Part shown: piece after piece, positions 1-61,029 of the stretch
How positions within the stretch are numbered: the first letter of the stretch is position 1
Layout: each line of letters begins with the position of its first letter
DNA from: an uncultured Planctomycetaceae bacterium
GTDB lineage: Bacteria > Planctomycetota > Phycisphaerae > SM23-33
NCBI GenBank assembly: GCA_964625865.1
Contig: CAZVEV010000002.1
Span: 1-61,029, forward strand
Length of the DNA stretch: 61,029 bases
Direction: 5' to 3'
The notes under the pieces: generated by a model
The model's database searches: none
Told to the model about the DNA's origin: nothing
Seen by the model: the letters and a program-made list of their open reading frames with translations, nothing else
Translations under genes and position numbers: made by a program

Positions 1-183
1 GCCCGCGTGGGCCCCCCCCCCCCCCCTTGTCGAGCCCAGAGGCGGCTAGACGCAATGCCAGACCCCTTAGCCGCCTTGCCGGCCGCCTCGCCCTGGTCGG
101 ACATGGCGCTTGGAGCGCATAGTGCTTGGGGTTACGATTGCCTGTCGTTGGGATCGGTGTGCGTGCAGAACAGCGAGGCAGCT

Positions 184-2622
184 ATGCGTCTGAGAACGGT
201 CGTGATGATGATGTCGGTGGCGTTGGCGGCGGGTGCGGTGGACGCGGCTGACGATGGCCCGAAGGCCGCGATCGTGGACGACGTGTCCTACGCGACGGCC
301 CGGGCGCGGGAACTGTGGCGGCCGATGGCGGGATCGGCGGAAGTATCGGCGGTTCAGCAGGGCGGGCGACGGGCGCTGAGGATGCCGTGCACTTTTCGCG
401 GCACGCGGATCGACCGGGCCTCGTGGGACCGCACCGTCGCGCTGGACCTGACGCGGGCCAAGGGGCTGCGGTTTGCGATGCAGTGCGCCGACGCCTCGCC
501 GGTGGGCCACTTCACGGTGTATCTCCGCAGCGGCAAGGGATGGTACAAGGGCGGTTTCAGCGCTCCGCCCGGGCAGGGGTGGGGCCAGGTCACGATCGCC
601 AAGAGCACCATGAGCACCGAGGGCGCCCCGACCGGCTGGGGACGGATCGACGCGATACGCCTCTCCGCGTGGCGCGGCAAGAACGTCGACACGGTGTTCC
701 ACATCGCGGACCTGCGCCTGTACGGACTGGTGACCGGCGGGGTGGTGATCGTCCGAGGCGACCAGGCGCTGACGCGCGGCGCGGGTGAGGCCGAGTCGGT
801 CCGGCGGTACCCGGCCGTCATCGCGGGCATGCTGGACGACGCGGGTCTGGCCAACGTCGTGATGAGCGACAGCGACCTGACCGCGTCGCGGCTGGCCGGC
901 GTCAAGCTGGTCGTCCTGCCGTACAACCCGGTGATGGACGACAGGACGGCGGGCGTGCTGGCGGGGTATCTCAATAAGGGGGGAAAGCTGCTGTCGTGCT
1001 ACCACCTGCCGCGGCGCCTGGCGCCGGTGGTGGGGATCGCGCGGGGCAGGCATATCCGCCAGAAGCGGCCCGGACACTTCGCGTCGATCCGTCCGGTCAC
1101 CGGACTCCTGCCCGGCGCGCCGCAGGCGACGGGGCAGGCCTCGTGGAACATCGGCGCCGCGTCGCCGGTGGCGGGCAAGAGCCGCGTGGCGGCATGGTGG
1201 TACGGGGCGGACGGGCGTACCACGGGTCACGCCGCCGTGGTGGCCAGTGACAATTGCGTGCACCTGACGCACGTGCTGCTTCCCGACGACAGGACGAACA
1301 AGCAGCAGTTCGTACTCGCGATGGTCGGCCAGGCCTCGCCGGGGCTCTGGCGTCAGATCGCGGCCGGGCGAATAACGCGGATCGGCACGTTCGGGCCGTA
1401 TACGGACGTCGCCGCGGCGCGGGCGGGCATCTCGAAACTGGCCGGGGCGTATCGTCCTGCCGTCGAGGCGCTGCAGCGCGGATCGGACCTTGCCGCACGG
1501 GCCAAAAAGGAGGCCTCGGCGGGCGAACACATCGCGGCGGCCGCAACGGCGGGCCGGGCGCGCCGGGCCATGCTCGACGCGTATCTTCGCGCTCGCAAGC
1601 CCGTCGCGGGCGAGCATCGGGCGTTCTGGTGTCACCGTGCGTTCGGCGTGCGCGGCATGACGTGGGACCAGGCGATCAAGACGCTGGCCGATAACGGCTT
1701 CACCGCGATCCTGCCGAACATGTTGTGGGGCCAGACGGCGTTCTATCCGAGCACCGTCCTGCCGGTCTCGCCGCAGGTAGCCGACAAGGGCGACCAGATA
1801 GCCCTCTGCCTGGCCGCCTGCAAGACCTACGGCGTGGCCTGCCACGTGTGGAAGGTCAACTTCAACATGGGGTGGCACGCGAGCAAGAAGACGGCTGCGG
1901 ACATGACCGCCCGGGGGCGGACGCAGGTGGGGTTCGACGGCAAGAGCTATCCGCGATGGCTTTGCCCGTCGCACCCGGACAACCAGGCTCTCGAGATCGC
2001 CTCGATGGTCGAGGTCGCCCGCACCTACGCCGTCGACGGACTGCACTTCGACTACATCCGCTATCCGGGACGCAGCCACTGCTTCTGTGCGGGCTGTCGC
2101 ACGCGGTTCCAGACGTCCGCCGGCGTGACGGTGGCCTGCTGGCCCGCCGACGTGCGGACCGACGCGGCGCTCGAGGCAAAGTGGCTGGACTTCCGCCGGG
2201 CGCAGATCACCGCCGTGGTGGCTGCCGTGGCGACCCAGGCGCGAAAGGTCCGCCCGGGGCTCAAGATCTCCGCGGCGGTCTTCCGCAACTGGCCCGTCGA
2301 CCGCGACGGCGTGGGCCAGGACTGGAAGCTCTGGTGCGAGAAGGGCTACCTGGACTTCGTCTGTCCCATGGACTACACGCCCGACACCGCCCAGTTCGAG
2401 CGGATGGTCACGAGCCAACTCGAGTGGGCCGGCAAGGTGCCCTGCTATCCCGGCATCGGTTTGAGCACGTGGGCCGACGCGGCCGACGTCTGCACGCTGA
2501 TCGACCAGATCGACGTGACCCGCCGCCTCAAGACCGGCGGCTTTACCGTCTTCAACTACTCCACCGCCGAAGCCCGCGACGTCCTGCCGGCCCTGGGCAA
2601 GGGCATGACCCGAAAGCGGTAG
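184..2622 (+). CDS. secreted glycoside-hydrolase-like family 10 (GHL10/DUF187-type) protein
   Basis: ORF 7..2622 trimmed to the ATG at 184, which gives a signal-like N-terminus MRLRTVVMMMSVALAAGAVDA. The C-terminal half has FDYIRYPG, CFCxxC and CPMDYTP motifs typical of GHL10 TIM-barrel proteins. Confidence 0.65.
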   Translation: MRLRTVVMMMSVALAAGAVDAADDGPKAAIVDDVSYATARARELWRPMAGSAEVSAVQQGGRRALRMPCTFRGTRIDRASWDRTVALDLTRAKGLRFAMQCADASPVGHFTVYLRSGKGWYKGGFSAPPGQGWGQVTIAKSTMSTEGAPTGWGRIDAIRLSAWRGKNVDTVFHIADLRLYGLVTGGVVIVRGDQALTRGAGEAESVRRYPAVIAGMLDDAGLANVVMSDSDLTASRLAGVKLVVLPYNPVMDDRTAGVLAGYLNKGGKLLSCYHLPRRLAPVVGIARGRHIRQKRPGHFASIRPVTGLLPGAPQATGQASWNIGAASPVAGKSRVAAWWYGADGRTTGHAAVVASDNCVHLTHVLLPDDRTNKQQFVLAMVGQASPGLWRQIAAGRITRIGTFGPYTDVAAARAGISKLAGAYRPAVEALQRGSDLAARAKKEASAGEHIAAAATAGRARRAMLDAYLRARKPVAGEHRAFWCHRAFGVRGMTWDQAIKTLADNGFTAILPNMLWGQTAFYPSTVLPVSPQVADKGDQIALCLAACKTYGVACHVWKVNFNMGWHASKKTAADMTARGRTQVGFDGKSYPRWLCPSHPDNQALEIASMVEVARTYAVDGLHFDYIRYPGRSHCFCAGCRTRFQTSAGVTVACWPADVRTDAALEAKWLDFRRAQITAVVAAVATQARKVRPGLKISAAVFRNWPVDRDGVGQDWKLWCEKGYLDFVCPMDYTPDTAQFERMVTSQLEWAGKVPCYPGIGLSTWADAADVCTLIDQIDVTRRLKTGGFTVFNYSTAEARDVLPALGKGMTRKR

Positions 2623-2644
2623 AGGCCCGTGTCCCGCCCGGCCT

Positions 2645-3505
2645 CTACTCGATGTACTGCGTTCGGTAGCTGAGCCTGCCGTCGGCGTATTCGTAGATGC
2701 GGAACGAGGCCTGGCGGCCCCAGGCGCCGTCTATGGAGGCCGAGACGTAGAGGGGCACCTTGCCGAGCCAGTGGTGCTCGTCCCGGTGGAAATGGCCGGC
2801 CAGCACGGCGGCGACGTTGTGCGAATTGAGGACTCTGGTCCACTTTGCCCGCAGGTCGGCGGGCCAGCCGTGGTGCATGCGGTTGGAGTAGAAGTCCTTC
2901 ACGCAGGGGGTGTGGTGGAAGACGATCGCGGGCTTGCCCCTGGCCCGCTTCAGGGCGGCGTCCAGTTGCTTGAGCGGGTCGAAGCCCTCCAGCGGGAAAT
3001 CGTCGGCCAGCGGTTCGGTGTAGACGCCTACGAAGGCCACCCCGTTGTACGTCGCTTCGATCAGGAGCTTGCCGTACCGCTTCCGGTAGACCTCCAGCGT
3101 CGCGATGCGGTTGCGGGTGATCACGTCGTGGTTGCCCGGGATGAAATGGAGTGGGGCCTTGAGCTTCTTGAGGGCGGCAAGGCTCTCGTCGACCGTGGGT
3201 TTGTGCATGAGCCGGTTCGACGTGATGTCGCCGGTGTGAATGACGCAGGCGATCTTCATCGGCAGGGCGTTGATCATTTCGACGGCCTTGGCGTTGCGGG
3301 CAGTGTTGCTTCGGCGGCCGAAGTGCGTGTCGGTGATCTGGACGAAATAGAAGGGCCTCTTCGCTTCCGGTGCGGACGCGGCGGGGGTGGGCGCAGCGGT
3401 CTGTCCGCCGCAGGGCAGCATGCACGTCAGCAGGAGGCAGATCCAGACGGCCCAGCGGGCCAGGTGCCGGGTGTGTCTTGCGATGGTGGTCATGTGGTGC
3501 TCCAC
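2645..3505 (-). CDS. secreted metallophosphoesterase (calcineurin-like)
   Basis: Full ORF with a signal-like N-terminus. Motifs: QITDTHFG, HTGDITS, GNHD, HH, GHFHRDE. Confidence 0.8.
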   Translation of the reverse strand: MEHHMTTIARHTRHLARWAVWICLLLTCMLPCGGQTAAPTPAASAPEAKRPFYFVQITDTHFGRRSNTARNAKAVEMINALPMKIACVIHTGDITSNRLMHKPTVDESLAALKKLKAPLHFIPGNHDVITRNRIATLEVYRKRYGKLLIEATYNGVAFVGVYTEPLADDFPLEGFDPLKQLDAALKRARGKPAIVFHHTPCVKDFYSNRMHHGWPADLRAKWTRVLNSHNVAAVLAGHFHRDEHHWLGKVPLYVSASIDGAWGRQASFRIYEYADGRLSYRTQYIE

Positions 3506-3537
3506 AGGTTGTTGCGTGTAAGGTTGGGTGCCGTGGG

Positions 3538-4677
3538 CTATTTCGGGACGGCTTTCAGCGAATCGAGGGCGAACCGTGTGAAGTAGACCCCCTCGTACGC
3601 GTTGCGCTGCCCGGCTTCGTAGAGCAGGCCTATCTTGCCGTCAGGCAAGACGGTCAGGCACGAGTAGGCGGACGGGGCGGGGGTGATGAGTTTGGCGGCC
3701 GGCCAGGTGCGGCCCTCGTCGAAGCTGGCGCGCACGGTCATGTGGTGTCGGCCTCGCTTCGTCGCCGGATTGGAAAACAGCAGCACGCTCTTGCGTCCGG
3801 GCGAGGCGAAGCTGTACCGCAGGAACGAGGCCTGGCAGGTCGATTCGATCAGCGCCTTGTCCTGCGTCGCCCGCGGCCAGGTGGCGCCGCCGTCTGTGCT
3901 TACCGAGATTGACCGCAGCCCGTGCGGGGCGTAGCTGCGCATGTTCATCATCAGCGACCCGTCGGAAAGCTCGGCAACCTGCGACTCGTTGCAGCCGGGG
4001 CGAATCACCCCGCTGCGCCGCCACGTCTTGCCCGCGTCGTCGCTGAGCAGCACGTGCGAGCCATAGCTGTGGTCCTTGTAGCCGCGGTCGGAGTGGTTGG
4101 CGGGGATGACCAGGCGCCCCTTGTGCTTGCCGCGCGTCAACTGGATCCCCACCCCGGGCCCGGTGGCGTACCAGCCCCACCGCTTGAGCCTGCAGGCGGC
4201 GCTGATGTCGACCGGCGTGCTCCAGGTCTTGCCCTCGTCGGTGGACCTGCAGACGAACGGGCGGCGCGTGTCCTTGCTCTTTCCCGCGATGATTGCCCCC
4301 TCGCTGTCGGTCGCGAGGTTCCACGTACTCAGCAGGAGAATCGTACCCGACGCCCGGTCGATCACCGGACACGGATTGCCGCACGTATTCTCGCCGTCCG
4401 TCCAAACCACCTGCAGCGGCCCCCACGTCTTGCCCCCGTCGGTCGAGCGACGAAGCACGGTGTCGATCCTGCCGCGATCCGACCGGCTGGCCCGCGCCTC
4501 GCAGAACGCCAGGACCGTGCCCTTTTTCGTCACGATCAGCGCCGGGATGCGATACGTGTTGTACCCGCCCTTGCCCGCCGCAAACACCGCCTCGCCGGGC
4601 AGGTCGGCGGCGGTCGCCAACGGCGCGCAAACCACCAACCAGACCACCGTCCACAGTCCAACTCTCATTGCGGTCAT
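3538..4677 (-). CDS. exo-alpha-sialidase (BNR-repeat, GH33-like)
   Basis: ORF 3538..4905 trimmed to the ATG at 4677 (MTAMRVGLWTVVWLVVCAPLATA signal). It has a YRIP motif and five Asp-box/BNR repeats (STDGGKTW, STDEGKTW, SDDAGKTW, STDGGATW, SFDEGRTW). Confidence 0.85.
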   Translation of the reverse strand: MTAMRVGLWTVVWLVVCAPLATAADLPGEAVFAAGKGGYNTYRIPALIVTKKGTVLAFCEARASRSDRGRIDTVLRRSTDGGKTWGPLQVVWTDGENTCGNPCPVIDRASGTILLLSTWNLATDSEGAIIAGKSKDTRRPFVCRSTDEGKTWSTPVDISAACRLKRWGWYATGPGVGIQLTRGKHKGRLVIPANHSDRGYKDHSYGSHVLLSDDAGKTWRRSGVIRPGCNESQVAELSDGSLMMNMRSYAPHGLRSISVSTDGGATWPRATQDKALIESTCQASFLRYSFASPGRKSVLLFSNPATKRGRHHMTVRASFDEGRTWPAAKLITPAPSAYSCLTVLPDGKIGLLYEAGQRNAYEGVYFTRFALDSLKAVPK

Positions 4678-4766
4678 ACCACGCTCCTTGCGATGTTCGA
4701 TTCGTTCCCTCACACGATACCGGACGCCTGACGTCGATTCCACGGGTTCCCGCCGCGCTGCAGCCG

Positions 4767-4942
4767 GAACGTCGATCTGACGATCGACCGCTAAACGCTC
4801 GGCGCCGACGGCGTCTGGCGGGTGCGCCACGCGTTTGCGCCGGGGTCGGAAGGGAACACCGTCTCTGCGCGGAAATACTCTCGGAGCGATATGTGCGTTC
4901 GACATGATTGTTTAGCGGCGGATCGTCAGATCCGCGTTGACG
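4767..4942. repeat. family A MITE-like element (inverted arms GTTTAGCGGTCGATCGTCAGATCGACG)
   Basis: The arm at 4767-4797 is the reverse complement of the arm at 4910-4942. The right arm carries a compensatory variant of the inner hairpin (GCGGATC..GATCCGC instead of GTCGATC..GATCGAC). Confidence 0.7.
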
Positions 4943-5052
4943 CGGCGGGACGCGGCGCGACAGACCATACTTCGCCCCTTGGCGCGACAAGAGCGTCAAT
5001 TCCCCGATCACCAGTCAAAGGCGCTCGGCGCCGGCGTACTCGGTACGCGCCC

Positions 5053-6192
5053 CTACCTCTCGTCGAGGTCTTCCAGGATGCGGAGGTAGGAGTTGTAGCG
5101 GCGGGGGGTGATGGTGGCGGACTCGACGGCGGCCTGCACGGCGCAGCCGGGCTCGTGGGTGTGGGTGCAGTCGTTGAAGCGACAGTCGGGGGCGACGGCC
5201 TCGATCTCGGGGAAGTACCAGGGCAGTTCGTCGGCGTCGAGCTTCATGCCCAGTTCGCGAATCCCCGGCGTGTCGATGATCAGCCCGCCGCACGACAGGT
5301 CGTAGACGACCGCCGCGCTGGTGGTGTGGCGCCCCCGCTCGTCCTTGTCGCGAACGGTCCGCGTGACGGCATTGACGTCGGGGAGCAGGGCGTTGACCAG
5401 CGTGGTCTTGCCCACGCCGGAGGCCCCGGCCAGCACGCTGCGTTTGCCGGCCAGCGCGGCGGTCAGGTCGTCAAGCCCCTCGCCGCTGGCGGCCGAGCAG
5501 AACAGGATGTCGATATCGAGGGCCTTGAAGTCGCGCAGGACGTGCGGGTCGGGCCGGCCGAGGTCGATCTTGTTGATCACGAGCACGGGCGTCAGCTCGC
5601 CGCGTTCGGCGATGATGAGGAAGCGGTCGATCAGCCCGTGTCGCAATGCGGGTCGGCGCGTGGCGGCGACGATCAGCAGGACGTCCATGTTGGCGGCGAT
5701 GACCTTCTCGAAGGCCTCGTCGTCGTAGGCGTCGCGGAACTTGCCCGACCGCGGGCGGGGGCGGGCGAGCACGGTGCGGCGCAGCTCGCGCGAGAGGATC
5801 ATCCCGTCGGCGCGGTCGCGATCCTCGTCGGTGGCGTCGGCGTGCTGGCCGCCCGTCAGGGCCACCGTCACGTCGTCGCCGACGGCCAGCGCGCTGGCGC
5901 CGTCCGGGGCGCGGAAGGTCTTGGCGATTCCGCAGAGGATGTCGCTGGCGTCGACCCGGACGGCCGCTCCGCCGGGAAAGAAACTCACCACCATGCCGCG
6001 GACCTGCTCCAACTCGCCCATGTGGCCCGAGGCGTCGGCCTCCGGGTCCAGGCGGCTGGGGGGCAACTTGACGGCGCGCTGCGACGAGAGCTTCTGCCTG
6101 CGCGAGACCGTTCCGCCGTCTTCGTCACCGCTGACGAACCGGTTGTACCAGTCCTTGATGCGCCGCTGCGATTTGCCTTTACGCCGTGCCAT
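5053..6192 (-). CDS. rsgA: ribosome small-subunit-dependent GTPase A
   Basis: Circularly permuted GTPase motifs NKIDL, GASGVGKTTLVNAL and DTPG, plus the C-terminal zinc motif CRFNDCTHTHEPGC. Confidence 0.9.
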   Translation of the reverse strand: MARRKGKSQRRIKDWYNRFVSGDEDGGTVSRRQKLSSQRAVKLPPSRLDPEADASGHMGELEQVRGMVVSFFPGGAAVRVDASDILCGIAKTFRAPDGASALAVGDDVTVALTGGQHADATDEDRDRADGMILSRELRRTVLARPRPRSGKFRDAYDDEAFEKVIAANMDVLLIVAATRRPALRHGLIDRFLIIAERGELTPVLVINKIDLGRPDPHVLRDFKALDIDILFCSAASGEGLDDLTAALAGKRSVLAGASGVGKTTLVNALLPDVNAVTRTVRDKDERGRHTTSAAVVYDLSCGGLIIDTPGIRELGMKLDADELPWYFPEIEAVAPDCRFNDCTHTHEPGCAVQAAVESATITPRRYNSYLRILEDLDER

Positions 6193-6248
6193 GAACCCCT
6201 ATCTTGCCCGTCGGATCGGGCAAATGCAAACCTGCGCGCGTGGGGCGC

Positions 6249-6338
6249 GCTGTTTCAGTCAAGCGCTCCGATGCCGCTTGCTTCTTGGCGTCTCCCTCGT
6301 TCGTTAAGAAAGACGCCAAGAAGCAAGCTGCTCCGCGC
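6249..6338 (+). repeat. family B hairpin repeat (GCTTGCTTCTTGGCGTC ... GACGCCAAGAAGCAAGC)
   Basis: The ~19-bp stem arms lie at 6273-6292 and 6312-6331. The flank TGTTTCAGTCAAGCGCTCCGATGC is shared with copy B3. Confidence 0.75.
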
Positions 6339-6372
6339 CGTCGTCGGCGCGATCAGTCGCTCGCGTCTCTCT

Positions 6373-7038
6373 CTACCCGGTCCGCTTGGCGCCGATCTTG
6401 CTCTCCGTGCCGGCCAGCAGGCGGGTGATGTTCGTGCGGTGGCGAATGATGATCAGGGCGGCCATCGCCGCCGCGAACGTGCCCAGCGGCCAGAGCGCCG
6501 CCAGGTCAGCGGCGTTGAACGCGGCGAACAGCCCCACGAACGCCGCCGCCGCGACGATCGAGCCCAGCGAGACGTAGCGGCTGATCGCGGTGACCGCGAT
6601 CCACACGCCAAACGCGCACAGGCCCGGATACGTGAAGTACGGGAACACGCCCAGCACGACGCCGAGGCTGGTGGCCACCCCCTTGCCCCCGCGGAACTTC
6701 AGCCAGAAGCTGAACACGTGGCCCGCGATGGCCCCGAAGGCCACCCCCAGCAGCGATCCCTGCTGGGCGGCGGTGGGCAGTTCGCCCGAGCCGCCGCGGA
6801 CGAGGAAGACCGCTATCAGCACGGGCGCCAGACCCTTGGCCACGTCCAGGGCAAAGCAGATCAGGCCCCATTTCGCACCGATCACCCGCCCGACGTTCGT
6901 CGCCCCCACGTTGCCGGACCCCTTGGACCGCAGGTCCACGTTGTGCAGGCGGGCGATGATCACGCCGAACGGCGTCGAGCCGATCAGGTAGGCCGCCACG
7001 GGCAGCGCAACGAACAGGATCCACGGTGAGTCGATCAT
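6373..7038 (-). CDS. plsY: glycerol-3-phosphate acyltransferase PlsY
   Basis: ORF 6373..7320 trimmed to the ATG at 7038 (MIDSPWILFVALPVAAYLIGSTPFG). Contains the GSGNVGATNVGR motif. The start overlaps the upstream stop as ATGA. Confidence 0.9.
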   Translation of the reverse strand: MIDSPWILFVALPVAAYLIGSTPFGVIIARLHNVDLRSKGSGNVGATNVGRVIGAKWGLICFALDVAKGLAPVLIAVFLVRGGSGELPTAAQQGSLLGVAFGAIAGHVFSFWLKFRGGKGVATSLGVVLGVFPYFTYPGLCAFGVWIAVTAISRYVSLGSIVAAAAFVGLFAAFNAADLAALWPLGTFAAAMAALIIIRHRTNITRLLAGTESKIGAKRTG

Positions 7039-8186
7039 GATGCGGTCACCTCGGCGTAGACGGCGAGCAGCTCGTCGACGTGTCGGTCCATCGCGAGTCG
7101 GTCGGCCCGGGCCCGGCAGGCGTCGGCGGCCCGGGCGCGCCGCGTGGGGTTGTACATCGTTTCGAACGCTTCGGCGACGGCGAAGGTGTCGGCGGGGGAG
7201 GGCACGACCAGTCCGGCCCCGTCGGCCAATGCCTCGGCCGCTCCGTTGGAGGCGGTCGTTATCGACGGAATGCCCAGCCGCGTCGCCTCGAGCACCACGC
7301 GGCTGCACGGGTCGTACCAACTCAGCAGGACGCAGACGTCGGCGGCGGCGTACCAGGGGGCCACGTCCTCGGCCGGCGGGACGAAGACGACGTGGCGGTC
7401 GACGTCGTGGAGCGTGGCAAGGCGCTGGTAATCGTCGATCTTCTCACTGCCGAGCAAGACCAGCCGCGCGTCGGTGCCCCTGCTGCGCCGCTGGCGCCAT
7501 CGTGCGAAGGCCTCTATCGACTCGCCCACGCCTTTCAGCGCCCAGTTGGTCGCGATGGTCAGGAACACCACGGTGTTCGCCTCGGCGCCGACCTGGAAAC
7601 GGTGGCTTCGCCGGGCGTCGTCCGTGCGATGGCCCGTCAGTTGAGGGGCGTCGACGGCGTTGAAGACCATGCGAACGCGCTCGGTCCGCTTGTAGTGGCG
7701 GTGCAGTTCGGCCGCCACCATCTGGCTGCCCGGCAGGACCCAGACGTTCGGATCGGCCAGCAGGTCCTGCTCCATTTCGGCCATGAGGGCCTGGCGCCGG
7801 TTCAGCCCGCCGGTCAGGCGACGCAGGATTCGGTTGGTCGTCTTGCGTCGTCGGAGGTTCGCGTCGCGCTGGGCAGGCACCGTGCCGCTTCGGGGCTGGT
7901 ATACGTTGACGCCCGGGAACGGCCCCATGCCGTGTACGATGTCGAACTCGCCCCAGTCAATCTCAGCTCGCACGTCGTCGGCGAAGTTCTGCAGGCGGCC
8001 GCTCCGCGTCAGGCCGCGGCGGCCCACTTCGATGACCTTGACGCCCGAGGTCTGCCAGAGGCCGGATTGGCACAGCACGGTCACGTCGTGTCCCCGGGCG
8101 GCCAGCGCGGTCGCGATCTGGGCCGTCGACGTCTCGCGCCCGCCGCGGGCAGTGTCCATCCGCTCGATGACCAGGGCGATCTTCAC
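7035..8186 (-). CDS. glycosyltransferase family 4/1
   Basis: ORF 7035..8405 trimmed to the GTG at 8186 (VKIALVIERMDTARGGRETS...), which overlaps the upstream stop as GTGA. The C-terminal region is GT-B fold-like (VLEATRLGIPSITT). Confidence 0.75.
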   Translation of the reverse strand: MKIALVIERMDTARGGRETSTAQIATALAARGHDVTVLCQSGLWQTSGVKVIEVGRRGLTRSGRLQNFADDVRAEIDWGEFDIVHGMGPFPGVNVYQPRSGTVPAQRDANLRRRKTTNRILRRLTGGLNRRQALMAEMEQDLLADPNVWVLPGSQMVAAELHRHYKRTERVRMVFNAVDAPQLTGHRTDDARRSHRFQVGAEANTVVFLTIATNWALKGVGESIEAFARWRQRRSRGTDARLVLLGSEKIDDYQRLATLHDVDRHVVFVPPAEDVAPWYAAADVCVLLSWYDPCSRVVLEATRLGIPSITTASNGAAEALADGAGLVVPSPADTFAVAEAFETMYNPTRRARAADACRARADRLAMDRHVDELLAVYAEVTAS

Positions 8187-9001
8187 GCGGGGCCCTCCGT
8201 GGTGCGCGCCGCCCGCCGGGCGTCGCGCCGCCGCATCTCGTCGACCTTCCGGTCGACGGCGCGGGCGGTGCGGCTGTCCCCGGCGGCGGGAACGTGGGCG
8301 ACGTATCGCGACCGGAACGCCCCCCAGTGGGCGTCCACCCAGGCCGGCGGCATGGAGTACTTCAGTTGGGCCAGATCCTTGACGCGCCAGCGAAAGCGGC
8401 GCCACCGCGGGGCGAACACCCGCGCCAGGTCGATCAGGTACAGGTCGGGTGCGTCGGGGACCTCATGGAGGAAGATGTGGGCGGCATAGAGGTCGCGGTG
8501 GACCCACCCGCCTGCGTGGAACGCGCCGACCAGGTCGCCCAGTGCTTCAGCCAGCGCCCCGCCTCGGGCCGGGTCGCCCGCGAGGTACGCCTCGCCGCAC
8601 CGCTCGAGGGCGTCGCCCGGCACGGCGGTGACGATCACGAAGCTCCGCCGGGCTGTCAGCAGGCCCATCTGCTCGCCGCAGGCCACCGCGCCCATCGTGG
8701 GCACGCCGGCGGCCCCCGCGGCGCGGACGTTGTCAAACTCCACGCGCGCCGGGCTCCGCCGCCCGTAGGTCAGCAGACGGCGAATGCGCTGGTTCAGCGG
8801 CTCGCGGCCGTATCGTTTGAGGTACAGCTCGTGGGTCGCCCCGTCATCGCCGGTCAGGTCCAGCCGCGTCCGCCTCCGCGAGCCCAGCCCCGGCTTGTCC
8901 AGGTCCGTTCCGCCCTGCCACGCGAACGCGCCGTCGACGCTGTCGAGCCCGGCCTGGCGCAGGGCGCCCGCCAGGTTCGGGTCCAGTTGAGCCGCACTCA
9001 T
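8183..9001 (-). CDS. lipopolysaccharide kinase (Kdo/WaaP/InaA) family protein
   Basis: Has the HRDLYAAHIFL catalytic-loop-like motif and YLIDLARV. It sits between two LPS-type glycosyltransferase genes. Confidence 0.7.
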   Translation of the reverse strand: MSAAQLDPNLAGALRQAGLDSVDGAFAWQGGTDLDKPGLGSRRRTRLDLTGDDGATHELYLKRYGREPLNQRIRRLLTYGRRSPARVEFDNVRAAGAAGVPTMGAVACGEQMGLLTARRSFVIVTAVPGDALERCGEAYLAGDPARGGALAEALGDLVGAFHAGGWVHRDLYAAHIFLHEVPDAPDLYLIDLARVFAPRWRRFRWRVKDLAQLKYSMPPAWVDAHWGAFRSRYVAHVPAAGDSRTARAVDRKVDEMRRRDARRAARTTEGPA

Positions 9002-10083
9002 CGCCTGCCCTCCGCGTCGGCGATGGCCAGGTCCAAGAGTTCTTCCGCGGCGGGCAGGACCATTTCCGGCGTCATGCCGGACATGCAGCGGTGGTACAGC
9101 GGTCCGGGCGGCTGGGTGCAGAGCTTCTGCTGGCAGGGCGAGCAGGGCACGTCGAGGCGGATGATGCGTTCGCGCGGGTAATCGATCTCGGCCCAGGCCG
9201 GGTCCGTGCTGCCGAACAGCGTCACCACGCCGGTCCCCAGCGCCGCGCCGATATGCCGCGTGCCCGTGTCGTTGGTCACCAGCACGGCGCAGCGGCGGAG
9301 CAGGGCCTTGAGCATGCCGATCGTGTTATCGTAGTGGCCGAAGTTCAGCAGGGCCGGGCGGGTCATGTCGTCCTCGACGGCCAGCGCGATCGCCCGCTCG
9401 CTGGGGGCGGCGTTGATGATGATCTGGGCGCCGCGCCGTTCGATGAGCATGTCGGCCAGCCCCGCATACTGCGCCGGGTCCCACATCTTGGACACGCCGA
9501 ACGATGCGCCCGGATTGAGCATGACCAGGGGGCGAGCGGCGTCAGCCCCGGCGGCGACGAGCAGTTCATCGGCCTCCCGGGCGTCCTCGGGCGACACGCG
9601 CAGGTGCATCTCGCGGCTGTCCGGCGCCGCGTCCAGCAGGGCTACCAGGTTGATGTAGTAGTCGATCGCGGAGATCGGCGTCAGGCGCCCGTCGTCATCG
9701 CGAGGCGGGTCCAGGGCGTCGGTGAGCATCCAGCCGCGCCCGTCGCGGTTGTAGCCGACCAGGCGGGAGATGCCCGCCATCTTCGCCACGAACGCCGAAC
9801 GGAAACTGTTGGGCAGGATCACCGCGATATCGTGCCGGCCCGCCCGCAGCAGGCCCGTCATGCCGATCATCCCGCTGACCATGGGCCCGGACCGCGACGG
9901 GTCGGCGATGCCGTTCTCCGCGATCGGCAGGGCCGCCAGCGTATCCAGCGCCACCGGCTTGCCCACCAGCGTGATCGGACTGTGATCAAAACGGCTGCGC
10001 AGGGCGCGCAGGGCGGGGGTGGCCATCACCACGTCGCCTACCCAGTTGGGCAGGACCACCACGATGTTCGGCGGAGCGGGCAT
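8998..10083 (-). CDS. glycosyltransferase family 9 (LPS heptosyltransferase-like)
   Basis: N-terminus MPAPPNIVVVLPNWVGDVVMATPALRALR is typical of GT9, with a C-terminal TNDTGTRHIGAALG motif. An alternative start exists at 10119. Confidence 0.8.
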   Translation of the reverse strand: MPAPPNIVVVLPNWVGDVVMATPALRALRSRFDHSPITLVGKPVALDTLAALPIAENGIADPSRSGPMVSGMIGMTGLLRAGRHDIAVILPNSFRSAFVAKMAGISRLVGYNRDGRGWMLTDALDPPRDDDGRLTPISAIDYYINLVALLDAAPDSREMHLRVSPEDAREADELLVAAGADAARPLVMLNPGASFGVSKMWDPAQYAGLADMLIERRGAQIIINAAPSERAIALAVEDDMTRPALLNFGHYDNTIGMLKALLRRCAVLVTNDTGTRHIGAALGTGVVTLFGSTDPAWAEIDYPRERIIRLDVPCSPCQQKLCTQPPGPLYHRCMSGMTPEMVLPAAEELLDLAIADAEGRR

Positions 10084-10124
10084 GGGCGCATTGTAACGGT
10101 GGAGCGTAAAGAACACCATGGCGT

Positions 10125-10244
10125 CAAACGCCCACGGGCTCCGCCCGTGGGGTTCTGGCGAATGAAGCGCGCGGTGTGGCGTGCATGATGGAAAGACAGA
10201 GTCATCGTTGTCGATACCCCACGGGACGGTGCCCGTAGGCGTTT
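10125..10244. repeat. family E inverted hairpin pair (AAACGCCCACGGGCTCCGCCCGTGGGG)
   Basis: Arms at 10125-10151 and 10217-10244 are reverse complements of each other. Each arm is itself a hairpin (CCCACGGG/CCCGTGGG). Confidence 0.7.
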
Positions 10245-10270
10245 GCCTGTTTCGCGCCGGAAGGGGGCGT

Positions 10271-11131
10271 CTACTTCTCGATGCCCCTGGCGGCCAGGTC
10301 CGACCAGTCGCGGCGGCGCGTGACGGTCAGCCCGTCGGCGTCGGCGGGGCCGACGACGACGGGCGTGATGCCCGCGCGGGCCAGTTCGCGTGCGGCCGCT
10401 GACGTGGTGCAGATCCCGCGGGCCAGGCCCGGGAACAGGGCCTTGAGGTATCGCAGGTGCATCACCAGTCGCGACTCGCGCACGAACTGGGGCAGGCGCA
10501 GAGGCCCGGTGCGGACGAAATGGAGGGTGCTGCGTCGCCACGTGAAGACCGGCCCGTCGGGATAGCCCGCCCGGGCGATCTTCGCACGCACGGCGGCCTT
10601 GTCGCCCACGTCGTCCCGCGTGAGGTACACCACACGGGATGTCTTGGCGATCGCATCCAGGGCGGTCTTGGCGGCAACGGAGCCCATCTCGTCGGCCGGC
10701 GGCAGGGCGTCGACGTCCACCGCCGTCAGCGCCGCATCGCGCGGCCAGACGTACACGGGCGTGGCGGCATGGGCTTCGTCGCCCTCATCGTCCTGGAGCG
10801 AGACGTTCAGCACGTACGTGCCTTCGGTTTCCGGCACGGGGACAGCCGTCCCCGCATACCCCTTGTCGGTCAGCAGGCCGGTGAAGCCCAACTCGTCGGT
10901 GTAGGCGCCGACCTCGAGCAGATCGCCCACCTGGAACCGCATCGGGGCGTCCTCGACGGACATCCTGAGCGAGGCAAACTCGTACCGCTGGAGGCGTATC
11001 ACGACGTTCGCGGTCTCGCCGACCGGCGCGACCATGTCCGGGACGGTCAGGATATACTCCCCCCCGCACCCGCACAGGGCCGCCGCGCACGCCACCACCA
11101 GCGCCAACGACAGATTCTCTCGTTTCATCAT
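10271..11131 (-). CDS. hypothetical lipoprotein
   Basis: ORF trimmed to MMKRENLSLALVVACAAALCGC, a lipobox-like N-terminus. No recognisable catalytic motif. Confidence 0.55.
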   Translation of the reverse strand: MMKRENLSLALVVACAAALCGCGGEYILTVPDMVAPVGETANVVIRLQRYEFASLRMSVEDAPMRFQVGDLLEVGAYTDELGFTGLLTDKGYAGTAVPVPETEGTYVLNVSLQDDEGDEAHAATPVYVWPRDAALTAVDVDALPPADEMGSVAAKTALDAIAKTSRVVYLTRDDVGDKAAVRAKIARAGYPDGPVFTWRRSTLHFVRTGPLRLPQFVRESRLVMHLRYLKALFPGLARGICTTSAAARELARAGITPVVVGPADADGLTVTRRRDWSDLAARGIEK

Positions 11132-11200
11132 CACAGTGCCCCCATTAGGCCCGACGCGCCGGGCTTTGTCAATCCGTAGCGGTATTCGCCCAGCCAGACC

Positions 11201-11310
11201 CCCTGGCACGCACGAGGCCGCGGCCTAAGCGACGATCTCCCGGCCGAGGGGGTAAAGGGTGTTTTCGCCAGCGGCACGCGTCTACGGGGCGGCCTGACGC
11301 CCTGGCCCGT
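11201..11310. repeat. family H ~110-bp repeat (copy 1)
   Basis: CAGCCAGACCCCCTGGCA...GGCCTAAGCGACGATCTCCCGGCCGAGGGGG...CTACGGGGCGGC matches 30143-30262 closely. Confidence 0.7.
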
Positions 11311-11339
11311 CCCCCGGCCAGATTTTTTGGGAATTTCTC

Positions 11340-11367
11340 TGGACAGACCCCCCAGATCCTGTAGTAT
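11340..11367 (+). promoter_or_regulatory. possible sigma70-type promoter for the LamG/PEP-CTERM gene
   Basis: TGGACA-N16-TAGTAT in an AT-richer stretch, roughly 170 nt upstream of the ATG at 11535. Confidence 0.25.
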
Positions 11368-11534
11368 TCATAATTGGGTCAGTGGATGTCGCTGACAAGA
11401 GCCATGAGGAGGCGAGGTCACGTGGAAATCGGATCTCTCGCCTGGACAGTTATGAGAGCAGAATCGATGCCCATTTTCGCCCCAGCGTAGGCGTGAGCGT
11501 GGGCAGAGCAGCGGAGCAACACAGGAGCTTATTG

Positions 11535-12338
11535 ATGGACATCCAGCGATTTCGAACAGGCGTGCTATTGGGCGTATTGTGCGCTGCCTTGTGCGCGCCC
11601 TCGACCGCACAGGCGGGCGTGATATCGCACTACGCGTTTGATGGCGACTACACTGATTCAGCAGGCGTGAATCACGGGACATTGGTTGACGGTGCCCCCG
11701 CCGCCGACAGCGGGATCGTGACGACGGTTGGCGCGTACAAGTTCGGCACGGGCGGCCTGACCCTTTCGGGCGGTGCCGGCGATTACGTGTCTCTGGCGAC
11801 GCAGAAGACGTTCAGTACGGGCGAGGCCTTCTCCGTCGCGTTCTGGGCTCGGCGGACCGATAGCGGCCAGGATTGGGACATGGTCATTGGGGACCGGAAT
11901 GACAATGTGAACTTTATCGCCATGACGAGCAACAATGGCCAGATCCAAGGCGGTGGGCTGCGTCTCCGCGGCCACACCCCGAGTAGCTCGGGCAGAGATG
12001 TGGATGGGAAGTTCGGACAGGATTCCTCATGGCACCACTACGCCGTCAGCGTAACCACGGGTAATGTGGCTACGTTGTATGCCGATGGCGGTGTTCTAAC
12101 ATTGGAAGGCAACAGCACACCGAGCGGGACGTTCACCTACGACACGATTGGTGACGCCTACAGCAACAATGGCTTTGAAATGTACGGCCAGATTGACGAG
12201 GTGTGGATCTTCGACGAAGCCATTGACCAGGCAATCGTCACAAGCCTGATGAACAGCAACGTCGTCCCCGAACCGATGACGGTGAGCCTGCTCGTCTTTG
12301 GCGGAATCGCGATGCTCCGCCGCAGGAAGAACGGCTAA
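11535..12338 (+). CDS. LamG (concanavalin-A-like) domain protein with PEP-CTERM anchor
   Basis: The ATG at 11535 is preceded by AGGAG, followed by a signal peptide. LamG-type motifs (HYAFDG, WHHYAV, LYADG, IDEVWIFDEA). C-terminal VPEP + TM + RRRK. Confidence 0.75.
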   Translation: MDIQRFRTGVLLGVLCAALCAPSTAQAGVISHYAFDGDYTDSAGVNHGTLVDGAPAADSGIVTTVGAYKFGTGGLTLSGGAGDYVSLATQKTFSTGEAFSVAFWARRTDSGQDWDMVIGDRNDNVNFIAMTSNNGQIQGGGLRLRGHTPSSSGRDVDGKFGQDSSWHHYAVSVTTGNVATLYADGGVLTLEGNSTPSGTFTYDTIGDAYSNNGFEMYGQIDEVWIFDEAIDQAIVTSLMNSNVVPEPMTVSLLVFGGIAMLRRRKNG

Positions 12339-12478
12339 TTCACTGAGCCATGCAGTGTGACCCTACCCGCCGGAGAGCTTCCGGCGGGCAGGAGTCACGC
12401 GACAAGCGGAGTTCCCCACGCCTGGCTGGCCCGGCAGGCCCTTCGATATCGAGAGGGATCAGAACAGAGGTACGTCTA

Positions 12479-13366
12479 ATGAAGAACCGAATTGCCTTGA
12501 TGACGATGGCGGCCCTGCTGACCGGCACGACCCACGCGGGTGTCGTCCAGGTCTACCTTCAGGGCGGACAGTCCAACGCCGACGGCCGTGCCGCCACCAG
12601 CGGCCTGCCGACGTCGCCGACGAATCTGCAGCAACCCCAGGCCGACGTTGCGTTCTTCTTCCACACACAGGGAAGCGCCCACGCCTTGGACAGCACGCTG
12701 ACGACGCTGCGCCCGGGCATGAGTGAGACCAGCGCCTTCGGCCCGGAGATCACCTTCGGCCGCGACATGGCGGACTACTACAGCGGCGCCCCGACCGTTG
12801 CCGTCGCGATTATCAAGTACGCCAACGGCGGAACCAATCTCCACACGCAGTGGGCCGCCGGAGGAGACGCCACCACCACCGGCGACGGCAGCGAGTACGT
12901 CATATTCCAGAACACCGTTGCTTCAGGCCTGGCCGCGATCAGTGCGGCCAACCCCGGCGATACCGTTCAGGTCATGGGTATGATCTGGCACCAGGGCGAA
13001 TCGGACGCCGGCAGCGCTGCTACCGCCTCGGCCTACCAGGCGAACCTGACCGGTTTCATCGCCGACGTGCGGGCCACGTATGGCGCGGCCCTGCCGTTTG
13101 TTATCGGTGAGATTGCCGACAACGGCGGGAACTACACGACCATACGTGCCGCGCAGGCCGCCGTCGCATCGGCCGATCCGCTGACCGGGTTTGTGGATGT
13201 GGACACCTTTGACATGAAGGATGCCCTGCACTTCAACGCCGCCGGGCAGATGGACCTTGGCTCGGGCTTTGCCACCGAGATGCAGGCGGTTCCCGAACCG
13301 GGCACGCTGGGGCTTGTTGCCCTGGTTGGCCTCGGCACGCTGGTCCGCCGCCGTCGGCGGGGCTAG
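12479..13366 (+). CDS. sialate O-acetylesterase-like (SASA/SGNH) protein with PEP-CTERM anchor
   Basis: Trimmed to MKNRIALMTMAALLTGTTHA. Contains GQSNADGR and IWHQGESD motifs. C-terminal VPEPGTLGLVALVGLGTLVRRRRRG. Confidence 0.7.
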   Translation: MKNRIALMTMAALLTGTTHAGVVQVYLQGGQSNADGRAATSGLPTSPTNLQQPQADVAFFFHTQGSAHALDSTLTTLRPGMSETSAFGPEITFGRDMADYYSGAPTVAVAIIKYANGGTNLHTQWAAGGDATTTGDGSEYVIFQNTVASGLAAISAANPGDTVQVMGMIWHQGESDAGSAATASAYQANLTGFIADVRATYGAALPFVIGEIADNGGNYTTIRAAQAAVASADPLTGFVDVDTFDMKDALHFNAAGQMDLGSGFATEMQAVPEPGTLGLVALVGLGTLVRRRRRG

Positions 13367-13636
13367 TTCACCTGCGGGGGGGGCAGGGGTCAGAGGACGA
13401 CCGTTGCGCGTGCAACATTCTCATGTTCTGCAGAACGTCGGAATGTCACCGACCACTGACCGGCGGGCTCCCGGCCGTCGAGGGGCTGTCTGGCGCGTGT
13501 GATGCCACGTCCGAAAGCTTCACCGTTGGTGGGGGCTTGGCCGATAAGTCATATCAGCGACCCCGCGCGCGGGGGCCGGGACGGTCCGGTCCGCGACGGC
13601 GAGCGGGAGTGGTCTGACCTGAGATTGGGAGCACCG

Positions 13637-14392
13637 ATGGCCAAAGCGAAAGCCATGCAGGAAGACACGTGGCGCGTCTTCCGCATCATGAGCGAGTTCG
13701 TCGACGGATTTGAGACGATGAGCCGGATCGGCCCGGCGGTGAGCATTTTCGGCTCGGCCCGCACGCCGCGGTCCGACACGTATTACCACAAGGCCCGCAA
13801 GCTCGCGGCCATGCTCGCTGAAGACGGGCTGGCGATTATCACCGGCGGCGGGCCCGGCATCATGGAGGCGGCCAACCGCGGGGCACACGACGTGGGCGGC
13901 ACGAGCGTGGGCCTGAACATCACTCTGCCCCACGAGCAGATGGCCAACCCCTACGCCGAACACCAGATCGACTTCCGCTACTTCTTCGCTCGCCTGGTAA
14001 TGTTCGTCAAGTACGCCAACGCGTTCGTCTGCTTCCCGGGCGGGTTCGGCACGCTGCATGAGTTCTTCAATTCGATGACGCTGATCCAGACGGGCAAGGC
14101 CGAGCAGTTCCCCGTCATCCTGATCGGGCGGAGCTACTGGCGCGGCCTGCTCGAGTGGATGCACCGCACGCTCCTGCCGTCGCGCGGGTATGACAAGATC
14201 GATCCCGAGGACGAGGACCTGTTCACCGTAACCGACAGCCTGGCCGAGACGGTCCGTATCATCCGCGCCGCCCGTGAGGATCGCGCCCGCCGCGAGGCGC
14301 GCGAACCGGTGGCGGCCCACAGGCCCACCGGCGAGGGCACGGTCGAGGGCAAGCCCCCCAGGACGTACCGCCGGAAGAACGGCATCCACTGA
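13637..14392 (+). CDS. LOG family / TIGR00730 Rossmann-fold nucleotide-binding protein
   Basis: ITGGGPGIMEAANRGA and PGGFGTLHEF motifs. Start trimmed to MAKAKAMQEDTW. Confidence 0.85.
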   Translation: MAKAKAMQEDTWRVFRIMSEFVDGFETMSRIGPAVSIFGSARTPRSDTYYHKARKLAAMLAEDGLAIITGGGPGIMEAANRGAHDVGGTSVGLNITLPHEQMANPYAEHQIDFRYFFARLVMFVKYANAFVCFPGGFGTLHEFFNSMTLIQTGKAEQFPVILIGRSYWRGLLEWMHRTLLPSRGYDKIDPEDEDLFTVTDSLAETVRIIRAAREDRARREAREPVAAHRPTGEGTVEGKPPRTYRRKNGIH

Positions 14393-14444
14393 GCGGAGAT
14401 GTGATGTGGGGTGGCACGTTCCTTCCTGGCGGATGTCCACAACG

Positions 14445-14640
14445 ACAGAAAGAGGACGGGGATTACACGGATTAAGGGATTCGGGGGATTCAAGATGCGA
14501 GGTCGTTCAGGTTTGACTATGCGCAGCGTGAATCACACAGAACGCGGCGAGCAAGCTCGCCCGCTAGACATGGAACACACGCCGACATCTCAATCCCTCT
14601 AATCCCTTACTCCGTGTAATCCCCGTCCTCCGTCTGTTCT
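14445..14640. repeat. MITE-like element with ~45-bp imperfect terminal inverted repeats (family K)
   Basis: The left arm ACAGAAAGAGGACGGGGATTACACGGATTAAGGGATT matches the reverse complement of 14591-14640. A central palindrome GGCGAGCAAGCTCGCC is present. Confidence 0.65.
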
Positions 14641-14793
14641 CGTGGGCGTTTGGCGCCTCGCCAGAGAATCAGGTCGCATGCTGATCCGTCGCGAAATGGA
14701 TTGGCGTTTGCCCCTGACAGGTCCGCCCGATACAATGCCGCCCGGCGGCCGCCCGGCGGTCGCTCATCGGAAACCCCCAACGGACACCGAATC

Positions 14794-17664
14794 ATGATCC
14801 ATCGCGTTGAGATTCGATCGAAAGACGGCTTCGGCGACCCGCATGCCGAAGGCGTATTCGCGCACATCAAGGAACTCGGCATCGACGAAGTGACTGCTGT
14901 TACGTCGGCAAGGCTGTTCTTCCTGATCGGCGAGCTGACCGCGGATGATGCGACCCGCGTCGGTGAGCAACTGCTTGTCGACCCGGTCGTCGAGGACCTG
15001 GTTCCCGGCTCGTCGTCCGACGGGCCGGGCGTTATCGAGGTCCACCTCAAGCCGGGCGTGATGGACCCGGTCGCCGCGTCGGCTGAACAGGCCATCCGCG
15101 ACATGGGCATCAGCATTGATGCGGTCCGGACGGCCAGGCGGTACGAGCTGGCCGGCGAGTTCAGCGACGAGGTCCGCCAGACCATCGCCTCGCGCCTGCT
15201 GGCCAACACCACCATCGAGCACGTCCACACCGAGGCCTACACGCCGCCGGAGTCGCACGAGGATGCCTACGAACTGGTCATCACCGACGTGCCCATCCGC
15301 GACCTGGACGACGCCGGCCTGCAGAAGCTCAGCACCGACGGCGACCTGTTCCTGAACGTTACGGAGATGAAGGGCATCCAGGAGTACTTCCGCCGCGTCG
15401 GCCGCGAGCCGCGGGACGTCGAGCTGGAGATGATCGCCCAGACCTGGTCCGAGCACTGCGTCCACAAGACGTTCCGCTCGGACGTGACGGTCCGCAACAA
15501 CGCGGGCGAGGTCGTCGAGGAGATCCCGAACCTGATCAAGTCGACGGTCTTCGGCGTGACGGCCGAGCTGGACAAGCCGTGGTGCCTCAGCGTCTTCGAG
15601 GACAACGCGGGGGTGATCGAGTTCGACGAGACCCACGCGGTGTGCTTCAAGGTCGAGACGCACAACCACCCGTCGGCTATCGACCCGTACGGCGGGGCGG
15701 CGACGGGCATCGGCGGGGTCGTTCGCGACCCGATGGGCACGGGCCTCGGCGCCGAGCCGGTGGCCAACACGGACATCTTCTGTTTCGGCATGCCCGAGAT
15801 GCCGCTGGCGGAGGTGCCCAAGGGCGTGATGCACCCGCGCCGGATCATGCGCGGCGTGGTGGGCGGCGTGCGGGACTACGGCAACCGGATGGGCATCCCG
15901 ACGGTCAACGGCGCGGTCTACTTCGACGACCGGTATTTGGGCAATCCGCTGGTGTACTGCGGCACGGTGGGCCTGCTGCCGATCGACAAGTGTCGCAAGC
16001 GCCAGCCCGGCGCCGGCGACGCGATTATCTGCGTCGGCGGGCGGACGGGGCGGGACGGCATTCACGGGGCGACGTTCTCCAGCGGCGAGTTGACGCACGA
16101 GCACGAGACCGAGTTCTCGCACGCGGTGCAGATCGGTAACGCGATTACCGAGAAGAAGATGCTCGATACGATTGTCCAGGCCCGCGAGATGGGGCTCTAC
16201 TCGTGCATTACCGACTGCGGGGCCGGCGGGCTGAGCAGTTCGGTCGGCGAGATGGGCGAGAACATCGGCGCCGAGGTGCACCTCGACCGCGTGCCCCTGA
16301 AGTACGCCGGGCTGACCTACGCGGAGATCTGGATCTCCGAGGCCCAGGAGCGAATGACGCTGGCCGTGCCGCAGGAGAACGTCGAGCGGATCCTGAAGGT
16401 CTTCTCCGACGAGGGCGTCGAGGCGACGGTGATAGGGCACTTCGGCACGGAAGGGAAGATGCTCAACCTGTACTACAACGGGCAGATGGTGGGCGAACTG
16501 GAGATGGAGTTCCTCCACGACGGGTGTCCGCGCCCGACCAAGCAGGCCCTGTGGGACAACCCGCCGGCCCCCTCGCCTGCGACCCTGCGCAAGGACGATT
16601 ACACCGAGACGCTCCTGTCGATCCTGGCGGCCCCGAACGTCGCGAGCAAGGAGTGGATCATCCGCCAGTACGACCACGAGGTCCAGGGCGGCAGCGTAAT
16701 CAAGCCGCTGGTGGGCGTGGCCGAAGACGGCCCCGGCGATGCGGCGGTGGTCCGCCCCGTGCTGGACAGCCGCAAGGGCGTGGTGATCTCGTGCGGCATG
16801 AACCCGCACCTGGGCGACCTGGACCCGTACCAGAGCGCCCTGCACGCGGTGGACGAGGCCCTGCGGAACAGCGTGTCGGTCGGCGGGAACCTGGACCGGA
16901 CGGCTATCCTGGACAACTTCTGCTGGGGCAACTGCAACAAGCCCGACCGCATGGGCTCGTTCGTCCAGTCGGCCAAGGGGTGTCGCGACGCGGCGCGGGC
17001 CTACGGCACGCCGTTCGTCAGCGGCAAGGATTCGCTGAACAACGAGTTCCAGACCGACACGGGCGAGACGATCGCCATCCCGCCGACGCTGCTGATCTCC
17101 GCGATCAGCGTGATCGACGACGCGAACCGCTGTGTGACGGCCGACGCGAAGGACGCGGGCAACATCCTGTTGCTGCTGGGACGAACCGGCGGGCAGATGG
17201 GCGGGAGTCATTACCTGCTCGTCGAGGGCCTCGACAGCGGCAACGACGTGCCGCCGGTGGACCTGGCGGGCAACCTGGCGACGATGCAGGCGCTGCAGAA
17301 GGCGATCGAAGCCGGCACGGTCCGGGCGTGTCACGACCTGAGCGAAGGCGGCCTGGCCGTCGCGGCGGCGGAAATGGCATTTTCCGGTGGGCTCGGCGTG
17401 GAACTGAACCTCGACGCGGTCTGCACCGAAGGCGACGCGGGCGAGGTCGCGAGGCTGTTCGGCGAGTCGGCGGGGCGGTTCCTCGTGGAAGTGACGCCCG
17501 AGAAGTACGACGAGTTCCTGCGGATCGTCCGCGACTGCCCGTTCGGCGAGATCGGAGAGGTCACCGACACCGGCCGCGTGGTGATCACGTCCGAAGGGCG
17601 AACGGTCATTGACGCGGGGGCCGACGAGGCCAAGGCGGCGTGGCAGGGAACGTTCGACTGGTAG
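14794..17664 (+). CDS. purL: phosphoribosylformylglycinamidine synthase, fused PurS-PurS-PurL
   Basis: The PurL core runs from about residue 215 (WSEHCVHKTF, ETHNHPS, GGRTGRDGIHGATFSS). The N-terminal ~210 aa carry two PurS-like modules (IEVHLKPGVMDPVAASAEQAIRDMGI). Confidence 0.9.
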   Translation: MIHRVEIRSKDGFGDPHAEGVFAHIKELGIDEVTAVTSARLFFLIGELTADDATRVGEQLLVDPVVEDLVPGSSSDGPGVIEVHLKPGVMDPVAASAEQAIRDMGISIDAVRTARRYELAGEFSDEVRQTIASRLLANTTIEHVHTEAYTPPESHEDAYELVITDVPIRDLDDAGLQKLSTDGDLFLNVTEMKGIQEYFRRVGREPRDVELEMIAQTWSEHCVHKTFRSDVTVRNNAGEVVEEIPNLIKSTVFGVTAELDKPWCLSVFEDNAGVIEFDETHAVCFKVETHNHPSAIDPYGGAATGIGGVVRDPMGTGLGAEPVANTDIFCFGMPEMPLAEVPKGVMHPRRIMRGVVGGVRDYGNRMGIPTVNGAVYFDDRYLGNPLVYCGTVGLLPIDKCRKRQPGAGDAIICVGGRTGRDGIHGATFSSGELTHEHETEFSHAVQIGNAITEKKMLDTIVQAREMGLYSCITDCGAGGLSSSVGEMGENIGAEVHLDRVPLKYAGLTYAEIWISEAQERMTLAVPQENVERILKVFSDEGVEATVIGHFGTEGKMLNLYYNGQMVGELEMEFLHDGCPRPTKQALWDNPPAPSPATLRKDDYTETLLSILAAPNVASKEWIIRQYDHEVQGGSVIKPLVGVAEDGPGDAAVVRPVLDSRKGVVISCGMNPHLGDLDPYQSALHAVDEALRNSVSVGGNLDRTAILDNFCWGNCNKPDRMGSFVQSAKGCRDAARAYGTPFVSGKDSLNNEFQTDTGETIAIPPTLLISAISVIDDANRCVTADAKDAGNILLLLGRTGGQMGGSHYLLVEGLDSGNDVPPVDLAGNLATMQALQKAIEAGTVRACHDLSEGGLAVAAAEMAFSGGLGVELNLDAVCTEGDAGEVARLFGESAGRFLVEVTPEKYDEFLRIVRDCPFGEIGEVTDTGRVVITSEGRTVIDAGADEAKAAWQGTFDW

Positions 17665-17671
17665 GTGGTCC

Positions 17672-18154
17672 GTGGCCGACGAGAAGTGGACAATCCGATC
17701 GGCCGAGGCGGCCGACGCGGCGGCGGCGGGCGAGTTGTGGCAGGTACTGGCCGACGAGCACACCGCCTACGACGCTGAAGCGTGGTGCTATCACCCCGAC
17801 GCCCGGGGTCGGTGGGTCGAGGAGTTCAGGAGCTTCCTCGGCCAGCCGAACAAGGTGCTCCTGGTGGCCGAGGACGAGAGCGGCGAGGTGGTGGGCTTCA
17901 CCGTGGTTGCGGTGGAGGCCCCGCTGGTCGAGATGGCGCGGCGTCGCGGGGTCGTGCGCGAGGTGGTCGTGCGGAAGTCAGCACGTGGGCGCGGCGTGGC
18001 GACGGCGTTGATGGAAGCGGCGTTTGCGGCGATGAAGGCCCGCGGGGCCGAGGAAGTGGTCCTGCACGCGGCGCTGGACAACGCGGCGGCGGTCGGGCTG
18101 TACGAGAAGCTCCAAATGCGCCGCATCATGGTTCGGATGTATCGGAAACTGTAG
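17672..18154 (+). CDS. GNAT family N-acetyltransferase
   Basis: The acetyl-CoA binding region VVVRKSARGRGVATALMEAA is typical of GNAT. The start is taken at the GTG just after the purL stop. An alternative ATG at 17609 would overlap purL. Confidence 0.7.
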   Translation: MADEKWTIRSAEAADAAAAGELWQVLADEHTAYDAEAWCYHPDARGRWVEEFRSFLGQPNKVLLVAEDESGEVVGFTVVAVEAPLVEMARRRGVVREVVVRKSARGRGVATALMEAAFAAMKARGAEEVVLHAALDNAAAVGLYEKLQMRRIMVRMYRKL

Positions 18155-18165
18155 GTGATTGGATT

Positions 18166-18247
18166 GGTCAAAGGTCGAAAGTCGAAGGTCTAATGACGCG
18201 CCATGCGAGGCGTTTGACCTTTGACCTTGAACCTTCGACCTTAGACC
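18166..18247. repeat. family F repeat (TCGAAGGTCAAAGGTCGAAGG-type), inverted pair
   Basis: GGTCAAAGGTCGAAAGTCGAAGGTCTAA and its imperfect reverse complement TTTGACCTTTGACCTTGAACCTTCGACCTTAGACC. Confidence 0.65.
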
Positions 18248-18260
18248 AGAAGGAAGAGCG

Positions 18261-19040
18261 ATGGCTACACCCAAGGCGCTGGTACTGAGATCGGCAGGGA
18301 CGAACTGCGACAGGGAAACAGAGTTCGCGCTGGCGCAGGCCGGGTTCGAGACCGAGCGCGTCCACGTGTTCCGCCTGATGGAGAATCCCGCCCTGCTGGA
18401 TGAGGTCCAGTTCATGATCATTGCCGGCGGCTTCAGTTACGGCGACGACGTGGCGGCGGGCAAGATCCTCGCCAACCAGATGCTCCATCGCCTCGCCGAC
18501 GCGCTGAACGCGTTCCTGGCCGCCGACAAGCTCGTGCTGGGCATCTGCAACGGCTTCCAGGTGATGATCAAGGCCGGCATCCTGCCGTGGGGCAAGGTGG
18601 CCGCCGGCGAGGCCCACCGCGACGCGACGCTGGCGTGGAATGACTGCGGGAAGTTCGAAGACCGCTGGGTGCACCTGCGGGCCGACTCCGACAAGTGCGT
18701 CTTCCTGCCCAAGGGCGAGATCATCGCCCTGCCGATCGCCCACGGCGAGGGCAAGTTCGTGCCGCGCGACGACACGATCCTCCAGACACTCCGCGACGAC
18801 GACCAGGTCGCCGTCCGCTACGTCGACGCCGAGGGCAATCCCGGTGAGTTTCCCATCAACCCCAACGGCAGCGTGGACGACATCGCGGGCATCTGCGACC
18901 CCAGCGGCCGCGCCATGGGCCTCATGCCGCACCCCGAGCGGTTCGTCGACGTCACCCACCACCCGCAGTGGACCCGCGGCGGCGTCCAGCGCGCCGACGG
19001 CCGCCTGTTCTTCGACAACGCCTTCGCGTTCTTCGGATAG
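18261..19040 (+). CDS. purQ: phosphoribosylformylglycinamidine synthase glutaminase subunit PurQ
   Basis: GICNGFQ nucleophile motif and the MPHPER motif. Length is about 259 aa. Confidence 0.9.
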   Translation: MATPKALVLRSAGTNCDRETEFALAQAGFETERVHVFRLMENPALLDEVQFMIIAGGFSYGDDVAAGKILANQMLHRLADALNAFLAADKLVLGICNGFQVMIKAGILPWGKVAAGEAHRDATLAWNDCGKFEDRWVHLRADSDKCVFLPKGEIIALPIAHGEGKFVPRDDTILQTLRDDDQVAVRYVDAEGNPGEFPINPNGSVDDIAGICDPSGRAMGLMPHPERFVDVTHHPQWTRGGVQRADGRLFFDNAFAFFG

Positions 19041-19113
19041 CGAAACAACGGACATGAAGCAGACGGATAACTGACGGTCATCGACGCGTAACGATCCGTG
19101 TGTCAACACGAGT

Positions 19114-19261
19114 AAACGCCCACAGGCTCCGCCTGTGGGGTATCCGCGAACGAGAGTCGGTCCGCGGGAAAGGTGGACTCGATGGCGCACGCTGATGGAC
19201 CGTATGACGATGACGGGATGCGTTGTCGAAGATACCCCACAGGCGGAGCCTGTGGGCGTTT
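19114..19261. repeat. family E inverted hairpin pair
   Basis: AAACGCCCACAGGCTCCGCCTGTGGGG at 19114-19140 and its reverse complement at 19235-19261. Confidence 0.7.
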
Positions 19262-19336
19262 GCCTGACAGGCGACGAAGATCGGCGCACACCAGGGAGAC
19301 AGTACTCACTGAGATCAGCGCGAAGGAGCTTGACCG

Positions 19337-20590
19337 ATGACGGACTTTGCTGATGTGGCGACGTTGGACATTGCGGTGCGGGATGCGGTCGCCGACGTGA
19401 CGATTACCGACGTGCACACGCATTTGTTCCCGCCGGCCCATGGGGACCTGCTGCTGTGGGGCGTGGACGAACTGCTGACGTACCACTATCTGGTAGCCGA
19501 GTTGTTCACCATCGCGCCGCGCACGCTGACGCCGGCGGCGTTCTGGAAGATGCCCAAGTCCCAGCAGGCCGACCTGGTGTGGGAGCATGTGTTCATCGGG
19601 CATGGTGCGCTGAGCGAGGCGGCGCGCGGGGCGATTACGACGCTCAACCGTCTCGGCCTGGACGTAGCCGGGCGCGACCTGGCGGGCATCCGCGCGTGGT
19701 TCGCCGAGCAGGACGCCGAGGCGTATCTCGAGAAGGTCTTCGAGCTGGCCGGGCTGGACTACGCGGTGATGACGAACAACCCGTTCGTTGCCCCCGAGGT
19801 CGCCTGCTGGGACGAGGGCCTGCCCGTGCCCGCGTGCCTGCGGACGGCGTTGCGGATCGACCCGCTGACGGACGATTGGCCGGCGGCGGCGACGGCAATG
19901 AGCGAGGCGGGGTACGAGGTGCAGGCCGACGGCTCGGGCGAGAGCTTCGCCAACGCCCGACGATTCCTCGGCGACTGGATCGCGAAGATCAACCCCATGT
20001 ACCTTGCCGCCTCGATGCCCAACACGTTTGCCTACCCCGCAGACGGGCCGGCCGCGGGGGCCATCGACGACGTGATCCTGCCGACCGCACGCGAGTTCGG
20101 CCTGCCCGTGGCGCTGATGATCGGCGTGCGGCGCGGCGTCAATCCGCCGCTGCGCGACGGGGGCGACGGCGTGGGCGTGGCGGACGTGACGGCCGTCCAG
20201 AACCTCTGCTCCGGTCACCCCGACGTGAAGTTCCTCGTGACGATGCTCTCCCGCGTCAACCAGCACGAGTTGTGCGTTTGCGCGAGGAAGTTCGGCAATC
20301 TGCACCTGTTCGGCTGCTGGTGGTTCTGCAACGATCCGAGCATCATCGCCGAGATGACGCTTCAGCGCCTGGAGCTTCTGGGGGCCACCTTCACCGCCAA
20401 CCACAGCGACGCTCGCGTGCTGGACCAGTTGATCTACAAGTGGACCCACACGCGTCAGACCGTTTCCGACGTGCTGGCGACCAAGTACCGCCTGCTGTAC
20501 GAGGCGGGATGGCGCCCGACGCACACCGAGGTCGCCCGCGAGGTCCGCAGTGTCCTGGGCGGCGCGTTCGAGGAGTTCCTCGCGAAGTAG
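19337..20590 (+). CDS. amidohydrolase-superfamily TIM-barrel protein (possibly glucuronate-isomerase-like)
   Basis: Clean ORF with an N-terminal DVHTHLFPP metal-binding-like HxH motif and TYHYL. The function assignment is tentative. Confidence 0.55.
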   Translation: MTDFADVATLDIAVRDAVADVTITDVHTHLFPPAHGDLLLWGVDELLTYHYLVAELFTIAPRTLTPAAFWKMPKSQQADLVWEHVFIGHGALSEAARGAITTLNRLGLDVAGRDLAGIRAWFAEQDAEAYLEKVFELAGLDYAVMTNNPFVAPEVACWDEGLPVPACLRTALRIDPLTDDWPAAATAMSEAGYEVQADGSGESFANARRFLGDWIAKINPMYLAASMPNTFAYPADGPAAGAIDDVILPTAREFGLPVALMIGVRRGVNPPLRDGGDGVGVADVTAVQNLCSGHPDVKFLVTMLSRVNQHELCVCARKFGNLHLFGCWWFCNDPSIIAEMTLQRLELLGATFTANHSDARVLDQLIYKWTHTRQTVSDVLATKYRLLYEAGWRPTHTEVAREVRSVLGGAFEEFLAK

Positions 20591-20604
20591 CGCCTCGCGC
20601 GCTT

Positions 20605-20645
20605 GTTTAGCGGTCGATCATCAGATCGACGTTCGTCGTTCGACG
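20605..20645 (+). repeat. family A solo arm
   Basis: GTTTAGCGGTCGATCATCAGATCGACGTTCGTCGTTCGACG lies immediately after the stop of the preceding gene. Confidence 0.7.
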
Positions 20646-20685
20646 GCGCACGGCGCCGCACGCGTCATGAACTACTCGGGGTCGG

Positions 20686-20760
20686 ACGTTTCGATGCAGC
20701 TTGCTTCTTGGTGTCTTCCTCAACGAATCGCCAAGACGCGAAGAAGCAAGCTGCTCCGCA
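20686..20760 (+). repeat. family B hairpin repeat
   Basis: GCAGCTTGCTTCTTGGTGTC (20697-20716) pairs with GACGCGAAGAAGCAAGCTGC (20735-20754). Confidence 0.7.
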
Positions 20761-20803
20761 CAGTCATGTTGACATCGCTCTGTGCGCGAGCCGTTCGCCC
20801 CGA

Positions 20804-21610
20804 TTACCGTCCCAGTTCCCTGCTTCGCTCCGCTGCGGCGCGGACGGCGGCGACCAGGACGTCCTTGGCGTTGGAGGCTTCCATCGTTTCGATTGCCGCC
20901 TGCGTCGTGCCGCCCGGGGTGGTCACCTGTTTGCGGAGCAGCGCGGGGTCCTTGTGCGTGGTGGCCAGCAGTTGGCCGGCCCCGAGGCACGTTCGGGTGG
21001 CAAGCATTTCCGCGACGGCCGGGTCGAGGCCCTCGGCGACTCCGGCGGCGGTCATCGCTTCGATGAGGTAGAAGAAATACGCCGGCCCGGAGCCCGAGAC
21101 CGCCGTCACCGCGTCGATCATGCCCTCGTCAACCACCACGGTCAATCCGCTGGCCGAGAACAGGCGCTGGGTCCAGTGGACGTCGTCGTTGGTGGCGCGG
21201 GGTCCGGCGGCTATCGCGGACATCCCCGCCCCCACGAGCATGGGCGTGTTGGGCATGACGCGGACGATGCGCCCCTTGCCCTCCAGCGTCTCGTCGATGA
21301 ACGCCGTCGTCACGCCGGCGGCAATCGAGATGATCGTCGAGTCTTCGGTGACCACCGGCTTGATCTCGTCCAGCACGGTCGGAACGACGTTGGGCTTGAC
21401 GGCGAGCAGGACGTGCGGACACCCGCCGGTCATCGAGTTGTCCCGCGCGCAGAGGATGCCCAACTCGATCGCCAGCATCTGCTCGCGGGCGATCACCGGG
21501 TCGTAGGCGACGATCGAGTCGCGATGGAGATATCCGCTGGTGACCACGCCGCGGAGAATGGCCTCGGCCATGTTGCCCGCGCCGATGACGCCCAGTTCAT
21601 AGTCGATCAT
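20804..21610 (-). CDS. proC: pyrroline-5-carboxylate reductase
   Basis: Trimmed to MIDYELGVIGAGNMAEAIL (Rossmann motif). The C-terminal TTPGGTT motif is present. Confidence 0.9.
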   Translation of the reverse strand: MIDYELGVIGAGNMAEAILRGVVTSGYLHRDSIVAYDPVIAREQMLAIELGILCARDNSMTGGCPHVLLAVKPNVVPTVLDEIKPVVTEDSTIISIAAGVTTAFIDETLEGKGRIVRVMPNTPMLVGAGMSAIAAGPRATNDDVHWTQRLFSASGLTVVVDEGMIDAVTAVSGSGPAYFFYLIEAMTAAGVAEGLDPAVAEMLATRTCLGAGQLLATTHKDPALLRKQVTTPGGTTQAAIETMEASNAKDVLVAAVRAAAERSRELGR

Positions 21611-21639
21611 GTTGTGTGCTCCAGTTTCTCGTGGGTCTG

Positions 21640-23271
21640 TCAGGATTGGCCCATGAAGGGATACCGGTAGTCCGTCGGCGGGACGAAGGTCTCCTTGATC
21701 GTCCGCGGTGAGGTCCACCGCAGCAGGTTCAGCATGCTGCCGGCCTTGTCGTTGGTGCCCGACGCCCTGGCCCCGCCGAAGGGCTGCTGGCCGACGACGG
21801 CGCCGGTGGGCTTGTCGTTGATGTAGAAGTTCCCCGCCGCGTGGGTCAGCGCCTCGGCGGCCTGGGCGATCGCCGCCCGGTCGCGCGCGAAGATCGCACC
21901 GGTCAGGGCGTACGGCGAGGTCGCGTCGCAGGTCGCCAGCGTCTCGGCGTACTTGTCAGCCGGATAGACGTACACCGTCAGCACGGGACCGAAGATCTCC
22001 TCGACCATCGTCCGGAACGTGCGCGACTTCGACTCGATCACCGTCGGCTGAATGAAGAAGCCCGCCGAGTCGTCGCGCCCGCCGCCGGTGAGGACCTTGG
22101 CCCGCCGGCTGCTGCGGGCGTGGTCGATGTACCCGGTGATGCTCTCGAACGCCGGACGGTCGATCACCGCGTTGATGAAATGCGTGAAGTCTTCGGGGCC
22201 GCCCATTGTCAGTTCTTCGACCTGCGCCACCAGCGATTCGCGAATGGCGGGCCAGAGCGTGTCCGGCACGTAGGCGCGCGAGGCGGCGGAGCACTTCTGG
22301 CCCTGGTATTCGAAGGCCCCGCGCGTCAGGGCGGTGGCCGTCTCGACCGCGTCGGCCGACTCGTGAACGAACACAAAGTCCTTGCCCCCCGTCTCGCCGA
22401 CGATCCGCGGATAGCTGCGATACCCCGCGATATTCTCGCCCACCGTCCGCCACATGCCCTGGAAGACGCCGGTCGAGCCGGTAAAGTGGATGCCCGCCAG
22501 GTCCGTGCTGGCCAGCGCGGGATCGCCCACCTGGCCCCCGGGTCCGGGCAGGAAGTTGATCACGCCGGGTGGCAGGCCCGCCTCTTCGAGCAGTTCCATC
22601 AGGAAGAAGCCCGAGTAGACGGCGCTGGAGGCCGGCTTCCACACCACCGTGTTGCCCATCAGCGCCGGCGCGGTGGGCAGGTTGCCCGCGATGGACGTGA
22701 AGTTAAACGGCGTGACGGCGAAGACGAAGCCTTCGAGGGGGCGGTATTCCAGGCGGTTCCACATGCCCGGCGCCGAGTCCGGCTGTTCGGCGTACAGGCG
22801 GGTGGCGAAGAAACTGTTGAAGCGGAAGAAGTCCACCAGTTCGCACGCCGAGTCGATCTCGGCCTGGAAGGCGTTCTTCGACTGGCAGAGCATGGTGGCG
22901 GCGTTGAGCACCTGTCGGTAGGGCCCGGCCAGCAGGTCGGCGGCCTTCAGAAATATCGCCGCCCGGTCCTGCCACGCCATGGCGGCCCAGTCGGCCTTGG
23001 CGTCCTGGGCGGCGGCGATCGCGGCGTCCACCTGGTCCGTGCCGGCCTTGTGATACCGCCCCAGCACGTGCCGGTGGTCGTGCGGCGGGCGACACTCGCC
23101 CATGTCGCCGGTGCGGACTTCCTTCCCGCCGATGATCAGCGGGATCTCCGCCTCCTGCGACCGCAGTTCGGCGATGCTGTCCTTGAGCTTGACCTTCTCG
23201 CTGCTGTCGGGCCTGTAGCTCAGGACCGGTTCGTTGCTGGGCTTATCTATCTTGTAGAATCCGTTGGCCAT
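21640..23271 (-). CDS. pruA: L-glutamate gamma-semialdehyde (delta-1-pyrroline-5-carboxylate) dehydrogenase
   Basis: Trimmed to MANGFYKIDKPSNEPVLSY. ALDH motifs FTGSTGVF, GQKCSA and EIFGPVL. Length is about 543 aa. Confidence 0.88.
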   Translation of the reverse strand: MANGFYKIDKPSNEPVLSYRPDSSEKVKLKDSIAELRSQEAEIPLIIGGKEVRTGDMGECRPPHDHRHVLGRYHKAGTDQVDAAIAAAQDAKADWAAMAWQDRAAIFLKAADLLAGPYRQVLNAATMLCQSKNAFQAEIDSACELVDFFRFNSFFATRLYAEQPDSAPGMWNRLEYRPLEGFVFAVTPFNFTSIAGNLPTAPALMGNTVVWKPASSAVYSGFFLMELLEEAGLPPGVINFLPGPGGQVGDPALASTDLAGIHFTGSTGVFQGMWRTVGENIAGYRSYPRIVGETGGKDFVFVHESADAVETATALTRGAFEYQGQKCSAASRAYVPDTLWPAIRESLVAQVEELTMGGPEDFTHFINAVIDRPAFESITGYIDHARSSRRAKVLTGGGRDDSAGFFIQPTVIESKSRTFRTMVEEIFGPVLTVYVYPADKYAETLATCDATSPYALTGAIFARDRAAIAQAAEALTHAAGNFYINDKPTGAVVGQQPFGGARASGTNDKAGSMLNLLRWTSPRTIKETFVPPTDYRYPFMGQS

Positions 23272-23435
23272 CGTCTGCACCTCTGTCGGCTGATTGTCGC
23301 ATGCACGGCCCTCCGCGTCGCGTAGGACCGTGGCACCGGGCGCGTCGCACTCGCACGCGCGCCGCGATTCTCTTGCCCCGCGACCGCAGATACAAGCATC
23401 TTTCGCGATTTGGCCTGCACCGATAGGATGTGGCG

Positions 23436-24281
23436 ATGCTGCTTGGATCACACTTGAGCATTGGCGGCGGGCTGCACCGTGCGCCCGAAGCGGCCGCCGA
23501 GTACGGCTTCGAGACCGTCGCGATGTTCCTGCGCAACCAGGTGCAGTGGCGTTGTCGCCCGCTTGACGCCCAGGCCGTGGCGCAGTTCAAGCGCGCCCGC
23601 AAGGCTGCCGGCATCGCGGTGGTGGTGGCCCACGGGTCCTACCTGGTGAACCTCGCGGGCCTGGCGCCGGTTCGCAGGAAGTCGATCCGGGCCATGATCG
23701 AGGACCTGGACCGCTGCGGGCAACTGGGGGTCGAGTACCTGGTGATCCACCCGGGCTCGCGCCGGCAGGCGGATCGCGGGATCGACCTGATCGCGCGGGC
23801 GCTGAACGAGATATTCGCCGCCTGCCCGCACCGGCGCCCGAAGATCCTGCTGGAGACCACCGCGGGGTCGGGCAACACGCTGGGCAGATCGTTCGAGCAG
23901 TTGGCCGCCATCCTGGCTCGCGTGGACCGTCCCCGGCGCGTGGGGGTCTGCCTCGACACCTGTCACATCTTCGCCGCCGGTTACGACATCCGCACGCCTG
24001 GGGCCTGCCGCCACACGCTCGACGCGTTCGATCGCATCATCGGCCTGGACCGACTGCGAGCAATTCACCTGAACGACTCGCGCCGCGAACTGGCCAGCCG
24101 CGTCGACCGCCACGCGCACATCGGCCTGGGCGAGATCGGCCTGCGGGGCTTTGCGGCGCTGGTGGGCGACAAGCGACTGTCCGACGTGCCGATGATCCTC
24201 GAGACGCCCAAGGGCCTCGACGATCAGGGGCGCCAGTGGGACGCGGTCAACGCCGAGATCATCCGCAAGATGGCTCTGTAG
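23436..24281 (+). CDS. nfo: deoxyribonuclease IV (endonuclease IV)
   Basis: MLLGSHLSIGGG..., VVAHGSYLVNL, LVIHPGS and CLDTCHIFAAGYD motifs. An alternative GTG start exists at 23430. Confidence 0.85.
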   Translation: MLLGSHLSIGGGLHRAPEAAAEYGFETVAMFLRNQVQWRCRPLDAQAVAQFKRARKAAGIAVVVAHGSYLVNLAGLAPVRRKSIRAMIEDLDRCGQLGVEYLVIHPGSRRQADRGIDLIARALNEIFAACPHRRPKILLETTAGSGNTLGRSFEQLAAILARVDRPRRVGVCLDTCHIFAAGYDIRTPGACRHTLDAFDRIIGLDRLRAIHLNDSRRELASRVDRHAHIGLGEIGLRGFAALVGDKRLSDVPMILETPKGLDDQGRQWDAVNAEIIRKMAL

Positions 24282-24282
24282 A

Positions 24283-24299
24283 CGCGGCATCTTGCCGCG
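24283..24299 (+). terminator. small hairpin after nfo (CGCGGCA-TCT-TGCCGCG)
   Basis: The hairpin follows the stop codon directly. Its exact reverse complement recurs at 24374-24390. There is no clear T-tract. Confidence 0.3.
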
Positions 24300-24373
24300 T
24301 TCCCTCCATATCGTAGAGACCACCTGGCTCGCTCCCGTCATACGGTCGGAGAGCGCACTTGCAGGCCGTTCAA

Positions 24374-24390
24374 AGCGGCAAGATGCCGCT
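24374..24390 (-). terminator. small hairpin after the lipoprotein gene (same 15-nt motif, opposite strand)
   Basis: AGCGGCAAGATGCCGCT on the plus strand. On the minus strand it is followed by TTGAAC. Confidence 0.3.
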
Positions 24391-24399
24391 TCCACAGTT

Positions 24400-25023
24400 C
24401 TACTCGAACGTGACCTTGACGTACTCGGCGGACGTCTCGACGCGTCGCCCGCCGGACCAGGCCGTCGCGACGAACGTCAGGTACAGGTCGCGTTGGGGCA
24501 GGTCGGCCAGCGGCGCCGCGGGGCTGTCGTTGTTGGCGGCGAAACGGGCGACCACGCGCTTGCACACGAACTCGCGCGGGGCGGAGATCACCTGGTCGAA
24601 GCTGCTCTTGGATTCGCCCAGGTAGTACCAGTAGTTAAAGCCCTTCTCGGTGACGAACACGCACTGGCGCGGATTGCCCAGGTCCTCCGGCAGGCCGCGC
24701 TTCGGCAGGGGCAGGACGGTTGACACCGGCGCCCCTCTGCGGACGGCCGCCGCCATGTCATTCTTGTGCGAGGCGCCAACCATCACGCCGCCCCAGCGCG
24801 GCAGGACCAGGATCACCGTGAACGGCCTGCGGGCCAGGCGGGCGGTGTGATCGTTCAGCATCACCCGCCGGCCGTCCTGCTCGATCGCCACGACGAAGTC
24901 GCGGGTCGTCAGCTTGGCCGCGGTCTTCGCCGTCCCGTTCGTCCCGGGCCCGGGCCCGTTCGGACAGCCCGTCAGCACGCATGCCGCACTCGCCAAGACC
25001 GCCGCTGTCAGTACCTGTTTCAT
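24400..25023 (-). CDS. hypothetical lipoprotein
   Basis: MKQVLTAAVLASAACVLTGC lipobox-like N-terminus. No recognisable domain. Confidence 0.55.
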   Translation of the reverse strand: MKQVLTAAVLASAACVLTGCPNGPGPGTNGTAKTAAKLTTRDFVVAIEQDGRRVMLNDHTARLARRPFTVILVLPRWGGVMVGASHKNDMAAAVRRGAPVSTVLPLPKRGLPEDLGNPRQCVFVTEKGFNYWYYLGESKSSFDQVISAPREFVCKRVVARFAANNDSPAAPLADLPQRDLYLTFVATAWSGGRRVETSAEYVKVTFE

Positions 25024-25208
25024 CGCAACGCTCCCGCTGAGGTCTGGGGGATACTCACGTCAGGCCGGGCTTCGACGGAAGCAATGTGCTTCGGTTCCGG
25101 CCTCGGATCGGGCGTGGGGGGAGGCAGCTTGGCCGGCGGCGCGTCCCGTCTCGGACAGCCGCACAACGCGAGCCCTACAAGGGCGATGATGATCGGTCCA
25201 TATCGCAT
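25020..25208 (-). CDS. small proline-rich lipoprotein (62 aa)
   Basis: MRYGPIIIALVGLALCGC lipobox-like N-terminus. Its stop overlaps the downstream ATG (ATGA). Confidence 0.4.
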   Translation of the reverse strand: MRYGPIIIALVGLALCGCPRRDAPPAKLPPPTPDPRPEPKHIASVEARPDVSIPQTSAGALR

Positions 25209-25327
25209 ATCCGCTTCCCTGCACCAATGCCCCTCCAGATTAGACTCACTACGCCCCGTCGTCAATCCTTCTCCAGGCCAGACAGGGCCGGATTGACGAA
25301 GCAGATCGCATCGGTTAGCATACGAAC

Positions 25328-25645
25328 ATGGCGCTACTGGATGAGATCCGGACGAAGATCGCGGCACGGCGGTACGAGTTCTCGAAGCACGCCGTTGATC
25401 AGACGATCGTCCGCGACATCAGCGTGGCCGAACTGGAAGAGGCGATATCGAACCGAAGCGAAGTGATCGAGGATTACCCCGAGGACAAGTATGGACCCAG
25501 TTGTCTGATCTTGGGATTCACGCGTGCCGGCCGCCCGCTTCACGTGCAATGCAGCTACCCCTCCCGGCCGCTGGTCAAGATCGTGACGGTGTATCAGCCG
25601 GCCCCGGACCTCTGGACCGACTTCAGGACTCGTAAGACGGACTGA
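25328..25645 (+). CDS. DUF4258-domain putative toxin
   Basis: The 105-aa sequence (YEFSKHAVDQTIVRDIS...EVIEDYPEDKYGPSCLILGFT..RPLHV...VTVY) resembles the DUF4258 family. It is paired with a small downstream ORF. Confidence 0.65.
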   Translation: MALLDEIRTKIAARRYEFSKHAVDQTIVRDISVAELEEAISNRSEVIEDYPEDKYGPSCLILGFTRAGRPLHVQCSYPSRPLVKIVTVYQPAPDLWTDFRTRKTD

Positions 25646-25654
25646 CGAGGGAAG

Positions 25655-25867
25655 ATGATGAAAGAAGCGATGATCGACACGGAAGTGACGTACACGCTGG
25701 AGCACGGGGGCAGGTTCTACCTGATCGAGCATGTGCCCGCCCGCGTCTGTCGGGAGACAGGCGAGCAGTTCTTCACACCCGAGACCGTCGAGCACATTCA
25801 GGCCCTGATCAAGAGCAACAAGGCCCCCGAGAGAGTCATCGAGACCCCCGTGTACGAATACACATGA
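25655..25867 (+). CDS. YgiT/MqsA-N-terminal-like putative antitoxin (cysteine-poor variant)
   Basis: 70 aa, starting 10 nt after the toxin stop. VTYTLEHGGRFYLIEHVPARVCRETGEQFFTPETVEHIQ parallels the YgiT-type zinc-ribbon pattern but keeps only one Cys. Confidence 0.6.
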   Translation: MMKEAMIDTEVTYTLEHGGRFYLIEHVPARVCRETGEQFFTPETVEHIQALIKSNKAPERVIETPVYEYT

Positions 25868-25905
25868 CGTGGTTGCTTCGCTTCGATTCGCAGTCCACGG
25901 CACCC
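25868..25905 (-). repeat. family D repeat (GGGTGCCGTGG...GCAACCACG)
   Basis: The reverse complement reads GGGTGCCGTGGACTGCGAATCGAAGCGAAGCAACCACG. Confidence 0.65.
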
Positions 25906-25977
25906 GACGATTAGATTTGCCCCGGCACGGTTGCAGCCACTACCATCGCTCCCACGAACCAGCCGCACATTGTCGCC

Positions 25978-26154
25978 ATGGATACCTTCACGAGAATCCA
26001 GTACATCCTGTTGTGCCTGGTGGTCCCCGTCGCCTGGGGGCTGCTTGTGGAGTGGTTCTTTCACGTCAATCGCCGGCGCCGCGCGGCCCGAGGCGGGCAG
26101 GCGGAGGCGGGGTCTGAGACGCAGCCGGCCGACGGGGCAGGGGATACGCCATGA
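25978..26154 (+). CDS. possible small single-TM protein (58 aa) coupled to the TauE gene
   Basis: ATG at 25978 gives MDTFTRIQYILLCLVVPVAWGLLVEWFF then an RRRR-rich tail. Its TGA overlaps the TauE ATG (ATGA). It is below the size cutoff of the ORF track. Confidence 0.35.
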   Translation: MDTFTRIQYILLCLVVPVAWGLLVEWFFHVNRRRRAARGGQAEAGSETQPADGAGDTP

Positions 26155-27047
26155 CGCTCGAACTGTTCGATCCCACCGGCGTGCTGGCCAGTTGGCCCAT
26201 GATGCTCGCCCTGGTCGGCGTGGGGGCGGCCATCGGGACAATCGGCGGGCTGTTCGGCACGAGCGGGGGGTTCCTGCTGACGCCGGTGCTCCTGCTCAAA
26301 CCGTTCGGCCTGCCCGACCAGATCGTCCTCGGCTCGGTCAGTTGTCACGCGGTGGGTCTGGCCGCCACGGGGCTGCGGCGCCACTTGCGGATCGGGCGCG
26401 TGGACCTGCGGCTGGGGCTGGGGGTCGCCCTGGGCGCCGGGGTGGGGGCGTACTGCGGCAGCCAACTGTCGTCGGGGCTGGCCGCTGCATGGACGGGCCA
26501 GCAGCACGTGGTGTTCCAACTGGTCTTGCGGGGCGTCCTGCTGGTGGTGCTGGCGTTCGTGGCGTTCGTGATCGCCCGTCCCGTCCACGCCGAGAGGGAT
26601 GCCCCGTTCCAGCGGCTGGCGCTGGGCCCGCAGTGGCCCGTGCCGGGCTTTTCCGACAAGACGTTCAGCCTGTCGGTGACCATCGCCGCGGCGGGCGTCT
26701 GCGGCGTGGTGGTGGGCTTCCTCGGGATCGGCGGGGGCGTGGTCTACCTGCCCCTGCTGGTCGTCGCGGTCGGCATTCAGCCGATCGGCGCCGTCCGCAT
26801 CAGCCTGGTCGTTGTGCTCGTCTCGGCCACCTGCGCCACCGTGGGCTACGCGTGGCGAGGCAACGTGAGCCTGGCCGTCGCGATGTTCATGATCGTGGGC
26901 AGCTCGCTGGGCGTGCAGTTGGGGACGTTTCTCTGCCAGAAGCTCCACGGCGATCGCGTGAAGAAGTACTTCGCCCTGGTCGTGCTGGCCGCCATGGCCG
27001 TCACGGCGTGGCACATGGTGGACCTGGCGGGACGGATCGGCGGATAG
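26151..27047 (+). CDS. TauE/SafE family sulfite-exporter-like membrane protein
   Basis: Multi-TM protein with GIGGG motifs in two halves (GGLFGTSGGFLLTPVLL, LGIGGGVVYLPLLV). Confidence 0.8.
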   Translation: MTLELFDPTGVLASWPMMLALVGVGAAIGTIGGLFGTSGGFLLTPVLLLKPFGLPDQIVLGSVSCHAVGLAATGLRRHLRIGRVDLRLGLGVALGAGVGAYCGSQLSSGLAAAWTGQQHVVFQLVLRGVLLVVLAFVAFVIARPVHAERDAPFQRLALGPQWPVPGFSDKTFSLSVTIAAAGVCGVVVGFLGIGGGVVYLPLLVVAVGIQPIGAVRISLVVVLVSATCATVGYAWRGNVSLAVAMFMIVGSSLGVQLGTFLCQKLHGDRVKKYFALVVLAAMAVTAWHMVDLAGRIGG

Positions 27048-27075
27048 GGCGGCGGGTCGTTCACCCCACTCGGCT

Positions 27076-27113
27076 GGGTGCCGTGGGCTGCGGAGCGCAG
27101 CGGAGCAACCACG
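27076..27113 (+). repeat. family D repeat
   Basis: GGGTGCCGTGGGCTGCGGAGCGCAGCGGAGCAACCACG lies between convergent genes. Confidence 0.7.
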
Positions 27114-27142
27114 ACACCCCGTGTCGGCGCGTTGTTCTCCGG

Positions 27143-29983
27143 TCACCGTCCGGCGGGGGCGAAGCAGATGATCTGCCCGTTGCGGCAGGTGACGATCACG
27201 CGTCCGGCGGCGTCGACGGCGAGGCCCCAGCGAACAGGAGCACTGGGCAGGGGGCGGCTCCACAGGGCCTTGCCCCCCGCCACGGGCGTCGCCGCAAGCG
27301 CCCAGTTCCTTCGGTCGCCCGCCGGCGGGCGAAGCGTCAGCCTCACGTTGGCCGTCACGACGGTCTGAGGCGGCCAGACCACTGAACGGTCATAGACCGG
27401 GGCATGAGGCGCCGAATAGAAAGGCTGCCCGCTGACGCGGACCCGGCCGTTGGTGAGCGTCAGTTCCCGCCCGCGAGGCATGCGCGATCCGGGGCCGCGC
27501 GGCGGGGGACTGAGACACTTGCCGGTCTTCAGGTCGTACACGCCGGGCGACATCGCGTTGCCCCCCGCCAGGTACAGCTTGTCCGCGTGCAGCAGCATCT
27601 CGCCCTGGACGGCCACCCCGCGCCCCGACGCGCGGTCGAGATGGCCCGACGTGTTGTTCTGCCACCTGACCCGCCCGGTCGCTGCGTCCAGAGCGTACAC
27701 GTGCGTACCGTCATGCGTGTTCATCCCCGCCGCCACGTAGGCCGTGCCCTTCTCGACGATCACGCCCGCGGCGGCCGGCCAGGTCGACAGCAGCTTGCCG
27801 TAGATAGGAATCATTCGCGCCTGCGGTGCGGCTCGGAACCGCCATCGTCGCTTGCCCGTCGCCGCCTCCAGGGCGTAGACGCACCCGTCGCCGGACGCCA
27901 CCAGCGCCAGCTTCCCCGCGATCGTCGGCGGGAACCGGATGGCCGCCCCGGTGTAGGCCCGCCATCGCGGTTTGCCCGTGGCGGCGTCGAACGCCCGGAC
28001 GATGCCGTCGTCTGCGCCCACGAAGGCGATCCCGCCCGCGACGACGGGCGCGGTGGGCTCGTACGCGCGGGGCGGTTTGATTCGCCACAGTTCCTTGACC
28101 TGGTGGGGCCCCGTGGCGCCGCTGCGCGCCGAGCGAGCGTTGTCCCCGCGGTAGGTCGGCCAATCGTTGGCGGCCACCGGCAGCGCGGGGGTCTGCCCGG
28201 CTTCGGGAGATGCTTCGAGCCGATCCGCCCCGGCCTGCCGGCCGAACGCGAACGTGCCCGCCGGGCCGCACGAAATCACGCCGAACATCTGCAGGTTGCA
28301 GTCGCAGGTCCAGGGTACCCAGTACATGTGGCCGTTGGCGATCATCACGCCAACGAGGCACGACGGCCTCATCGGCGAGATCTGCTGCACGCCCGGGCGC
28401 CCCGTCACGAGGCGCTGCGACCCGCCCGAGGCGCGGAAGTAGATCCCGTCGGCACTGCCGGTGGATCGCGTGCAGGCCCGCCGGCTGGCCGGAAACGTCG
28501 CGAGCACCTTGCCCGTCAGCGGGTCCAGCTTGCGGGTGAGGTTCTGGCTCTTCTGCGGGCCTATCGTGTACAGCCCGTCGTCGCGGATGACCACGTGCAG
28601 GTCGCGGGCGTTGTCGGCCCACAGCAGCTTGCCGTCCTTGGCCGACACAGCCGTCAGGTGGTGGACCTGCGGGCCGATGAAGTACACCGCCTTGTCGGTG
28701 CACTTGAGATAGACGGTGGACTTCCACCCGCCGATGTACCCGTGTCCGGGCCGGTAGTCGCCGATGGCCTTGAACAGGTCGGCGTCCTTGTCGTTGGTCC
28801 GGCGCCAGAGCGTGCGGCCGGTCTTGGCGTCGAGGCACGTCAGGCGTTTCCCGAACGTGCACATGAACATCCGCCCGGCGGCCATGCACAGGCTGCGGCT
28901 GTCGATGGGCAGGTCGGCGGTGTGCGTCCAGAGGACCTTGCCCGTCTTGGCGTTCATGGCCAGCAGCTTCCGCGAGAAGCCCCACGTGTAGCTGCGCGCG
29001 TTGTAGCCTTTCGAGATGCCTCCCCACGGCCAGCCGTGCCGTCCCAGCCGCCACTTGGCGACTTTGTCGAGCGGCTCTGCCGGGCCGATCAGCGCATACA
29101 GCACGCCGTCGGACAGGGCCATCCACTTCCAGAACGTCCCGCCGGCGACGTTGGCGGCCGGGGCGATCTCGCCCGTGACCTTGCCCGTCCGCGCATCGAT
29201 CAGCTTGCAGGAGACGTCGTCGGCCAGATACAGCGTTTGGGGCGTGGCGATCATCGTGCTGCGGTCGACCATCAGGCCGCTCTTGAGCTTGCGGCGCCAC
29301 AACTCCGTGCCGTTGTACCCGTTCATGGCGATCAGCGTGTTCAGGACCGTCTCCTCCCGCTGGTGCCACGCCACGTGCCCGAAGGCCATGAAGATCCGTC
29401 CCGCCGACGCGACGGCCGCCTGGGGCGCCGGGCCGTAACGCGGGGCCGAGATGAACTGCGTCAGCAGGGGCGTACGGGCCAGCGTGTCGCGCGACTGGGG
29501 GTTGTTGTCCGGCCCGTGGTAGTGGTGGGACCAGTCGTCGGCGCCGGCCGGCCGGGGCTTGCTCACCACGTTCGAGCCGATTATCGCCCTGCCCGCCGGG
29601 CGAAGCACGCGGAGGATCTCGGCGCGCGGGGCGCCGCTGGCTATGCCGGAGACCACGCCGTCGGCCAGGTTGTCGCCCAGCGCGATGCGGCCGTAGGCGC
29701 CTTGGGCCACGAAGACGCGCCGCCCGTAAAGCCCGGCGGCGTCGATGTCGCGGCAGGCCCTCTGCGCGGCGGCCCGGTCGGCGACCTGGAGCAAGACCGT
29801 CATCTCGCTTCGCCGGGCCAACTCGACCGCCAGGTCGGCCCGCGCCCACCCGAGCACAACGCAGAGTCCGCGCTGCAGGCCGAGGGTCTTGAGCACGTCG
29901 ACGGCCGCCGGTGGTGCGGCCTGGGCCGGGAGAGAAACGAGAACCCCACACGTCACAACGAGAGCGGTGACTGATCTGTGCAT
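27143..29983 (-). CDS. secreted PQQ-like beta-propeller repeat protein with N-terminal methyltransferase-like domain
   Basis: 946-aa ORF with a signal peptide. Repeated G..LW / A.DA.TGK..W blades run through the C-terminal ~750 aa. The N-terminal ~130 aa resemble a Rossmann SAM-methyltransferase-like fold (LCVVLGWARADLAVELA). Confidence 0.75.
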   Translation of the reverse strand: MHRSVTALVVTCGVLVSLPAQAAPPAAVDVLKTLGLQRGLCVVLGWARADLAVELARRSEMTVLLQVADRAAAQRACRDIDAAGLYGRRVFVAQGAYGRIALGDNLADGVVSGIASGAPRAEILRVLRPAGRAIIGSNVVSKPRPAGADDWSHHYHGPDNNPQSRDTLARTPLLTQFISAPRYGPAPQAAVASAGRIFMAFGHVAWHQREETVLNTLIAMNGYNGTELWRRKLKSGLMVDRSTMIATPQTLYLADDVSCKLIDARTGKVTGEIAPAANVAGGTFWKWMALSDGVLYALIGPAEPLDKVAKWRLGRHGWPWGGISKGYNARSYTWGFSRKLLAMNAKTGKVLWTHTADLPIDSRSLCMAAGRMFMCTFGKRLTCLDAKTGRTLWRRTNDKDADLFKAIGDYRPGHGYIGGWKSTVYLKCTDKAVYFIGPQVHHLTAVSAKDGKLLWADNARDLHVVIRDDGLYTIGPQKSQNLTRKLDPLTGKVLATFPASRRACTRSTGSADGIYFRASGGSQRLVTGRPGVQQISPMRPSCLVGVMIANGHMYWVPWTCDCNLQMFGVISCGPAGTFAFGRQAGADRLEASPEAGQTPALPVAANDWPTYRGDNARSARSGATGPHQVKELWRIKPPRAYEPTAPVVAGGIAFVGADDGIVRAFDAATGKPRWRAYTGAAIRFPPTIAGKLALVASGDGCVYALEAATGKRRWRFRAAPQARMIPIYGKLLSTWPAAAGVIVEKGTAYVAAGMNTHDGTHVYALDAATGRVRWQNNTSGHLDRASGRGVAVQGEMLLHADKLYLAGGNAMSPGVYDLKTGKCLSPPPRGPGSRMPRGRELTLTNGRVRVSGQPFYSAPHAPVYDRSVVWPPQTVVTANVRLTLRPPAGDRRNWALAATPVAGGKALWSRPLPSAPVRWGLAVDAAGRVIVTCRNGQIICFAPAGR

Positions 29984-30142
29984 CGGTCCATTCCTTCAGA
30001 TGAGAGACATGATGCTCAAAGGGGTCCGCGTGCGATGGGACTATGGCGGCCCCGTCGCCCGGGACACCCCTGATCGTACCGAAGAGCGTATCGGACGGAC
30101 AGGCTTTCTCGACGAAACCGGTCCCCTCGTGCATTTCGTGCT

Positions 30143-30262
30143 CAGCCGGACCCCCTGGCAGCGACGAGAGGGCGGCCTAAGCGACGATCTCCCGGCCGAA
30201 GGGGGAGGAGGTGGCTTCGGGCGTGGCAGGCGGCTACGGGGCGGCTACGGGGCTTGGCCGGG
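30143..30262. repeat. family H ~110-bp repeat (copy 2)
   Basis: Matches 11201-11310. Both copies lie in divergent promoter regions. Confidence 0.7.
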
Positions 30263-30381
30263 ACGCGGCGGCCGGCACCCCCGTGCCGCCCTGCCAGATG
30301 CTTGCACCCGTGGAGGGGGGGCGACATAATGTGCGGACGCTTGGGGGCGAACGGTGAGAACCAGACGGGGTGCGAGGCATC

Positions 30382-31767
30382 ATGACAGAGACACTATCGA
30401 GCGACCCGGCGCGCGCGGCGCTGTTCCAGCAGGACTTCCCGGCCGGCGAGTTCGTCGAGCGGCGGCAGCGAATCTGCGACGCCATCGGTCCTGACGCGAT
30501 GGCCCTTGTCCAGGGCGCCGCGCCGACCAGGGGCTTCGACCTCTTCAGCCAGACGCACCAGTTCTACTACTGCTGCGGCCTGGAGGCCCCCCAGGCGTAT
30601 CTGCTTCTGGACGGGGCGACGCGGACGGCGAGGATCTATCTGCCCCATCCGCCCGAGAAACAGCGGGCCGAGGGCGCCGCCCTGTCCACCGCCGACGCTG
30701 ACCTCATCATCGCCGCCACGGGCACGGCCGGCGTGTTCGGGCTCGATGCGCTCAACGAGCACATCGCGGCCGCGACGGTCGTCTACACGCCTCATGGCCC
30801 GGCAGAGCAGCGGATGATGAGCCGGGACGAGCTAAGCCACCGCGCCGGCCTGGTGGCCGCCGACCCGTGGGACGGCGAGCAGCCCCGCGAGGAGATGCTC
30901 ATCGACCTGATCCGCTCGCGAACCGACGGCGCGGAGGTCCGCGACCTGTCGCCGATTCTCGACCGCATGCGCTCGGTCAAGAGTCCGCGCGAAGTCGACG
31001 TGCTCCGCCGGGCAGGCGCGGTCTGCGCCCAGGCGATCGTCGAGGCCATGCGGGCCACGCGGCCGGGCATGATGGAGTACCACCTCGGGGCGGTCTCCAA
31101 CTGCGTCTACCAACTGCACGGCATGCGGGAGGGCTATCGTCCGATCATCGCGGGGCAGGGAAACGCGTGGCACGCCCATTACTTCCAGAACAACTGCGTG
31201 CTCAACGACGGCGAGATGGTGCTCATGGACGTGGCGCCGGATTCGGGCAACTACACCAGCGACATCGGCCGCATGTGGCCGGTGGGGGGCACGTACGCGC
31301 CGTGGCAGCGCGAGCTGTACGGCTTCATTGTCAGATACCACATGGAACTGCTCGCGCTGATCCGCCCGGGCGTGACGGCCGCCGACGTGATGGACCGGGC
31401 CGCAGAGATCATGACCCCCGTCGTCGAGGCCACCGCCTTCTCGAAGGAGATCTTCAAAGCCGCCGCCGAACGGACGCTGACCTTCCGCGGCCACATGTCG
31501 CACCCGGTGGGGATGGCTGTCCATGACGTGGGCCCGTACCGCGAGCGTTCGCTCGAGCCGGGCGTCGTGCTGACCGTCGATCCGCAGATGTGGGTGCCCG
31601 AAGAGAAGATCTACGTTCGCGTGGAAGACACGGTGGTGGTCACGGAAGACGGCATGGAGAACCTGACCGGCGCCGCCCCGCTGGACCTGGACGACGTGGA
31701 GGCCCTCATGCGCGACCCCTCGCCGTTTGACAGCGTGATCGACGCGGTGTTGGGCACGGGAAACTGA
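30382..31767 (+). CDS. Xaa-Pro aminopeptidase / M24 family metallopeptidase
   Basis: M24 pita-bread motifs (VLMDVAPD, HMSHPVGMAVHDVG, VRVEDTVVVTEDG). Start trimmed to MTETLSSDP. Confidence 0.85.
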   Translation: MTETLSSDPARAALFQQDFPAGEFVERRQRICDAIGPDAMALVQGAAPTRGFDLFSQTHQFYYCCGLEAPQAYLLLDGATRTARIYLPHPPEKQRAEGAALSTADADLIIAATGTAGVFGLDALNEHIAAATVVYTPHGPAEQRMMSRDELSHRAGLVAADPWDGEQPREEMLIDLIRSRTDGAEVRDLSPILDRMRSVKSPREVDVLRRAGAVCAQAIVEAMRATRPGMMEYHLGAVSNCVYQLHGMREGYRPIIAGQGNAWHAHYFQNNCVLNDGEMVLMDVAPDSGNYTSDIGRMWPVGGTYAPWQRELYGFIVRYHMELLALIRPGVTAADVMDRAAEIMTPVVEATAFSKEIFKAAAERTLTFRGHMSHPVGMAVHDVGPYRERSLEPGVVLTVDPQMWVPEEKIYVRVEDTVVVTEDGMENLTGAAPLDLDDVEALMRDPSPFDSVIDAVLGTGN

Positions 31768-31874
31768 GCCCGCGCCGGGGCGAGACGGGCGAAACTTCCT
31801 GTTGTTGGCCGCGTTTCATCGTGTATACTATTGGATTCGGTTGAATCACTAACACCAGTAATCGGAGACACACA

Positions 31875-33224
31875 ATGGCGAACAACCTATCACGTCGCGG
31901 CTTCCTGAAGGTATCCGCGGCCAGTGCGGCTGCGGCGACCGTGGTTGGGCAGGCGCCCTTCGTTATCGGCGCTAAGCCGGCCAAGAAGAAGCTACGTTTC
32001 GCGAACATCGGTTGCGGCGGGCGCGGCGGGGCGCACCTGGGCGGGGCCGACCAGGGCGGCGGGGGCATCGTTGCCCTGTGCGACGTTGACGCGCGGGCCG
32101 TCAGCCGTGCCGCCAAGGGTCGTCCCAACGCGAAGAAGTACTCCGACTACCGGAAGATGTTCGACGACATGGGCGACAAGATCGACGCCGTCGTCGTCTC
32201 CACGCCGGACCACAGCCACTACCCCGCGGCGATGCGGGCGCTGAAGCTGGGCAAGCACGTGTACTGCGAAAAGCCCCTGACCTGGTCGGTCTGGGAATCC
32301 CAGCAGCTCGCCGCGATGGCCGCCGAGAAGAAGGTCGCCACGCAGATGGGCAACCAGGGCGCCAGCGGCGAGGGCTGGAAGAAAGTGTACGAGTATATCG
32401 CCGCCGGCGCGGTCGGCACGGTCAAGGAAGTCCACACGTGGACCAACCGTCCGGTCTGGCCGCAGGGCATCGGACGACCCAAGGGCGAAGATCCCATTCC
32501 GGATTACCTCAACTGGGACTGCTGGATCGGCCCCGCGCCGATGCGCCCGTTCAAGAAGGGCGTCTATCACGGCTTCAAGTGGCGCGGCTGGCTTGACTTC
32601 GGCTCCGGCGCACTTGGCGACATGGCCTGCCACACCCAGAACGCCATGTACAAGGTCATGGAACCGACGGCCCCGTTGAGCATCGAGCCGCTGCACAATT
32701 CGGGCATCGTCGACGGCGAGACGTTCCCGAGCAAGTCGATCATCAAGTGCGTCTTCCCCAAGACCGACAAGCGTCCGGGCTTCGACTCGTACTGGTACGA
32801 CGGCAAGCTCCGCCCCAAGCGTCCGGCGGAACTCGAGAAGGACCGCGTCTGGGAGCGCGTCGCCTACACGGGCACGATGTTCGTCGGCGACAAGGGCGTA
32901 CTGATTTCCAAGAGCGACTACAACGACCGCCCGGAACTGCTGCCCAGGACCAAGCACAAAGAGTTCGGCACGCCGCCGAGGGTCTTCAAGGAACGCTCGA
33001 ACAACCACTTCGGCCAGTTCCTGGCCGCCTGCCGCGGCGAGATCGCATGGAACAAGACGAACTCGCACTTCGGTTTTGCCGGCCCGATGGCCGCCAACGT
33101 CCTGCTGGGCAATGTGGCGCTGATCGCGGGCAAGAAGTTGGAAATGAACCCCGACTTCACGTTCAAGGACACCAAGTACAACAAGCTCCTGAAGCGCACG
33201 CCGCGCAAGGGCTTCGACGCGTAA
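31875..33224 (+). CDS. Gfo/Idh/MocA family oxidoreductase with TAT signal
   Basis: MANNLSRRGFLKVSAASAAAATVVG twin-arginine signal. FANIGCGGRG Rossmann motif and the EKP motif. Confidence 0.85.
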   Translation: MANNLSRRGFLKVSAASAAAATVVGQAPFVIGAKPAKKKLRFANIGCGGRGGAHLGGADQGGGGIVALCDVDARAVSRAAKGRPNAKKYSDYRKMFDDMGDKIDAVVVSTPDHSHYPAAMRALKLGKHVYCEKPLTWSVWESQQLAAMAAEKKVATQMGNQGASGEGWKKVYEYIAAGAVGTVKEVHTWTNRPVWPQGIGRPKGEDPIPDYLNWDCWIGPAPMRPFKKGVYHGFKWRGWLDFGSGALGDMACHTQNAMYKVMEPTAPLSIEPLHNSGIVDGETFPSKSIIKCVFPKTDKRPGFDSYWYDGKLRPKRPAELEKDRVWERVAYTGTMFVGDKGVLISKSDYNDRPELLPRTKHKEFGTPPRVFKERSNNHFGQFLAACRGEIAWNKTNSHFGFAGPMAANVLLGNVALIAGKKLEMNPDFTFKDTKYNKLLKRTPRKGFDA

Positions 33225-33449
33225 CACCCCGTCGGTCGCCCCCGGGCGACAGACGCCGACAATCGAACCATGCCCCGTCCGGCGCGCCGGGCGGGGCGTG
33301 TCATTGTGCGACGGTGAGGTCATCGTAGAGGACTACCCGCCACTGCGCAGGAAGAAGGTCGGGCGCGGGACTTGCTTGCACGCGGAATACATGAACTCTC
33401 CCTCCCGCGTGGTGAGAAGCGCCAGCGCCCGACCGCACCGACAGCGAGG

Positions 33450-33538
33450 GCGCGGAGCAGCTTGCTTCTTGGCGTCTTGGTGAACGAGAAGGACGCCAAG
33501 AAGCAAGCTGCATCGAAGCGTCTGACTGAAACAACGCG
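33450..33538 (-). repeat. family B hairpin repeat (reverse orientation)
   Basis: GCAGCTTGCTTCTTGGCGTC (33457-33476) pairs with GACGCCAAGAAGCAAGCTGC (33492-33511). The flank is the reverse complement of the B1 flank. Confidence 0.75.
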
Positions 33539-33612
33539 GTAGGGCGTGCAACTTGTTTGCGCGCGGAAAGGACGGACTGTTCATTCCGCGTGCAACGAGT
33601 TGCACGCCCTAC
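33539..33612. repeat. family C 74-nt structured palindromic element
   Basis: GTAGGGCGTGCAAC...GTTGCACGCCCTAC outer 14-bp stem plus an inner GCxCGCGG/CCGCGTGC stem. A second copy lies at 53760-53833. Confidence 0.75.
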
Positions 33613-33625
33613 CGGTATTGACGAG

Positions 33626-36600
33626 TTACCCGCGTACGTTCTCGTCGCGCCAGTGTTTGGCGAGGAACTGGCCCGTGTAGGAGGCCTTGATCTCGGCGAC
33701 CGCTTCGGGGCGCCCTTCGGCGATCAGCTTACCCCCGCCGTCCCCGCCGGCCGGGCCCAGGTCCACGATCCAGTCGGCGCACTTGATCACGTCGAGGTTG
33801 TGCTCGATCACGATGATGCTGTTGCCCATGTCCGCCAGGCGGTTCAGGACGTTCAGCAGGCTGTGGATGTCGGCGAAGTGCAGCCCGGTGGTCGGCTCGT
33901 CGAGGATGTACAGCGTGTGGCCCGTTGCGGTCTTGCCCAGCTCCGACGCCAGCTTGACCCGCTGGGCCTCCCCGCCGGACAGCGTGGTGGAGCTCTGGCC
34001 CAGCTCAATGTAGCCCATCCCCACGTCGTTCAGCGCGCGGAGCAGTTGGCGGATCTTGGGGAAGTTCTTGAAGAACCGCAGGGCCTCCTCGATCCGCATG
34101 GCCAGCACGTCGGCAATGTTCTTGCCCCTGTACCGCACCTCGAGCGTCTCGCGGTTGTAGCGGGCGCCTTTGCATTCCTGGCACTCGACGTAGACGTCGG
34201 GCAGGAAGTGCATCTCGATCCGCTTGGTGCCCTGGCCCTGGCAGGCCTCGCAGCGCCCGCCCTTGACGTTGAAGCTGAACCGCCCGGGCTTGTAGCCGCG
34301 GATCTTGGCCTCGCGGGTCTTGGCGAACAGCTGGCGGATCAGGTCGAACACGCCGGTGTACGTCGCGGGGTTCGAGCGCGGCGTGCGCCCGATCGGGGCC
34401 TGGTTGATCTCGATGACCTTGTCGATCAGGCCCGTGCCCAGGATCTTGTCGAAGTCGCCCGCCTTGTCGCGCGACGCGTACACGCGCCGCCGCAGCGCCG
34501 GCAGGAGCGTCTGGTTGACCAGCGTGCTCTTGCCCGACCCGCTGACGCCCGTGACGCAGATGATGCCCCCCAGCGGGAACCGCACGTCGATGCTCTTGAG
34601 GTTGTGCTCGCGACAGCCGCGAATCTCGATGCTCCGCTTCCGGGCCAGCCTCCGCCGGCCGGTCGGCGTTTCGATCTGCGTCTGGCCCGAGAGGTACTTG
34701 CCCGTCAGCGACCCCTCGGCAGCGCAGATCTCGTCGATCGTGCCCTGGGCCACCACGCGCCCGCCGTGGCGACCGGCCCCCGGGCCCATGTCCACAATCT
34801 CGTCCGCGGCGCGGATCGTCTCCTCGTCGTGCTCCACCACGATCACCGTATTGCCGATGTCCCGCAAATGCTCCAGCGTGCGGATCAGGCGCTGGTTGTC
34901 GCGCTGGTGCAGGCCGATCGTCGGCTCGTCGAGCACGTAGCAGACGCCCACCAGCCCGCTGCCGACCTGGGTGGCCAGGCGGATCCGCTGGGCCTCCCCG
35001 CCCGACAGCGTGGACGACTTCCGCGCCAGCGTGACGTAGTCCAGGCCGACGTCGGCAAGGAAGCTCAGGCGGTGGGTGATCTCGCGGAGGATCATCTCGG
35101 CGATCTGGGCCCGCTCGGCGTCCAGCTCCAGCGAGGAGAAGAACGCGAGGGCCTCGGTGATGCTCATGTCGGTGACCTGGCGGATGTTCCTGTCGGCGAT
35201 GGTGACCGCCAGTGACGCCGCCCTCAGCCGCCCGCCGCCGCACTCGCTGCACGGCTGCTCCGACAGGAACCCGTGCATGCGGTGTTTGACGAACTCGCTG
35301 TCGGTCTTCTGCCATCGCCTCGTCAGGTTCGGGATCACGCCCTCCCACTTGCCCTCCGGATCGCCGTGCAGCAGGATCTGTCGAACGTCGGCGGGCAGGT
35401 CCTTCCACGGCGTGACGGCCGAGACGCGGTAGGCGCGGCAAAACCGCCTGATCGCGCGGTTGTAGAAGATATTCATCCGCTTGCCCCCGTGTCGCCACGC
35501 GGCCACGGCCCCGTTGGTCAGCGACAGCGTGGGATCCGGCACGATCAGGTCCGGGTCGAACTCGAGGATCGTGCCCAGCCCGTCGCAGGCCTCGCACGCC
35601 CCGTAGGGCGAGTTGAAGCTGAACATTCGCGGGGCCAGTTCGGGCAGGTTGCTCTCGGGGTGCTCCGGGCAGGCGTAGGTCGCGCTGAACAGCCAGTCTT
35701 TCCAGTGGGCAAACGGGTTGGTCCCGTTGCGCCGGGGCGACGCGTCGTCCTCGCCGGCCGGCTCGTACGAGACCACCACCAGCCCGCCGGCCAGCGCCAA
35801 CGCCGTCTCGATGCTGTCCGACAGGCGTATCCGCACCGACGGCTTCATGATCAGGCGGTCGACCACCACGTCGATCGTGTGACGCGTGTTCTTGTCCAGT
35901 TCGGGCAGGTCCTTCAGCTCGCCGATGGTCCCGTCGATCCGCACGCGGACGAACCCCTCGCGCTGCACGTGGCGGAGCAGTTCGGCATGGACGCCCTTCT
36001 GGCCGCGTATGATCGGGGCGAGGACCATGAACTTCGTGCCCTCGGGCAGTTCGCACAGGGCGTCGACCATCTGCGTGACGGTCTGCGACGCGATGGGGCG
36101 CCCGCACGTCCAGCAGTGGGGGGTTCCCACGCGGGCGAACAGCAGGCGGAGGTAATCGTAGATCTCCGTCGTGGTCGCCACCGTCGATCGTGGGTTGGAT
36201 CCGCCGCTGCGCTGCTCGATGGCGACGGTGGGGGGCAGGCCCTCGATGTGCTCGACGTCCGGCTTGGCCAGTTGGGCCAGGAACTGCCTCGCATACGCCG
36301 AAAGGCTCTCGACGTACTTGCGCTGACCCTCGGCGTAGATCGTGTCGAACGCCAGCGAACTCTTGCCCGAGCCGCTAAGCCCCGTCACGACCACCAGCTT
36401 GTCGCGCGGGATCCGCACGTCGACGTTGCGCAGATTGTGCTGCCTGGCCCCGACGATGCTGATCTCTCGCGCGACGGCAGCGGGCTTGGCCGACTTCCTG
36501 GCGATGGTCCGAGCGGCCTTGGCGGCCGGCTTCCGGGCGGCCCGCTTGGCCGGCGAACCCGCCTTCTTCGATGCGGTCTTCGAGGAGGTCGTCCTGGCGG

Positions 36601-36667
36601 CTCTGGTCTTCGTGGCGGTCTTTGCGGCCTTTTTCGCCTTCCGGGTTGTCTTCTTCGCTTTTGCCAT
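33626..36667 (-). CDS. uvrA: excinuclease ABC subunit UvrA with Lys/Ala-rich N-terminal extension
   Basis: Two ABC ATPase modules ([32 protein letters not shown] twice) and zinc-finger Cys pairs. Start trimmed to [13 protein letters not shown]. Confidence 0.95.
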
Positions 36668-36789
36668 GAGTGCAGAATCCAGTATGATAACCGACAGTCG
36701 CCTCGAACGCAAACATAGGCTTGCTCTCGTACGTACAATGACGTAACAAGGGAGGCCGGTGAGTCTCCCTCCGCAGTGAAAGTGCACCG

Positions 36790-37338
36790 ATGCCCCGGCC
36801 GCTGACGACATACGAGAAGATACGCCTGGTCTGGCCCGTCCAGGGGGCGGCCACCATCATCTTCCTGACCGGACTGGTCGGCCTGCTCGCCCTGGCCGGC
36901 ACGGGGCTGGCGAACCTGCTGTCCGGCCGCTACATCACGCTCCACTGGGAGTACTTCGTGGTCGGCCCGTTCTGCCTGGTGATCATGCGCGCCGCCCGGG
37001 GGCTGCTCCAGGTCAACCGGACCTGGCGACGCGTCTGCCTGGTTCTGCTCTGGGCGGGGGTCCTGCTTGCCCTGGCGGGCCTGTGGATCGACGGCCGCGC
37101 CCTTGCGCTGGACGCGGCAGAGCCGGACCAGTCGCACATCGGTCTGGTCTTCGCCATGATCGCCGCCGCCGTCCTGATCGTGCTGGTCTTCGTCGTCCCG
37201 CTACTGCTCCTGACCGGCCGAAAAGCCGTCCAGCAGTTCGGCCTGCCCTACTCCAAAACGCGACGCCAGTACGTGCTGGCCGGCATCGGCGCCGCCCTCC
37301 TGTGCGTCGCCGCCGCCGCCGCATCCTACCTGTCCTAG
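36790..37338 (+). CDS. hypothetical integral membrane protein
   Basis: 182-aa ORF with about 5 hydrophobic segments. No recognisable motif. Confidence 0.5.
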   Translation: MPRPLTTYEKIRLVWPVQGAATIIFLTGLVGLLALAGTGLANLLSGRYITLHWEYFVVGPFCLVIMRAARGLLQVNRTWRRVCLVLLWAGVLLALAGLWIDGRALALDAAEPDQSHIGLVFAMIAAAVLIVLVFVVPLLLLTGRKAVQQFGLPYSKTRRQYVLAGIGAALLCVAAAAASYLS

Positions 37339-37354
37339 CGCCCTCGGCGGGCGG

Positions 37355-39349
37355 TCAGTTCCGTCGCAGCGCCATCAGGGTCACGTCGTCCTGCTGGGCG
37401 TGGGTGCGGTACTGCTCGACGGTCTGGACGACGAGGTTGGTGATCTCTTCGGGGTTGGCGGTGGGGTTCTGGGCGATGATCCGCTCGAAGCGGTCGAGGC
37501 TGAACTGGCGGTCGGCGGCGTCGAGGGCCTCGGTCACGCCGTCGGTGTAGAGCACCAGCGAGGCCCCGTGGTCCAGTTGGACCGTCCGCTGGGTGTACTG
37601 TTGGTCGGCGAAGACGCCCAGGATCGGCCCGGTGCTTTCGGCCAGGCGGTGGACGTCGCCCCGGCCGCCAATGCAGGGCGGGTTGTGGCCGGCGTTGGCG
37701 TAGACCAGCTCGCCGGTCCGCGTGTTGTAGTGGGCGAAGAACAGCGTCACGAACATCGCGCGGTCGTTGTCGGAGGCGATGATGTGGTTGGCGCGGGTCA
37801 GCACGTCCTTGGGGGCCTTGCCCGAGATCGCCTGGGCGCGGAGGACCGTTCGCGTCATGGCCATGAAGATCGCCGCCGGCGCGCCCTTGCCCGAGACGTC
37901 GGCGATCACCAGGGCCAGCGTGTCGTCGTCGACGAAGAAGAAGTCGAAGAAGTCGCCGGCGACCTGCTTGGCCGGCACGACCATGGCGTGGAGGTCGAAC
38001 TCGCCGCGGTCCGGATACGGCGGGAACGCCTGGGGCAGCAGCGAGGTCTGGATATCGCGGGCGAAGCGCAGTTCGCTTTCGACGGCCTGCCGGGCCGCCG
38101 TCTCGTCGGTCAGGGCGGCGATGTGACGCTTCAGGTCGCTGACCATGGTGTTGAACGCCCCGGCCAACTCGCCGATCTCGTCCTGGCTGTCGATGCCTTC
38201 TGCCCGGACGTCGAGGTCCCCGTCGGCGACGTGTCGCACCACGGCGGCCAGCGTGCTGATCGGGCGCGTCATGCGGATCGAGACCAGCAGGACCATCGCC
38301 ATGATAACCCCAAGCCCGCCGAGCATGATCGACATGTTGCTTCGCAGTCGCTGGGACACCGGGTCCATGATCCGCGATTCGGGAATCACCGCCGCAAAGG
38401 ACCAGCCGGGACTCTCGACCGGGGAGAAGACCACCCAGTCGGTCTGCCCGTCTTGCCCGGGCAGTTTGCGGATCCCGCGAATGCCGTTGGCCATATCATC
38501 GGCCAGGTCGGACAGGGCCGGCTCGTCGTTGGACTCAGCCAGCGCGTAGAGGTTCTGCTTCATCTGGTATCGCTTCGATGGGTGGGCGACGAGCAGTCCG
38601 GCGTGGCTGACGAGCATGCAGTGGCCGCCCTCGAGCTTCGTGCTGTCGACGTACTGGCAGAACCGTTTGACGGAGATATCGAAGGCCACCACGCCGACGA
38701 ACTGCTCCTCGCGCATCAGCGGGACGGTGTATCGGCAGATGGGGGTCTGGCCCGCGGTTTTGACCAGTCGCGGCTCGGACCAGGCGGGCTGTCCGGTCGT
38801 GCGGGCGAAGGCGTACCAGTCTTCCTCGAAGAACGTCGGGTGGTCCTTGGCCAGGTCCCCGCGTCTGAAGGGCGGGGCCTTGCGGAATCGGGCGGCGGGC
38901 CCCTTGGCGGGTCTGGAGGCCGGCTGTCCGGGCTTGCGTCCGCCGCGCCCGGGCGCGGGGGCGGCCGGCTCGGTCTCGACGCGGTAGAAGTACTGTCCCG
39001 CATGGTTCGCATTGCCCGCAACGCCCGGCTCTATCGCGACGACCGCACCGAACAACAGCGGATCGCCGCTGACGCGTCGGGCGAGATAGAAGCTGCTCTG
39101 TCGCGGGGGCGTGAGGGTCTGTCGGTCAGCGATGAGGGTTGCTACGGCCGCCGCAGCCTGCTCGGCGGCGCGGAATCGCCCGTCGAGGCGCGTGGCGTGG
39201 TTTGAGGCGAGTTCCTTGAGGTGCTGTTCCGCCTGGGCCTGAGCCTGCCTCTTGCCCGTGGTGTAGTTGATCGCCAGCACGCCCAGGTAGACCGCCAGCA
39301 GGGGCAGGAGAATCGCGACTATCAGTTTTGTGCGTATGGATGTTCGCAT
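37355..39349 (-). CDS. sensor protein phosphatase: Cache-like periplasmic domain, HAMP, PP2C/SpoIIE
   Basis: N-terminal TM segment, ~300-aa extracytoplasmic region, second TM, HAMP-like region (PISTLAAVVRHVADGDLD), then a PP2C region (GDFFDFF, VIADVSGKG, YTDGVTEA). Confidence 0.85.
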   Translation of the reverse strand: MRTSIRTKLIVAILLPLLAVYLGVLAINYTTGKRQAQAQAEQHLKELASNHATRLDGRFRAAEQAAAAVATLIADRQTLTPPRQSSFYLARRVSGDPLLFGAVVAIEPGVAGNANHAGQYFYRVETEPAAPAPGRGGRKPGQPASRPAKGPAARFRKAPPFRRGDLAKDHPTFFEEDWYAFARTTGQPAWSEPRLVKTAGQTPICRYTVPLMREEQFVGVVAFDISVKRFCQYVDSTKLEGGHCMLVSHAGLLVAHPSKRYQMKQNLYALAESNDEPALSDLADDMANGIRGIRKLPGQDGQTDWVVFSPVESPGWSFAAVIPESRIMDPVSQRLRSNMSIMLGGLGVIMAMVLLVSIRMTRPISTLAAVVRHVADGDLDVRAEGIDSQDEIGELAGAFNTMVSDLKRHIAALTDETAARQAVESELRFARDIQTSLLPQAFPPYPDRGEFDLHAMVVPAKQVAGDFFDFFFVDDDTLALVIADVSGKGAPAAIFMAMTRTVLRAQAISGKAPKDVLTRANHIIASDNDRAMFVTLFFAHYNTRTGELVYANAGHNPPCIGGRGDVHRLAESTGPILGVFADQQYTQRTVQLDHGASLVLYTDGVTEALDAADRQFSLDRFERIIAQNPTANPEEITNLVVQTVEQYRTHAQQDDVTLMALRRN

Positions 39350-39521
39350 TCAGCGCTCGTGGCGTGTCGTCAATACGGGCCCCGCCGGACAATGGCGTCG
39401 CCCTTCCATTATATAACGCACGAGATGTCCCAACGTTGCACTCTTGCGGCCCGGCGGCGCCGCATGCATCATGGTGGCGTCGTTCCGGACCGCACCGATG
39501 GGCCTGATTCGGAGAACAGAT

Positions 39522-40544
39522 ATGACGCCCCGCGAGATCGTACTCGAACAGATCCATCACCGTCGGACACCCACCGTACCGTACACCCTCCGTTTCGAGG
39601 GCGATATTGACGAGCAACTGAACGCCCACTACGGCGGCGACGACTGGCGCGACCGCCTGACGACGTATATCATCCGCGTGGGCGCCGTCGAGACCAACGT
39701 CAGCGAACCGGTCGATGACGAGCACTTTCGCGGCGGATTCGGCGAGTTGTGGCGGTCGGACAGGAGGCCATGGCATCTCGAGACGCCCCCGCTTGCCGCC
39801 CCGACGCTCGACGGGTACGACTTCCCGACGCCCGAGAGCTTCTTCCGACCCGACTGGAAAGCCCAAGGCTTCGCCACCTGCGATGCGACAGCCGACACCT
39901 TCCTGATAGGCGACCTGGGCTGGGGACTCTTCGAGCGCAGTTGGACGTTGCGCGGCTTCGAGAACGCCCTGATGGACGCGGCGCTGAACGAGGACTTCTA
40001 CATCGAGATGCTCGATCGCCTGGTCGAACTGTACCTCGCGTTCGTGGACTACACCGTCGACCTGCCGGTCGATGCGATCCTGTTCGGCGACGACTGGGGC
40101 GACCAGCGAGGGGTGATCCTGGGCCCCGAGCGGTGGCGCAAGCTCATCAAGCCGCGCTGGGCGAAGATCTACGCCGCCGTCCACGATGCGGGGAAGATCG
40201 TGATGAGCCATTCATGCGGCTCGGTCGCCGAGATTATCCCGGACATCATCGAGATCGGCCTGGACGTGCTGGAGAGCGTCCAGCCGGAGGCGGCGGGGAT
40301 GAACCCCTACGAACTGAAGGCCCGGTGGGGGGACAAGCTGACGTTCTGGGGGGCGCTGGGCAGCCAAAGCACGCTGGGGCAGGGCACGAGCGATGATGTC
40401 CGCGCCGAGGTAGCCCACCTGTGCAGCGAGATGGCCCGCGGAGGCGGGTACATCCTCGCCCCCGCCAAGCCCCTCCAGCCGGGTATGCCCATCGAAAACG
40501 CCGTCGCCCTGGTCGAAGCCCTTGCGGAGATCACCCCCGCCTGA
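39522..40544 (+). CDS. uroporphyrinogen decarboxylase (URO-D) family protein
   Basis: Trimmed to MTPREIVLEQIHH. DDWGDQRG and HSCGSV motifs are typical of the URO-D/MtaA-like family. Confidence 0.7.
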   Translation: MTPREIVLEQIHHRRTPTVPYTLRFEGDIDEQLNAHYGGDDWRDRLTTYIIRVGAVETNVSEPVDDEHFRGGFGELWRSDRRPWHLETPPLAAPTLDGYDFPTPESFFRPDWKAQGFATCDATADTFLIGDLGWGLFERSWTLRGFENALMDAALNEDFYIEMLDRLVELYLAFVDYTVDLPVDAILFGDDWGDQRGVILGPERWRKLIKPRWAKIYAAVHDAGKIVMSHSCGSVAEIIPDIIEIGLDVLESVQPEAAGMNPYELKARWGDKLTFWGALGSQSTLGQGTSDDVRAEVAHLCSEMARGGGYILAPAKPLQPGMPIENAVALVEALAEITPA

Positions 40545-40724
40545 GCTGGATCGCTGAAGCGACCAGCCCGAAAGAAACCTGCGCGCGAGAGGGTTCGAAA
40601 GAGAACTTCGCGCGAGAGGGTTCGAAAGGGAACTTCGTGCGAGAGGGTTCGAAAGAGAACTGTGTGCGAGAGGGCGGACCTTCGCCCGAAGGGCGAATCG
40701 GGCTGGTCGCTTCAGCGATCCAGC
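40545..40724. repeat. REPIN-like composite hairpin, left flank of the RAYT gene
   Basis: The terminal arms GCTGGATCGCTGAAGCGACCAGC (40545-40567) and GCTGGTCGCTTCAGCGATCCAGC (40702-40724) are exact reverse complements. Four 27-bp tandem units occupy 40570-40677. Confidence 0.8.
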
Positions 40725-40761
40725 TCTGAGACGATCGCTCCTCACTGCCCGGCGAGCAGGT

Positions 40762-41367
40762 TCACCTCCGCACGCTTCTGCCCCGAGACTCCTGGTACCG
40801 CTTGTACGGGACGGTCTCCATGAACGCGCCGAGCTCCAGCGCGCGCCTGACCCCCGCCTCGAGTTCAATCCGCATTCGCGTGCCTTCAAACTCACGCCAG
40901 TCGTCGCCCAGGCCGTGTCGCCTGCACTGGGTCAGCGTGTAGCGATACGCACGCCGACACTGCTTCTCATCGCGGATGCACCCGTCGAAGTAGTCCTGGT
41001 GTCCGGCTTCTCGCCAGAAGCGCGTGCGTCGCTCGGGCAGGACGTCGTTGACGAGTTTCGCGACCGATCCGTGGATCCGCTGCATCATCCGCCCCAGGTT
41101 TCGCCCGTGTTTGCAGTAGCCCAGCACGTGGTAATGGTTGCCCACCAGCGATGTGACCCACGGGAAGAACTGGCAGGCGGAGGTGTAGTGTTCGAAACGG
41201 TCCCAGAAGATCGCCTGGGCTTGGGGCGCTGCAAACGCCATGTAGCGGTCCCTGCATCGCGCGGTGATGAAGTAGACCTGGTTGTCGACGTACCAGTGCT
41301 CGAAGCGGTGGTGTCCGTCGGTATGGTGGTCGCGCGTCGAGGAGCACTTGACGATGCGCTTGAACAT
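40762..41367 (-). CDS. REP-associated tyrosine transposase (RAYT) / IS200-like HUH transposase
   Basis: YFITARCRDR, HUH motif NHYHVL, FWREAGHQDYFDGCIRDE and the catalytic-Tyr region AYRYTLTQ. About 200 aa. Flanked on both sides by the same hairpin repeat. Confidence 0.7.
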   Translation of the reverse strand: MFKRIVKCSSTRDHHTDGHHRFEHWYVDNQVYFITARCRDRYMAFAAPQAQAIFWDRFEHYTSACQFFPWVTSLVGNHYHVLGYCKHGRNLGRMMQRIHGSVAKLVNDVLPERRTRFWREAGHQDYFDGCIRDEKQCRRAYRYTLTQCRRHGLGDDWREFEGTRMRIELEAGVRRALELGAFMETVPYKRYQESRGRSVRR

Positions 41368-41440
41368 GGAGGTCTCCCGCGTGATTGCTCTTGTTTGGTC
41401 ATTCCCACGTGATCACTGGCACTGGAACGCTCGGATAAGA

Positions 41441-41641
41441 GCTAGATCGCTGAAGCGACCAGCCCGAAAGAATGCTCCAGGCGAGTGGGTAGATCGTACT
41501 CGATATGCGCGGAGGGACAAGTCTGTTCCTGCAAGGCCTTCCCCACGTGCAGTTCTCCCTCCCACGTGCGGTTCCCCCCTGCGCGCAGTTGTCCCTCCCG
41601 CGCGCCGTTCTCTTTCGGGCTGGTCGCTTCAGCGATCCAAC
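41441..41641. repeat. REPIN-like composite hairpin, right flank of the RAYT gene
   Basis: Arms GCTAGATCGCTGAAGCGACCAGC (41441-41463) and GCTGGTCGCTTCAGCGATCCAAC (41619-41641). Four degenerate 17-19-nt tandem units occupy 41544-41616. Confidence 0.8.
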
Positions 41642-41763
41642 TCTTCCGTCCCGAACGCTGTATCGCGCGCGGTGATCCCCAGACGCTCTCGCCCGGTTGA
41701 CCCCTGCGCGCCAGATGATAGAATGCTCGCCGCGAATGCGGGGGCGGGAGAAGGGCTTTTCTT

Positions 41764-42930
41764 ATGGCGAAAACACGAATTGGACTGGTCGGATTCGGGA
41801 CGATGGGCGTTGCCCACAGCAGGTATCTGACCGCCGGCGAGGTCCCGGATGCGGAACTGACGGCCGTCTGCGACCTCAGCGAGACGAACCTGGCGCGGGC
41901 CAAGGACACGCTGGGCGACGCGGTGGCCTACTTCAGCGACACCGAGGCGATGTTCACCTCGGGGCTGATCGACGGCGTACTGGTGGCCACCCCGCATTAC
42001 TTCCACCCGGAGGTCGCGATCGCCGCATTCGCCAAGGACCTGCACGTACTGATCGAGAAGCCCGCGGGCGTTCACACCAGGCACGTCCGCGAGATGAACG
42101 AAGCGGCGGCCGCCAGCGGCAAGGTCTTCAGCATCATGTTCCACATGCGGACGCGCCCGATCCACCAGAAGCTCAAGGACCTGATCGACTCGGGGCAACT
42201 CGGCCGGATCAAGCGGTTCGGCTGGGTGGCCACCGACTGGTATCGTCCGCAGGCGTATTACGATTCGAGCTTGTGGCGGGCGACCTGGAAGGGCGAGGGC
42301 GGCGGCGTGCTGATCAACCAGTGCGCCCACGACCTGGACACGTGGCAGTGGTTGTGCGGCCTGCCGAAGCGTGTGCGGGCGTTCTGCAGTTTCGGCAAGT
42401 ATCACGAGTTGGAGGTCGAGGACGACGTGACGGCCTACGTGGAATATGAAAGCGGGGCCACCGGCACGTTCATCACGTCGACCGGCGAGGCGCCGGGGTC
42501 GAATCGGATGGAGATCGTGGGCGACAACGGCAAGGTCGTGATGGAAAACGACGAGTTGACGTTCTGGCGGCTCCGCACGCCCGAGCCGCAGTTTACCCGC
42601 GAGACGGAAAACGGCTTCTCCGAGCCGGAGTGCTGGCGCTGCGAGATCCCCGTGCGCAAGAGCGAGCCGGAGCACAAGAAGATCACCGCCAACTGGGTCG
42701 CCGCCATTCGCGACGGCGGGAAGACCGAGCTTATCGTCCCGGGGGCCGACGGCATCAACAGCCTCGAACTGTCCAACGCGATGCTCCTGTCGACCTGGAC
42801 GGACGCCTGGGTGGACCTGCCCGTTGACGCCGACCTGTTCACCGCTGAACTCCAGGACCGCATCGCCAACTCGACGATCAAGAAGAAGCCCCCCACGGGG
42901 AAGATCATGGACGTGACCGAGTCGTGGTAG
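41764..42930 (+). CDS. Gfo/Idh/MocA family oxidoreductase
   Basis: MAKTRIGLVGFGTMG Rossmann motif and the EKP motif. 388 aa. Confidence 0.85.
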   Translation: MAKTRIGLVGFGTMGVAHSRYLTAGEVPDAELTAVCDLSETNLARAKDTLGDAVAYFSDTEAMFTSGLIDGVLVATPHYFHPEVAIAAFAKDLHVLIEKPAGVHTRHVREMNEAAAASGKVFSIMFHMRTRPIHQKLKDLIDSGQLGRIKRFGWVATDWYRPQAYYDSSLWRATWKGEGGGVLINQCAHDLDTWQWLCGLPKRVRAFCSFGKYHELEVEDDVTAYVEYESGATGTFITSTGEAPGSNRMEIVGDNGKVVMENDELTFWRLRTPEPQFTRETENGFSEPECWRCEIPVRKSEPEHKKITANWVAAIRDGGKTELIVPGADGINSLELSNAMLLSTWTDAWVDLPVDADLFTAELQDRIANSTIKKKPPTGKIMDVTESW

Positions 42931-42947
42931 ATTGTCGTTATCTCCAT

Positions 42948-43130
42948 GTTTAGCGGTCGATCGTCAGATCGACGTTCGTCGTACGACAACGCATAGCGTG
43001 ACGCACGGGTCGGATCGACATTCGTCGTTTGGACGATGAACGTCGCGCGAACGACGAGCGTCGATCTGACGATCGACCGCTAAACGTGGAAGAAACGACA
43101 ACATAGTGTTAAACGTGGAGTGAACGACAA
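42948..43130. repeat. family A MITE-like element
   Basis: The arm at 42948-42987 (GTTTAGCGGTCGATCGTCAGATCGACGTTCGTCGTACGAC) pairs with the inverted arm at 43057-43088. It is followed by two AAACGTGGARNRAACGACAA units. Confidence 0.7.
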
Positions 43131-43218
43131 GTTTGCTTGCAATCCCGGGCGATTCGGGCATGATAGCGGGACACTGAGGTCACGTCCGGTGGGGGGCGGG
43201 CACTATGGATTACTCACC

Positions 43219-44400
43219 ATGACAAAGAAGACGGTTCGTACGGGCATTGTCGGCTCGGGTTTCTCCGCGTCCTTCCATTTCGAGGCGATTCGCAAGGTCT
43301 ATGGCACGGACGTGGACGTGCGGGGCGTGTTCTCTCTTGATACCGAGCAGGCGGCTGAGTACGCCCGGACGCGAGGGATTACGCAGTTCGAGAGCCTTGA
43401 GGCCATGCTCGATGAAGTGGACGTCGTCCACGTGTGCACCACGGCCACCTCGCACGAGGCGGTGGCCGTCGAGGCCCTCGCCCGCGACACGTTCGCCATC
43501 GTCGAAAAGCCGCTGACGGGTTACTTCGGCGATGGCAGCGACGACTTCAACGGCGAGACGTGCGACAAGACGGTCGCCCAGGCTGCGGCGCTGGACAGCG
43601 TCCGTCGCATGCTGGCCGCCGAAGCCGACAGCAAAGGGCGCATCCTCTACGCCGAGAACTGGGTCTACGCCCCGTCGATCCAGAAGGAGCGCGAGATTCT
43701 CGAGAAGACCGGCGCGCAGATCCTCTGGATGCACGGCGAGGAGGCCCACTCCGGCTCGCACGCGGCGACCTATGCGTACTGGAAGTACTCCGGCGGGGGG
43801 GTGATGATTGGCAAGGGGTGTCATCCGCTGACGGCGGCACTGTACCTCAAGCGCGTCGAGGGCAAGGCGCGCGATGGCAAGCCCATCCGCCCGGTGGCCG
43901 TCTCGGCCCGCACGCATGCGATAACGCGGATGGACTCCTTCCGCGACGAGGGCCACATCCGCTCGAACTACCACGACATCGACGACCTGTCGCTGATGCA
44001 CGTGGTGTTCGCCGACGGCTGCGTGGCCGACATCTTCGCCTCGGACATCGTCCTGGGCGGGATCCACAACTGGCTGGAGGTCTCGACCAACAACCACCGC
44101 TCGATCTGCAACATCAACCCGAACACGGCCATGCAGACCTACAACGCCCTGGAGACGAACTTCGCGGACATCTACACCGTCGAGAAGATCGGCACGAAGC
44201 AGGGCTGGACGTGTGTCTCGCCGGACGAGGACTGGTTTACGGGCTACCCGCAGGAGATCGAGGCGTTCTACCGGGCGGTGGCCTACGGTGACGAGGTCGA
44301 GAGCGACAGTTCGCTGGCCGCCGACTGCATCGCCACCACGTACAGCGCGTATGTTTCTGCCGAGAAACGCGGCGCCGAGGTCGCGGTTGAATCACTGTGA
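43219..44400 (+). CDS. Gfo/Idh/MocA family oxidoreductase
   Basis: Trimmed to MTKKTVRTGIVGSGFSASFH. Has the EKP motif. Confidence 0.85.
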   Translation: MTKKTVRTGIVGSGFSASFHFEAIRKVYGTDVDVRGVFSLDTEQAAEYARTRGITQFESLEAMLDEVDVVHVCTTATSHEAVAVEALARDTFAIVEKPLTGYFGDGSDDFNGETCDKTVAQAAALDSVRRMLAAEADSKGRILYAENWVYAPSIQKEREILEKTGAQILWMHGEEAHSGSHAATYAYWKYSGGGVMIGKGCHPLTAALYLKRVEGKARDGKPIRPVAVSARTHAITRMDSFRDEGHIRSNYHDIDDLSLMHVVFADGCVADIFASDIVLGGIHNWLEVSTNNHRSICNINPNTAMQTYNALETNFADIYTVEKIGTKQGWTCVSPDEDWFTGYPQEIEAFYRAVAYGDEVESDSSLAADCIATTYSAYVSAEKRGAEVAVESL

Positions 44401-44484
44401 GGCACTGGCCGGGCCTGACGGCGCCGGATCGCGAGATCAAAGAGCACCTGACAGAGAACCCCTGGATAGAGAAGGAAGGCTGAC

Positions 44485-46494
44485 ATGGCAGAGAACCAGA
44501 TCACCGACGGCGGCGCGACGATGTCGGACGTCGAGCACGCACGGGCGGTATTGACCGAGGCCCGGGGCAAGGGCGCACTGGCGAAGCTTGGAGCGTTCGT
44601 CAAGCTCTCGGGCCCGGGCTGGCTGCAGAGCGCCATCACGCTGGGCGGCGGGTCGCTGGCCAGCAGCCTGTACCTCGGCGTCCTGGGCGGGTTCGCGCTG
44701 CTGTGGCTTCAGCCCCTGGCGATGATCATCGGTATCATCATGCTCAGCGCGATCGGTTACGTGACGCTGTCGACCGGCGAGAGGCCGTTCAAGGCGATCA
44801 AGGAGCACGTCAATCCCGTGCTCGGCTGGGGCTGGATCCTGGCGACGCTGATGGCCAACTGTGTCTGGGCCCTTCCGCAGTTCGGGTTGGCCTTTGGTTC
44901 GATGAGCCAGAACCTCATGCCCGGTACGTTCGGGGAAGGGGCCATGGACCCGGACCAGGCCAAGTGGATCGTCTCGGGCTCAATCGCCGTCCTGTGCATC
45001 ATCATCGTCCTGTGCTACGACGGCGGGGGCAAGGCGGTCAAGTTCTTCGACATCCTGCTCAAGGCGATGGTCGCCATCATCGTCGTCTCGTTCTTCGGCG
45101 TGGTGGTGTACATGTCGGTCAAGGGCGAGTTGAACTGGGACAAGATCGGCAACGGCCTGATCCCGGACTACCGCCTGTTCTACACGCCGGCGTCCTCGTT
45201 TGACGGTCCACTGGCGGCGGTCGGCGCATCGGTCCAGGGGTTCTGGACGACGATGATCGTCAACTCGCAGCGCGACGTCCTGGTGGCTGCGGCAGCGACG
45301 GCGGTGGGCATCAACATGACGTTCCTCCTGCCGTATTCCATGCTGAAGCGCGGCTGGAACAAGGATTTCCGCGGGCTGGCGGTGTTCGACCTGTCCACGG
45401 GCCTGTTCATTCCGTTCATCCTGGCCACCGGCTGCGTGGTCATCGCCTCGGCGTCGCAGTTCCACACCGTACCCGCCGTTCCGTTCGCCGCCGAAGACGC
45501 CGCGATCGCCATCGCCGCCGCCGATTCGCCCGACGCCGAGAAGGTCGAGGAACTCGTGGGCGCCGCGTATGGCGACTGGCTGATCGACGAGGGCAAGGAG
45601 GCCTTCGTCAAGGACGCCTCCGCGAAGGTCCTGGCCGAGGTCACCGACGCCCACTTCGCCCAGCACACTGCCCAGGAGAAGCACAGCCACCTCGCGGCCC
45701 TGCTGAACAAGGCGGCCGAGGGCAAGATGCGGAAGGTCAACAAGAAGCTCGTCGGCGCGTACAAGGGCCTGGCCCTCAAGCGAGCGGCCGAGAGCAAGAC
45801 GTACGCCGCCGACCTGAAGGCCCTGACGAAGCAGCTCGGCGACGAGGGCAAGGCCAAGGACGCCATCGTCGCGGGCCTGCCGCTGGCCGACAGGAAGATC
45901 GCCGCGATGCTCGTCAAGCGCGACTCGATCGACCTGGCCCGCGCCCTGTCGCCGCTGACCGGTGACGTGGTGGCCAACTACGTCTTCGGCATCGGCGTGG
46001 TGGGCATGGCGATCTCCAGCATCATCATTCTCATGCTGATCAACGGCTTCACCGTCTGCGAGATCTTCGACAAGCCCTCGCACGGCTGGCTGTATCGCTT
46101 CGGCTGCCTGATCCCCGCGGTGGGCATCCTCGGGCCGTTCATCTGGTCGCAGGCCGCACCGTACCTGGCTATTCCCACCTCGGTGATCGCCTTCATGGTC
46201 ATCCCGATCGCCTACGCGACGTTCGCCCTCCTGCTGAACCAGCGGAAGCTGCTTGGCGATTCGATGCCCCCATTCCTGCTTCGCTGGATATGGAACCTGC
46301 TGATGTTCGTCGGCGTGGTGGCGGTGACCATCGGCAGCGTGTTCATGGCCTACAAGAAGACGCAGGGCCTGCCCGGCATCTGGGGCGGCGGCTGGGTCGG
46401 CCTGGCCGGCGTGGGCGTGTTCATCCTCCTGGTCATCATCGCCCAGATCAAGATGAAGAAAGTCCCGATCGGCGAGCCCGTTCCCGAAGAATAG
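44485..46494 (+). CDS. Nramp-fold (APC superfamily) membrane transporter lacking canonical metal-binding motifs
   Basis: An LSGPGWLQSAITLGGGSLAS segment aligns by eye to the Nramp GPGFL..DPGN region. The protein is multi-TM with a ~150-aa hydrophilic insert. Confidence 0.7.
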   Translation: MAENQITDGGATMSDVEHARAVLTEARGKGALAKLGAFVKLSGPGWLQSAITLGGGSLASSLYLGVLGGFALLWLQPLAMIIGIIMLSAIGYVTLSTGERPFKAIKEHVNPVLGWGWILATLMANCVWALPQFGLAFGSMSQNLMPGTFGEGAMDPDQAKWIVSGSIAVLCIIIVLCYDGGGKAVKFFDILLKAMVAIIVVSFFGVVVYMSVKGELNWDKIGNGLIPDYRLFYTPASSFDGPLAAVGASVQGFWTTMIVNSQRDVLVAAAATAVGINMTFLLPYSMLKRGWNKDFRGLAVFDLSTGLFIPFILATGCVVIASASQFHTVPAVPFAAEDAAIAIAAADSPDAEKVEELVGAAYGDWLIDEGKEAFVKDASAKVLAEVTDAHFAQHTAQEKHSHLAALLNKAAEGKMRKVNKKLVGAYKGLALKRAAESKTYAADLKALTKQLGDEGKAKDAIVAGLPLADRKIAAMLVKRDSIDLARALSPLTGDVVANYVFGIGVVGMAISSIIILMLINGFTVCEIFDKPSHGWLYRFGCLIPAVGILGPFIWSQAAPYLAIPTSVIAFMVIPIAYATFALLLNQRKLLGDSMPPFLLRWIWNLLMFVGVVAVTIGSVFMAYKKTQGLPGIWGGGWVGLAGVGVFILLVIIAQIKMKKVPIGEPVPEE

Positions 46495-46522
46495 GCGCAC
46501 CGGTGCGACATAGCGCAAACGT

Positions 46523-46563
46523 CCGAAGCCCGCGGGTGCATGCATCCGCGGGCTTCGGTGTTT
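46523..46563 (+). terminator. rho-independent terminator after the transporter gene
   Basis: 13-bp stem CCGAAGCCCGCGG / CCGCGGGCTTCGG with loop GTGCATGCAT, followed by TGTTT. Confidence 0.6.
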
Positions 46564-46571
46564 GATGGGAG

Positions 46572-47021
46572 CTACCGCCCGGTCCGGAGCGTCAACATGC
46601 GATGGGTGGGCGAGGTGATCTCGATACGGATTTCGGCGTGGTCGGGGGGCAGGGCGCTCTCGACGCGGTCGGCCCACTCGATAAGGACCACGCCGGTATC
46701 GAGCATCTCGTCCAGACCCAGGTCGAACAGCTCGGCGTCGGGGTCGACCATGCGGTACAGGTCGAGATGGTACACCGGTACGCGGCAGGGGTACTCGTGA
46801 ACGAGCACGTAGGTAGGGCTCGAGACCAGCTTTGGCTCGGCCAGGCCCATCCCGGCCGCGATGCCGCGAACCAGCGCCGTCTTGCCCGCGCCCAGCCCGC
46901 CGATCAGCGCCACGCAGTCGCCCACGTCGAGGCGTTCGGCCAGCGCCTTGCCCAGCGCGATCGTGCCCCGTGTGCTGCGGGTCTCGAACCGCTCGATGTC
47001 CGTCCGGGCGTCAGGTTTCAT
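46572..47021 (-). CDS. tsaE: tRNA threonylcarbamoyladenosine biosynthesis ATPase TsaE
   Basis: GGLGAGKT P-loop, YHLDLYR motif, 149 aa. Confidence 0.85.
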   Translation of the reverse strand: MKPDARTDIERFETRSTRGTIALGKALAERLDVGDCVALIGGLGAGKTALVRGIAAGMGLAEPKLVSSPTYVLVHEYPCRVPVYHLDLYRMVDPDAELFDLGLDEMLDTGVVLIEWADRVESALPPDHAEIRIEITSPTHRMLTLRTGR

Positions 47022-47928
47022 GTTCCCATCCGTTGGGGGCCAGTTCCTCGTCGCGACCGTCGGGGCCGACGATCCGGACGGTGAGGTCGGCCTGCACCAG
47101 CCCGATCCGCGCGATGGGCACCTCGCAGATCGGCTCGGCGACGATCGCGTCGGCCTGGTCCGGCGGGAGCGTGAACAGCAGTTCGTAGTCCTCGCCGTCG
47201 CCGAGGGCCGCGCCCAGCGGGTCGTCCGCCCGCAGGCCCGTCGCGTCGGTGTGGATCGGTATGCGGTCAGCCTCGATGATTGCCCCCACGCCGGAGGCCT
47301 CGCACAGGCGCCGCAGGTCGACGGCCAGCCCGTCCGATACGTCGATCATCGCGTGGACGTCGCAGCGGTCGGCCAGGGCGTTGGCCTCGGCAATACGCGG
47401 GGTAAACGACAGGTGACGCTCGGTGTGCCACGCCCCCCCGAACCCGCCGGTCACGCAGATCGCGTCACCGACCTGAGCGCCGCTGCGGAGCACAGGACTG
47501 TGTCCGTCTGCGGGGCGGGCCAGCACTGTCACGTTGATCGCCAGCGCCCCGTCCCACGAGGCCACGTCCCCGCCGACCAAAGGACAGCCAAACGCATCGC
47601 CCGCAGCGCGCAGGCCGCGGTAGATCTCCTCGGCCTGGGCCCGGGCAAAGCCGGGCGGCAGGGCCACTGACGCGACGGCCGCCACCGGCACGGCCGCCAT
47701 GGCCGCCACGTCCGACAGGCTGCGAGCCATCGCCTTTCGCCCCGCGGCTCGCGGCCCACAGTCGGCCCAGACGAAATGCGTCCCGTCGAGCACCTGGTCT
47801 ATGGTCACCAGCAGGCCCTGCTGGCCGCAGGCCACGACGGCCATATCGTCCCCGGGCCCGACCGGCACGGCGGCGGGGTCAAAGTCGCTCTGGGAGCGAA
47901 TCCAGTCTATGAAAGGCAGCTCTTTCAA
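47011..47928 (-). CDS. thiL: thiamine-monophosphate kinase
   Basis: AIR-synthase-like fold motifs (GDDMAV, DQVLDGTHF, GGDV). Its 3' end overlaps tsaE by 11 nt. Confidence 0.85.
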   Translation of the reverse strand: MKELPFIDWIRSQSDFDPAAVPVGPGDDMAVVACGQQGLLVTIDQVLDGTHFVWADCGPRAAGRKAMARSLSDVAAMAAVPVAAVASVALPPGFARAQAEEIYRGLRAAGDAFGCPLVGGDVASWDGALAINVTVLARPADGHSPVLRSGAQVGDAICVTGGFGGAWHTERHLSFTPRIAEANALADRCDVHAMIDVSDGLAVDLRRLCEASGVGAIIEADRIPIHTDATGLRADDPLGAALGDGEDYELLFTLPPDQADAIVAEPICEVPIARIGLVQADLTVRIVGPDGRDEELAPNGWEHET

Positions 47929-47964
47929 TTTTAGATTTTAGATTTACGATTGTAGATTGAACGG
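47928..47964. repeat. family G low-complexity repeat (TAGATT/GATTG units)
   Basis: ATTTTAGATTTTAGATTTACGATTGTAGATTGAACGG between thiL and argH. Confidence 0.55.
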
Positions 47965-47984
47965 CCCGAGGCGGAGGGTCTGCT

Positions 47985-49424
47985 CTAGGCAAGCGTCTTC
48001 TTCCAGAAGGCCAGTTGGGTTCGCAACTGCCTGGCACCGGCGGCGCCTCGGGGGGCGTAGCGTTTGACGACGTTGGCGGCCCCGAGATGCTTGGCGACGT
48101 CGGTGTTGATCTTCTTGCACGCGGCCTGCAGCGTCGCCAGGGGCAGCTCGGCCAGCGCCAGGTCATCTTTCTCGGCCTGGGCGACCAGGCGGGCGACGAT
48201 CTCGTGGGCCTCGCGGAAGGGCACGCCGCGCGAGGTGATGTACTCGGCCAGCGCTGTCGCATCCAGGTAGCCGGCGTCGATCGTGCGGGCGATGTTCTCG
48301 GCTCGGAACCTCGTCGTGGCCACCACCCCGACTGCGACGGTCAGCGCCTGGTCCACAGCGTCGACGGTGGCAAACGCGAAGCGCTTGTCGTCCTGCAGGT
48401 CGCGGTTGTACGCCAGGGGCAGGCCCTTGATCAGCGTGAGAATGCCCACGAGATTCGCGATCGCGTTGGCACTCTTGCCCCGGACCAGCTCGAGCGTGTC
48501 GGCGTTCTTCTTCTGCGGCATCATCGAGCTGGACGTGCAGTAGGCGTCGTGCAGTTCGATCATGCCGAACTCGCTTGTCGAGTAGATGATCCAGTCCTCG
48601 GCCCACCGCGACAGGTGCACCGCGATCATGGCGCACGCGAAGCACAGTTCGGCCAGGAAGTCCCGGTCGCTCGTGGCGTCGATGCTGTTTCGGGTGATGA
48701 CGGGGAAGCCCAGCAGTTCGGCCGTCCGCCCGCGGTCCAGCGGCAGGGACGTGCCGGCCACCGCGCCCGAGCCCAGCGGACAGACGTTTACCCGCGCCCG
48801 CGCGTCGGCCAGTCGCCCGACGTCGCGGTGCAGCATCTCGACGTAGGCCAGCACGGCCTGCCCGGCGAGGATCGGCTGGGCACGCTGGAGGTGCGTGTAA
48901 GCGGGCATGACGATCTTCGCGCTGTCGGCCGCCAGGGAAACCAGCCCGCGCTGCAGTTCCCGCACGCGGTCGACAAGATCGTCTATCGCATCGCGGGCCC
49001 ACAGGCGCAGGTCCAGGGCGACCTGGTCGTTGCGGCTGCGCCCGGTGTGCAGCTTGCCCCCCGCGGCGCCTATCCGGTCGATCAGGGCCTTCTCGATGAC
49101 CATGTGGATGTCCTCGAGTTCGATGGGCATATCGAGCACCCCGGCCTCGATGTCCGACGCGATAACCAGCAGGCCGCGACGGATACGCTGCATCTCGCGT
49201 TTGGAGATCAGCCCGACCTCGCTGAGCATCTGCGCGTGGGCGACCGATCCGGCGATGTCGTATCGCCACAACGCCTTGTCGACGTCGAGGCTGGCCAGGA
49301 AGCGCGCGGTGGCCGCGTCGGCTTCGGCGGTCAGTCGTCCGCCCCACGACTTAGCCGGCGCGGCGGCGGTCTTCTTGCGGCGCTTTGACGCGGCAGGCTT
49401 GGATTTCGACGCTTTGCCGGCCAT
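47985..49424 (-). CDS. argH: argininosuccinate lyase with basic N-terminal tail
   Basis: WGGRL, TGRSRNDQ and the fumarate-lyase signature GSSMMPQKKN. No in-frame alternative start lies between the ATG at 49424 and the WGGRL motif. Confidence 0.9.
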   Translation of the reverse strand: MAGKASKSKPAASKRRKKTAAAPAKSWGGRLTAEADAATARFLASLDVDKALWRYDIAGSVAHAQMLSEVGLISKREMQRIRRGLLVIASDIEAGVLDMPIELEDIHMVIEKALIDRIGAAGGKLHTGRSRNDQVALDLRLWARDAIDDLVDRVRELQRGLVSLAADSAKIVMPAYTHLQRAQPILAGQAVLAYVEMLHRDVGRLADARARVNVCPLGSGAVAGTSLPLDRGRTAELLGFPVITRNSIDATSDRDFLAELCFACAMIAVHLSRWAEDWIIYSTSEFGMIELHDAYCTSSSMMPQKKNADTLELVRGKSANAIANLVGILTLIKGLPLAYNRDLQDDKRFAFATVDAVDQALTVAVGVVATTRFRAENIARTIDAGYLDATALAEYITSRGVPFREAHEIVARLVAQAEKDDLALAELPLATLQAACKKINTDVAKHLGAANVVKRYAPRGAAGARQLRTQLAFWKKTLA

Positions 49425-49511
49425 GACATTTTCTCCTTACGCTCGGAAACGTCGTCCGTGGCAGCGGAAGTGATGGTAGACCTGTCTGCCGGGACTGTCA
49501 ACATCATGCCC

Positions 49512-49616
49512 GGCGCCGTGGTTTGACGCAAAGCGGCACCCACGATTCCCGAAAGGAGACAACCTGCCTGTCGGCAGGCAGGCGTGGTTGCCGCATCACG
49601 TCAAACCACGACACCC
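49512..49616. repeat. family D inverted pair
   Basis: GGCGCCGTGGTTTGACGCAAAGCGGCACCCACG (49512-49544) and the reverse-oriented copy at 49583-49616 flank the palindrome CTGCCTGTCGGCAGGCAGG. Confidence 0.65.
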
Positions 49617-49646
49617 CCGCGTCGAAACACGGCGTGCCGAAGTATC

Positions 49647-50210
49647 TCACCTCTCGGGGCGGAGCAGTCGCGCGGTGAAGGTACCTTCGGGGAAGGCCCG
49701 CCCCGGCGAGTACGTGCTGGCGTCCAGGTCGCGGTAGAGATAGACGTGGCCCCTGGCGATGCGGAAGTCGAACTGCAGCGACCGCACCAGGGCCATCAAC
49801 TGGCGGAACTGGGCATCGGTCGGGCGGCGCAGAGAGAAGTCGCCCACGAGGCAGACCGAGATGCTGGTTTCGCTCAGGTCGCTGTTTGGACCGAGAATGT
49901 GCAGGCTGTTGCCCTGCCTGCGCCACAGTCCGGTGGCCTGGACCTCGTAGCCCGTGCCCTCGGCGTCAGGGGCGATGACGAAGTGGCACAATCGGGCGAT
50001 ATCCGGTCCCTCGGCGCCCGTGGCGTGGACGACGACCTCGGTCCACTTGACCAGCGGGGCGTCGGTGTCGCGAACGATCTTCATCGGGTCGACGTCGGAG
50101 GCGGCGATCAGGCTGCGGATCTTGGGAATGATCGGATCGGTTTCGAGGAGCATGAGAACAATAGTCCCCACCGTCAGCGCGGCCAGAAGGACCGCGAGTG
50201 TGTTGATCAT
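49647..50210 (-). CDS. membrane-anchored N-acetylmuramoyl-L-alanine amidase (Amidase_2/PGRP-like)
   Basis: Trimmed to MINTLAVLLAALTVGTIVLMLL (TM anchor). VVHATG, HFVI, SVCLVGDF and PTDAQ motifs. An alternative start exists at 50276. Confidence 0.65.
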   Translation of the reverse strand: MINTLAVLLAALTVGTIVLMLLETDPIIPKIRSLIAASDVDPMKIVRDTDAPLVKWTEVVVHATGAEGPDIARLCHFVIAPDAEGTGYEVQATGLWRRQGNSLHILGPNSDLSETSISVCLVGDFSLRRPTDAQFRQLMALVRSLQFDFRIARGHVYLYRDLDASTYSPGRAFPEGTFTARLLRPER

Positions 50211-50340
50211 CCTTGATCCGGTCACGCCGTGTATCCGTACATGCAAGCCAAGCGGCAACTTCCCTGTCGCCGTCAAGAGGGAAGTATATGTCTGCTATCG
50301 ACACGCCACAAGGAATTGCATAAAGGTTTTGTGAGAAAAC

Positions 50341-50485
50341 CTTGTCGTTCGTTCCACGTTTAACGGGCGAGCTTGCTCGCCGCGTTCCTCGTTCGATCCA
50401 CGCAGCGTGTTCTCTGCCTGTCGACGTCGCAAGCGACGCCGCACGCGGAGCAAGCTCCGCCGCTAAACGTGGAAGGAACGACAGG
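50341..50485. repeat. family A-variant MITE-like element
   Basis: The arm CTTGTCGTTCGTTCCACGTTTAACGG (50341-50366) pairs with GCCGCTAAACGTGGAAGGAACGACAGG (50459-50485). Internal palindromes include GCGAGCTTGCTCGC and GGAGCAAGCTCC. Confidence 0.65.
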
Positions 50486-50488
50486 ATG

Positions 50489-51187
50489 CTACTCCTCCTC
50501 GGGCTCCGCCAGGCCCATCTCGACCAGGGCGCGGCGGGCGGCGGACTGTTCGGCTTCCTTCTTGTTCGTGCCCCACGCGCTGGGGAAATGCTTGTGCCCG
50601 ACGACGACGGCAATCTCGAAACACTTGCTGTGGTCCGGGCCCTTCTCGTCGAGCAACTGGTACTCCGGCGTGGCGCCCCATTTCCGCTGGGCGACCTGCT
50701 GGAGCATGGACTTGAAGTTGGCCTTGTGCTCGTCTTCGATAGCGGCGGCGATCCGGGGGCGGACCATTCTCAGGACGTACTCCTGGGCCGGGGCAAATCC
50801 GCCGTCGCAGAAGATCGCCCCCACGACGGACTCAAAGACCGCCGCCGCCACCGACCGCGGGAGCCCCTGGCCTCCGGGCATGCCCTTGCCCAGCGACAGC
50901 AGATCGCTCAGACCGCTCTCCTCGGAGATTCGGGCGCAGACTTGGCGCGACACGACCAGCGACTTGATCTTCGTCATCTCCCCCTCGAGCAGGTCGGCGT
51001 TGGCCTGGAACAACTCGTTGCAGACCACCATGCCGAGTACCGCATCGCCCAGGAACTCCAGCCGCTCGTTGCTGTCGAGCCTGTTGGCCGCCGTCGACGC
51101 GTGCCTCAGCGCCTGGGCGAGCAGCCGCCGATCACTAAACTCGTACTGGAGCACGTCCTGACACTTGTCCAAAGCGGCCTCGTCCAC
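50489..51187 (-). CDS. rnc: ribonuclease III
   Basis: ORF 50489..51751 trimmed to the GTG at 51187, preceded by AAGGA. ERLEFLGDAVL signature and a C-terminal dsRBD. Confidence 0.85.
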   Translation of the reverse strand: MDEAALDKCQDVLQYEFSDRRLLAQALRHASTAANRLDSNERLEFLGDAVLGMVVCNELFQANADLLEGEMTKIKSLVVSRQVCARISEESGLSDLLSLGKGMPGGQGLPRSVAAAVFESVVGAIFCDGGFAPAQEYVLRMVRPRIAAAIEDEHKANFKSMLQQVAQRKWGATPEYQLLDEKGPDHSKCFEIAVVVGHKHFPSAWGTNKKEAEQSAARRALVEMGLAEPEEE

Positions 51188-51214
51188 GAGTCGTTCCTTC
51201 GCACTACCGATATC

Positions 51215-51260
51215 GATTTCCGATTGCAGATTGTAGATTCGGAATCGCAAATCTACAATG
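51215..51260. repeat. family G low-complexity repeat with internal palindrome
   Basis: GATTTCCGATTGCAGATTGTAGATTCGGAATCGCAAATCTACAATG in the rnc/def divergent region. ATTGTAGATT pairs with AATCTACAAT. Confidence 0.55.
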
Positions 51261-51307
51261 AAAAGGCAGGGAATGGTTCTTCTAGACGGAGAATTGACGG
51301 TCGCATT

Positions 51308-51850
51308 ATGGATGCTGACGAGAGAATCAGGCAGGCGGACCTGGCGGGACTGGAGATCATCCACTACCCCGATCCGAGACTGACCACCGTGGCGGCGCCG
51401 CTGGGTGAGGTCAACGGGACAGTTACGGCCCTGGTCGACCGCATGTTCGAACTGATGTTCGAGGGCAACGGCGTGGGGCTGGCCGCTCCGCAGGTGGGCC
51501 TGGCGGTCCGGCTGTTTGTTACCTCGCCCACGTTCGATCCCGCCGACCGGCGCGTCTACATCAACCCGCAGATCATCTCGGCCGAAGGCGCGGTCGAGAG
51601 CGAAGAGGGGTGCTTGTCCGTTCCGGGAATCAACTGCAAGATCAAGCGGTCTGCCGTCGTCACCGTGCGGGCGCTGGGCCTGGACGGAGAGACGTTCGAG
51701 GAAACGGCTGACGACCTGGCCGCCCGGGTGATCCAGCACGAAAACGACCATCTCGACGGACTGACCATCGTCAGCCGTATGGGCACGGTAGCCCGAATGA
51801 CCAACCGCCGTCAGTTGAAGGAACTCGAGACCGAGTTCAAGGAACGGTAA
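51308..51850 (+). CDS. def: peptide deformylase
   Basis: ORF 50342..51850 trimmed to the ATG at 51308. GVGLAAPQ, EGCLSVPG and HENDHLDG motifs. Confidence 0.9.
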   Translation: MDADERIRQADLAGLEIIHYPDPRLTTVAAPLGEVNGTVTALVDRMFELMFEGNGVGLAAPQVGLAVRLFVTSPTFDPADRRVYINPQIISAEGAVESEEGCLSVPGINCKIKRSAVVTVRALGLDGETFEETADDLAARVIQHENDHLDGLTIVSRMGTVARMTNRRQLKELETEFKER

Positions 51851-51907
51851 CCCGTCGCACGGGCATCGGGGCGACGGGACAGGTGTTTGAATTCAGGGAG
51901 AACTGCG

Positions 51908-53644
51908 ATGAAGCTCGCCGCCGGCACGGTCCTTGTTCTGGCTGTCCTCTACACGCCCGCCCTGTCGGCCGCGCAGGACACCGACGGGGAGAACTTCCCG
52001 CGGATGGAGAAGTACCTCCGCGCGGGCAAGATTCGCGAATACGTCGCGGACGCCACCGCCTTCGTCCAGGCCAATCCCAAGAGTCCCTATGCTCCCCGCG
52101 TGGTGTTCGATCTGCACATACTGGCGGGCCTCCAGGGCGATGCCGACAAGGTCAACGCCACCCGGATCGCCCTCGTGCTGCACTATTCGGACAGTGCGTA
52201 CGGCCTGCACCTTTTCAAGGCCTTCAAAGACGCCGAGGCCTACCGCAAGTTCCTCCTCGGCGCGCTGGATGCGTGGCTCGACGACATGAATGACACGAAG
52301 GCTCGGAGCCTCGCACGCGGGATCCGGCGCGGCGCGGGGCGGTTCAAGGACGACTTCCTCAAGGACAACACGTTTCTGCTCAAGTGCATCCTGCTGGCCC
52401 GGCAGGTCGGCGATGCGGAGATGGAACAGGCCCTCGCCCGGAGGCTTCGCGCCGTCCTGAAGGCCGACACCGAAGGCAAGCAGGCCAAACTGGCCAAGGT
52501 CGTCGCGGTGTGCCTCGCCCCGGACGCCGCTGCCGCCGACCGGGTGGCCCGGCTCGATGCGATGACCGACAACGGCCACGCCCATGCGTTCAAGCGGTAC
52601 TTCCTCTCACGCCTGAGCCCCGCCGAACAACGCATGCCGACCATGATCCGAATAGCCGCCTGCTCCGACTGGGCCGCCGGGCGATTCGACAAGGCCCTGG
52701 CGAAGATCGCGTCCCTGCCCGAAAAGCACGTCGACGTGCAGGTGCTGTTCTGGAAGGCTTCGTGCCTCTTCGCCGAAGGCAGGCGTGCCGAAGCGCGACA
52801 GGCGTTGGCTGACGTATCCAAGTACCCTGTCGGCCCATGGCGCACCACAGCCGAGCAGTATGCCGCCTGCCTCAAGACCTACGACGAGAACCTGCAGGCG
52901 AACGTAACGACGATCCTGGCCGTCCTGGCCCGGTTTCGCGAGAAGACCGAGGTCCTTGAATGCGAGGCCGAAGTGCTGGACGAGGATTCGGCGCCGCTGT
53001 TCCGCGCATACATCGCCGCCGTGCCGGCGGATAACGTCCTCGAGATCATGCTCCTGAAGAAGGGCAAGCTGATCGTCGCTTACAGAACGGACGCCAAGGG
53101 TACGCGCCTCTACGCCGGCAGCAGCGAGAGCATCCTCCTGTTCCCGGGCACGGCCGTCGTGCCGACGTTCCAGTCCAGCCTGACTCGCGGCGATGACGGG
53201 AAGTTCCACTTCACGATGGGCATGGGATTGTCCGGTTCGCTGCAGCAGTCCGCCAAGGCCAGCGAGGGGCTCTGGAACTCCCCGTTCCTTACCACCCGAA
53301 CGGGGCTGCTGGCCTTCCTGGGCTACGCAGCCAAGCGACACGGTTCGATGCCCATCTCGGTGACCAAGGCCGACGGCGGGACGATCCTGACGTGGGGATC
53401 GTTCGACAAGGAGATCTCTCGGATTCACTTCCACGTCAATGCCGACAATGTCCTGACCGACATCCGCGCCGAGGGTTTCCGCATCAGCAAGCTTCGCTAC
53501 GGCGCCAGGTCGGCAATCAAACTGGCCGGTCCGAAATGGCCCGACCTGAAGGTCCGTCGCGCCGGCAAGGACGAGATCCCGCTGGCCGTCTTCGGGCAGA
53601 TGTTCGGCCAACTCATGCAGGCCTTCGCCGAACTGAACGACTAG
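51908..53644 (+). CDS. hypothetical secreted protein (helical N-terminal half, beta-rich C-terminal half)
   Basis: Trimmed to MKLAAGTVLVLAVLYTPALSAAQD (signal peptide). No catalytic motif recognised. Confidence 0.6.
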   Translation: MKLAAGTVLVLAVLYTPALSAAQDTDGENFPRMEKYLRAGKIREYVADATAFVQANPKSPYAPRVVFDLHILAGLQGDADKVNATRIALVLHYSDSAYGLHLFKAFKDAEAYRKFLLGALDAWLDDMNDTKARSLARGIRRGAGRFKDDFLKDNTFLLKCILLARQVGDAEMEQALARRLRAVLKADTEGKQAKLAKVVAVCLAPDAAAADRVARLDAMTDNGHAHAFKRYFLSRLSPAEQRMPTMIRIAACSDWAAGRFDKALAKIASLPEKHVDVQVLFWKASCLFAEGRRAEARQALADVSKYPVGPWRTTAEQYAACLKTYDENLQANVTTILAVLARFREKTEVLECEAEVLDEDSAPLFRAYIAAVPADNVLEIMLLKKGKLIVAYRTDAKGTRLYAGSSESILLFPGTAVVPTFQSSLTRGDDGKFHFTMGMGLSGSLQQSAKASEGLWNSPFLTTRTGLLAFLGYAAKRHGSMPISVTKADGGTILTWGSFDKEISRIHFHVNADNVLTDIRAEGFRISKLRYGARSAIKLAGPKWPDLKVRRAGKDEIPLAVFGQMFGQLMQAFAELND

Positions 53645-53645
53645 C

Positions 53646-53673
53646 GGGTGCCGTAGCTTGACGCGAAGCGGCC
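53646..53673 (+). repeat. family D repeat (3' part diverged)
   Basis: GGGTGCCGTAGCTTGACGCGAAGCGGCC starts 2 nt after the stop codon. Confidence 0.55.
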
Positions 53674-53759
53674 TGAGGCGTTATCTCGCGGCCGACACCC
53701 TTGAGGGTGTTTGGGCGCATTGAGGGCGGCCAGGGGTCTCCAAACGCGTCAGGTTAGCG

Positions 53760-53833
53760 GTAGGGCGTGCAACGTGTCTGCACGCGGAATGGACACGCCG
53801 CTCGTCCCGCGTGCAACGAGTTGCACGCCCTAC
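53760..53833. repeat. family C 74-nt structured palindromic element
   Basis: It has the same outer and inner stems as 33539-33612. Only the central loop differs. Confidence 0.75.
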
Positions 53834-53841
53834 GTCCGCGT

Positions 53842-55422
53842 CTACTTCTGCAACGGCTTGGGAAGGTCGCCGCCGGTCATGTAGCGCCCGGCGCTCAGCC
53901 TGTCGCCCAGTTCGACGGCCCAGTAGTGCGTGCCGAATTTCAGCAGAAGCCTGCCCGTGCTGAAGACCGTGGGCTTCTTCGGATGGCGCATTCGGCGATT
54001 ATCGACCATCACGATCACGCCGCCGGCGAGGCGGTCGCCCGAGCGATACGCCTTCATGGCCTTGGTGCGTTCGTCGCGAATGGTGACGGTGGACTTCCCG
54101 CCGAACTGCATCGCCGAGACCAGACTCAACTGCTCGCCCCCGACGGGCTTGGGCTTGGGCTTGGGTTTCGGTTTCGGCTTGGGTTTGGGCTTCGGCGCAG
54201 TCGGGGCGACCGCCTGGAATACGTTCCGTTTGACGACGGGGTCGTAGGTCTTTCGCTCGGGGGCATCGAGTTTCGCCCCCGGCATTCTGGCGTCGGGGGC
54301 CGGGAAGGGCAGGGCCTCGGCCGCGTCATGGTCGAGCGCGAGCGTTTCGTATCTCAGCGAGACGCCCACGCTGTTGTCGGCCTGGTCGGCACGGAGGGAG
54401 AGGGCGGCCATCCGCTGCAGATACGGCGCGCGAGACACCAGGAACAGCAGGTCGACCACGTCCGACAGCTTGCCCCGCGCGCGGAGCGTCCAGCCGACGA
54501 CGCGATAGGCCCCGCGCTGCTGCGCCCCGTCCAGCGGCTTGAGCTGAAACTCGCTCTGCGTGTTGACGCCGCTGCGGCGGGCGGCGTCGGTCAGGTGGGC
54601 CTGGGCCTTGCTCGAGACGTCGGACGCCTCGGCGGCGAATGTTACCGCAGCCAGGGCGCCAAGGCGCGTCTTGAGGGTTTCCCCCTCGGCGGCCTGGTCC
54701 CTCAGGCCCTGAACGTCTTTCCGCAGGCCCTCGGCTTGGTGACGCAGGGCCGCGATCTGTTCGGGAATGGGCGCCAGCGCGGTCTTCGGCGGTGGTGCAG
54801 CCCCGGGCCGACTTGTCGTCTTGACCGCCGGTGCAGGCGCAAGTGGGGCGTCGTCCCGCCTGGCTGCCGCGGCCGGCGGGGTGGTGATGTCCAACGATGC
54901 CGCATGGGCGTACTTCACCGCCAGCGCGTCGCTCATCGAACGGATCGGACCGGGTCTGACCGTGTAGCCGGCGCCGGCCAGGCCCGTCGAGAACTGCTCG
55001 ATCACGTCGGTTGACCGTGAGCGAAGAGACAGGCGTATCGTATCGGCGCCGGAGGTGGTCAGAGAAACGAGGAAGGCGTCGGCGGCGGGGGGAAACGCGG
55101 CGCTGAGCTTGGCCAGGTGATCCAGCCAGTCCGTGCCTCCGGCGGCCCAGGCCTCGATGGCCCCGACGCGGCTGCGCATCGCACCGATACGCTTCACGTC
55201 GGCCTCGAGCGCCTCGCGAGTGGCAAGGAGGTCTTTGACCGTCTGGGTGGCCTCGGCGAGTTTGCGTCGGGCCAGTTCCTTCGCGGCGGCCTCAGCCCGG
55301 CGAGCCTCGGCCAGACGCGCTGCCTCGGCCTCGCTCGGCCCCGTGTCCTCGGGTGCGCCGTCGGAACAACCGACAAGCGCGATCCCCAGAAGCGTCATCG
55401 CAAGGAGCCATTTTGTTCTCAT
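53842..55422 (-). CDS. lipoprotein with PilN-like, PilO/GspM-like and PilP-like regions joined by a (KP)9 linker
   Basis: Trimmed to MRTKWLLAMTLLGIALVGC, preceded by AGGAG. It has coiled-coil stretches, two alpha/beta modules and KPKPKPKPKPKPKPKPKP. The C-terminal beta domain is SLVSAMQFGGKSTVTIRDERT...GDRLAGGVIVMVD. The domain calls are inference. Confidence 0.6.
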   Translation of the reverse strand: MRTKWLLAMTLLGIALVGCSDGAPEDTGPSEAEAARLAEARRAEAAAKELARRKLAEATQTVKDLLATREALEADVKRIGAMRSRVGAIEAWAAGGTDWLDHLAKLSAAFPPAADAFLVSLTTSGADTIRLSLRSRSTDVIEQFSTGLAGAGYTVRPGPIRSMSDALAVKYAHAASLDITTPPAAAARRDDAPLAPAPAVKTTSRPGAAPPPKTALAPIPEQIAALRHQAEGLRKDVQGLRDQAAEGETLKTRLGALAAVTFAAEASDVSSKAQAHLTDAARRSGVNTQSEFQLKPLDGAQQRGAYRVVGWTLRARGKLSDVVDLLFLVSRAPYLQRMAALSLRADQADNSVGVSLRYETLALDHDAAEALPFPAPDARMPGAKLDAPERKTYDPVVKRNVFQAVAPTAPKPKPKPKPKPKPKPKPVGGEQLSLVSAMQFGGKSTVTIRDERTKAMKAYRSGDRLAGGVIVMVDNRRMRHPKKPTVFSTGRLLLKFGTHYWAVELGDRLSAGRYMTGGDLPKPLQK

Positions 55423-55469
55423 GAGAATCTCCTGCAGCGGGCGCAAGGACATCACGTGGCGACCGCAAA

Positions 55470-55512
55470 GCCGCGCCGATACCTCATTCGTCGGACATTG
55501 CGTGTCAATCGC
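55470..55512 (-). promoter_or_regulatory. possible promoter of the PilNOP-like gene
   Basis: The minus strand reads TTGACA-N16-TGAGGT about 50-90 nt upstream of the ATG at 55422. Confidence 0.25.
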
Positions 55513-55534
55513 TTAACTGTATGCATCCCGTGAC

Positions 55535-55568
55535 GCGTGCCGTGGCTTGACGCGAAGCGGCAACCACG
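55535..55568 (+). repeat. family D repeat
   Basis: GCGTGCCGTGGCTTGACGCGAAGCGGCAACCACG. Confidence 0.7.
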
Positions 55569-55854
55569 TGGAGGCGCGATAGTGTGCGACCCTCTTGGGC
55601 CTGTTGCCCAAAGCCTTTCCTGGGCGACCATGGTATAACCCGGGCAATGGGATGAAGAGGCATTTGCTCAGCGTGACCGGGGCAGGTTGGACGCGGCGTC
55701 AGACGAGATGTGGCGGCAGTTGCAGGGAATTCTCAAGCCGGAAGACGGCTCCTGACGGGCGAGCCGTCGTACATGCCCTTCCCTCTCGTTCGGTAGCCAT
55801 GCCGATTCAACCCGAGAACACGCCCCCTACGGACCCGCAGTCGAGCCGGTCCAT

Positions 55855-55887
55855 TGAAAAAGCCCCACCGGGCGAACCGGTGGGGCT
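55855..55887 (-). terminator. rho-independent terminator of the PEP-CTERM gene 55915-56658
   Basis: The minus strand reads AGCCCCACCGG-TTCGC-CCGGTGGGGCT followed by TTTTTC, 28 nt after the stop. Confidence 0.75.
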
Positions 55888-55914
55888 TGGTGTGTCTGAA
55901 GATCGTGGATCGAG

Positions 55915-56658
55915 CTACCGCTTCCGCGTTCGTCGCAGCCCCAGCAGGCCAACGGCGGCCAGGGCGAGGGTGGTCGGTTCGGGAACCTCGGTGGCCAGCC
56001 GAACTTCGCCCAGACCGTAACGGTCGCCGCCACCAGTGATACCGGGTTGACCCAAGTAGTTGTTGTCAATGCGAACAGCGACATACTGAGCTGTTTGCGA
56101 CGAGCCGAAACTAAAGAACTGGGCATAGTTGGCAGAAGCAACATTACCGGGAATATCGTCCATCGTACCGGACAGGTCTGCCGTTTCTGTGCCAAAATCA
56201 AATGAGTTCCCTTCAGCGTTTGTGTGCAGGATTACGCGAAAATCACGGGTATGATTTCCATGATCGGTGGTGAGGGGTCCACCGTTGTTGCCATACTGCC
56301 ACAGGATAATCGATCCCACCGCAGTGTCCGCTCCAAGATCAAAGACAAACTCTGGATTTCCTGATCCCGTCCCGCGCGTCCATGACTCAGCGTGACCGTC
56401 GCCGCTTAGTTCGGCGACCGTGTTCATCGTGTTGGCCAAAGACTCACCGGTATTCAGGGCAACGCCAGTCCCGGCAGGCCGTTGAAGGCTGGCGGCGGCG
56501 AAACCGGCATTGTCATCCAACAAATACAAGTGGCTTGAGCCGGCATCGCCGGTGATGTCAGTGGTCACCGATGATGGTTTGATGATGGCAGCGGAAGCCA
56601 TGCCAACGTGGACGACTGCGATTGCAACGATTGCACAAATGATGGTTCGCTGTTTCAT
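55915..56658 (-). CDS. PEP-CTERM-anchored secreted protein (galactose-binding/discoidin-like domain?)
   Basis: Signal peptide MKQRTIICAIVAIAVVHVGMASA. C-terminal VPEPTTLALAAVGLLGLRRTRKR. Confidence 0.75.
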   Translation of the reverse strand: MKQRTIICAIVAIAVVHVGMASAAIIKPSSVTTDITGDAGSSHLYLLDDNAGFAAASLQRPAGTGVALNTGESLANTMNTVAELSGDGHAESWTRGTGSGNPEFVFDLGADTAVGSIILWQYGNNGGPLTTDHGNHTRDFRVILHTNAEGNSFDFGTETADLSGTMDDIPGNVASANYAQFFSFGSSQTAQYVAVRIDNNYLGQPGITGGGDRYGLGEVRLATEVPEPTTLALAAVGLLGLRRTRKR

Positions 56659-56912
56659 TTGATTTCCTCCTGACTGATAGGAGATCTGATTCCGCGTGAC
56701 GGTGCGTCGGTGGCCCCTTCGACCTTGCTCGCTTCGACAGGCTCAGGGTCTGACGACAGGGTAAACCGAGGGTGAGGCGTTTGGACAAAGGCCGAGCATT
56801 CGATGCTCGCGTAATCCTCTGTGCCCGTGGCTCTCAGCACGTGACCCATCCGTTTGGCTCGCCTCGCGAATCTGTTGACGCCCAGGGAACATCCCTGAGC
56901 CGACTCGAAGGT

Positions 56913-56941
56913 AACCTACCACACTAGCCCGGCCGGGTCAA
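56913..56941 (-). promoter_or_regulatory. sigma70-type promoter TTGACC-N17-TAGGTT
   Basis: On the minus strand, -35 is at 56941-56936 and -10 at 56918-56913. The architecture is conserved with 57893-57921. It implies a ~250-nt leader. Confidence 0.5.
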
Positions 56942-57018
56942 GGGCCAACCTGAAGAAAAACGACGCCGTTCGGTTCAGCCATTGGGTCGTTGTCTTGCCC
57001 GCAGTCGAGCCGGTCCAT

Positions 57019-57051
57019 TGAAAAAGCCCCACCGGGCGAACCGGCGGGGCT
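57019..57051 (-). terminator. rho-independent terminator of the PEP-CTERM gene 57079-57720
   Basis: Same hairpin as 55855-55887 with one A-C mismatch, followed by TTTTTC. Confidence 0.7.
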
Positions 57052-57078
57052 TGGTATGCGTGCTGATTCCGGATCGGA

Positions 57079-57720
57079 TTACCGTCTTCGCCTTCGCAGC
57101 AGCCCCAGCAGGCCGACCGCGGCCAGGGCGAGGGTGGCCGGTTCAGGCGTTGGCGTGCCGATCACATCGACCTCACGCCAGACGTTCCCGTTGCCTATCG
57201 TCGAGTGATCGAGACGAAGGGCATCGACTCCCGTTCCGATGAGCCCGCCGCCGTTATCGAACAGATGAGACTCTGCGAAGATGCCACTGACGACCCCAGT
57301 GCTCACCGGCCCGCCGGTGATGGTCACCGACGTCCATGACGGATCGCCCACGAAGCTGATTTCCAATGCGTACTGGTGTCCCGCCCGGTTATCGTTCCAT
57401 CCCGAATAGACGTCGATCTGCTGGATGTCGTACCCCAGCGTGTTCGTGCTGACATCGAGGAAGTACTCGAGCGCGTCCCCGCTGATAATCCCGCTATGCA
57501 CATTGGCCCCCCAGTTACCCTGGCTCACGTCACCGTCGACGTCCCAGTCGGTCGGGGCGTTGTCATTTCCGGCGCCTTTCGAGGCCAGAGACATCTGCAG
57601 CAGGTCCGTCGTCGACGCTGTCGGCTCGGTGGTGCTCGTTGAGGTGGTGTAAACGATCGCGGCCTGTGCGGTCGTGCCCACCAGGCCCAGTGCCAGTAGT
57701 GTGACAATCATGGTTCGCAT
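57079..57720 (-). CDS. PEP-CTERM-anchored secreted protein
   Basis: Trimmed to MRTMIVTLLALGLVGTTAQA. C-terminal TPEPATLALAAVGLLGLLRRRRR. Confidence 0.75.
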   Translation of the reverse strand: MRTMIVTLLALGLVGTTAQAAIVYTTSTSTTEPTASTTDLLQMSLASKGAGNDNAPTDWDVDGDVSQGNWGANVHSGIISGDALEYFLDVSTNTLGYDIQQIDVYSGWNDNRAGHQYALEISFVGDPSWTSVTITGGPVSTGVVSGIFAESHLFDNGGGLIGTGVDALRLDHSTIGNGNVWREVDVIGTPTPEPATLALAAVGLLGLLRRRRR

Positions 57721-57892
57721 CTTGAAACTCCTGCGGTGATGGAGAAGCCGCCAAAGCTCACCCATCTGCAACGATTCCTCGTAACCGTTCAGGCGAAGTG
57801 TCCGGCCGGTCTTTGTTCCTCACTCGGCTGCAAAAGGCATCCACTCTACCTCGCCAGGCTCTGTTGGTCCCGGTGACCAACTCTTATCAGAA

Positions 57893-57921
57893 ACCTTACC
57901 ACACGCCCCCGTCCAGGTCAA
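57893..57921 (-). promoter_or_regulatory. sigma70-type promoter TTGACC-N17-TAAGGT
   Basis: On the minus strand, -35 is at 57921-57916 and -10 at 57898-57893. Confidence 0.5.
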
Positions 57922-58029
57922 GAGCGTTTTCTTTGAAAGAGCACCTTCGTTCGGTTCGGTCACCGGCTTGACATCTTGTCCGCGTACTCCGCCGCCGCCG
58001 AGAAACGGTCCGCCGCTGCGGATGGTCGT

Positions 58030-58224
58030 ATGCCGTTCCGCATCTTCCCGTTCGCCAGTGGCGGAAGTACCTCGGATGCATCAGGAAGACCGGTCACCGA
58101 GCGTCAGAGAACCGGTCACCGCTTTGGGCGTCGAGACAAAGAAAAAGCCTCCAAGCTCTCGTTCTTGAAGGCCTTATCTCACTACGCCCGACAGGATTCG
58201 AACCTGCAACTTCTTGCTCCGGAG
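58030..58224. repeat. 195-bp perfect direct repeat, copy 1 (contains the displaced 3' half of tRNA-Arg)
   Basis: By eye it is identical base for base to 58871-59065 (offset 841). Confidence 0.85.
58183..58224 (-). pseudogene. partial tRNA-Arg(CCG): anticodon loop to 3' end only
   Basis: The minus strand reads CTCCGGAGCAAGAAGTTGCAGGTTCGAATCCTGTCGGGCGTA. Sequence 5' of the anticodon loop is unrelated to a tRNA. Confidence 0.8.
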
Positions 58225-58870
58225 AGAACCCAGCGGTCACTTTCATACCTGCAACTTGTGCTGATAACACCTTCTTTTCACGGATGTTATGAGAAGACAA
58301 GAGGCGAAAGCTGAGTGTCCAATTGTTGTACAGTTTGGAACCGTTTGGAACGAAAACCGGTCACCAAACCGGTCACCGATCAAGGGCTGTTTTTCTTCTT
58401 GGCGACCCATGTGAAGTACAATCTTCTCTTGCCCCGAGCCAACTGGCTGATGTAGGATTTCTGAGAACGCCCCACGACGGTTAGCGTTGAGAGAACTCCG
58501 ACGGTGCCTGTCCTCGACAGGTTCCGCAGGCGTTTTCACGGGTTTTCGGCAAATGGGTGCCGAGAGTATGACTCCGAGAAGAAGCATCAGCCCCAAACAT
58601 CAGAGAATCATCGATCTCCTGACCGCCGAGGATCTGACGGTCCGTCAGGCCGCTGAACGGCTCGGCATGTCAACCAGTTCAGTCTACTACGCCTGTAACA
58701 AGTACAAGCTCAAGTACCGTAATGCTCCCAGCAGGAATCGGATTCCGGAGTTGGTGGATCGAGAATGGTTGTATCAGAAGGTTGCGGTCGAGGGGCTGAA
58801 CTACAAGGAGATTGGGGATCTGATGGGTTGCTCTCGCCAGTACGTCCACCAGAAGGTCAACGAGTTCGGC
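58225..58870. mobile_element. 646-bp AT-richer insert between the att-like repeats (remnant or miniature integrative element)
   Basis: Bounded by the 195-bp repeats. Its composition is visibly less GC-rich than the surroundings. It carries an HTH ORF and AACCGGTCACC motifs. No integrase is present. Confidence 0.6.
58568..58870 (+). pseudogene. double helix-turn-helix ORF, apparently 3'-truncated
   Basis: MTPRRSISPKHQRIIDLLTAEDLTVRQAAERLGMSTSSVYYACNKY...LNYKEIGDLMGCSRQYVHQKVNEFG. The frame has no stop inside the insert and runs on through the repeat, antisense to the tRNA, until 59350. Confidence 0.4.
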
Positions 58871-59065
58871 ATGCCGTTCCGCATCTTCCCGTTCGCCAGT
58901 GGCGGAAGTACCTCGGATGCATCAGGAAGACCGGTCACCGAGCGTCAGAGAACCGGTCACCGCTTTGGGCGTCGAGACAAAGAAAAAGCCTCCAAGCTCT
59001 CGTTCTTGAAGGCCTTATCTCACTACGCCCGACAGGATTCGAACCTGCAACTTCTTGCTCCGGAG
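58871..59065. repeat. 195-bp perfect direct repeat, copy 2 (part of the intact tRNA-Arg plus 153 bp downstream flank)
   Basis: Identical to 58030-58224. Confidence 0.85.
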
Positions 59066-59096
59066 GCAAGCACTCTATCCATTGAGCTACGGGCGC
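59024..59096 (-). tRNA. tRNA-Arg (anticodon CCG)
   Basis: The minus strand reads GCGCCCGTAGCTCAATGGATAGAGTGCTTGCCTCCGGAGCAAGAAGTTGCAGGTTCGAATCCTGTCGGGCGTA. It folds as a cloverleaf with a 7-bp acceptor stem, GTTCGAATC T-loop and anticodon loop CTCCGGA. CCA is not encoded. Confidence 0.85.
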
Positions 59097-59100
59097 TTTC

Positions 59101-59133
59101 GATTGCGGAATTCGGATTGCGGATTGCGGATTT
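59101..59133. repeat. family G low-complexity repeat
   Basis: GATTGCGGAATTCGGATTGCGGATTGCGGATTT lies immediately 5' of the tRNA gene. Confidence 0.55.
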
Positions 59134-59252
59134 GCGCCGCGCGGGCAATCCATGTCCCACGGGAGGCATTGTCGCGGGCGAGAGAGGCAGTGTCAAGAGG
59201 AATCGGGACAGGGTGAATGTCGGGCGTTGCTTTCCTGTGCGCGCCAGGGCGG

Positions 59253-59339
59253 AGCCGCGGCGTATCGCCGCGGTGCCGTTTGTCCTACGTATGAATACCG
59301 TGCTCGAAGGCAACGGCACGGCGGCGATACGCCGCGGCT
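59253..59339. repeat. long hairpin (28-bp stem, 1 mismatch, ~31-nt loop), family J
   Basis: AGCCGCGGCGTATCGCCGCGGTGCCGTT (59253-59280) pairs with AACGGCACGGCGGCGATACGCCGCGGCT (59312-59339). Confidence 0.65.
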
Positions 59340-59360
59340 TCGCCCTGTGACGCGACGGAC

Positions 59361-59389
59361 GTTCGACCTTCGACCTTGGACTTTCGACC
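59361..59389. repeat. family F repeat
   Basis: GTTCGACCTTCGACCTTGGACTTTCGACC. Confidence 0.55.
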
Positions 59390-59510
59390 TGCCTGTCCAA
59401 GCAGACTGGAAAACGCCGATGCCTTGCCGTAGGGTATGTCGCGCCGGAGAGAGGGCGGGCAGCGCGGCGACGATAGGACTGAGCGGGCGGAACAGATAAG
59501 GAACGGACAG

Positions 59511-60911
59511 ATGGTGCAGTTGTTCTGGAAGAACGCGACGAGCAAGGTTGTGGGCGATCAGCACGGGATTACGCGGGCGGACCTGGCGGGCATTGACCCG
59601 CTGATCCGCCAGGCCCACGCCAAGGTGCGGTCGCAGATCGCCGCCGGGCTGCTCGGTTACGCGGCCCTGCCGGACAACACCGACTATCGAGCGCAGGTCC
59701 AGGCGCTGGTGGCGCGGTATAAAGGCAACACCACGGACATGCTGGTGCTCGGCATCGGGGGCAGCGCGCTGGGCAACGTCGCGCTGCAGGCGGCGCTGAA
59801 GCCGGCCACGTACAACCTGCTGACCGAGCGCAAGCGCGGCGGGCCTCGCCTGTTCGTGCTCGACAACGTCGATCCGGCGCTGGTCAACGACACGCTGAAG
59901 CTCATCGGGCGGCGGGCCAAGACGCTCCTGGTCAACGTGATCTCCAAGAGCGGCGAGACGGCCGAGACCGCCAGCCAGTTCATGATCGTCCGCGAACTGC
60001 TCCGCAAGAAGCTCGGGGCGGCCTTCGCACAGCGGATCGTCGCGACGACGGACATGGCCAAGGGCACGCTTCACGAGATCGCCCAGGCCGACGGCTACGC
60101 CATGCTCCCCGTGCCCGACGACGTCGGCGGGCGGTTCAGCGTCCTGACGCCCGTGGGACTGTTCAGCGCCGCGATGTGCGGGATCGACATCGACGCGATC
60201 CTCGCCGGGGCGGCCTCGATGGCCCGGCGGTGTGCGGAGGTCAGTTGGCAGGACAATCCGGCGACGATGCTCGCGGTGATCAAGTACCTCGCGTACGTGG
60301 CCAAGGGCAAGCCGATGCACGTGATGATGCCGTATTCCAACCGCCTGTACATGCTCGCCGACTGGTATCGTCAACTGTGGGCCGAGTCGCTGGGCAAGGC
60401 GGCCACGCGCGACGGGCAGGAGGTCCACACCGGCCCGACGCCGATCAAGGCCCTGGGGGCGACCGACCAGCACAGCCAGGTCCAACTGTACCGCGAGGGG
60501 CCCAACGACAAGCTGACGGCCTTCCTCGAGGTCAAGAAGCACCCCGCCGACGTCCGCGTGCCCGACGCGTTCGGCGACCGTGCGGGGCTGTCATACCTCC
60601 GCGGAACGAAGCTGAGCAAGCTCCTGAACGCCGAGAAGATCGCCACCGAGTACGCGATGGCTGTCTCGCAGCGGCCGACCGTGACGCTGAAATTCGACGC
60701 GATCACGCCCGAGTCGGTGGGCGAATTCATCTTCCTCTACGAGTACACCACCTCGCTGATGGGCGAGATGCTCAACATCAACGCGTACGATCAGCCGGCG
60801 GTGGAACTCGGCAAGAAGGCGACGTTCGCCCTGATGGGCCGCGAAGGCTACGCCGACATGGCCCAGCAGATCAAACCGTTCACGCGGGCGTCCAAGCGGC
60901 ACCTGGTGTGA
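59511..60911 (+). CDS. pgi: glucose-6-phosphate isomerase
   Basis: Trimmed to the ATG at 59511, preceded by AAGGAACGG. LGIGGSALG, SKSGETAET and GGRFSVL motifs. Confidence 0.9.
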   Translation: MVQLFWKNATSKVVGDQHGITRADLAGIDPLIRQAHAKVRSQIAAGLLGYAALPDNTDYRAQVQALVARYKGNTTDMLVLGIGGSALGNVALQAALKPATYNLLTERKRGGPRLFVLDNVDPALVNDTLKLIGRRAKTLLVNVISKSGETAETASQFMIVRELLRKKLGAAFAQRIVATTDMAKGTLHEIAQADGYAMLPVPDDVGGRFSVLTPVGLFSAAMCGIDIDAILAGAASMARRCAEVSWQDNPATMLAVIKYLAYVAKGKPMHVMMPYSNRLYMLADWYRQLWAESLGKAATRDGQEVHTGPTPIKALGATDQHSQVQLYREGPNDKLTAFLEVKKHPADVRVPDAFGDRAGLSYLRGTKLSKLLNAEKIATEYAMAVSQRPTVTLKFDAITPESVGEFIFLYEYTTSLMGEMLNINAYDQPAVELGKKATFALMGREGYADMAQQIKPFTRASKRHLV

Positions 60912-60933
60912 TGTCTCCCGACGTGCGTCGGGA

Positions 60934-60963
60934 GAGTCGAAGGTCAAAGGTCGAAGGTTCACA
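60934..60963. repeat. family F repeat
   Basis: GAGTCGAAGGTCAAAGGTCGAAGGTTCAC, preceded by a small hairpin CTCCCGAC-GTGC-GTCGGGAG right after the pgi stop. Confidence 0.55.
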
Positions 60964-60968
60964 GGGCC

Positions 60969-61005
60969 GGTGCCGTGGGCTGCGGAGCGCGGCGGAGCAA
61001 CCACG
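60969..61005 (+). repeat. family D repeat
   Basis: GGTGCCGTGGGCTGCGGAGCGCGGCGGAGCAACCACG is almost identical to 27076-27113. Confidence 0.7.
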
Positions 61006-61029
61006 CGGAGCCCTGCCACATGCCGCGTG

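Follow-up and report, generated by a model that had tools for sequence, protein, structure and literature searches.

Repeats in the intergenic DNA

The analysed window is one whole contig of 61,029 nucleotides from an uncultured marine Planctomycetota genome, probably one of the Phycisphaerae. A search for long inverted repeats (arms of at least 14 nt, loop of at most 150 nt) identified 19, compared with a mean of 1.6 (maximum 4) in 30 dinucleotide shuffles. Intergenic DNA makes up 12.7% of the window and holds 17 of the 19 (binomial P = 8e-14), and the elements described below cover 38% of the intergenic bases. Most gaps of at least 80 nt contained a repeat (21 of 30, 70%), although not nearly every gap above about 80 nt, as the initial annotation had put it. 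The four junctions at which families had been reported side by side (A with B, B with C, D with C, and G with J and F) were all found at the positions given. The repeat pairs obtained by self-BLAST were non-coding with three exceptions: an internal domain duplication in uvrA, a 3'-end duplication between the two PEP-CTERM genes, and an arm overlapping an over-long ORF call.

The REP-like families occupied 14 gaps and were confined to gaps containing a gene 3' end, several of them adjoining stop codons. None of the eight purely divergent gaps was occupied (hypergeometric P about 0.002, calculated by hand). This pattern matches the known bias of REPs towards positions downstream of genes (PMC3733652).

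The repeats are not limited to the window. In the source metagenome, most families reached 3-360 times the depth of their flanks and occurred in unrelated flanks. The ratio was about 60-360 for C, about 110 for Fx, about 70 for S, 44 for L, 24 for D, 11-30 for A, about 10-14 for B, about 10 for H and 2-6 for E; as metagenome depth sums all organisms, these values are only an upper bound on the copy number in this genome. Many metagenome contigs matched an element alone and then diverged into unrelated sequence at fixed ends. A separate contig from the same samples, L195 (17.7 kb, 68.2% GC), carries four of the families, namely C (1-57 and 8811-8888), A (70-199), N (6280-6304) and E (15516-15555).

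The window is metagenome-assembled and every assembly ends at repeats just past pgi, which could be expected if the repeats were artefacts of chimeric or collapsed joins. However, seven independent contig copies (five from JGI and two from ENA) were 99.9-100% identical over the repeat-bearing region, the separate contig L195 holds the same families, and the excess of inverted repeats over the shuffles argues against chance similarity. Artefact or chance is therefore extremely improbable. No insertion polymorphism was seen in the comparison of the contig copies, which therefore gives no sign of recent mobility.

Repeat families and their shared heads

The doublets, in which two units face each other as inverted arms, folded far more stably than shuffled sequences (z -5.9 to -11). 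The family C unit is GTAGGGCG-TGCAAC-YY-GTTGCA-CGCGGAA and is a classic GTAG-headed REP. Two inverted C REPs with their heads outward form a doublet at 33536..33614 in a convergent gap (z -9.65), where metagenome depth reached 1537 compared with 4.3 in the flank. The 401-nt junction around this doublet matched 146 metagenome contigs, mostly over C, and the element ended sharply at 33536-39 and 33612-16. A second copy, also in a convergent gap, lies at 53757..53833 and is 86% identical to the first (z -6.18). A degenerate C-like doublet at 33355..33431, with head GTCG and tail CGCGGAA or CGCGGGA, showed about four times the flank depth.

The initial annotation had counted at least ten unrelated families. 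This is contradicted by shared heads and tails, which connect D with S and A with L. Families D and S have a common head, GGTGCCGTRG, and a common tail, GCAACCACG. Family D forms a doublet at 49505..49625 with the unit GCCGTGG-TTTGACGCAAAGCGGCA-CCACG (z -7.48; depth 149 compared with 6.2) and occurs as single plus-strand units at 53645..53672 (GCCGTAGCTTGACGCGAAGCGGC, GTAG head) and 55534..55575 (GTGG head). S is a 38-nt single REP located at 27076..27113 on the plus strand, GGTGCCGTGG-GCTGC-ggagc-GCAGC-GGAGCAACCACG. The bin depth there was 364 compared with about 5; in 22-24 contigs the match broke off at 27076 and 27113, giving way to unrelated flanks. Another S unit lies at the contig end (60969..61005, plus strand), where every assembly of the region breaks. 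The two copies reported at stop codons were confirmed as S sequences: a diverged unit at 25865..25905 on the minus strand directly follows the TGA of a YgiT-like gene, and a 14-nt head fragment, GGGTGCCGTGGGCT, overlaps a stop codon at 3526..3539 on the plus strand.

Family A and the element termed L have the common head CCAYGTTTARCGG. The A doublet at 42932..43101 (core 42948-43086; z -10.95) has arms composed of the head CCAYGTTTAGCGG and the hairpin TCGATC-gtca-GATCGA; its depth was 51-117 compared with about 4.5, and its boundaries lay at 42932/42948 and 43086/43100. The A doublet at 4767..4942 carries a variant stem, GGATC/GATCC, in one arm, and a single plus-strand unit at 20604..20666 adjoins a family B copy (depth 109 compared with about 4). 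The L doublet at 50343..50483 combines an A-type head, CCACGTTTARCGG, with the stems GCGAGC/GCTCGC and CGGAGC/GCTCCG (z -5.88), and depth there rose to 295 compared with 6.7.

Family B is a simple hairpin of 18-20 bp, AGCTTGCTTCTTGGCGTC ... GACGCCAAGAAGCAAGCT, with conserved flanks (6246..6380; z -5.94). Further copies are located at 20681..20765 and at 33445..33538, the latter adjoining family C (z -7.43; depth 41-58 compared with 4.3). Family E forms a doublet at 19105..19270 with perfect 31-nt arms, AAACGCC-CACAGGC-tcc-GCCTGTG-GGGTATC (depth 12-32 compared with about 5), and another at 10120..10250 with a compensatory stem change, CACGGGC/GCCCGTG (z -5.91). Two palindromes are of low copy: J, a nested palindrome of 103 nt at 59245..59347 (z -10.39; depth 13.5 compared with 5.7), and N, a hairpin with perfect 15-bp arms, GCGGCATCTTGCCGC, in a convergent gap at 24284..24389 (z -4.66), the second copy of which is in L195. 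Element H (14437..14645; depth 38-48 compared with about 4) has long inverted arms of GGATT-type short repeats and encloses one L-type single REP at 14540-14594 on the minus strand. C has the head motif GTAG, D and S have GTRG, and A and L have TTAG; none was recognised in B or E. Families A/L, B, E and J have no GT[AG]G head, and a transposase was found beside none of them.

The repeats had all been described as palindromic, which does not hold for F, G and Fx. F and G, like the arms of H, consist of 7-nt tandem repeats with a higher AT content than the genome. F at 18166..18247 is an inverted pair of period-7 arrays, GGTCGAA/GGTCAAA (z -6.38), with additional arrays at 59358-59390 and 60934-60963. 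Some of the period-7 arrays of F, G and H form inverted pairs able to fold, as at 18166-18247, which explains why they were read as palindromic families. G is a plus-strand array of GATTGCG at 59101..59133 (depth about 1200 compared with 5.7), and related arrays lie at 47928-47964 and 51215-51260. Fx is an abundant, dispersed and non-palindromic repeat on the plus strand at 30140..30269 (core 30172-30260), in a divergent gap about 100 nt upstream of a plus-strand gene (z +0.73; depth 711 compared with 6.3). A second copy at 11188..11293, 80% identical and in the same orientation, also occupies a divergent gap (z +0.43). As Fx is unstructured and non-palindromic, the REP model leaves it unexplained. 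With the REP-like families the initial annotation had pooled things unrelated to them: period-7 microsatellites (F, G and the H arms), Fx, and the single-locus atypical Y1 gene with its hairpins.

Transposase genes beside the repeats

The window contains an atypical Y1 (HUH) transposase-like gene of 201 aa at 40762..41367 on the minus strand, with the motifs NHYH and YRYTLTQ. Its profile scores were below both cutoffs (17.1 bits for Pfam Y1_Tnp, cutoff 23 bits; 53.2 bits for NF047646, cutoff 80 bits). We identified 56 homologous loci, 46-74% identical, and the clade was found across Planctomycetota. The gene is bracketed by two composite hairpins. The left one (40543..40727) has ends formed by a small hairpin, CTGGATCGCTGAAGCGACCAG, in inverted orientation and a loop with a 27-nt tandem array of 3.9 copies; two of its bins had a depth of 4-5 and a third had 17.8, which is about 1-4 times the flank. 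The right one (41437..41645) contains a 19-nt array of 3.8 copies (depth 4-5.3). The head of the left hairpin is kept beside homologues in six other contigs (L013, L022, L038, L018, L019 and L021). These hairpins had been considered a RAYT-flanking family, a view that cannot be maintained, as they are essentially single-copy outside their own locus.

This gene resembles the TIRYT or class 3 TnpAY1 transposases (PMC3733652; Quentin, 2018, PMC6006769), which are likewise short, carry HUH and tyrosine motifs and have long inverted repeats or atypical hairpins on either side; the window gene is bracketed in the same way, without GTAG REPs. The flanking repeats of some TIRYTs are reported to be undispersed, as they are here. 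It differs in its HUH motif (NHYH rather than NHVH), in its tyrosine motif, YRYTLTQ, which does not match the class 3 YV[VI]xEQ, in a CCGA located 3' of the small hairpin where class 3 has a 5' CnGA foot, and in the tandem arrays of its hairpin loops.

No canonical RAYT was found in the 61-kb window. Family C was detected in at least 120 metagenome contigs, with GC contents of 42-71%, and is certainly shared with other organisms. A canonical RAYT adjoins C REPs in five of the metagenome contigs, scoring 133-177 bits with NF047646 where scanned (cutoff 80); the one in L098 was identified by homology search only. In L068, L162 and L104, the RAYT gene is bracketed by inverted C REPs. Family C is the cognate REP for a clade of canonical RAYTs, a pairing observed in other organisms. 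The earlier statement that a transposase neighbours just one family is literally correct for the window but misleading, as that family is undispersed and its gene an atypical Y1, while in other organisms a canonical RAYT is the partner of the abundant family C. Most C units outside this organism are single, with 81 of 110 arms unpaired, and the doublet therefore need not be the replicating unit.

Several elements (B, H, J, and A with its outer extension) are 100-210 nt long with long inverted arms, as would be seen in MITEs, the deletion derivatives of DDE-type insertion sequences that are moved in trans via terminal inverted repeats. Such an origin appears quite improbable for the set. No target-site duplication flanked any element, and the window proteins scanned, which cover part of the genes, included no DDE transposase. 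In A, C, D, E, L and J, every arm forms a small hairpin of its own and carries a conserved head; this corresponds to the REPIN layout and not to a terminal repeat bound by a transposase. Lone arms also exist (A at 20604, D at 53645 and 55534, and S), and family C is paired with a Y1 RAYT.

Spread and maintenance of the REP-like families

GTAG-headed REPs with degenerate GTRG heads, head-to-head dimers and stem sub-families are known, as are several families per genome with family-specific REPtrons, including in Rhodopirellula baltica (PMC3733652, PMC3686654, PMC2817692). R. baltica, also a planctomycete, has coexisting REP families and very many tyrosine transposase genes with matching flanking repeats (Di Nocera, 2013, PMC3733652). 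Multi-family landscapes have been described in Pseudomonas, Stenotrophomonas and Rhodopirellula, and the suggestion that the diversity here is far above that of known genomes is not upheld. The window holds a real multi-family REP/REPIN landscape that extends beyond it and is of a kind already known in bacteria.

The window units resemble those of described REPtrons (Nunvar, 2010, PMC2817692; Di Nocera, 2013, PMC3733652) in their length of 29-38 nt, GT[AG]G head and GC-rich stem of 5-8 bp, and in lying downstream of genes, either alone or as dimers whose units face outward with their heads and are 20-100 nt apart, with stem-defined sub-families. Families coexist in one genome as in S. maltophilia, P. 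fluorescens, O. terrae and R. baltica, and in other metagenome contigs inverted copies of C flank a canonical RAYT, as in GTAG REPtrons. The host, an uncultured Phycisphaerae-like planctomycete, is different, and so is the recurrence of one 29-nt C REP, near letter-perfect, over contigs of 42-71% GC, next to RAYTs sharing only 53-73% identity. The C sequence was absent from the text and supplements of PMC3733652. Families C, A, L, D, E and J also share with REPINs (Bertels and Rainey, 2011, cited in PMC3733652) two inverted units with a variable spacer that form one long hairpin; the presence of at least five doublet types on one 61-kb contig is a difference.

We consider it likely that the intergenic DNA was colonised by multiple REP/REPIN-type families spread as single-stranded DNA by HUH/Y1 RAYTs. 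Each short unit consists of a GC-rich hairpin between a head, which is conserved and unpaired, and a short tail; the units occur singly or as inverted pairs that give hairpins of 75-170 nt. We infer that RAYTs, which are HUH/Y1 tyrosine transposases, excised and inserted such units in this genome; recognition of the head and hairpin foot would leave no target-site duplication. The assignment of enzymes to families is similarly tentative. D and S, with their GTRG heads, were probably served by the kind of enzyme that serves C. For A/L, which has a TTAG head, and for B, E and the palindromes of low copy, different Y1 enzymes may be responsible, or these may be relics in decay. Since the families have different head motifs, the involvement of more than one mobilisation system is plausible; the initial annotation had taken either several systems or a single, unusually permissive one to be implied. 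New families seem to arise by replacement of the inner stem with head and tail kept (A and L, D and S, and the C variants). Selection would exclude the elements from coding DNA and promoter-only divergent gaps, allowing them to accumulate downstream of genes.

The placement beside gene 3' ends and stop codons would also fit hairpins that are mainly functional host elements, such as terminators, mRNA 3'-end stabilisers or protein-binding sites, whose similarity results from selection or gene conversion. REPs are known to stabilise RNA 3' ends and to serve as binding sites (PMC3733652), and the near-invariance of C relative to its RAYTs suggests constraint. However, terminator-like sites were not enriched (12 compared with 9.7 expected), T-tails were absent from the repeats, and near-identical, sharp-ended units in unrelated flanks indicate insertion, which makes this explanation unlikely as the main one. 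As host function is compatible with an origin by transposition, it competes with the RAYT-driven reading only over maintenance, not over spread. The sole element with a terminator-like T-rich tail was a local hairpin of 16-18 bp in a convergent gap at 46523..46558 (z -6.65), which is a member of no family.

Repeat families and their placement in the window

The window has a GC content of ~67% over 61,029 nt and constitutes an entire contig of a marine, uncultured organism. Exact matches to its proteins came solely from JGI and ENA metagenome assemblies, and its sequence words were found only in marine metagenome runs. A gene map built on third-position GC and Pfam matches assigned 87% of the window to coding DNA and 7.7 kb to intergenic space. 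An ungapped search for inverted repeats (arms of at least 14 nt, loops of up to 150 nt) returned 19, against 1.6 on average, and never more than 4, in 30 dinucleotide shuffles, and 17 of the 19 were located in intergenic DNA, which makes up 12.7% of the window (P = 8e-14). Representative doublets, folded as single-stranded DNA, gave z values of -5.9 to -11 relative to shuffles, and the repeat pairs obtained by self-BLAST of the window were nearly all in non-coding DNA. The initial annotation had placed repeats in nearly every intergenic region longer than about 80 nt; they are common there, but the share is 70%, with at least one element in 21 of the 30 gaps that reach 80 nt, and elements account for 38% of intergenic bases. 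All four junctions at which it had reported two families side by side were found. The REP-like families occupied 14 gaps and none of the eight purely divergent ones (hypergeometric P ~0.002), a placement mainly between convergent and same-direction genes that is also described for GTAG REPs (PMC3733652).

The family C unit is 29 nt long with a stem of 6-7 bp (GTAGGGCG-TGCAAC-yy-GTTGCA-CGCGGAA) and is present in the window as two head-outward inverted units. Families A and L (the doublet at 50343-50483) have arms of ~35 nt and a common head, CCAYGTTTARCGG, with different stems (TCGATC/GATCGA in A, GCGAGC/GCTCGC in L), and one single unit of L type is enclosed within H (14437-14645). Similarly, D (~30 nt) and the single REP S (38 nt, 27076-27113) have the same head, GGTGCCGTRG, and the same tail, GCAACCACG, around differing inner hairpins, the D heads reading GTAG in one copy and GTGG in the others. 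The two copies of family E (AAACGCC-CACRGGC-tcc-GCCYGTG-GGGTATC) differ by a compensatory change in the stem, B consists of a simple hairpin of 18-20 bp, and the family annotated as J (59245-59347) is a nested palindrome. The annotated families F (18166-18247) and G (59101-59133), together with the arms of H, are tandem arrays with a period of 7 (to 9).

C, S, D and the arms of A and L are short GC-rich stem-loop units of 20-40 nt, as expected of GTAG REPs. The unpaired terminal tetranucleotide GT[AG]G was identified in C (GTAG), D (GTAG or GTGG) and S (GTGG). It was absent from A, L (both TTAG), B, E and J, which are therefore not classed as GTAG REPs. The REPIN layout, in which two inverted REPs with a short spacer form one long hairpin, was observed in C, A, L, D, E and J; both full C copies in the window are doublets, and singlets of A, D and S also occur. 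The repeat Fx (30140-30269 and 11188-11293) is non-palindromic and folds no better than shuffles (z +0.4 and +0.7). Its two copies have the same orientation, and each precedes a plus-strand gene by ~100 nt within a divergent gap; instead of being a REP, Fx may act as a promoter or leader element.

The proposal of at least 10 unrelated palindromic families thus holds in so far as several hairpin families are present, but some of these share heads or tails, Fx is not a palindrome, and F, G and the arms of H are tandem arrays. The inventory comprises about six hairpin families that are dispersed, namely A/L, B, C, D/S, E and J (the last in low copy), together with a low-copy hairpin N (24284-24389), Fx, two or three microsatellite types, and a single-locus hairpin pair around a Y1 transposase gene.

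Strains of fluorescent pseudomonads and stenotrophomonads typically harbour several classes of REP and have two to three RAYTs on average (PMC3686654). Coexisting GTAG families have been reported in O. terrae and R. baltica, along with degenerate GTRG heads, head-to-head dimers and stem sub-families, and R. baltica is described as rich in tyrosine transposase genes with matching flanking repeats (Di Nocera et al., PMC3733652). As landscapes of several REP families have already been described, the repeats of the window represent a known type in an unstudied lineage. Some points are less ordinary: a single REP sequence recurs in very different genomes, this sequence is also present on a phage-like contig, and the Fx family is not palindromic. 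To our knowledge, work on REPs and RAYTs has dealt almost entirely with Proteobacteria. The uncultured marine planctomycete of the window has a REP load of similar richness, with about six dispersed hairpin families and over a third of its intergenic DNA in the window made up of elements.

Dispersal of the repeats in the source metagenome

Contigs of the best-matching metagenome run were placed on the repeat-bearing stretches at 80% likeness, and their word depths were summed. This depth pools all organisms, and the ratios of element to flank are therefore upper bounds on copy number: up to 1537 over the right arm of C (flank 4.3), 711 over Fx at 30166-30269 (flank 6.3, or ~110 times flank, among the most abundant repeats), 364 over S (flank ~5), 295 over the right arm of L (flank 6.7), 149 over D (flank 6.2), 51-117 over A (flank ~4.5), 41-58 over B (flank 4.3), 38-48 over H (flank ~4), 12-32 over E (flank ~5), and two to three times flank over J and N. 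With all organisms pooled, the families with GT[AG]G heads (C, D and S) reached 24-360 times flank and had unrelated flanks. A 401-nt junction holding C was matched by 146 metagenome contigs, most of them over C itself. Matching contigs break into unrelated sequence at fixed points, which for C are 33536-39 and 33612-16, for S are 27076 and 27113, and for A are 42932/42948 and 43086/43100. This indicates that C, S and A are discrete units inserted at many sites. This distribution suggests that the repeats are mobile. A further contig with family C, from another organism, contains two S copies that are 78-89% identical (L122, 1189-1285); S, like C, is therefore not limited to the organism of the window.

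Seven independent contig copies of the region (five JGI, two ENA) were 99.9-100% identical across the repeat-bearing part, and no insertion polymorphism was detected among them. The alternative that the repeats are confined to the window, or are artefacts of assembly, does not hold given the agreement of these copies, the depth far above flank, and the recovery of C, A, N and E on a second contig, L195. This contig was reached through a scan of viral contigs with a family A arm, which matched a contig from the same sample; L195 is its full version (17.7 kb, 68.2% GC) and comes from the same samples as the contig of the window. C occurs on it as doublets at 1-57 and 8811-8888 and A as a doublet at 70-199, and it also has one arm of N (6280-6304) and one unit of E (15516-15555). 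Its genes include a Gp13-like major capsid protein and are otherwise mostly unannotated, giving it a phage-like character, and L195 is either a prophage of the window's organism or a phage sharing its REPs. The matches to B and Fx in the viral-contig scans were rejected as chance hits in low-GC phage coding DNA.

All independent assemblies stop ~120 nt past pgi (window 60912-61029), at a heptamer array and a 38-nt S unit, which indicates that these repeats break short-read metagenome assemblies. The repeats also seed false ORF starts, and both effects matter for binning and annotating Planctomycetota genomes. At the other end of the contig, a run of 15 C's (12-26) falls within the open 5' end of a GHL10-like ORF and may be an assembly-end artefact.

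The Y1 gene of the window and the RAYTs associated with family C

The Y1 gene of the window (40762-41367, minus strand, 201 aa) is bracketed by composite hairpins at 40543-40727 and 41437-41645. It contains an HUH motif, NHYH (NHYHVL), and a tyrosine motif, YRYTLTQ (AYRYTLTQ), to which we assign putative catalytic roles on the basis of sequence. It scored 53.2 bits against NF047646 (curated cutoff 80) and 17.1 bits against Pfam Y1_Tnp (cutoff 23), and the protein is ~22% identical to the canonical RAYTs of two family C contigs, L068 and L127. Its clade comprises 56 loci in Planctomycetota MAGs, labelled Phycisphaerae, Planctomycetaceae, Pirellulales and similar, at 46-74% identity. No conserved neighbours or synteny were found around these loci, and no copy of C, B or E was present in 662 kb around the homologues of named Planctomycetota.

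The small hairpin at the ends of the composite elements (ATCGCTGAAGCGACC core) was also detected adjacent to the gene of at least six relatives. In the source metagenome, the flanking hairpins had a depth of 4-5.3 in five of six bins, equal to single copy, and 17.8 in the remaining one; they do not, at this depth, form a dispersed genomic family. The loops of the composite hairpins are filled by tandem arrays (27 nt x 3.9 at 40569-40674; 19 nt x 3.8 at 41542-41612). Given the scores below cutoff, the low identity and the single-copy flanks, the gene resembles the "TIRYT" or class 3 Y1 genes (PMC3733652, PMC6006769) more closely than a REP-spreading RAYT. The clade is Planctomycetota-wide and has atypical structures at its flanks, as described for class 3 TnpAY1; that class has the motifs NHVH, W[TA] and YV[VI]xEQ and hairpins with a 5' CnGA foot (PMC6006769), whereas NHYH and YRYTLTQ are found here and CCGA lies 3' of the small hairpin. 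No link was found between this gene and the abundant repeat families of the window.

A metagenome contig collection was scanned for family C with the pattern GTGCAACNNGTTGCACGCCCTAC. At least 120 contigs matched, a sample that is biased to conserved copies owing to selection by an exact pattern. Their GC content ranged from 42 to 71%, and none of those listed came from the window's organism. In the contigs listed, the whole unit, with its GTAG head and CGCGGAA tail, was conserved, unlike the flanks. In these other organisms, 81 of 110 C arms were single, without a partner, while a few partners retained head and tail with a swapped stem. A Pfam tally of 103 ORFs from the family C contigs returned housekeeping families alone and no taxonomic signal.

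Canonical REP-associated tyrosine transposases, with the motifs HLH and YIHANP, were located next to C units in five of the at least 120 contigs. Four scored 177, 164, 133 and 80+88 bits against NF047646 (cutoff 80), and the fifth (L098) was identified by homology search alone. The gene is bracketed by inverted C units in L068, L162 and L104, and three direct C units lie beside it in L127. A CRISPR-like origin of the latter copies, which are 114 nt apart, was rejected, as their spacing and the adjoining RAYT fit a REP cluster. REP-RAYT pairs are defined by the REPtron, in which a RAYT is flanked by its own REPs (PMC2817692, PMC3733652), and in these other organisms C and the canonical RAYT form such a pair. 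The C-adjacent RAYTs are 53-73% identical to one another, and their REPs are identical or nearly so. No REPtron for D, S, A or L was found in the contigs examined.

It is conceivable, though we regard it as rather doubtful, that all family C units represent one 29-nt REP which has remained near letter-perfect across many lineages, perhaps orders or phyla, and that, in connection with this, one RAYT accepts stems of any kind so long as head and tail stay fixed. If the lineages span orders or phyla, C would be an unusually widely conserved REP; REPtrons would then spread horizontally, possibly borne by phages, or a host-level function would freeze the C sequence. If one RAYT tolerates any stem, the stem-swapped sisters (C variants, A versus L, D versus S) would need no enzyme per family. 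The C/RAYT pair recurs across very different genomes and is a good substrate for testing whether a RAYT reads the head and tail or the stem.

Proposed mode of spread, alternative classes and other features

The REP-like repeats of the window are head-hairpin-tail units that occur as singlets and inverted doublets, end sharply and avoid coding DNA. From RAYT and IS200/IS605 biology (PMC2817692, PMC8266576), a Y1 enzyme would act on single-stranded DNA, recognising the head together with the foot of the hairpin before cutting and rejoining it. Several enzymes, or one tolerant enzyme, may be at work, and new families could arise when the stem is exchanged and the head and tail are retained, as the stem-swapped sister families suggest. 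A DDE-type MITE would have terminal inverted repeats and a target-site duplication; no direct duplication was present at any of the 16 element ends examined, which makes this class unlikely.

Intrinsic terminators require a GC-rich stem followed by a T-run, a form shown by 46523-46558 and an inner hairpin of D (49562-49583) only; the units lack T-tails, and terminator-like sites were not enriched (12 against 9.7 expected). A putative role of the units as RNA 3' structures is possible. Words of the window's organism had a share of 0.00 in three metatranscriptomes of the same study. No Rfam covariance model matched any of the repeats, tRNA-Arg alone reaching the gathering score; the one further hit at E <= 1, a microRNA match on C, was spurious, at 34.6 bits against a threshold of 168 bits.

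The 3' part of the tRNA-Arg(CCG) gene (59024-59096, minus strand) falls within one copy of a perfect 195-nt direct repeat (58030-58224 and 58871-59065). The 646-nt insert between the two copies encodes a small helix-turn-helix protein (58559-58870), and the repeats resemble att sites left by an integrated element that has since decayed. A stretch at 55600-59000 has a GC content of ~59% compared with 67%. Two paralogous genes for PEP-CTERM proteins lie within it on the minus strand (55915-56658 and 57079-57771), and their 3' ends and downstream DNA are duplicated (55834-55983 and 56998-57147, 85% identical). A DUF4258 gene and the YgiT/MqsA-type zinc-finger gene that comes after it (25328-25867) are likely a toxin-antitoxin pair; a second metagenome contig of higher depth (15.7) is ~82% identical over 25327-25572. 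An in-frame array of GGGCTT x 8.7 (54145-54196) in a minus-strand gene of 537 aa encodes a (PK)n run near the C-terminal third of the protein.

Follow-up and report, generated by a model that had tools for sequence, protein, structure and literature searches.

Does a small planctomycete gene that sits between two long palindromic elements encode a REP-associated tyrosine transposase (RAYT), and are those elements built from its cognate REP hairpins? The gene lies in a 61-kb window, by which we mean the whole 61,029-nucleotide stretch of DNA that was analysed. The original prediction described the unit as a RAYT-like HUH transposase bracketed by two REPIN-like composite hairpins, and we find this interpretation to be essentially right. 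Our data make it quite probable that the locus is a REPtron, consisting of an intact RAYT/TnpA_REP-type HUH-Y1 gene with cognate inverted pairs of REP hairpins on both sides.

The gene occupies positions 40762-41367 on the minus strand and is an intact ORF of 201 amino acids. The four motifs that had been picked out in this ORF, YFITARC, NHYHVL, IRDE and AYRYTLTQ, are all present. The HUH motif corresponds to H78-Y79-H80, the predicted catalytic tyrosine is Y143, and Q147 lies at position Y+4. When 28 homologues were aligned, H78, Y79, H80, Y143 and Q147 were invariant. Lack of the catalytic tyrosine in an alignment had been named as grounds for giving up the transposase assignment; Y143 is conserved throughout and has a counterpart in E. 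coli RayT, where an hhalign comparison pairs HYH with HMH, Y143 with Y115 and Q147 with N119. Plus-strand ORFs that overlap the gene (e.g. 40915-41412) were treated as spurious high-GC ORFs.

We compared an AlphaFold model of the window protein (pLDDT 77.6) to known structures using Foldseek. The best match was 4ER8 (E = 1.3e-5, TM 0.50/0.60), the E. coli RAYT, an entry titled "REP associated tyrosine transposase bound to a REP hairpin". It was followed in the list by approximately 20 TnpA chains from IS608, ISDra2 and IS200. Sequence searches of the PDB, with either the single protein or a 28-sequence profile, returned no meaningful match, and only the fold comparison succeeded. We conclude that the window protein is an HUH-Y1 enzyme.

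Comparison with profile HMMs for Y1 transposases and RAYTs, which had been proposed as a check, gave matches, but with scores below the curated cut-offs. Against NCBIfam NF047646 (REP_Tyr_transpos), which has a curated cut-off of 80 bits, the window protein scored 53.2 bits (E = 2.8e-14) over model positions 3-143 of 146, and against PF01797 it scored 17.1 bits, under the gathering score of 23 bits. Both shortfalls count against the REPtron reading. All 28 family members match NF047646 over nearly the full model (best E = 2.9e-20), while only 14 of the 28 match PF01797 (best E = 4e-4). Scanned singly, the window protein and three clade representatives reached 50-66 bits on NF047646, all below the cut-off. 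More distant relatives from a family profile search reached 81-101 bits and passed it, and these relatives carry the canonical Y-I-x-x-N-P motif. The Y motif of class-2 RAYTs is Y-[IV]-x-x-N-P, with Asn at Y+4 (PMC6006769 Table 1). In contrast, the motif of the window protein is Y143-T-L-T-Q147-C, with an invariant IS200-type Gln in place of Asn-Pro, a further point against the REPtron reading. As its scores lie under the curated HMM cut-offs for both RAYT and IS200, the clade is largely labelled "hypothetical" in NCBI-style annotation.

The clade itself is very tight. A word-indexed search gave 2040 matching proteins, and the closest 120 of these are 60-81% identical to the window protein. 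Most members are >60% identical across Planctomycetia and Phycisphaerae and fall into few 50%-identity clusters. Relative to orthologues at a dS of ~0.8, dN/dS is ~0.15-0.20; judged by these rates, the RAYT gene is under purifying selection.

The elements on either side of the gene are assembled from one 23-nt hairpin, GCTGGATCGCTGAAGCGACCAGC, in which a bulged A separates stems of 5 bp and 4 bp and the loop is TGAA. The 5+4-bp stem had been predicted; the bulge and the loop are additions. The 61 kb contain exactly four copies of the hairpin, arranged in two inverted pairs that bracket the gene, and 100 dinucleotide-preserving shuffles gave 0 matches to it. As had been proposed, it stands in inverted orientation at the ends of both elements, with two exact copies and two that carry 1 mismatch. 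We built a covariance model from 81 hairpin copies and ran it unfiltered over the entire window. It found only these four copies, at 41-47 bits, and the next match scored 14 bits, in agreement with the claim that the hairpin occurs nowhere else in the window. Many other inverted-repeat families are present in the intergenic regions of the window.

The left composite pair (40543-40726, 184 bp) lies 3' of the RAYT gene, and its first bases overlap the end of the URO-D stop codon, where two genes converge. Its outer hairpin, at 40545-40567 on the plus strand, is exact (45.6 bits with the covariance model) and is followed by the tail CCCGAAAG. The RAYT-proximal hairpin at 40702-40724, on the minus strand, is also exact (46.7 bits). 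The arms of this element are a perfect 29 nt (40543-40571 and 40698-40726) with a spacer of 126 nt. A plus-strand tandem array at 40569-40674 contains 3.9 copies of a 27-nt unit, CGAAAGAGAACTGCGCGCGAGAGGGTT (TRF score 156, 89% matches), which is the sequence immediately after the hairpin. This unit has no occurrence elsewhere in the window and is therefore not an independent dispersed repeat.

The right composite pair (41437-41645, 209 bp) lies 5' of the gene. Its RAYT-proximal hairpin begins GCTAGATCGC and is found at 41441-41463 on the plus strand (1 mismatch, 40.7 bits), and the hairpin at the outer right end begins GTTGGATCGC and is found at 41619-41641 on the minus strand (1 mismatch, 42.5 bits). 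The 35-nt arms (41437-41471 and 41611-41645) are 94% complementary and are separated by a spacer of 139 nt. This element contains a minus-strand array at 41542-41612 of 3.8 copies of a 19-nt unit (TRF score 72), which is the reverse complement of a shortened left-hand unit. Folding the two elements as ssDNA, another check that had been suggested, gave strong structures for the left (-65.7 kcal/mol, z = -10.3) and the right (-64.6 kcal/mol, z = -9.7). Both close through their 29-35-bp arms into one long hairpin, as REPIN pairs do.

Is the hairpin associated with this gene in other genomes? The same hairpin is found within ~200 bp of the gene at 10/10 independent loci (the window and the homologue loci L001, L003, L008, L011, L022, L040, L070, L071 and L072). 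It is on both sides of the gene at a minimum of 7/10 loci, and the commonest layout is [+ -] gene [+ -]. Pairs at relatives' loci share this layout with spacers of 5-52 nt, the tight ones having 5 nt, and the length of the window's pairs is therefore a lineage-specific spacer expansion. The window's long pairs, which had been noted as far longer than classical REPINs, are spacer-expanded versions containing tandem arrays. We met the 184- and 209-bp composites at this locus only, a point against the REPtron reading, whereas tight doublets of the same hairpin are dispersed in other assemblies.

The hairpin core differs by just 0-3 nt between loci whose genes have a dS of ~0.8. Across the aligned hairpin copies, pairing is intact in 97.5% of stem cells, and 3 pairs have both partners changed (A-T/G-C 44:33; closing pair C-G/A-T/G-C 52:12:4). 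The observed covariation score, paired fraction and number of doubly changed cells were reached in 0/500 shuffles. For the pair-count measures, to which the tool assigns greater specificity, 91/500 and 150/500 shuffles did as well as the real alignment.

A conserved GTAG or GTGG guide tetranucleotide is absent from the foot of the hairpin, which counts against canonical RAYT subclasses. The conserved unpaired bases are CC(G), on the 3' side of the stem as oriented in this analysis; on the other strand this corresponds to (C)GG, 5' of the stem. The 3' side ends in CCGA in the window, L001 and L011 copies and in GCCG or GCCT in most dispersed copies. Searching Rfam at permissive thresholds over 39000-43500 found nothing. 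No T-tract terminator was detected in 40300-41900, and we therefore dropped a simple intrinsic-terminator reading of the hairpins.

The hairpin is not private to this locus. In addition to the nine further homologue loci, it is dispersed in other Planctomycetota, with 45 covariance-model matches on 34 gene-less loci in four assemblies (JAKJER01, which is UR.bin180, CAZYDC01, CAYWTX01 and JAANMW01). The MAG UR.bin180 contains 20 copies on 15 loci, a low density of ~1 per 300 kb. Dispersed copies include approximately 9 tight pairs whose spacers are a few nt long (2-4 nt in those that were read). A rough comparison with ORFs placed 45/69 hairpin copies outside them. Within the 61-kb window and ~90 kb around homologues, confident copies are found only at the gene's own flanks. 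Since copies are far sparser than in classical REP-rich genomes, ongoing mobilisation here stays putative. When JGI metagenome contigs were searched for exact copies of GATCGCTGAAGCGACCAGCCCGA, the window-specific hairpin and tail, there were 0 matches; the JGI contig that bears the locus was missed as well, which makes this zero uninformative.

The best structural match of the window model, E. coli K-12 RayT (YafM, TnpA_REP), is the prototype REPtron with REP/BIME flanks (PMC6006769). In both systems a single gene is flanked by inverted pairs of a cognate bulged hairpin, the HUH and Tyr residues align, and a C-terminal "...HG" stretch follows the Tyr helix. However, the proteins are only ~12-20% identical, the window protein is ~35 residues longer, and it has Gln147 for Asn119 and no Pro. 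The window hairpin also differs from the E. coli REP in having no 5' GTAG guide, its conserved unpaired bases being a CC(G) at the opposite side of the stem, and its copy density is far lower than that of the several hundred REPs in E. coli. The RAYT-REPIN system of P. fluorescens SBW25 (PMC3116915, PMC5581495) likewise has inverted hairpin pairs that can fold into one long hairpin and that flank the RAYT gene. The SBW25 RAYT is single-copy, with signs of vertical inheritance and purifying selection; the window gene, for its part, occurs once in the window and is under purifying selection. Unlike SBW25 REPINs, the window pairs enclose tandem arrays and span 184 and 209 bp, whereas the dispersed pairs of relatives are very tight (~45 nt, with a spacer of 2-5 nt). 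Pseudomonas REPs differ between species, while the window-type hairpin core has been kept over much deeper divergence, and in another phylum.

The IS200/IS605 TnpA proteins (IS608, ISDra2; class 1 TnpA_Y1) share with the window protein the fold and the Y-x3-Q signature (PMC6006769 Table 1). The window differs from these systems in its sub-threshold Pfam match, in having no multi-copy gene and no tnpB, and in carrying the same hairpin inverted on both sides instead of distinct left- and right-end hairpins, a hairpin that disperses without the gene. Class 3 TnpA_Y1 of Planctomycetes and Acidobacteria is placed in the literature midway from IS200 transposases to RAYTs (PMC6006769). The window resembles class 3 in phylum, in its Gln-type Y motif and in having non-GTAG hairpins beside the gene; those of class 3 can be repeated in the genome (PMC6006769). 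Judged by published motifs only, it differs in having NHYH, FWRE and YTLTQ where class 3 has NHVH, W[TA] and YV[VI][AENY]EQ (PMC6006769). The 5' foot CnGA of class 3 (PMC6006769) is loosely matched by CCGA, on the 3' side, in some window-type copies. In Rhodopirellula baltica, the TIRYT genes of TIRtrons are also planctomycete tyrosine transposase genes bracketed by inverted repeats, and several palindromic repeat families coexist in that genome as well (PMC3733652). TIRtrons have plain terminal inverted repeats, whereas the window flanks are themselves stem-loops and REP-like. The CTGG-TC(R)C-TGAA hairpin is absent from the text of Di Nocera et al. 2013 (PMC3733652).

Could the flanks instead be ordinary terminator-like palindromes of a repeat-rich genome, with no relation to the gene? 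The abundance of other intergenic inverted-repeat families in the window would fit a coincidence, but the same 21-nt core flanks a homologous gene at 10/10 loci whose proteins are 60-80% identical, four copies are seen where zero are expected, and T-tracts are missing. Coincidental association is effectively refuted by the 10/10 co-occurrence. We also regard it as very unlikely that the ~1.1-kb segment 40543-41643 moves whole as an autonomous element, either an IS200/IS605-like IS or a TIRtron (PMC3733652) that landed between the URO-D and Gfo/Idh/MocA genes. Several observations would favour such an element: the outermost 51 nt of the entire unit form a 90% inverted repeat, the Y-x3-Q motif is that of IS200 transposases (PMC6006769 Table 1), and orthologues at 77-80% identity occupy unrelated neighbourhoods (argG/aroE at L001 and sulfatase/DUF5329 at L003). 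In addition, URO-D orthologues (81-83% identity) have no unit next door, a sequence comparison that lends weak support to the suggestion that the unit was inserted into a catabolic locus. Their right-hand neighbours differ too, however, so there is no clean empty site, and neither a target-site duplication nor an empty site for the unit was obtained. Other observations speak against such an element. The window and each locus in the contigs examined have one gene copy, with no second copy in any of them. The locus is 99.9-99.99% identical in three assemblies (the window and two other metagenome assemblies) with no indel, and thus offers no array-length or presence/absence polymorphism to exploit. 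Gene order is kept in Lacipirellulaceae, an IS200/IS605 element lacks terminal inverted repeats and has hairpins that differ between its left and right ends, and the dispersed units in other genomes are hairpins alone, without the gene.

A domesticated RAYT that acts only locally is unlikely, and would mean that the enzyme no longer disperses hairpins here and that the four copies serve the gene or the host. Roles proposed for such a system are autoregulation, terminators or insulators, and ssDNA processing; as terminators or insulators, the hairpins would act between the convergent URO-D/RAYT genes and the downstream Gfo/Idh/MocA operon. Domestication would be consistent with the tightness of the protein clade and the purifying selection on it, with a surE-guaA-RAYT-ABC-F gene order that is kept between Lacipirellula and Bythopirellula, and with the near-constancy of the hairpin core at a gene dS of ~0.8. 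It would also fit the start of the left element at the URO-D stop codon, within a convergent gene pair, and the lack of dispersed copies in the 61-kb window and in the flanks of most homologue loci. However, at least four other assemblies clearly have the hairpin in dispersed form, both as single copies and as tight pairs, and the terminator scan detected no T-tract terminator. At a density like that of UR.bin180, moreover, chance alone would account for a 61-kb window with no dispersed copy. Domestication also overlaps with the REPtron explanation instead of excluding it.

If the locus is a REPtron, E. coli TnpA_REP and IS608 TnpA serve as models for how it would act in this organism. The protein would recognise the bulged 9-10-bp hairpin in single-stranded DNA and would coordinate a divalent metal through H78, H80 and Q147. 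Catalysis would proceed through a covalent 5'-phospho-Y143 intermediate, with one strand cut and rejoined at a putative cleavage site beside the hairpin foot. This activity may copy or move single hairpins and pairs to intergenic sites. In this lineage the spacers of the flanking pairs have expanded to 126 and 139 nt and are occupied by tandem duplications of the sequence that adjoins the hairpin on its 3' side.

The element exemplifies a known kind of system and not a new mechanism, with stretched hairpin pairs and in a lineage that is unusually conserved and has seen little study. It is unlikely, in our estimation, that the locus represents a RAYT clade that is inherited vertically throughout Planctomycetota and whose near-unchanged hairpin, confined to the gene flanks in most genomes, is kept for a host function. 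The hallmarks of such a clade would be the IS200-type Gln of the catalytic helix and a hairpin almost unchanged across orders and classes. If this were true, the enzyme-hairpin pair would serve the host, for example in self-regulation or ssDNA processing at its own locus, and not in repeat spreading, and cleavage and rejoining by the enzyme would have left the tandem arrays that recur next to the hairpins.

Work on RAYT-REP systems has dealt almost exclusively with Proteobacteria, and this locus documents a compact and strongly conserved clade in Planctomycetota. The clade is useful for comparison in that it combines the IS200-type Y-x3-Q motif with REPtron architecture, keeps its hairpin over far deeper divergence than Pseudomonas or enterobacterial REPs, and provides a natural series of hairpin-pair spacers from 5 nt to 139 nt. 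These features could help in testing hairpin recognition by RAYTs and the question of whether systems of this kind are domesticated.

The 201-aa minus-strand ORF (40762-41367) contains the motifs YFITARC, NHYHVL, GCIRDE and AYRYTLTQ, as stated in the original prediction. Both of the expected profile matches were found, and both are real though sub-threshold. Pfam Y1_Tnp gives 17 bits (E 0.006), where the gathering score is 23. The NCBIfam model NF047646 ('REP-associated tyrosine transposase') is matched over positions 3-143 of its 146 at E 2.8e-14, with 53 bits where the cut-off is 80. Among 28 diverse family members, all 28 matched NF047646 (best E 2.9e-20) and only 14 matched Y1_Tnp; when scanned singly against NF047646, the window protein and three clade representatives scored 50-66 bits, under the 80-bit cut-off. 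A word-indexed search returned 2040 homologues at E <= 0.001, the best 120 of which are 60-81% identical to the window protein. Among the matches listed, nearly all homologues with a named source come from Planctomycetota (Lacipirellula, Bythopirellula, Lacipirellulaceae), and they are often labelled 'REP element-mobilizing transposase RayT' by JGI and 'hypothetical' by NCBI. When 1.84 billion cluster representatives were searched exhaustively with the family profile, only 56 matches reached E <= 1e-30, mostly fragments, and the clade is therefore compact. The next relatives outside it (E ~1e-14) score 81-101 bits, above the RAYT cut-off, and have NHYH or EHYH together with the canonical Y-I-x-x-N-P motif.

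Residues H78-Y79-H80, Y143 and Q147 are invariant across the 28 members. Searching the PDB by sequence alone gave no matches. The AlphaFold model of the protein (pLDDT 77.6) matched best to 4ER8, the E. coli RAYT with its REP hairpin (E 1.3e-5), followed by about 20 IS608, ISDra2 and IS200 TnpA chains. Profile alignment to E. coli RayT pairs HYH with HMH, Y143 with Y115 and Q147 with N119, and also pairs the '...RHG' stretch following the Tyr helix. Because the hhalign probability for the window family against E. coli RayT is low (6%, E 0.006), this pairing rests mainly on the invariant columns and the fold match. The predicted HUH motif and catalytic Tyr are borne out by the invariance of H78/H80 and Y143 and by their pairing with E. 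coli RayT residues. These data identify an HUH-Y1 enzyme from the RAYT side of that family, in a distinct subclade that has an IS200-type Gln at Y+4 in place of the RAYT Asn-Pro. The gene is under purifying selection, with a dN/dS of 0.15-0.20 at a dS of ~0.8 against two orthologues.

The 23-mer GCTGGATCGCTGAAGCGACCAGC occurs at four sites in the window, exactly at 40545-40567 (+) and 40702-40724 (-) and with one mismatch at 41441-41463 (+) and 41619-41641 (-); no match appeared in any of 100 dinucleotide-preserving shuffles. In the hairpin, a bulged A separates stems of 5 and 4 bp, and the loop is TGAA. As predicted, one '+' and one '-' copy flank the gene on each side, and within each such element their 3' tails face each other. 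The left element (40543-40726) has perfect 29-nt arms and a 126-nt spacer, and in the right element (41437-41645) the arms are 35 nt long and 94% complementary, with a spacer of 139 nt between them. Folded as ssDNA, each forms a single long hairpin (left, -65.7 kcal/mol, z = -10.3; right, -64.6 kcal/mol, z = -9.7). The outermost 51 nt of the 1.1-kb unit formed by the gene and both elements are a 90% inverted repeat. A covariance model built from 81 hairpin copies and run unfiltered across all 61 kb recovered only the four flanking copies (41-47 bits; next match 14 bits), in agreement with the claim that the hairpin is absent elsewhere in the window. The start of the left element overlaps the stop codon of the URO-D-family gene, and the right element ends ~50 nt before a promoter-like site. 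This candidate promoter (41697-41724, +; TTGACC-16 nt-TAGAAT with TG upstream) lies ~40 nt before the ATG (41764) of a Gfo/Idh/MocA gene.

We compared nine further homologue loci (60-80% protein identity) from Planctomycetia, Phycisphaerae, Thermoguttaceae and Lacipirellulaceae, and the same hairpin was present within ~200 bp of the gene at all nine. Counting the window, the hairpin is on both sides of the gene at at least 7 of 10 loci, and the window has the commonest layout, [+ -] gene [+ -]. Locus L001 carries four copies upstream, three in tandem and one inverted, and a further pair downstream. L003 has a pair upstream, and L008, L011 and L040 have copies on both sides, a pattern to which L022, where the hairpin adjoins the gene, is an exception. 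The Lacipirellula locus (L070) has a single copy on each side, the Bythopirellula locus (L071) has tight pairs, spaced by 5 nt, on either side of the gene, and L072 has an upstream pair and a degenerate downstream copy. These data indicate that the hairpin belongs to the RAYT gene.

The TGAA loop and the unpaired CC(G) after the stem are conserved across copies; most copies have a purine bulge, which the Lacipirellulaceae versions lack. No GTAG or CGTC tag was found on the copies compared. Loci whose genes are separated by a dS of ~0.8 differ at only 0-3 nt of the 21-nt core, which is therefore far more constrained than neutral sequence. The stem shows compensatory change. The variants TCGC..GCGA and TCAC..GTGA occur at 33:44 with a search pattern that permitted all four combinations, the closing pair, left free in the search, is C-G, A-T or G-C at 52:12:4, and CTGG..CCAG becomes CGGG..CCCG in four copies. 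Stem cells are paired in 97.5% of cases, with both-side changes in 3 of 9 pairs. The observed covariation score, paired fraction and number of doubly changed cells were reached by none of 500 shuffles. On the two pair-count measures, rated by the tool as more specific, 91 and 150 of the 500 shuffles reached the observed values, so that these measures do not set the real stem apart.

The coverage of this organism consists of the window and two metagenome assemblies that contain the locus at 99.9% identity, and it shows the four flanking hairpins and nothing further. Other assemblies clearly show the hairpin dispersed away from the gene: the MAG UR.bin180 (JAKJER01) has 20 gene-less copies at 15 loci, CAZYDC01 and CAYWTX01 have gene-less hairpins at 8 and 5 loci, and others lie on 8 contigs of metagenome JAANMW01. 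In total the covariance model recovers 45 copies on 34 gene-less loci; in these assemblies the hairpin is a dispersed family and not private to one locus. Tight inverted pairs make up about nine of the gene-less sites, and their two copies are a few nt apart (2-4 nt where read). By a crude ORF test, 45 of 69 copies lie outside ORFs and many are within 100 nt of an ORF end. Copies are sparse in UR.bin180 (~1 per several hundred kb), so that no conclusion can be drawn from an empty 61-kb window, and the system is not REP-rich in the way those of E. coli or Pseudomonas are.

Some individual copies deserve mention. A weak degenerate copy at L003, GCTGGTCACTGAAGTGACACAGC (2429-2463, -; 22.6 bits), lies 3.5 kb from the RAYT gene, intergenic and flanked by phosphoribosyltransferase and radical-SAM genes, and may be left over from dispersal in a close relative. 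Two JAANMW01 contigs (L057 3435-3490 and L058 1900-1955) carry near-identical tight pairs with the same flanks inside long ORFs (434 and 1312 aa, crude stop-to-stop test), which could reflect a duplicated region or an in-frame intragenic insertion. Exact core matches also occur outside Planctomycetota (L007 6746-6766, L036 6235-6255 and L018 3973-3993). One, in Pseudomonas brassicacearum within a 1375-aa ORF, is probably due to chance; one is in a Methanocellales MAG; and one, in a 'Bacteroidetes' MAG with flanks similar to the Thermoguttaceae copy L029, may reflect mis-binning.

The window's two strongest tandem repeats lie in the element spacers. A 27-nt x 3.9 array (40569-40674), whose unit is the sequence immediately 3' of the hairpin, fills most of the left spacer, and the right spacer contains a 19-nt x 3.8 array (41542-41612) whose unit is the reverse complement of a shortened left unit. 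L001 has an array of three whole hairpins (5788-5892, 35 nt x 3), and L072 repeats the hairpin 3' half and tail (TGAAGTGACCAGCCCTATAA; ~9896-9960, 24 nt x ~2.5). Tandem arrays beside hairpins thus recur at independent RAYT loci of the clade. They may have arisen by replication slippage at the hairpins or as by-products of cleavage and rejoining.

The evidence for mobility of the unit is mixed. Lacipirellula and Bythopirellula share the gene order surE-guaA-RAYT-ABC-F, which argues for vertical inheritance there. The closest orthologues (77-80%) are in other settings (L001, argG/aroE; L003, sulfatase gene/DUF5329 gene), and these differing neighbourhoods count for mobility or rearrangement. The original prediction also suggested that the unit may have inserted into a catabolic locus. 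URO-D orthologues (81-83% identity) lack the unit next door, but none of the orthologue loci compared offered a clean empty site to prove insertion. At L067, the left-hand dCache/HAMP/SpoIIE neighbour of URO-D is kept and the right-hand neighbour is different. At L065 (6010-6140), several copies of another hairpin repeat, GGCATTCCTGCC / GGCAGGAATGCC, follow an 83%-identical URO-D gene in place of the RAYT unit, and this intergenic position seems prone to gaining repeats. The unit in the window thus sits at a break in gene order.

Hairpin repeats are abundant in this genome. A second REPIN-like inverted-repeat family in the window, with the common sequence ...CGCTAAACGTGGAAG.AACGACA, has three dispersed copies (4768-4938, 42932-43101 and 50343-50483; arms 29-54 nt, spacers 62-113 nt), one directly between two Gfo/Idh/MocA genes; the window showed no cognate transposase gene for it. 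A third, short palindromic family shares GCAGCTTGCTTCTTGGCGTC (6273-6331, 20685-20765 and 33457-33511; arms ~20-33 nt, spacers 15-17 nt). Single inverted repeats are found at 14437-14645, 19114-19261, 24276-24397, 49512-49615 and 59245-59347.

E. coli TnpA_REP and IS608 TnpA, whose biochemistry PMC6006769 summarises, are the models from which we infer catalysis, cut site and strand. The enzyme would bind the folded hairpin on single-stranded DNA, with H78, H80 and Q147 coordinating the metal. Cleavage next to the foot of the hairpin would form a 5'-phospho-Y143 intermediate before the strand is rejoined, an activity that could copy hairpins or hairpin pairs to intergenic sites. In known systems the guide bases are 5' of the foot; if that holds here, the enzyme would act on the complement of the strand given above, 5'-(C)GG-N-CTGGTC(R)CTTCAG(Y)GA-(Y)-CCAG-N'.

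REPtrons, in which REP or REPIN sequences flank a RAYT gene, are known in E. coli and Pseudomonas (PMC3116915, PMC3337134, PMC5581495, PMC6006769), and among planctomycetes, Rhodopirellula baltica was already noted to have families of tyrosine transposases and repeats (PMC3733652). The window locus has the same architecture as the REPtron prototypes; the original observation is confirmed, and its RAYT/REPIN-like interpretation was essentially correct. The locus differs from the prototypes in its sub-threshold HMM scores, in having Gln in place of Asn-Pro, and in a hairpin that lacks the GTAG tag, is conserved across a phylum-level clade and has a low copy number; in the window's lineage, tandem arrays have enlarged the hairpin-pair spacers to 126-139 nt. 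'Class 3' TnpA_Y1 proteins, with a Gln-type motif and non-GTAG hairpins, are described mainly from Planctomycetes (PMC6006769). Their published motifs (NHVH, W[TA], YV[VI][AENY]EQ) do not match those of the window protein (NHYH, WR, YTLTQ), whose closest canonical relatives are NHYH-type RAYTs. We consider it unlikely that the enzyme-hairpin pair is retained for a host function instead of repeat spreading. Together, these data indicate that the locus is a RAYT system of known type from a distinct subclade, and not a new mechanism.

Follow-up and report, generated by a model that had tools for sequence, protein, structure and literature searches.

A site in the anticodon loop of tRNA genes is used by many tyrosine integrases. 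Integration of an island leaves a regenerated tRNA gene at one end and a displaced 3′ fragment of that gene at the other, and these mark the island ends; islands with an anticodon-centred attP form one class, denoted Islander class ‘A’ (PMC4383910). CIMEs are decayed ICEs or IMEs that have retained attL and attR (PMC5704250). We analyzed a 61,029-nt stretch of DNA from an uncultured planctomycete (the window) and find that its tRNA-Arg(CCG) gene is probably the site of an integrase-type insertion scar, a CIME-like remnant, with the position of the exchange as the one pointer to an integrase.

The window contains a single tRNA gene, identified by ARAGORN as a 73-nt tRNA-Arg(CCG) on the minus strand (59024–59096; anticodon at nt 34–36, CCA not encoded), in agreement with an earlier sequence-only reading of this DNA. 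The same gene is present in the comparison contigs L048, L049, L084 and L085. A repeat search revealed one direct repeat, 195 nt at 100% identity (58030–58224 and 58871–59065, spacing 841 nt); it is placed as the sequence-only reading had placed it, starting from the anticodon loop, and its perfection is a property of this contig and not of the locus generally. The first repeated position, 59065, corresponds to tRNA nt 32, with which the anticodon loop begins, and the repeat is composed of tRNA nt 32–73 (42 nt) and 153 nt of downstream flank including the tRNA terminator hairpin. A 43-nt 3′ part of the tRNA has exactly 2 occurrences, versus 0 expected from shuffles. The right repeat copy, on the attL side, is joined to the tRNA 5′ half. 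The left copy, on the attR side, consists of a displaced tRNA 3′ fragment (nt 32–73; 58183–58224, minus strand) and native flank, and is joined leftward to native DNA that reaches to a PEP-CTERM gene (57772–58029) and is contiguous with the repeat in contigs with an empty site. Directly downstream of the tRNA lies a terminator-like hairpin with a T-run (58985–59016, minus strand; second copy 58144–58175). A pair of (A/G)ACCGGTCACC motifs is located on the plus strand of the left repeat (58088–58120) and again in the right repeat (58929–58961).

Comparison with independent metagenome assemblies of the same strain revealed both empty and occupied sites in the natural population. In L084, a 24.9-kb contig, and in L085, the site is empty: the tRNA 5′ half is followed by one repeat copy and native flank, the tRNA is intact, and the contigs are 100% identical to the window on both sides. 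This single copy is identical to the left copy of the window, and we denote its native sequence as type A. The sequence-only reading had predicted an empty site joining 58029 to 59066; instead, the observed empty site keeps one repeat copy. Contigs L048 and L083 are occupied and match the window without gaps over 7.5–7.9 kb, apart from 16 mismatches. These are all located within the right repeat copy, spanning window positions 58929–59052, and L049 has the same 16. The two repeat copies in L048/L083 and L049 thus differ at 16/195 positions (91.8% identity), and the right copy, which is type A in the window, is a foreign type B in L048/L049. The type B repeat is 88–92% identical to native flank; its terminator-like hairpin keeps the stem and varies in the loop, and over the first 58 nt of the repeat types A and B show no difference (P = 0.003). 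The insert was found in one strain population only. Two outcomes had been set in advance against an insertion, a tandem duplication of native DNA and an insert conserved at this position without repeats; the related contigs show neither, and the insert is absent from those with an empty site. Synteny via the neighbouring PGI gene in GTDB genomes was uninformative, the relatives being ≤75% identical with no tRNA-Arg beside PGI.

In the L048 arrangement, the copy joined to the tRNA 5′ half is entirely type B and the displaced copy is entirely type A, which places the exchange within 13 nt that are identical in the two types (59053–59065, minus strand; 58212–58224 in the left copy). These are tRNA nt 32–44, the anticodon loop and the 3′ strand of the anticodon stem, and are the only interval possible for the exchange behind this arrangement; had homologous recombination taken place in the 58 identical nt at the other end of the repeat, the opposite arrangement would have resulted. 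Nucleotides 25 and 45 of the tRNA covary, as T25/A45 or C25/G45, in 22/22 other tRNA-Arg(CCG) loci examined, which were collected by a metagenome scan with a degenerate tRNA-junction pattern and come from other lineages (0 from this species). The L048/L049 tRNA has T25/G45 and breaks this covariation, the empty-site tRNA is concordant, and the L048/L049 gene is a chimera. Differences in the T-stem at 50:64 are compensatory, the type B stem being AGAGG/CCTCT; a native type B gene would be expected to carry C25/G45. The 153 nt of flank in the repeat probably stem from beside the tRNA in a related lineage and were brought by the insert.

A second case was found at the same tRNA in an unrelated contig, L075, where a 44-nt repeat starting from the same nucleotide (nt 32) surrounds an 876-bp insert. 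This insert has 45–55% GC in a ~70% GC host and encodes SieB (Pfam E = 7.7e-27) and no integrase. The two loci are alike in the tRNA species, the start of the repeat at nt 32, a sub-kilobase insert without an integrase, and low GC. They differ in that the L075 repeat covers the tRNA part plus 2 nt only, its SieB cargo is clearly phage-derived, and its host belongs to another lineage; the two inserts have zero sequence similarity. The empty sites, the chimeric tRNA and the L075 case together support the earlier proposal of an att-type insertion with exchange in the anticodon loop, and its core reading, a remnant or non-autonomous element, holds.

The 646-bp insert (58225–58870) is AT-richer than its surroundings, as had been noted (52.6% GC vs 66.4% in the window). 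It contains short tandem motifs on the plus strand (58333–58377), with GTTTGGAAC present twice (58333–58351) and AAACCGGTCACC present twice (58354–58377). Its sole ORF family match is a double-HTH ORF (58553–59350, plus strand, 265 aa as called), which indeed has no stop ahead of the repeat and continues in frame to 59350. Homology to the ~116-aa HTH family is limited to 58553–58872 and ends, for DNA and protein alike, at 58872, the repeat boundary; in place of the ~20 aa that naturally end the protein, the frame reads on into the repeat and antisense through the tRNA. The L048 version of the ORF ends inside the type B repeat. The joint between the gene fragment and the tRNA-flank DNA (58871–58872) is illegitimate, with a 2-nt ‘AT’ microhomology. 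The family gene normally has thiF on one side and an HTH_3 gene on the other, close to tig-clpP, at a locus with neither a tRNA nor an integrase, and the fragment is 77–86% identical to family members at the DNA level. The ORF is a 3′-truncated paralogue of this conserved chromosomal Phycisphaerae family, illegitimately fused to the repeat. As it is cut exactly at the repeat boundary, the insert is best described as a rearranged hybrid and not an intact element.

A canonical member of the HTH family, P0005, scores 37.4 bits against TIGR01764 (NCBIfam ‘excisionase family DNA-binding’, cut-off 28.8), and the truncated copy of the window scores 21.8, under the cut-off. Two further readings of the ORF were rejected: that its repeat-encoded tail derives from the natural C-terminus by divergence (shuffled sequences align with equal scores), and that the gene is normally tRNA-adjacent (0 tRNAs in ten canonical loci).

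The sequence-only reading described an element without its own integrase, and our searches bear this out. No integrase was found among the 30 of 41 long ORFs of the window that were scanned against Pfam, the matched ORFs belonging to housekeeping families, and a motif scan for integrases was negative. In the gene tables of the overlapping contigs L048 and L056, the genes left of the PEP-CTERM pair have no Pfam family assigned. A BLAST search of the insert against phage and plasmid collections yielded no DNA match and one generic HTH match, at 30% identity, in a Gordonia phage. In viral contigs, the tRNA 3′ half, the 58-nt repeat end and the terminator had 0 matches each, and the HTH family had two weak partial matches. 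The (A/G)ACCGGTCACC motif pair and the GTTTGGAAC pair each had a single match in viral contigs with no further similarity, which we judged to be chance. Viral contigs, phages, plasmids and the fetched loci yielded no parent element, and no excisionase was found either. Inspection of the ORFs beside tRNA-Arg(CCG) in the 22 metagenome loci revealed no obvious integrase.

We propose that an 841-bp segment, composed of the 195-nt tRNA 3′ part with its flank and the 646-bp insert, would have entered the native gene via site-specific exchange in nt 32–44, regenerating the tRNA on the attL side and displacing the native 3′ fragment on the attR side. The incoming DNA would have been a hybrid without a recombinase, in which the truncated double-HTH paralogue and its upstream region were fused to a related lineage's tRNA 3′ half, terminator and 153-nt flank. 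One illegitimate joint would suffice to make this hybrid, and its structure would fit either an aberrant-excision product or the decay of a larger element. In the window contig, native sequence would then have replaced the foreign repeat copy, giving the perfect repeat. Both junctions and the nt 32–44 core are intact at the sequence level and may be regarded as putative attL and attR.

Two features sit uneasily with a simple version of this model. The repeat continues for 153 nt beyond the tRNA, as att identity blocks seldom do, and flank capture has to be assumed in addition; the 58-nt identity between types A and B shows further recombination that the model does not predict. Separately, the empty site may predate the insertion instead of resulting from excision, so that current mobility does not follow from it.

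As in CIMEs, putative att-type junctions lie on both sides at a tRNA 3′ part, integration and transfer genes are lacking, and the locus is probably a product of decay or rearrangement. It differs from CIMEs in having 0.65 kb of unique DNA only, in a 195-nt repeat that results from 153 nt of captured tRNA flank, and in its host, which belongs to the Phycisphaerae (Planctomycetota) rather than being a Firmicute. No parent ICE or IME, cognate integrase or accretion partner was seen, and mobilisation is putative. The locus shares with Islander class ‘A’ islands an intact, regenerated tRNA and, on the same replicon and in direct orientation, a displaced fragment of that tRNA from the anticodon loop; the fragment boundary is at a recognised crossover subsite (repeat start at tRNA nt 32), GC is lower, and presence or absence is polymorphic with a precise empty site (L084, L085). 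It differs from these islands in lacking a tyrosine integrase gene inside the island, in being far below typical size, and in an identity block that extends well past the tRNA 3′ end. Williams in 2002 is reportedly also a source for anticodon-centred attP islands in tRNA genes. A further parallel is provided by the lambda dgal and dbio specialised transducing genomes, which are aberrant-excision hybrids of integrated elements. The locus resembles them in that an element end is illegitimately joined to neighbouring host DNA (the tRNA 3′ half and 153-nt flank in this case) with an att junction retained; neither packaging nor a parent element was seen here, and the analogy covers anatomy only. 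The locus is probably an ordinary mobile-element leftover of a known kind, and no general concept is changed by it.

The perfect 195-bp repeat had been taken to suggest a recent event or homogenisation. The dating does not stand, given the divergence of the copies in other assemblies; homogenisation stands as one of two options, the perfect identity in the window reflecting recent homogenisation or else a consensus artefact of assembly. We see an even chance that the identity is non-biological, the assembler or polisher having put the better-covered type A over the minority type B path in a sample that mixed empty and occupied sites, in which case perhaps no cell has the insert between two type A copies. 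Both parental haplotypes occur in sister samples with otherwise identical flanks, and over 7.5 kb the window differs from L048 at the 16 A/B positions only. The A and B paths are of equal length between shared ends, the type of bulge that, judging from the behaviour of de Bruijn assemblers, strain-collapsing assemblers would merge, and short-read contigs of other samples break exactly at the branch points, 58084/58087 and 58874. However, a single homologous exchange with an empty-site donor would give the same haplotype for real, if one crossover fell in the 58 nt shared by both types and the other within the tRNA 5′ half or beyond it. As a caution for assembly, a perfect long repeat in a metagenome contig may stem from strain mixing or recent recombination and is unfit for dating an insertion.

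We also considered an origin with no integrase at all, in which chromosomal DNA of related Phycisphaerae arrived by transformation or a similar route and was incorporated by homologous plus illegitimate recombination, with the tRNA and its flank as the anchor. The two parts of the insert that can be recognised are similar to chromosomal DNA of Phycisphaerae (type B at 88–92%, HTH at 77–86%), one joint is plainly illegitimate with its 2-nt microhomology, and no integrase was found. We nevertheless consider this origin unlikely: the other joint coincides to the nucleotide with the start of the anticodon loop, here and in the unrelated L075 alike, and the exchange seen in L048 is confined to 13 nt of identity, too short for RecA, despite the availability of a perfect 58 nt. 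In described cases of anchor-plus-illegitimate insertion, recipient DNA is replaced and is not known to be duplicated, as it is here over 195 nt, which counts against this origin as well.

It is quite improbable that the 841-bp unit is a live non-autonomous mini-element, inserted and excised repeatedly by an integrase encoded elsewhere, with an attP carrying putative arm-type AACCGGTCACC sites and a small excisionase-like double-HTH gene. Such an element would account for finding both empty and occupied sites among otherwise identical strains, with the scar-free empty site as the excision product; the AACCGGTCACC pairs are placed like arm-type sites, ~100–150 nt to each side of the exchange point, and P0005 is over the NCBIfam excisionase cut-off. 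Against this, the copy in the window is under that cut-off and is a truncated copy of a family at home in a conserved chromosomal locus, the native flank of the empty site has this motif pair too, the unit occurs as one copy in one strain population, and neither a circle junction nor an integrase was seen. The circle junction would read as the tRNA 3′ part ending ...CTTGCTCCGGAG, then AGAACCCAGCGG, with the HTH end behind it. If real, the mini-element would play the part of a MITE for tyrosine integrases, and no other described integrative element that targets tRNA genes is known to be nearly as small.

That native DNA was simply duplicated in tandem at this locus, which the direct repeats at a fixed 841-nt spacing might suggest, is extremely improbable, as the 195 nt alone are duplicated, the insert is single-copy, differs in GC, carries a xenologous gene fragment and is missing at the empty site, and the tRNA-side repeat copy is 8% diverged in other assemblies and makes a chimeric tRNA; a native whole unit repeated head to tail was likewise not found. 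An IS or transposon with a target-site duplication was also rejected: the insert ends have no inverted repeats, no transposase domain scored above threshold, and the 195-nt duplication begins at a tRNA structural boundary.

Read as an insertion scar, the locus offers a textbook case of a tRNA gene remodelled by integration in an uncultured planctomycete, with empty, occupied and homogenised haplotypes recoverable from public metagenomes. It indicates that the 3′ half of a tRNA, its terminator and its downstream flank can be replaced by their counterparts from a related lineage while the gene stays intact. The occurrence of two independent sub-kilobase remnants at nt 32 of tRNA-Arg(CCG) suggests that this position is an integration hot spot in the group, which can guide searches for integrative elements and phages of Phycisphaerae.

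The single tRNA predicted in the window, a tRNA-Arg(CCG) on the minus strand (59024-59096; anticodon, nt 34-36), overlaps the only long direct repeat recovered by the repeat search, two copies of 195 nt with 100% identity (58030-58224 and 58871-59065) at a spacing of 841 nt. Window position 59065 is tRNA nt 32, the first nucleotide of the anticodon loop, and each copy thus comprises tRNA nt 32-73 (42 nt) followed by 153 nt of downstream DNA, within which lies the tRNA terminator, a 12-pair hairpin with a T-run. The 43-nt 3′ part of the tRNA occurs exactly twice in the 61 kb, with no occurrence expected from shuffles. The 646 bp between the copies have a GC content of 52.6% (66.4% for the window) and contain an ORF with two HTH motifs that starts at 58553, is free of stop codons up to the repeat, continues antisense through the tRNA and ends at 59350. 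None of the ORFs in the insert encodes a recombinase or integrase. The sequence-only reading had described the repeat, the AT-richer insert, the open double-HTH frame and the missing integrase, and all of its factual statements were correct. We also observed 11 nt that reproduce tRNA nt 45-55 exactly (ACCTGCAACTT, plus strand) at 58247-58257, 22 nt into the insert, with a few more matching bases on each side (p about 0.03 against shuffles), which may be an older, degenerate att scar.

Exact-protein look-ups with the flanking PGI and PEP-CTERM genes retrieved contigs from several metagenomes, all of essentially the window's own strain, in which the locus exists in three states: occupied with diverged repeats, empty, and as in the window, with the insert and two identical copies. 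The comparison with related genomes that had been proposed earlier yielded an empty site, lacking the 646-bp insert, in contigs L084 (JGI 3300009314, 24.9 kb) and L085 (JGI 3300013117). Both run from the tRNA 5′ half through a single repeat copy into the native left flank, with an intact tRNA and 100% identity to the window on both sides. The 30-kb occupied contig L048/L083 (JGI 3300009431) matches 7.5-7.9 kb of the window without gaps, apart from 16 mismatches. All 16 fall in the right repeat copy, so that its two copies are 91.8% identical, and contig L049 (ENA ERZ23498668) carries the identical set of 16 differences. The sequence shared by the empty-site copy and the left copy is denoted as type A, and that of the right copy in L048 and L049 as type B.

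The 16 differences between type A and type B lie at 58929-59052. Five of them are within the tRNA (nt 45, 49, 50, 59 and 64), where the 50:64 change is compensatory (G:C versus C:G). All informative positions in L048 have the type B base in the copy joined to the tRNA 5′ half and the type A base in the displaced one, which places the exchange within the 13 nt common to both types, tRNA nt 32-44, comprising the anticodon loop and the 3′ strand of the anticodon stem. Crossing-over of the RecA type should favour the far end of the repeat, where 58 nt are perfectly identical, and would yield the opposite outcome, type A beside the tRNA 5′ half and type B displaced. The differences are unevenly distributed across the repeat (0/58 versus 16/137, P = 0.003), which shows that it has undergone some additional recombination or conversion.

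Positions 25 and 45 of the tRNA, which belong to the known 45-[10-25] base triple, covary perfectly in 22 other tRNA-Arg(CCG) loci (T25/A45 or C25/G45). The empty-site tRNA is T25/A45, and the L048/L049 tRNA (T25/G45) is the sole discordant one and is therefore chimeric, with a native 5′ half joined to a foreign 3′ half. Such a chimera is the expected product of integration at an anticodon-centred att site. An anticodon-centred attP class is listed by Islander, which maps the ends of tRNA-integrated islands by the regenerated tRNA and the displaced fragment (PMC4383910).

The PGI gene next to the tRNA places the contig in the Phycisphaerae (Planctomycetota). Its nearest relatives among the GTDB representatives reach only 75% identity and have no tRNA beside PGI. 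The HTH ORF is a member of a lineage-restricted protein family whose members are about 116 aa long (L038:7250-7600, L043:5118-5468 and L044:1969-2881, proteins P0002-P0004). In three diverged Phycisphaerae lineages the gene has one conserved chromosomal home, with thiF on one side and an HTH_3 gene on the other, beyond which come tig, clpP and clpP; these loci have no tRNA nearby. The family gene is at times, and recurrently, tandemly duplicated or fused (fused proteins of 218-229 aa), and the samples with contigs encoding the family protein P0005 also yielded contigs identical to the window. A further family member, P0004 (218 aa), is found at L081:1-8625 among small unknown genes, an HTH_3 repressor-like gene and an SNase-type nuclease, adjoining a kinase-WD40 gene. 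No tRNA or integrase was detected in this stretch, which comes from the same sample series and may be variable or mobile.

The DNA of the window copy is 77.5% identical to the family gene in L038 and 86% identical to that in L080. Its homology to the family stops at 58872 at both the protein and DNA levels, and the last ~20 family codons are therefore missing. The break (gagttcggcat/cctgcgc in canonical genes, gagttcggcat/gccgttc in the window) falls at the first nucleotides of the repeat with a microhomology of 2 nt, and the tail that the repeat adds to the ORF is not significantly similar to that of the family. The missing 3′ end and the position of the break indicate a 3′-truncated paralogue joined illegitimately to the repeat. 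In the type B haplotype (L048:5046-5549) a TAG within the antisense tRNA part of the repeat ends the ORF after about 168 aa; the equivalent window codon is CAG, and only in the window does the frame read on to 59350.

Type B resembles the native flank from end to end, with a conserved terminator stem and a different loop, and hence appears to be the 3′ half of the tRNA, together with its flank, from a related lineage. The homology between types A and B stops at the same nucleotide as that between the ORF and the HTH family. Most economically, one illegitimate joint would have fused a fragment of an HTH paralogue to tRNA-flank DNA, and we infer that the insert is an aberrant-excision hybrid or a heavily decayed element. 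No integrase match was found by Pfam among 30 scanned of the 41 long window ORFs picked, in which all matches were to housekeeping families, or by a heuristic scan of all six frames of the window for the integrase box-II motif. The genes left of the PEP-CTERM pair on the overlapping contigs L048/L056 have no Pfam family in their gene tables. We conclude that the locus is probably an integrase-type insertion scar, a CIME-like hybrid remnant that is polymorphic in the population.

The window differs from L048 solely in having type A instead of type B in the right copy, and two explanations for its perfect repeat are evenly balanced. In a sample with both haplotypes, assembly or polishing could have produced it, as the paths of the two types share their ends, have the same length and so form a bulge; with the lower-coverage path projected onto the other, resolution of the loop would leave the insert between two type A copies. 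In other samples, contigs assembled from short reads end at precisely these branch points. Equally, the right copy may really have been homogenised, for which one homologous replacement from empty-site donor DNA would suffice, given two crossovers, the first within the 58 nt of identity and the second either inside the tRNA 5′ half or past it. Conversion within the chromosome is a less probable route, as its tract would have to end within the 13 nt of identity. Under either of the two main explanations the perfection does not date the insertion. The interpretation in the sequence-only reading is supported in part: the remnant of an insertion at the anticodon loop stands, and perfection as a sign of recency does not.

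Also less likely is an origin in which the native flank is the fossil arm of an earlier element, because such scenarios need two independent breakpoints at one nucleotide. A near-match scan revealed a motif, (A/G)ACCGGTCACC, on the plus strand at 58088-58120, 58355-58377, 58929-58961 and also 57957-57964. Two copies lie in each repeat copy and two in the insert, on one strand throughout, and these repeat and insert copies are six of the eight near-matches in the whole window. The pair is absent from canonical HTH loci and could be an arm-type site or an operator. These motif pairs, the presence/absence polymorphism and the excisionase-type HTH domain of the family (a canonical member exceeds the cut-off of the NCBIfam 'excisionase family DNA-binding' domain) would fit a live mini-element mobilised in trans, but the element is single copy, its HTH gene is truncated and the motif pair is also present in the native, empty-site flank, making this improbable. 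Tandem duplication and an IS with target-site duplication were rejected for this locus.

Several further repeats were observed in the flanks. Immediately upstream of the tRNA (59100-59132) is a short tandem repeat of the GGATTGC type (cgattgcggaattcggattgcggattgcggattt), and similar stretches are present in three unrelated Phycisphaerae loci (L026, L037 and L043). Between the tRNA and PGI is a 36-nt inverted repeat with 94% complementarity and a 31-nt spacer (59245-59347), and five short-read contigs from other samples (L050-L054) start in or beside it (59266-59328), suggesting a dispersed repeat or strong hairpin that breaks assemblies. A TTCGACCT-rich motif occurs in inverted copies on either side of PGI (59359-59388 and 60932-60958); shortly past the second copy, at about 61029, is the end of the window and of several other contigs, consistent with a genome-wide repeat there. 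The end of one contig (L050:1752-1895) folds back, 144 nt matching window 61008-60865 in reverse, probably as a palindromic assembly artefact. Directly adjoining the tRNA flank, 55500-58029 has a lower GC content (about 50-62%) and contains two paralogous PEP-CTERM genes on the minus strand (55915-56658 and 57079-57720) with a common 148-bp segment of 86% identity (55834-55980 and 56998-57144). This stretch is present in empty-site and occupied contigs alike and may be an older island.

The locus shares with Islander-type genomic islands the regenerated tRNA and displaced fragment, the crossover subsite, the foreign composition and the empty site (PMC4383910). It differs in having no integrase, and in function and anatomy its likeness is to an integrase-less island at an anticodon-centred tRNA att site and to a CIME, a decayed ICE or IME that keeps attL and attR (PMC5704250); descent from an ICE/IME and mobilisability would be putative here. 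Unusual relative to known systems are how very small it is and that its repeat reaches 153 nt into captured flank DNA, both of them variations on a well-known theme. A second case was found in a different organism of ~70% GC (L075:2204-3198, metagenome contig Ga0272443_10016972), where a tRNA-Arg(CCG) has a 44-nt perfect direct repeat whose first nucleotide is likewise tRNA nt 32. The repeat encloses 876 bp of 45-55% GC with no integrase and a sole gene, sieB, encoding a SieB superinfection-exclusion protein (Pfam E = 7.7e-27). This independent mini-island supports a hot spot at tRNA-Arg(CCG).
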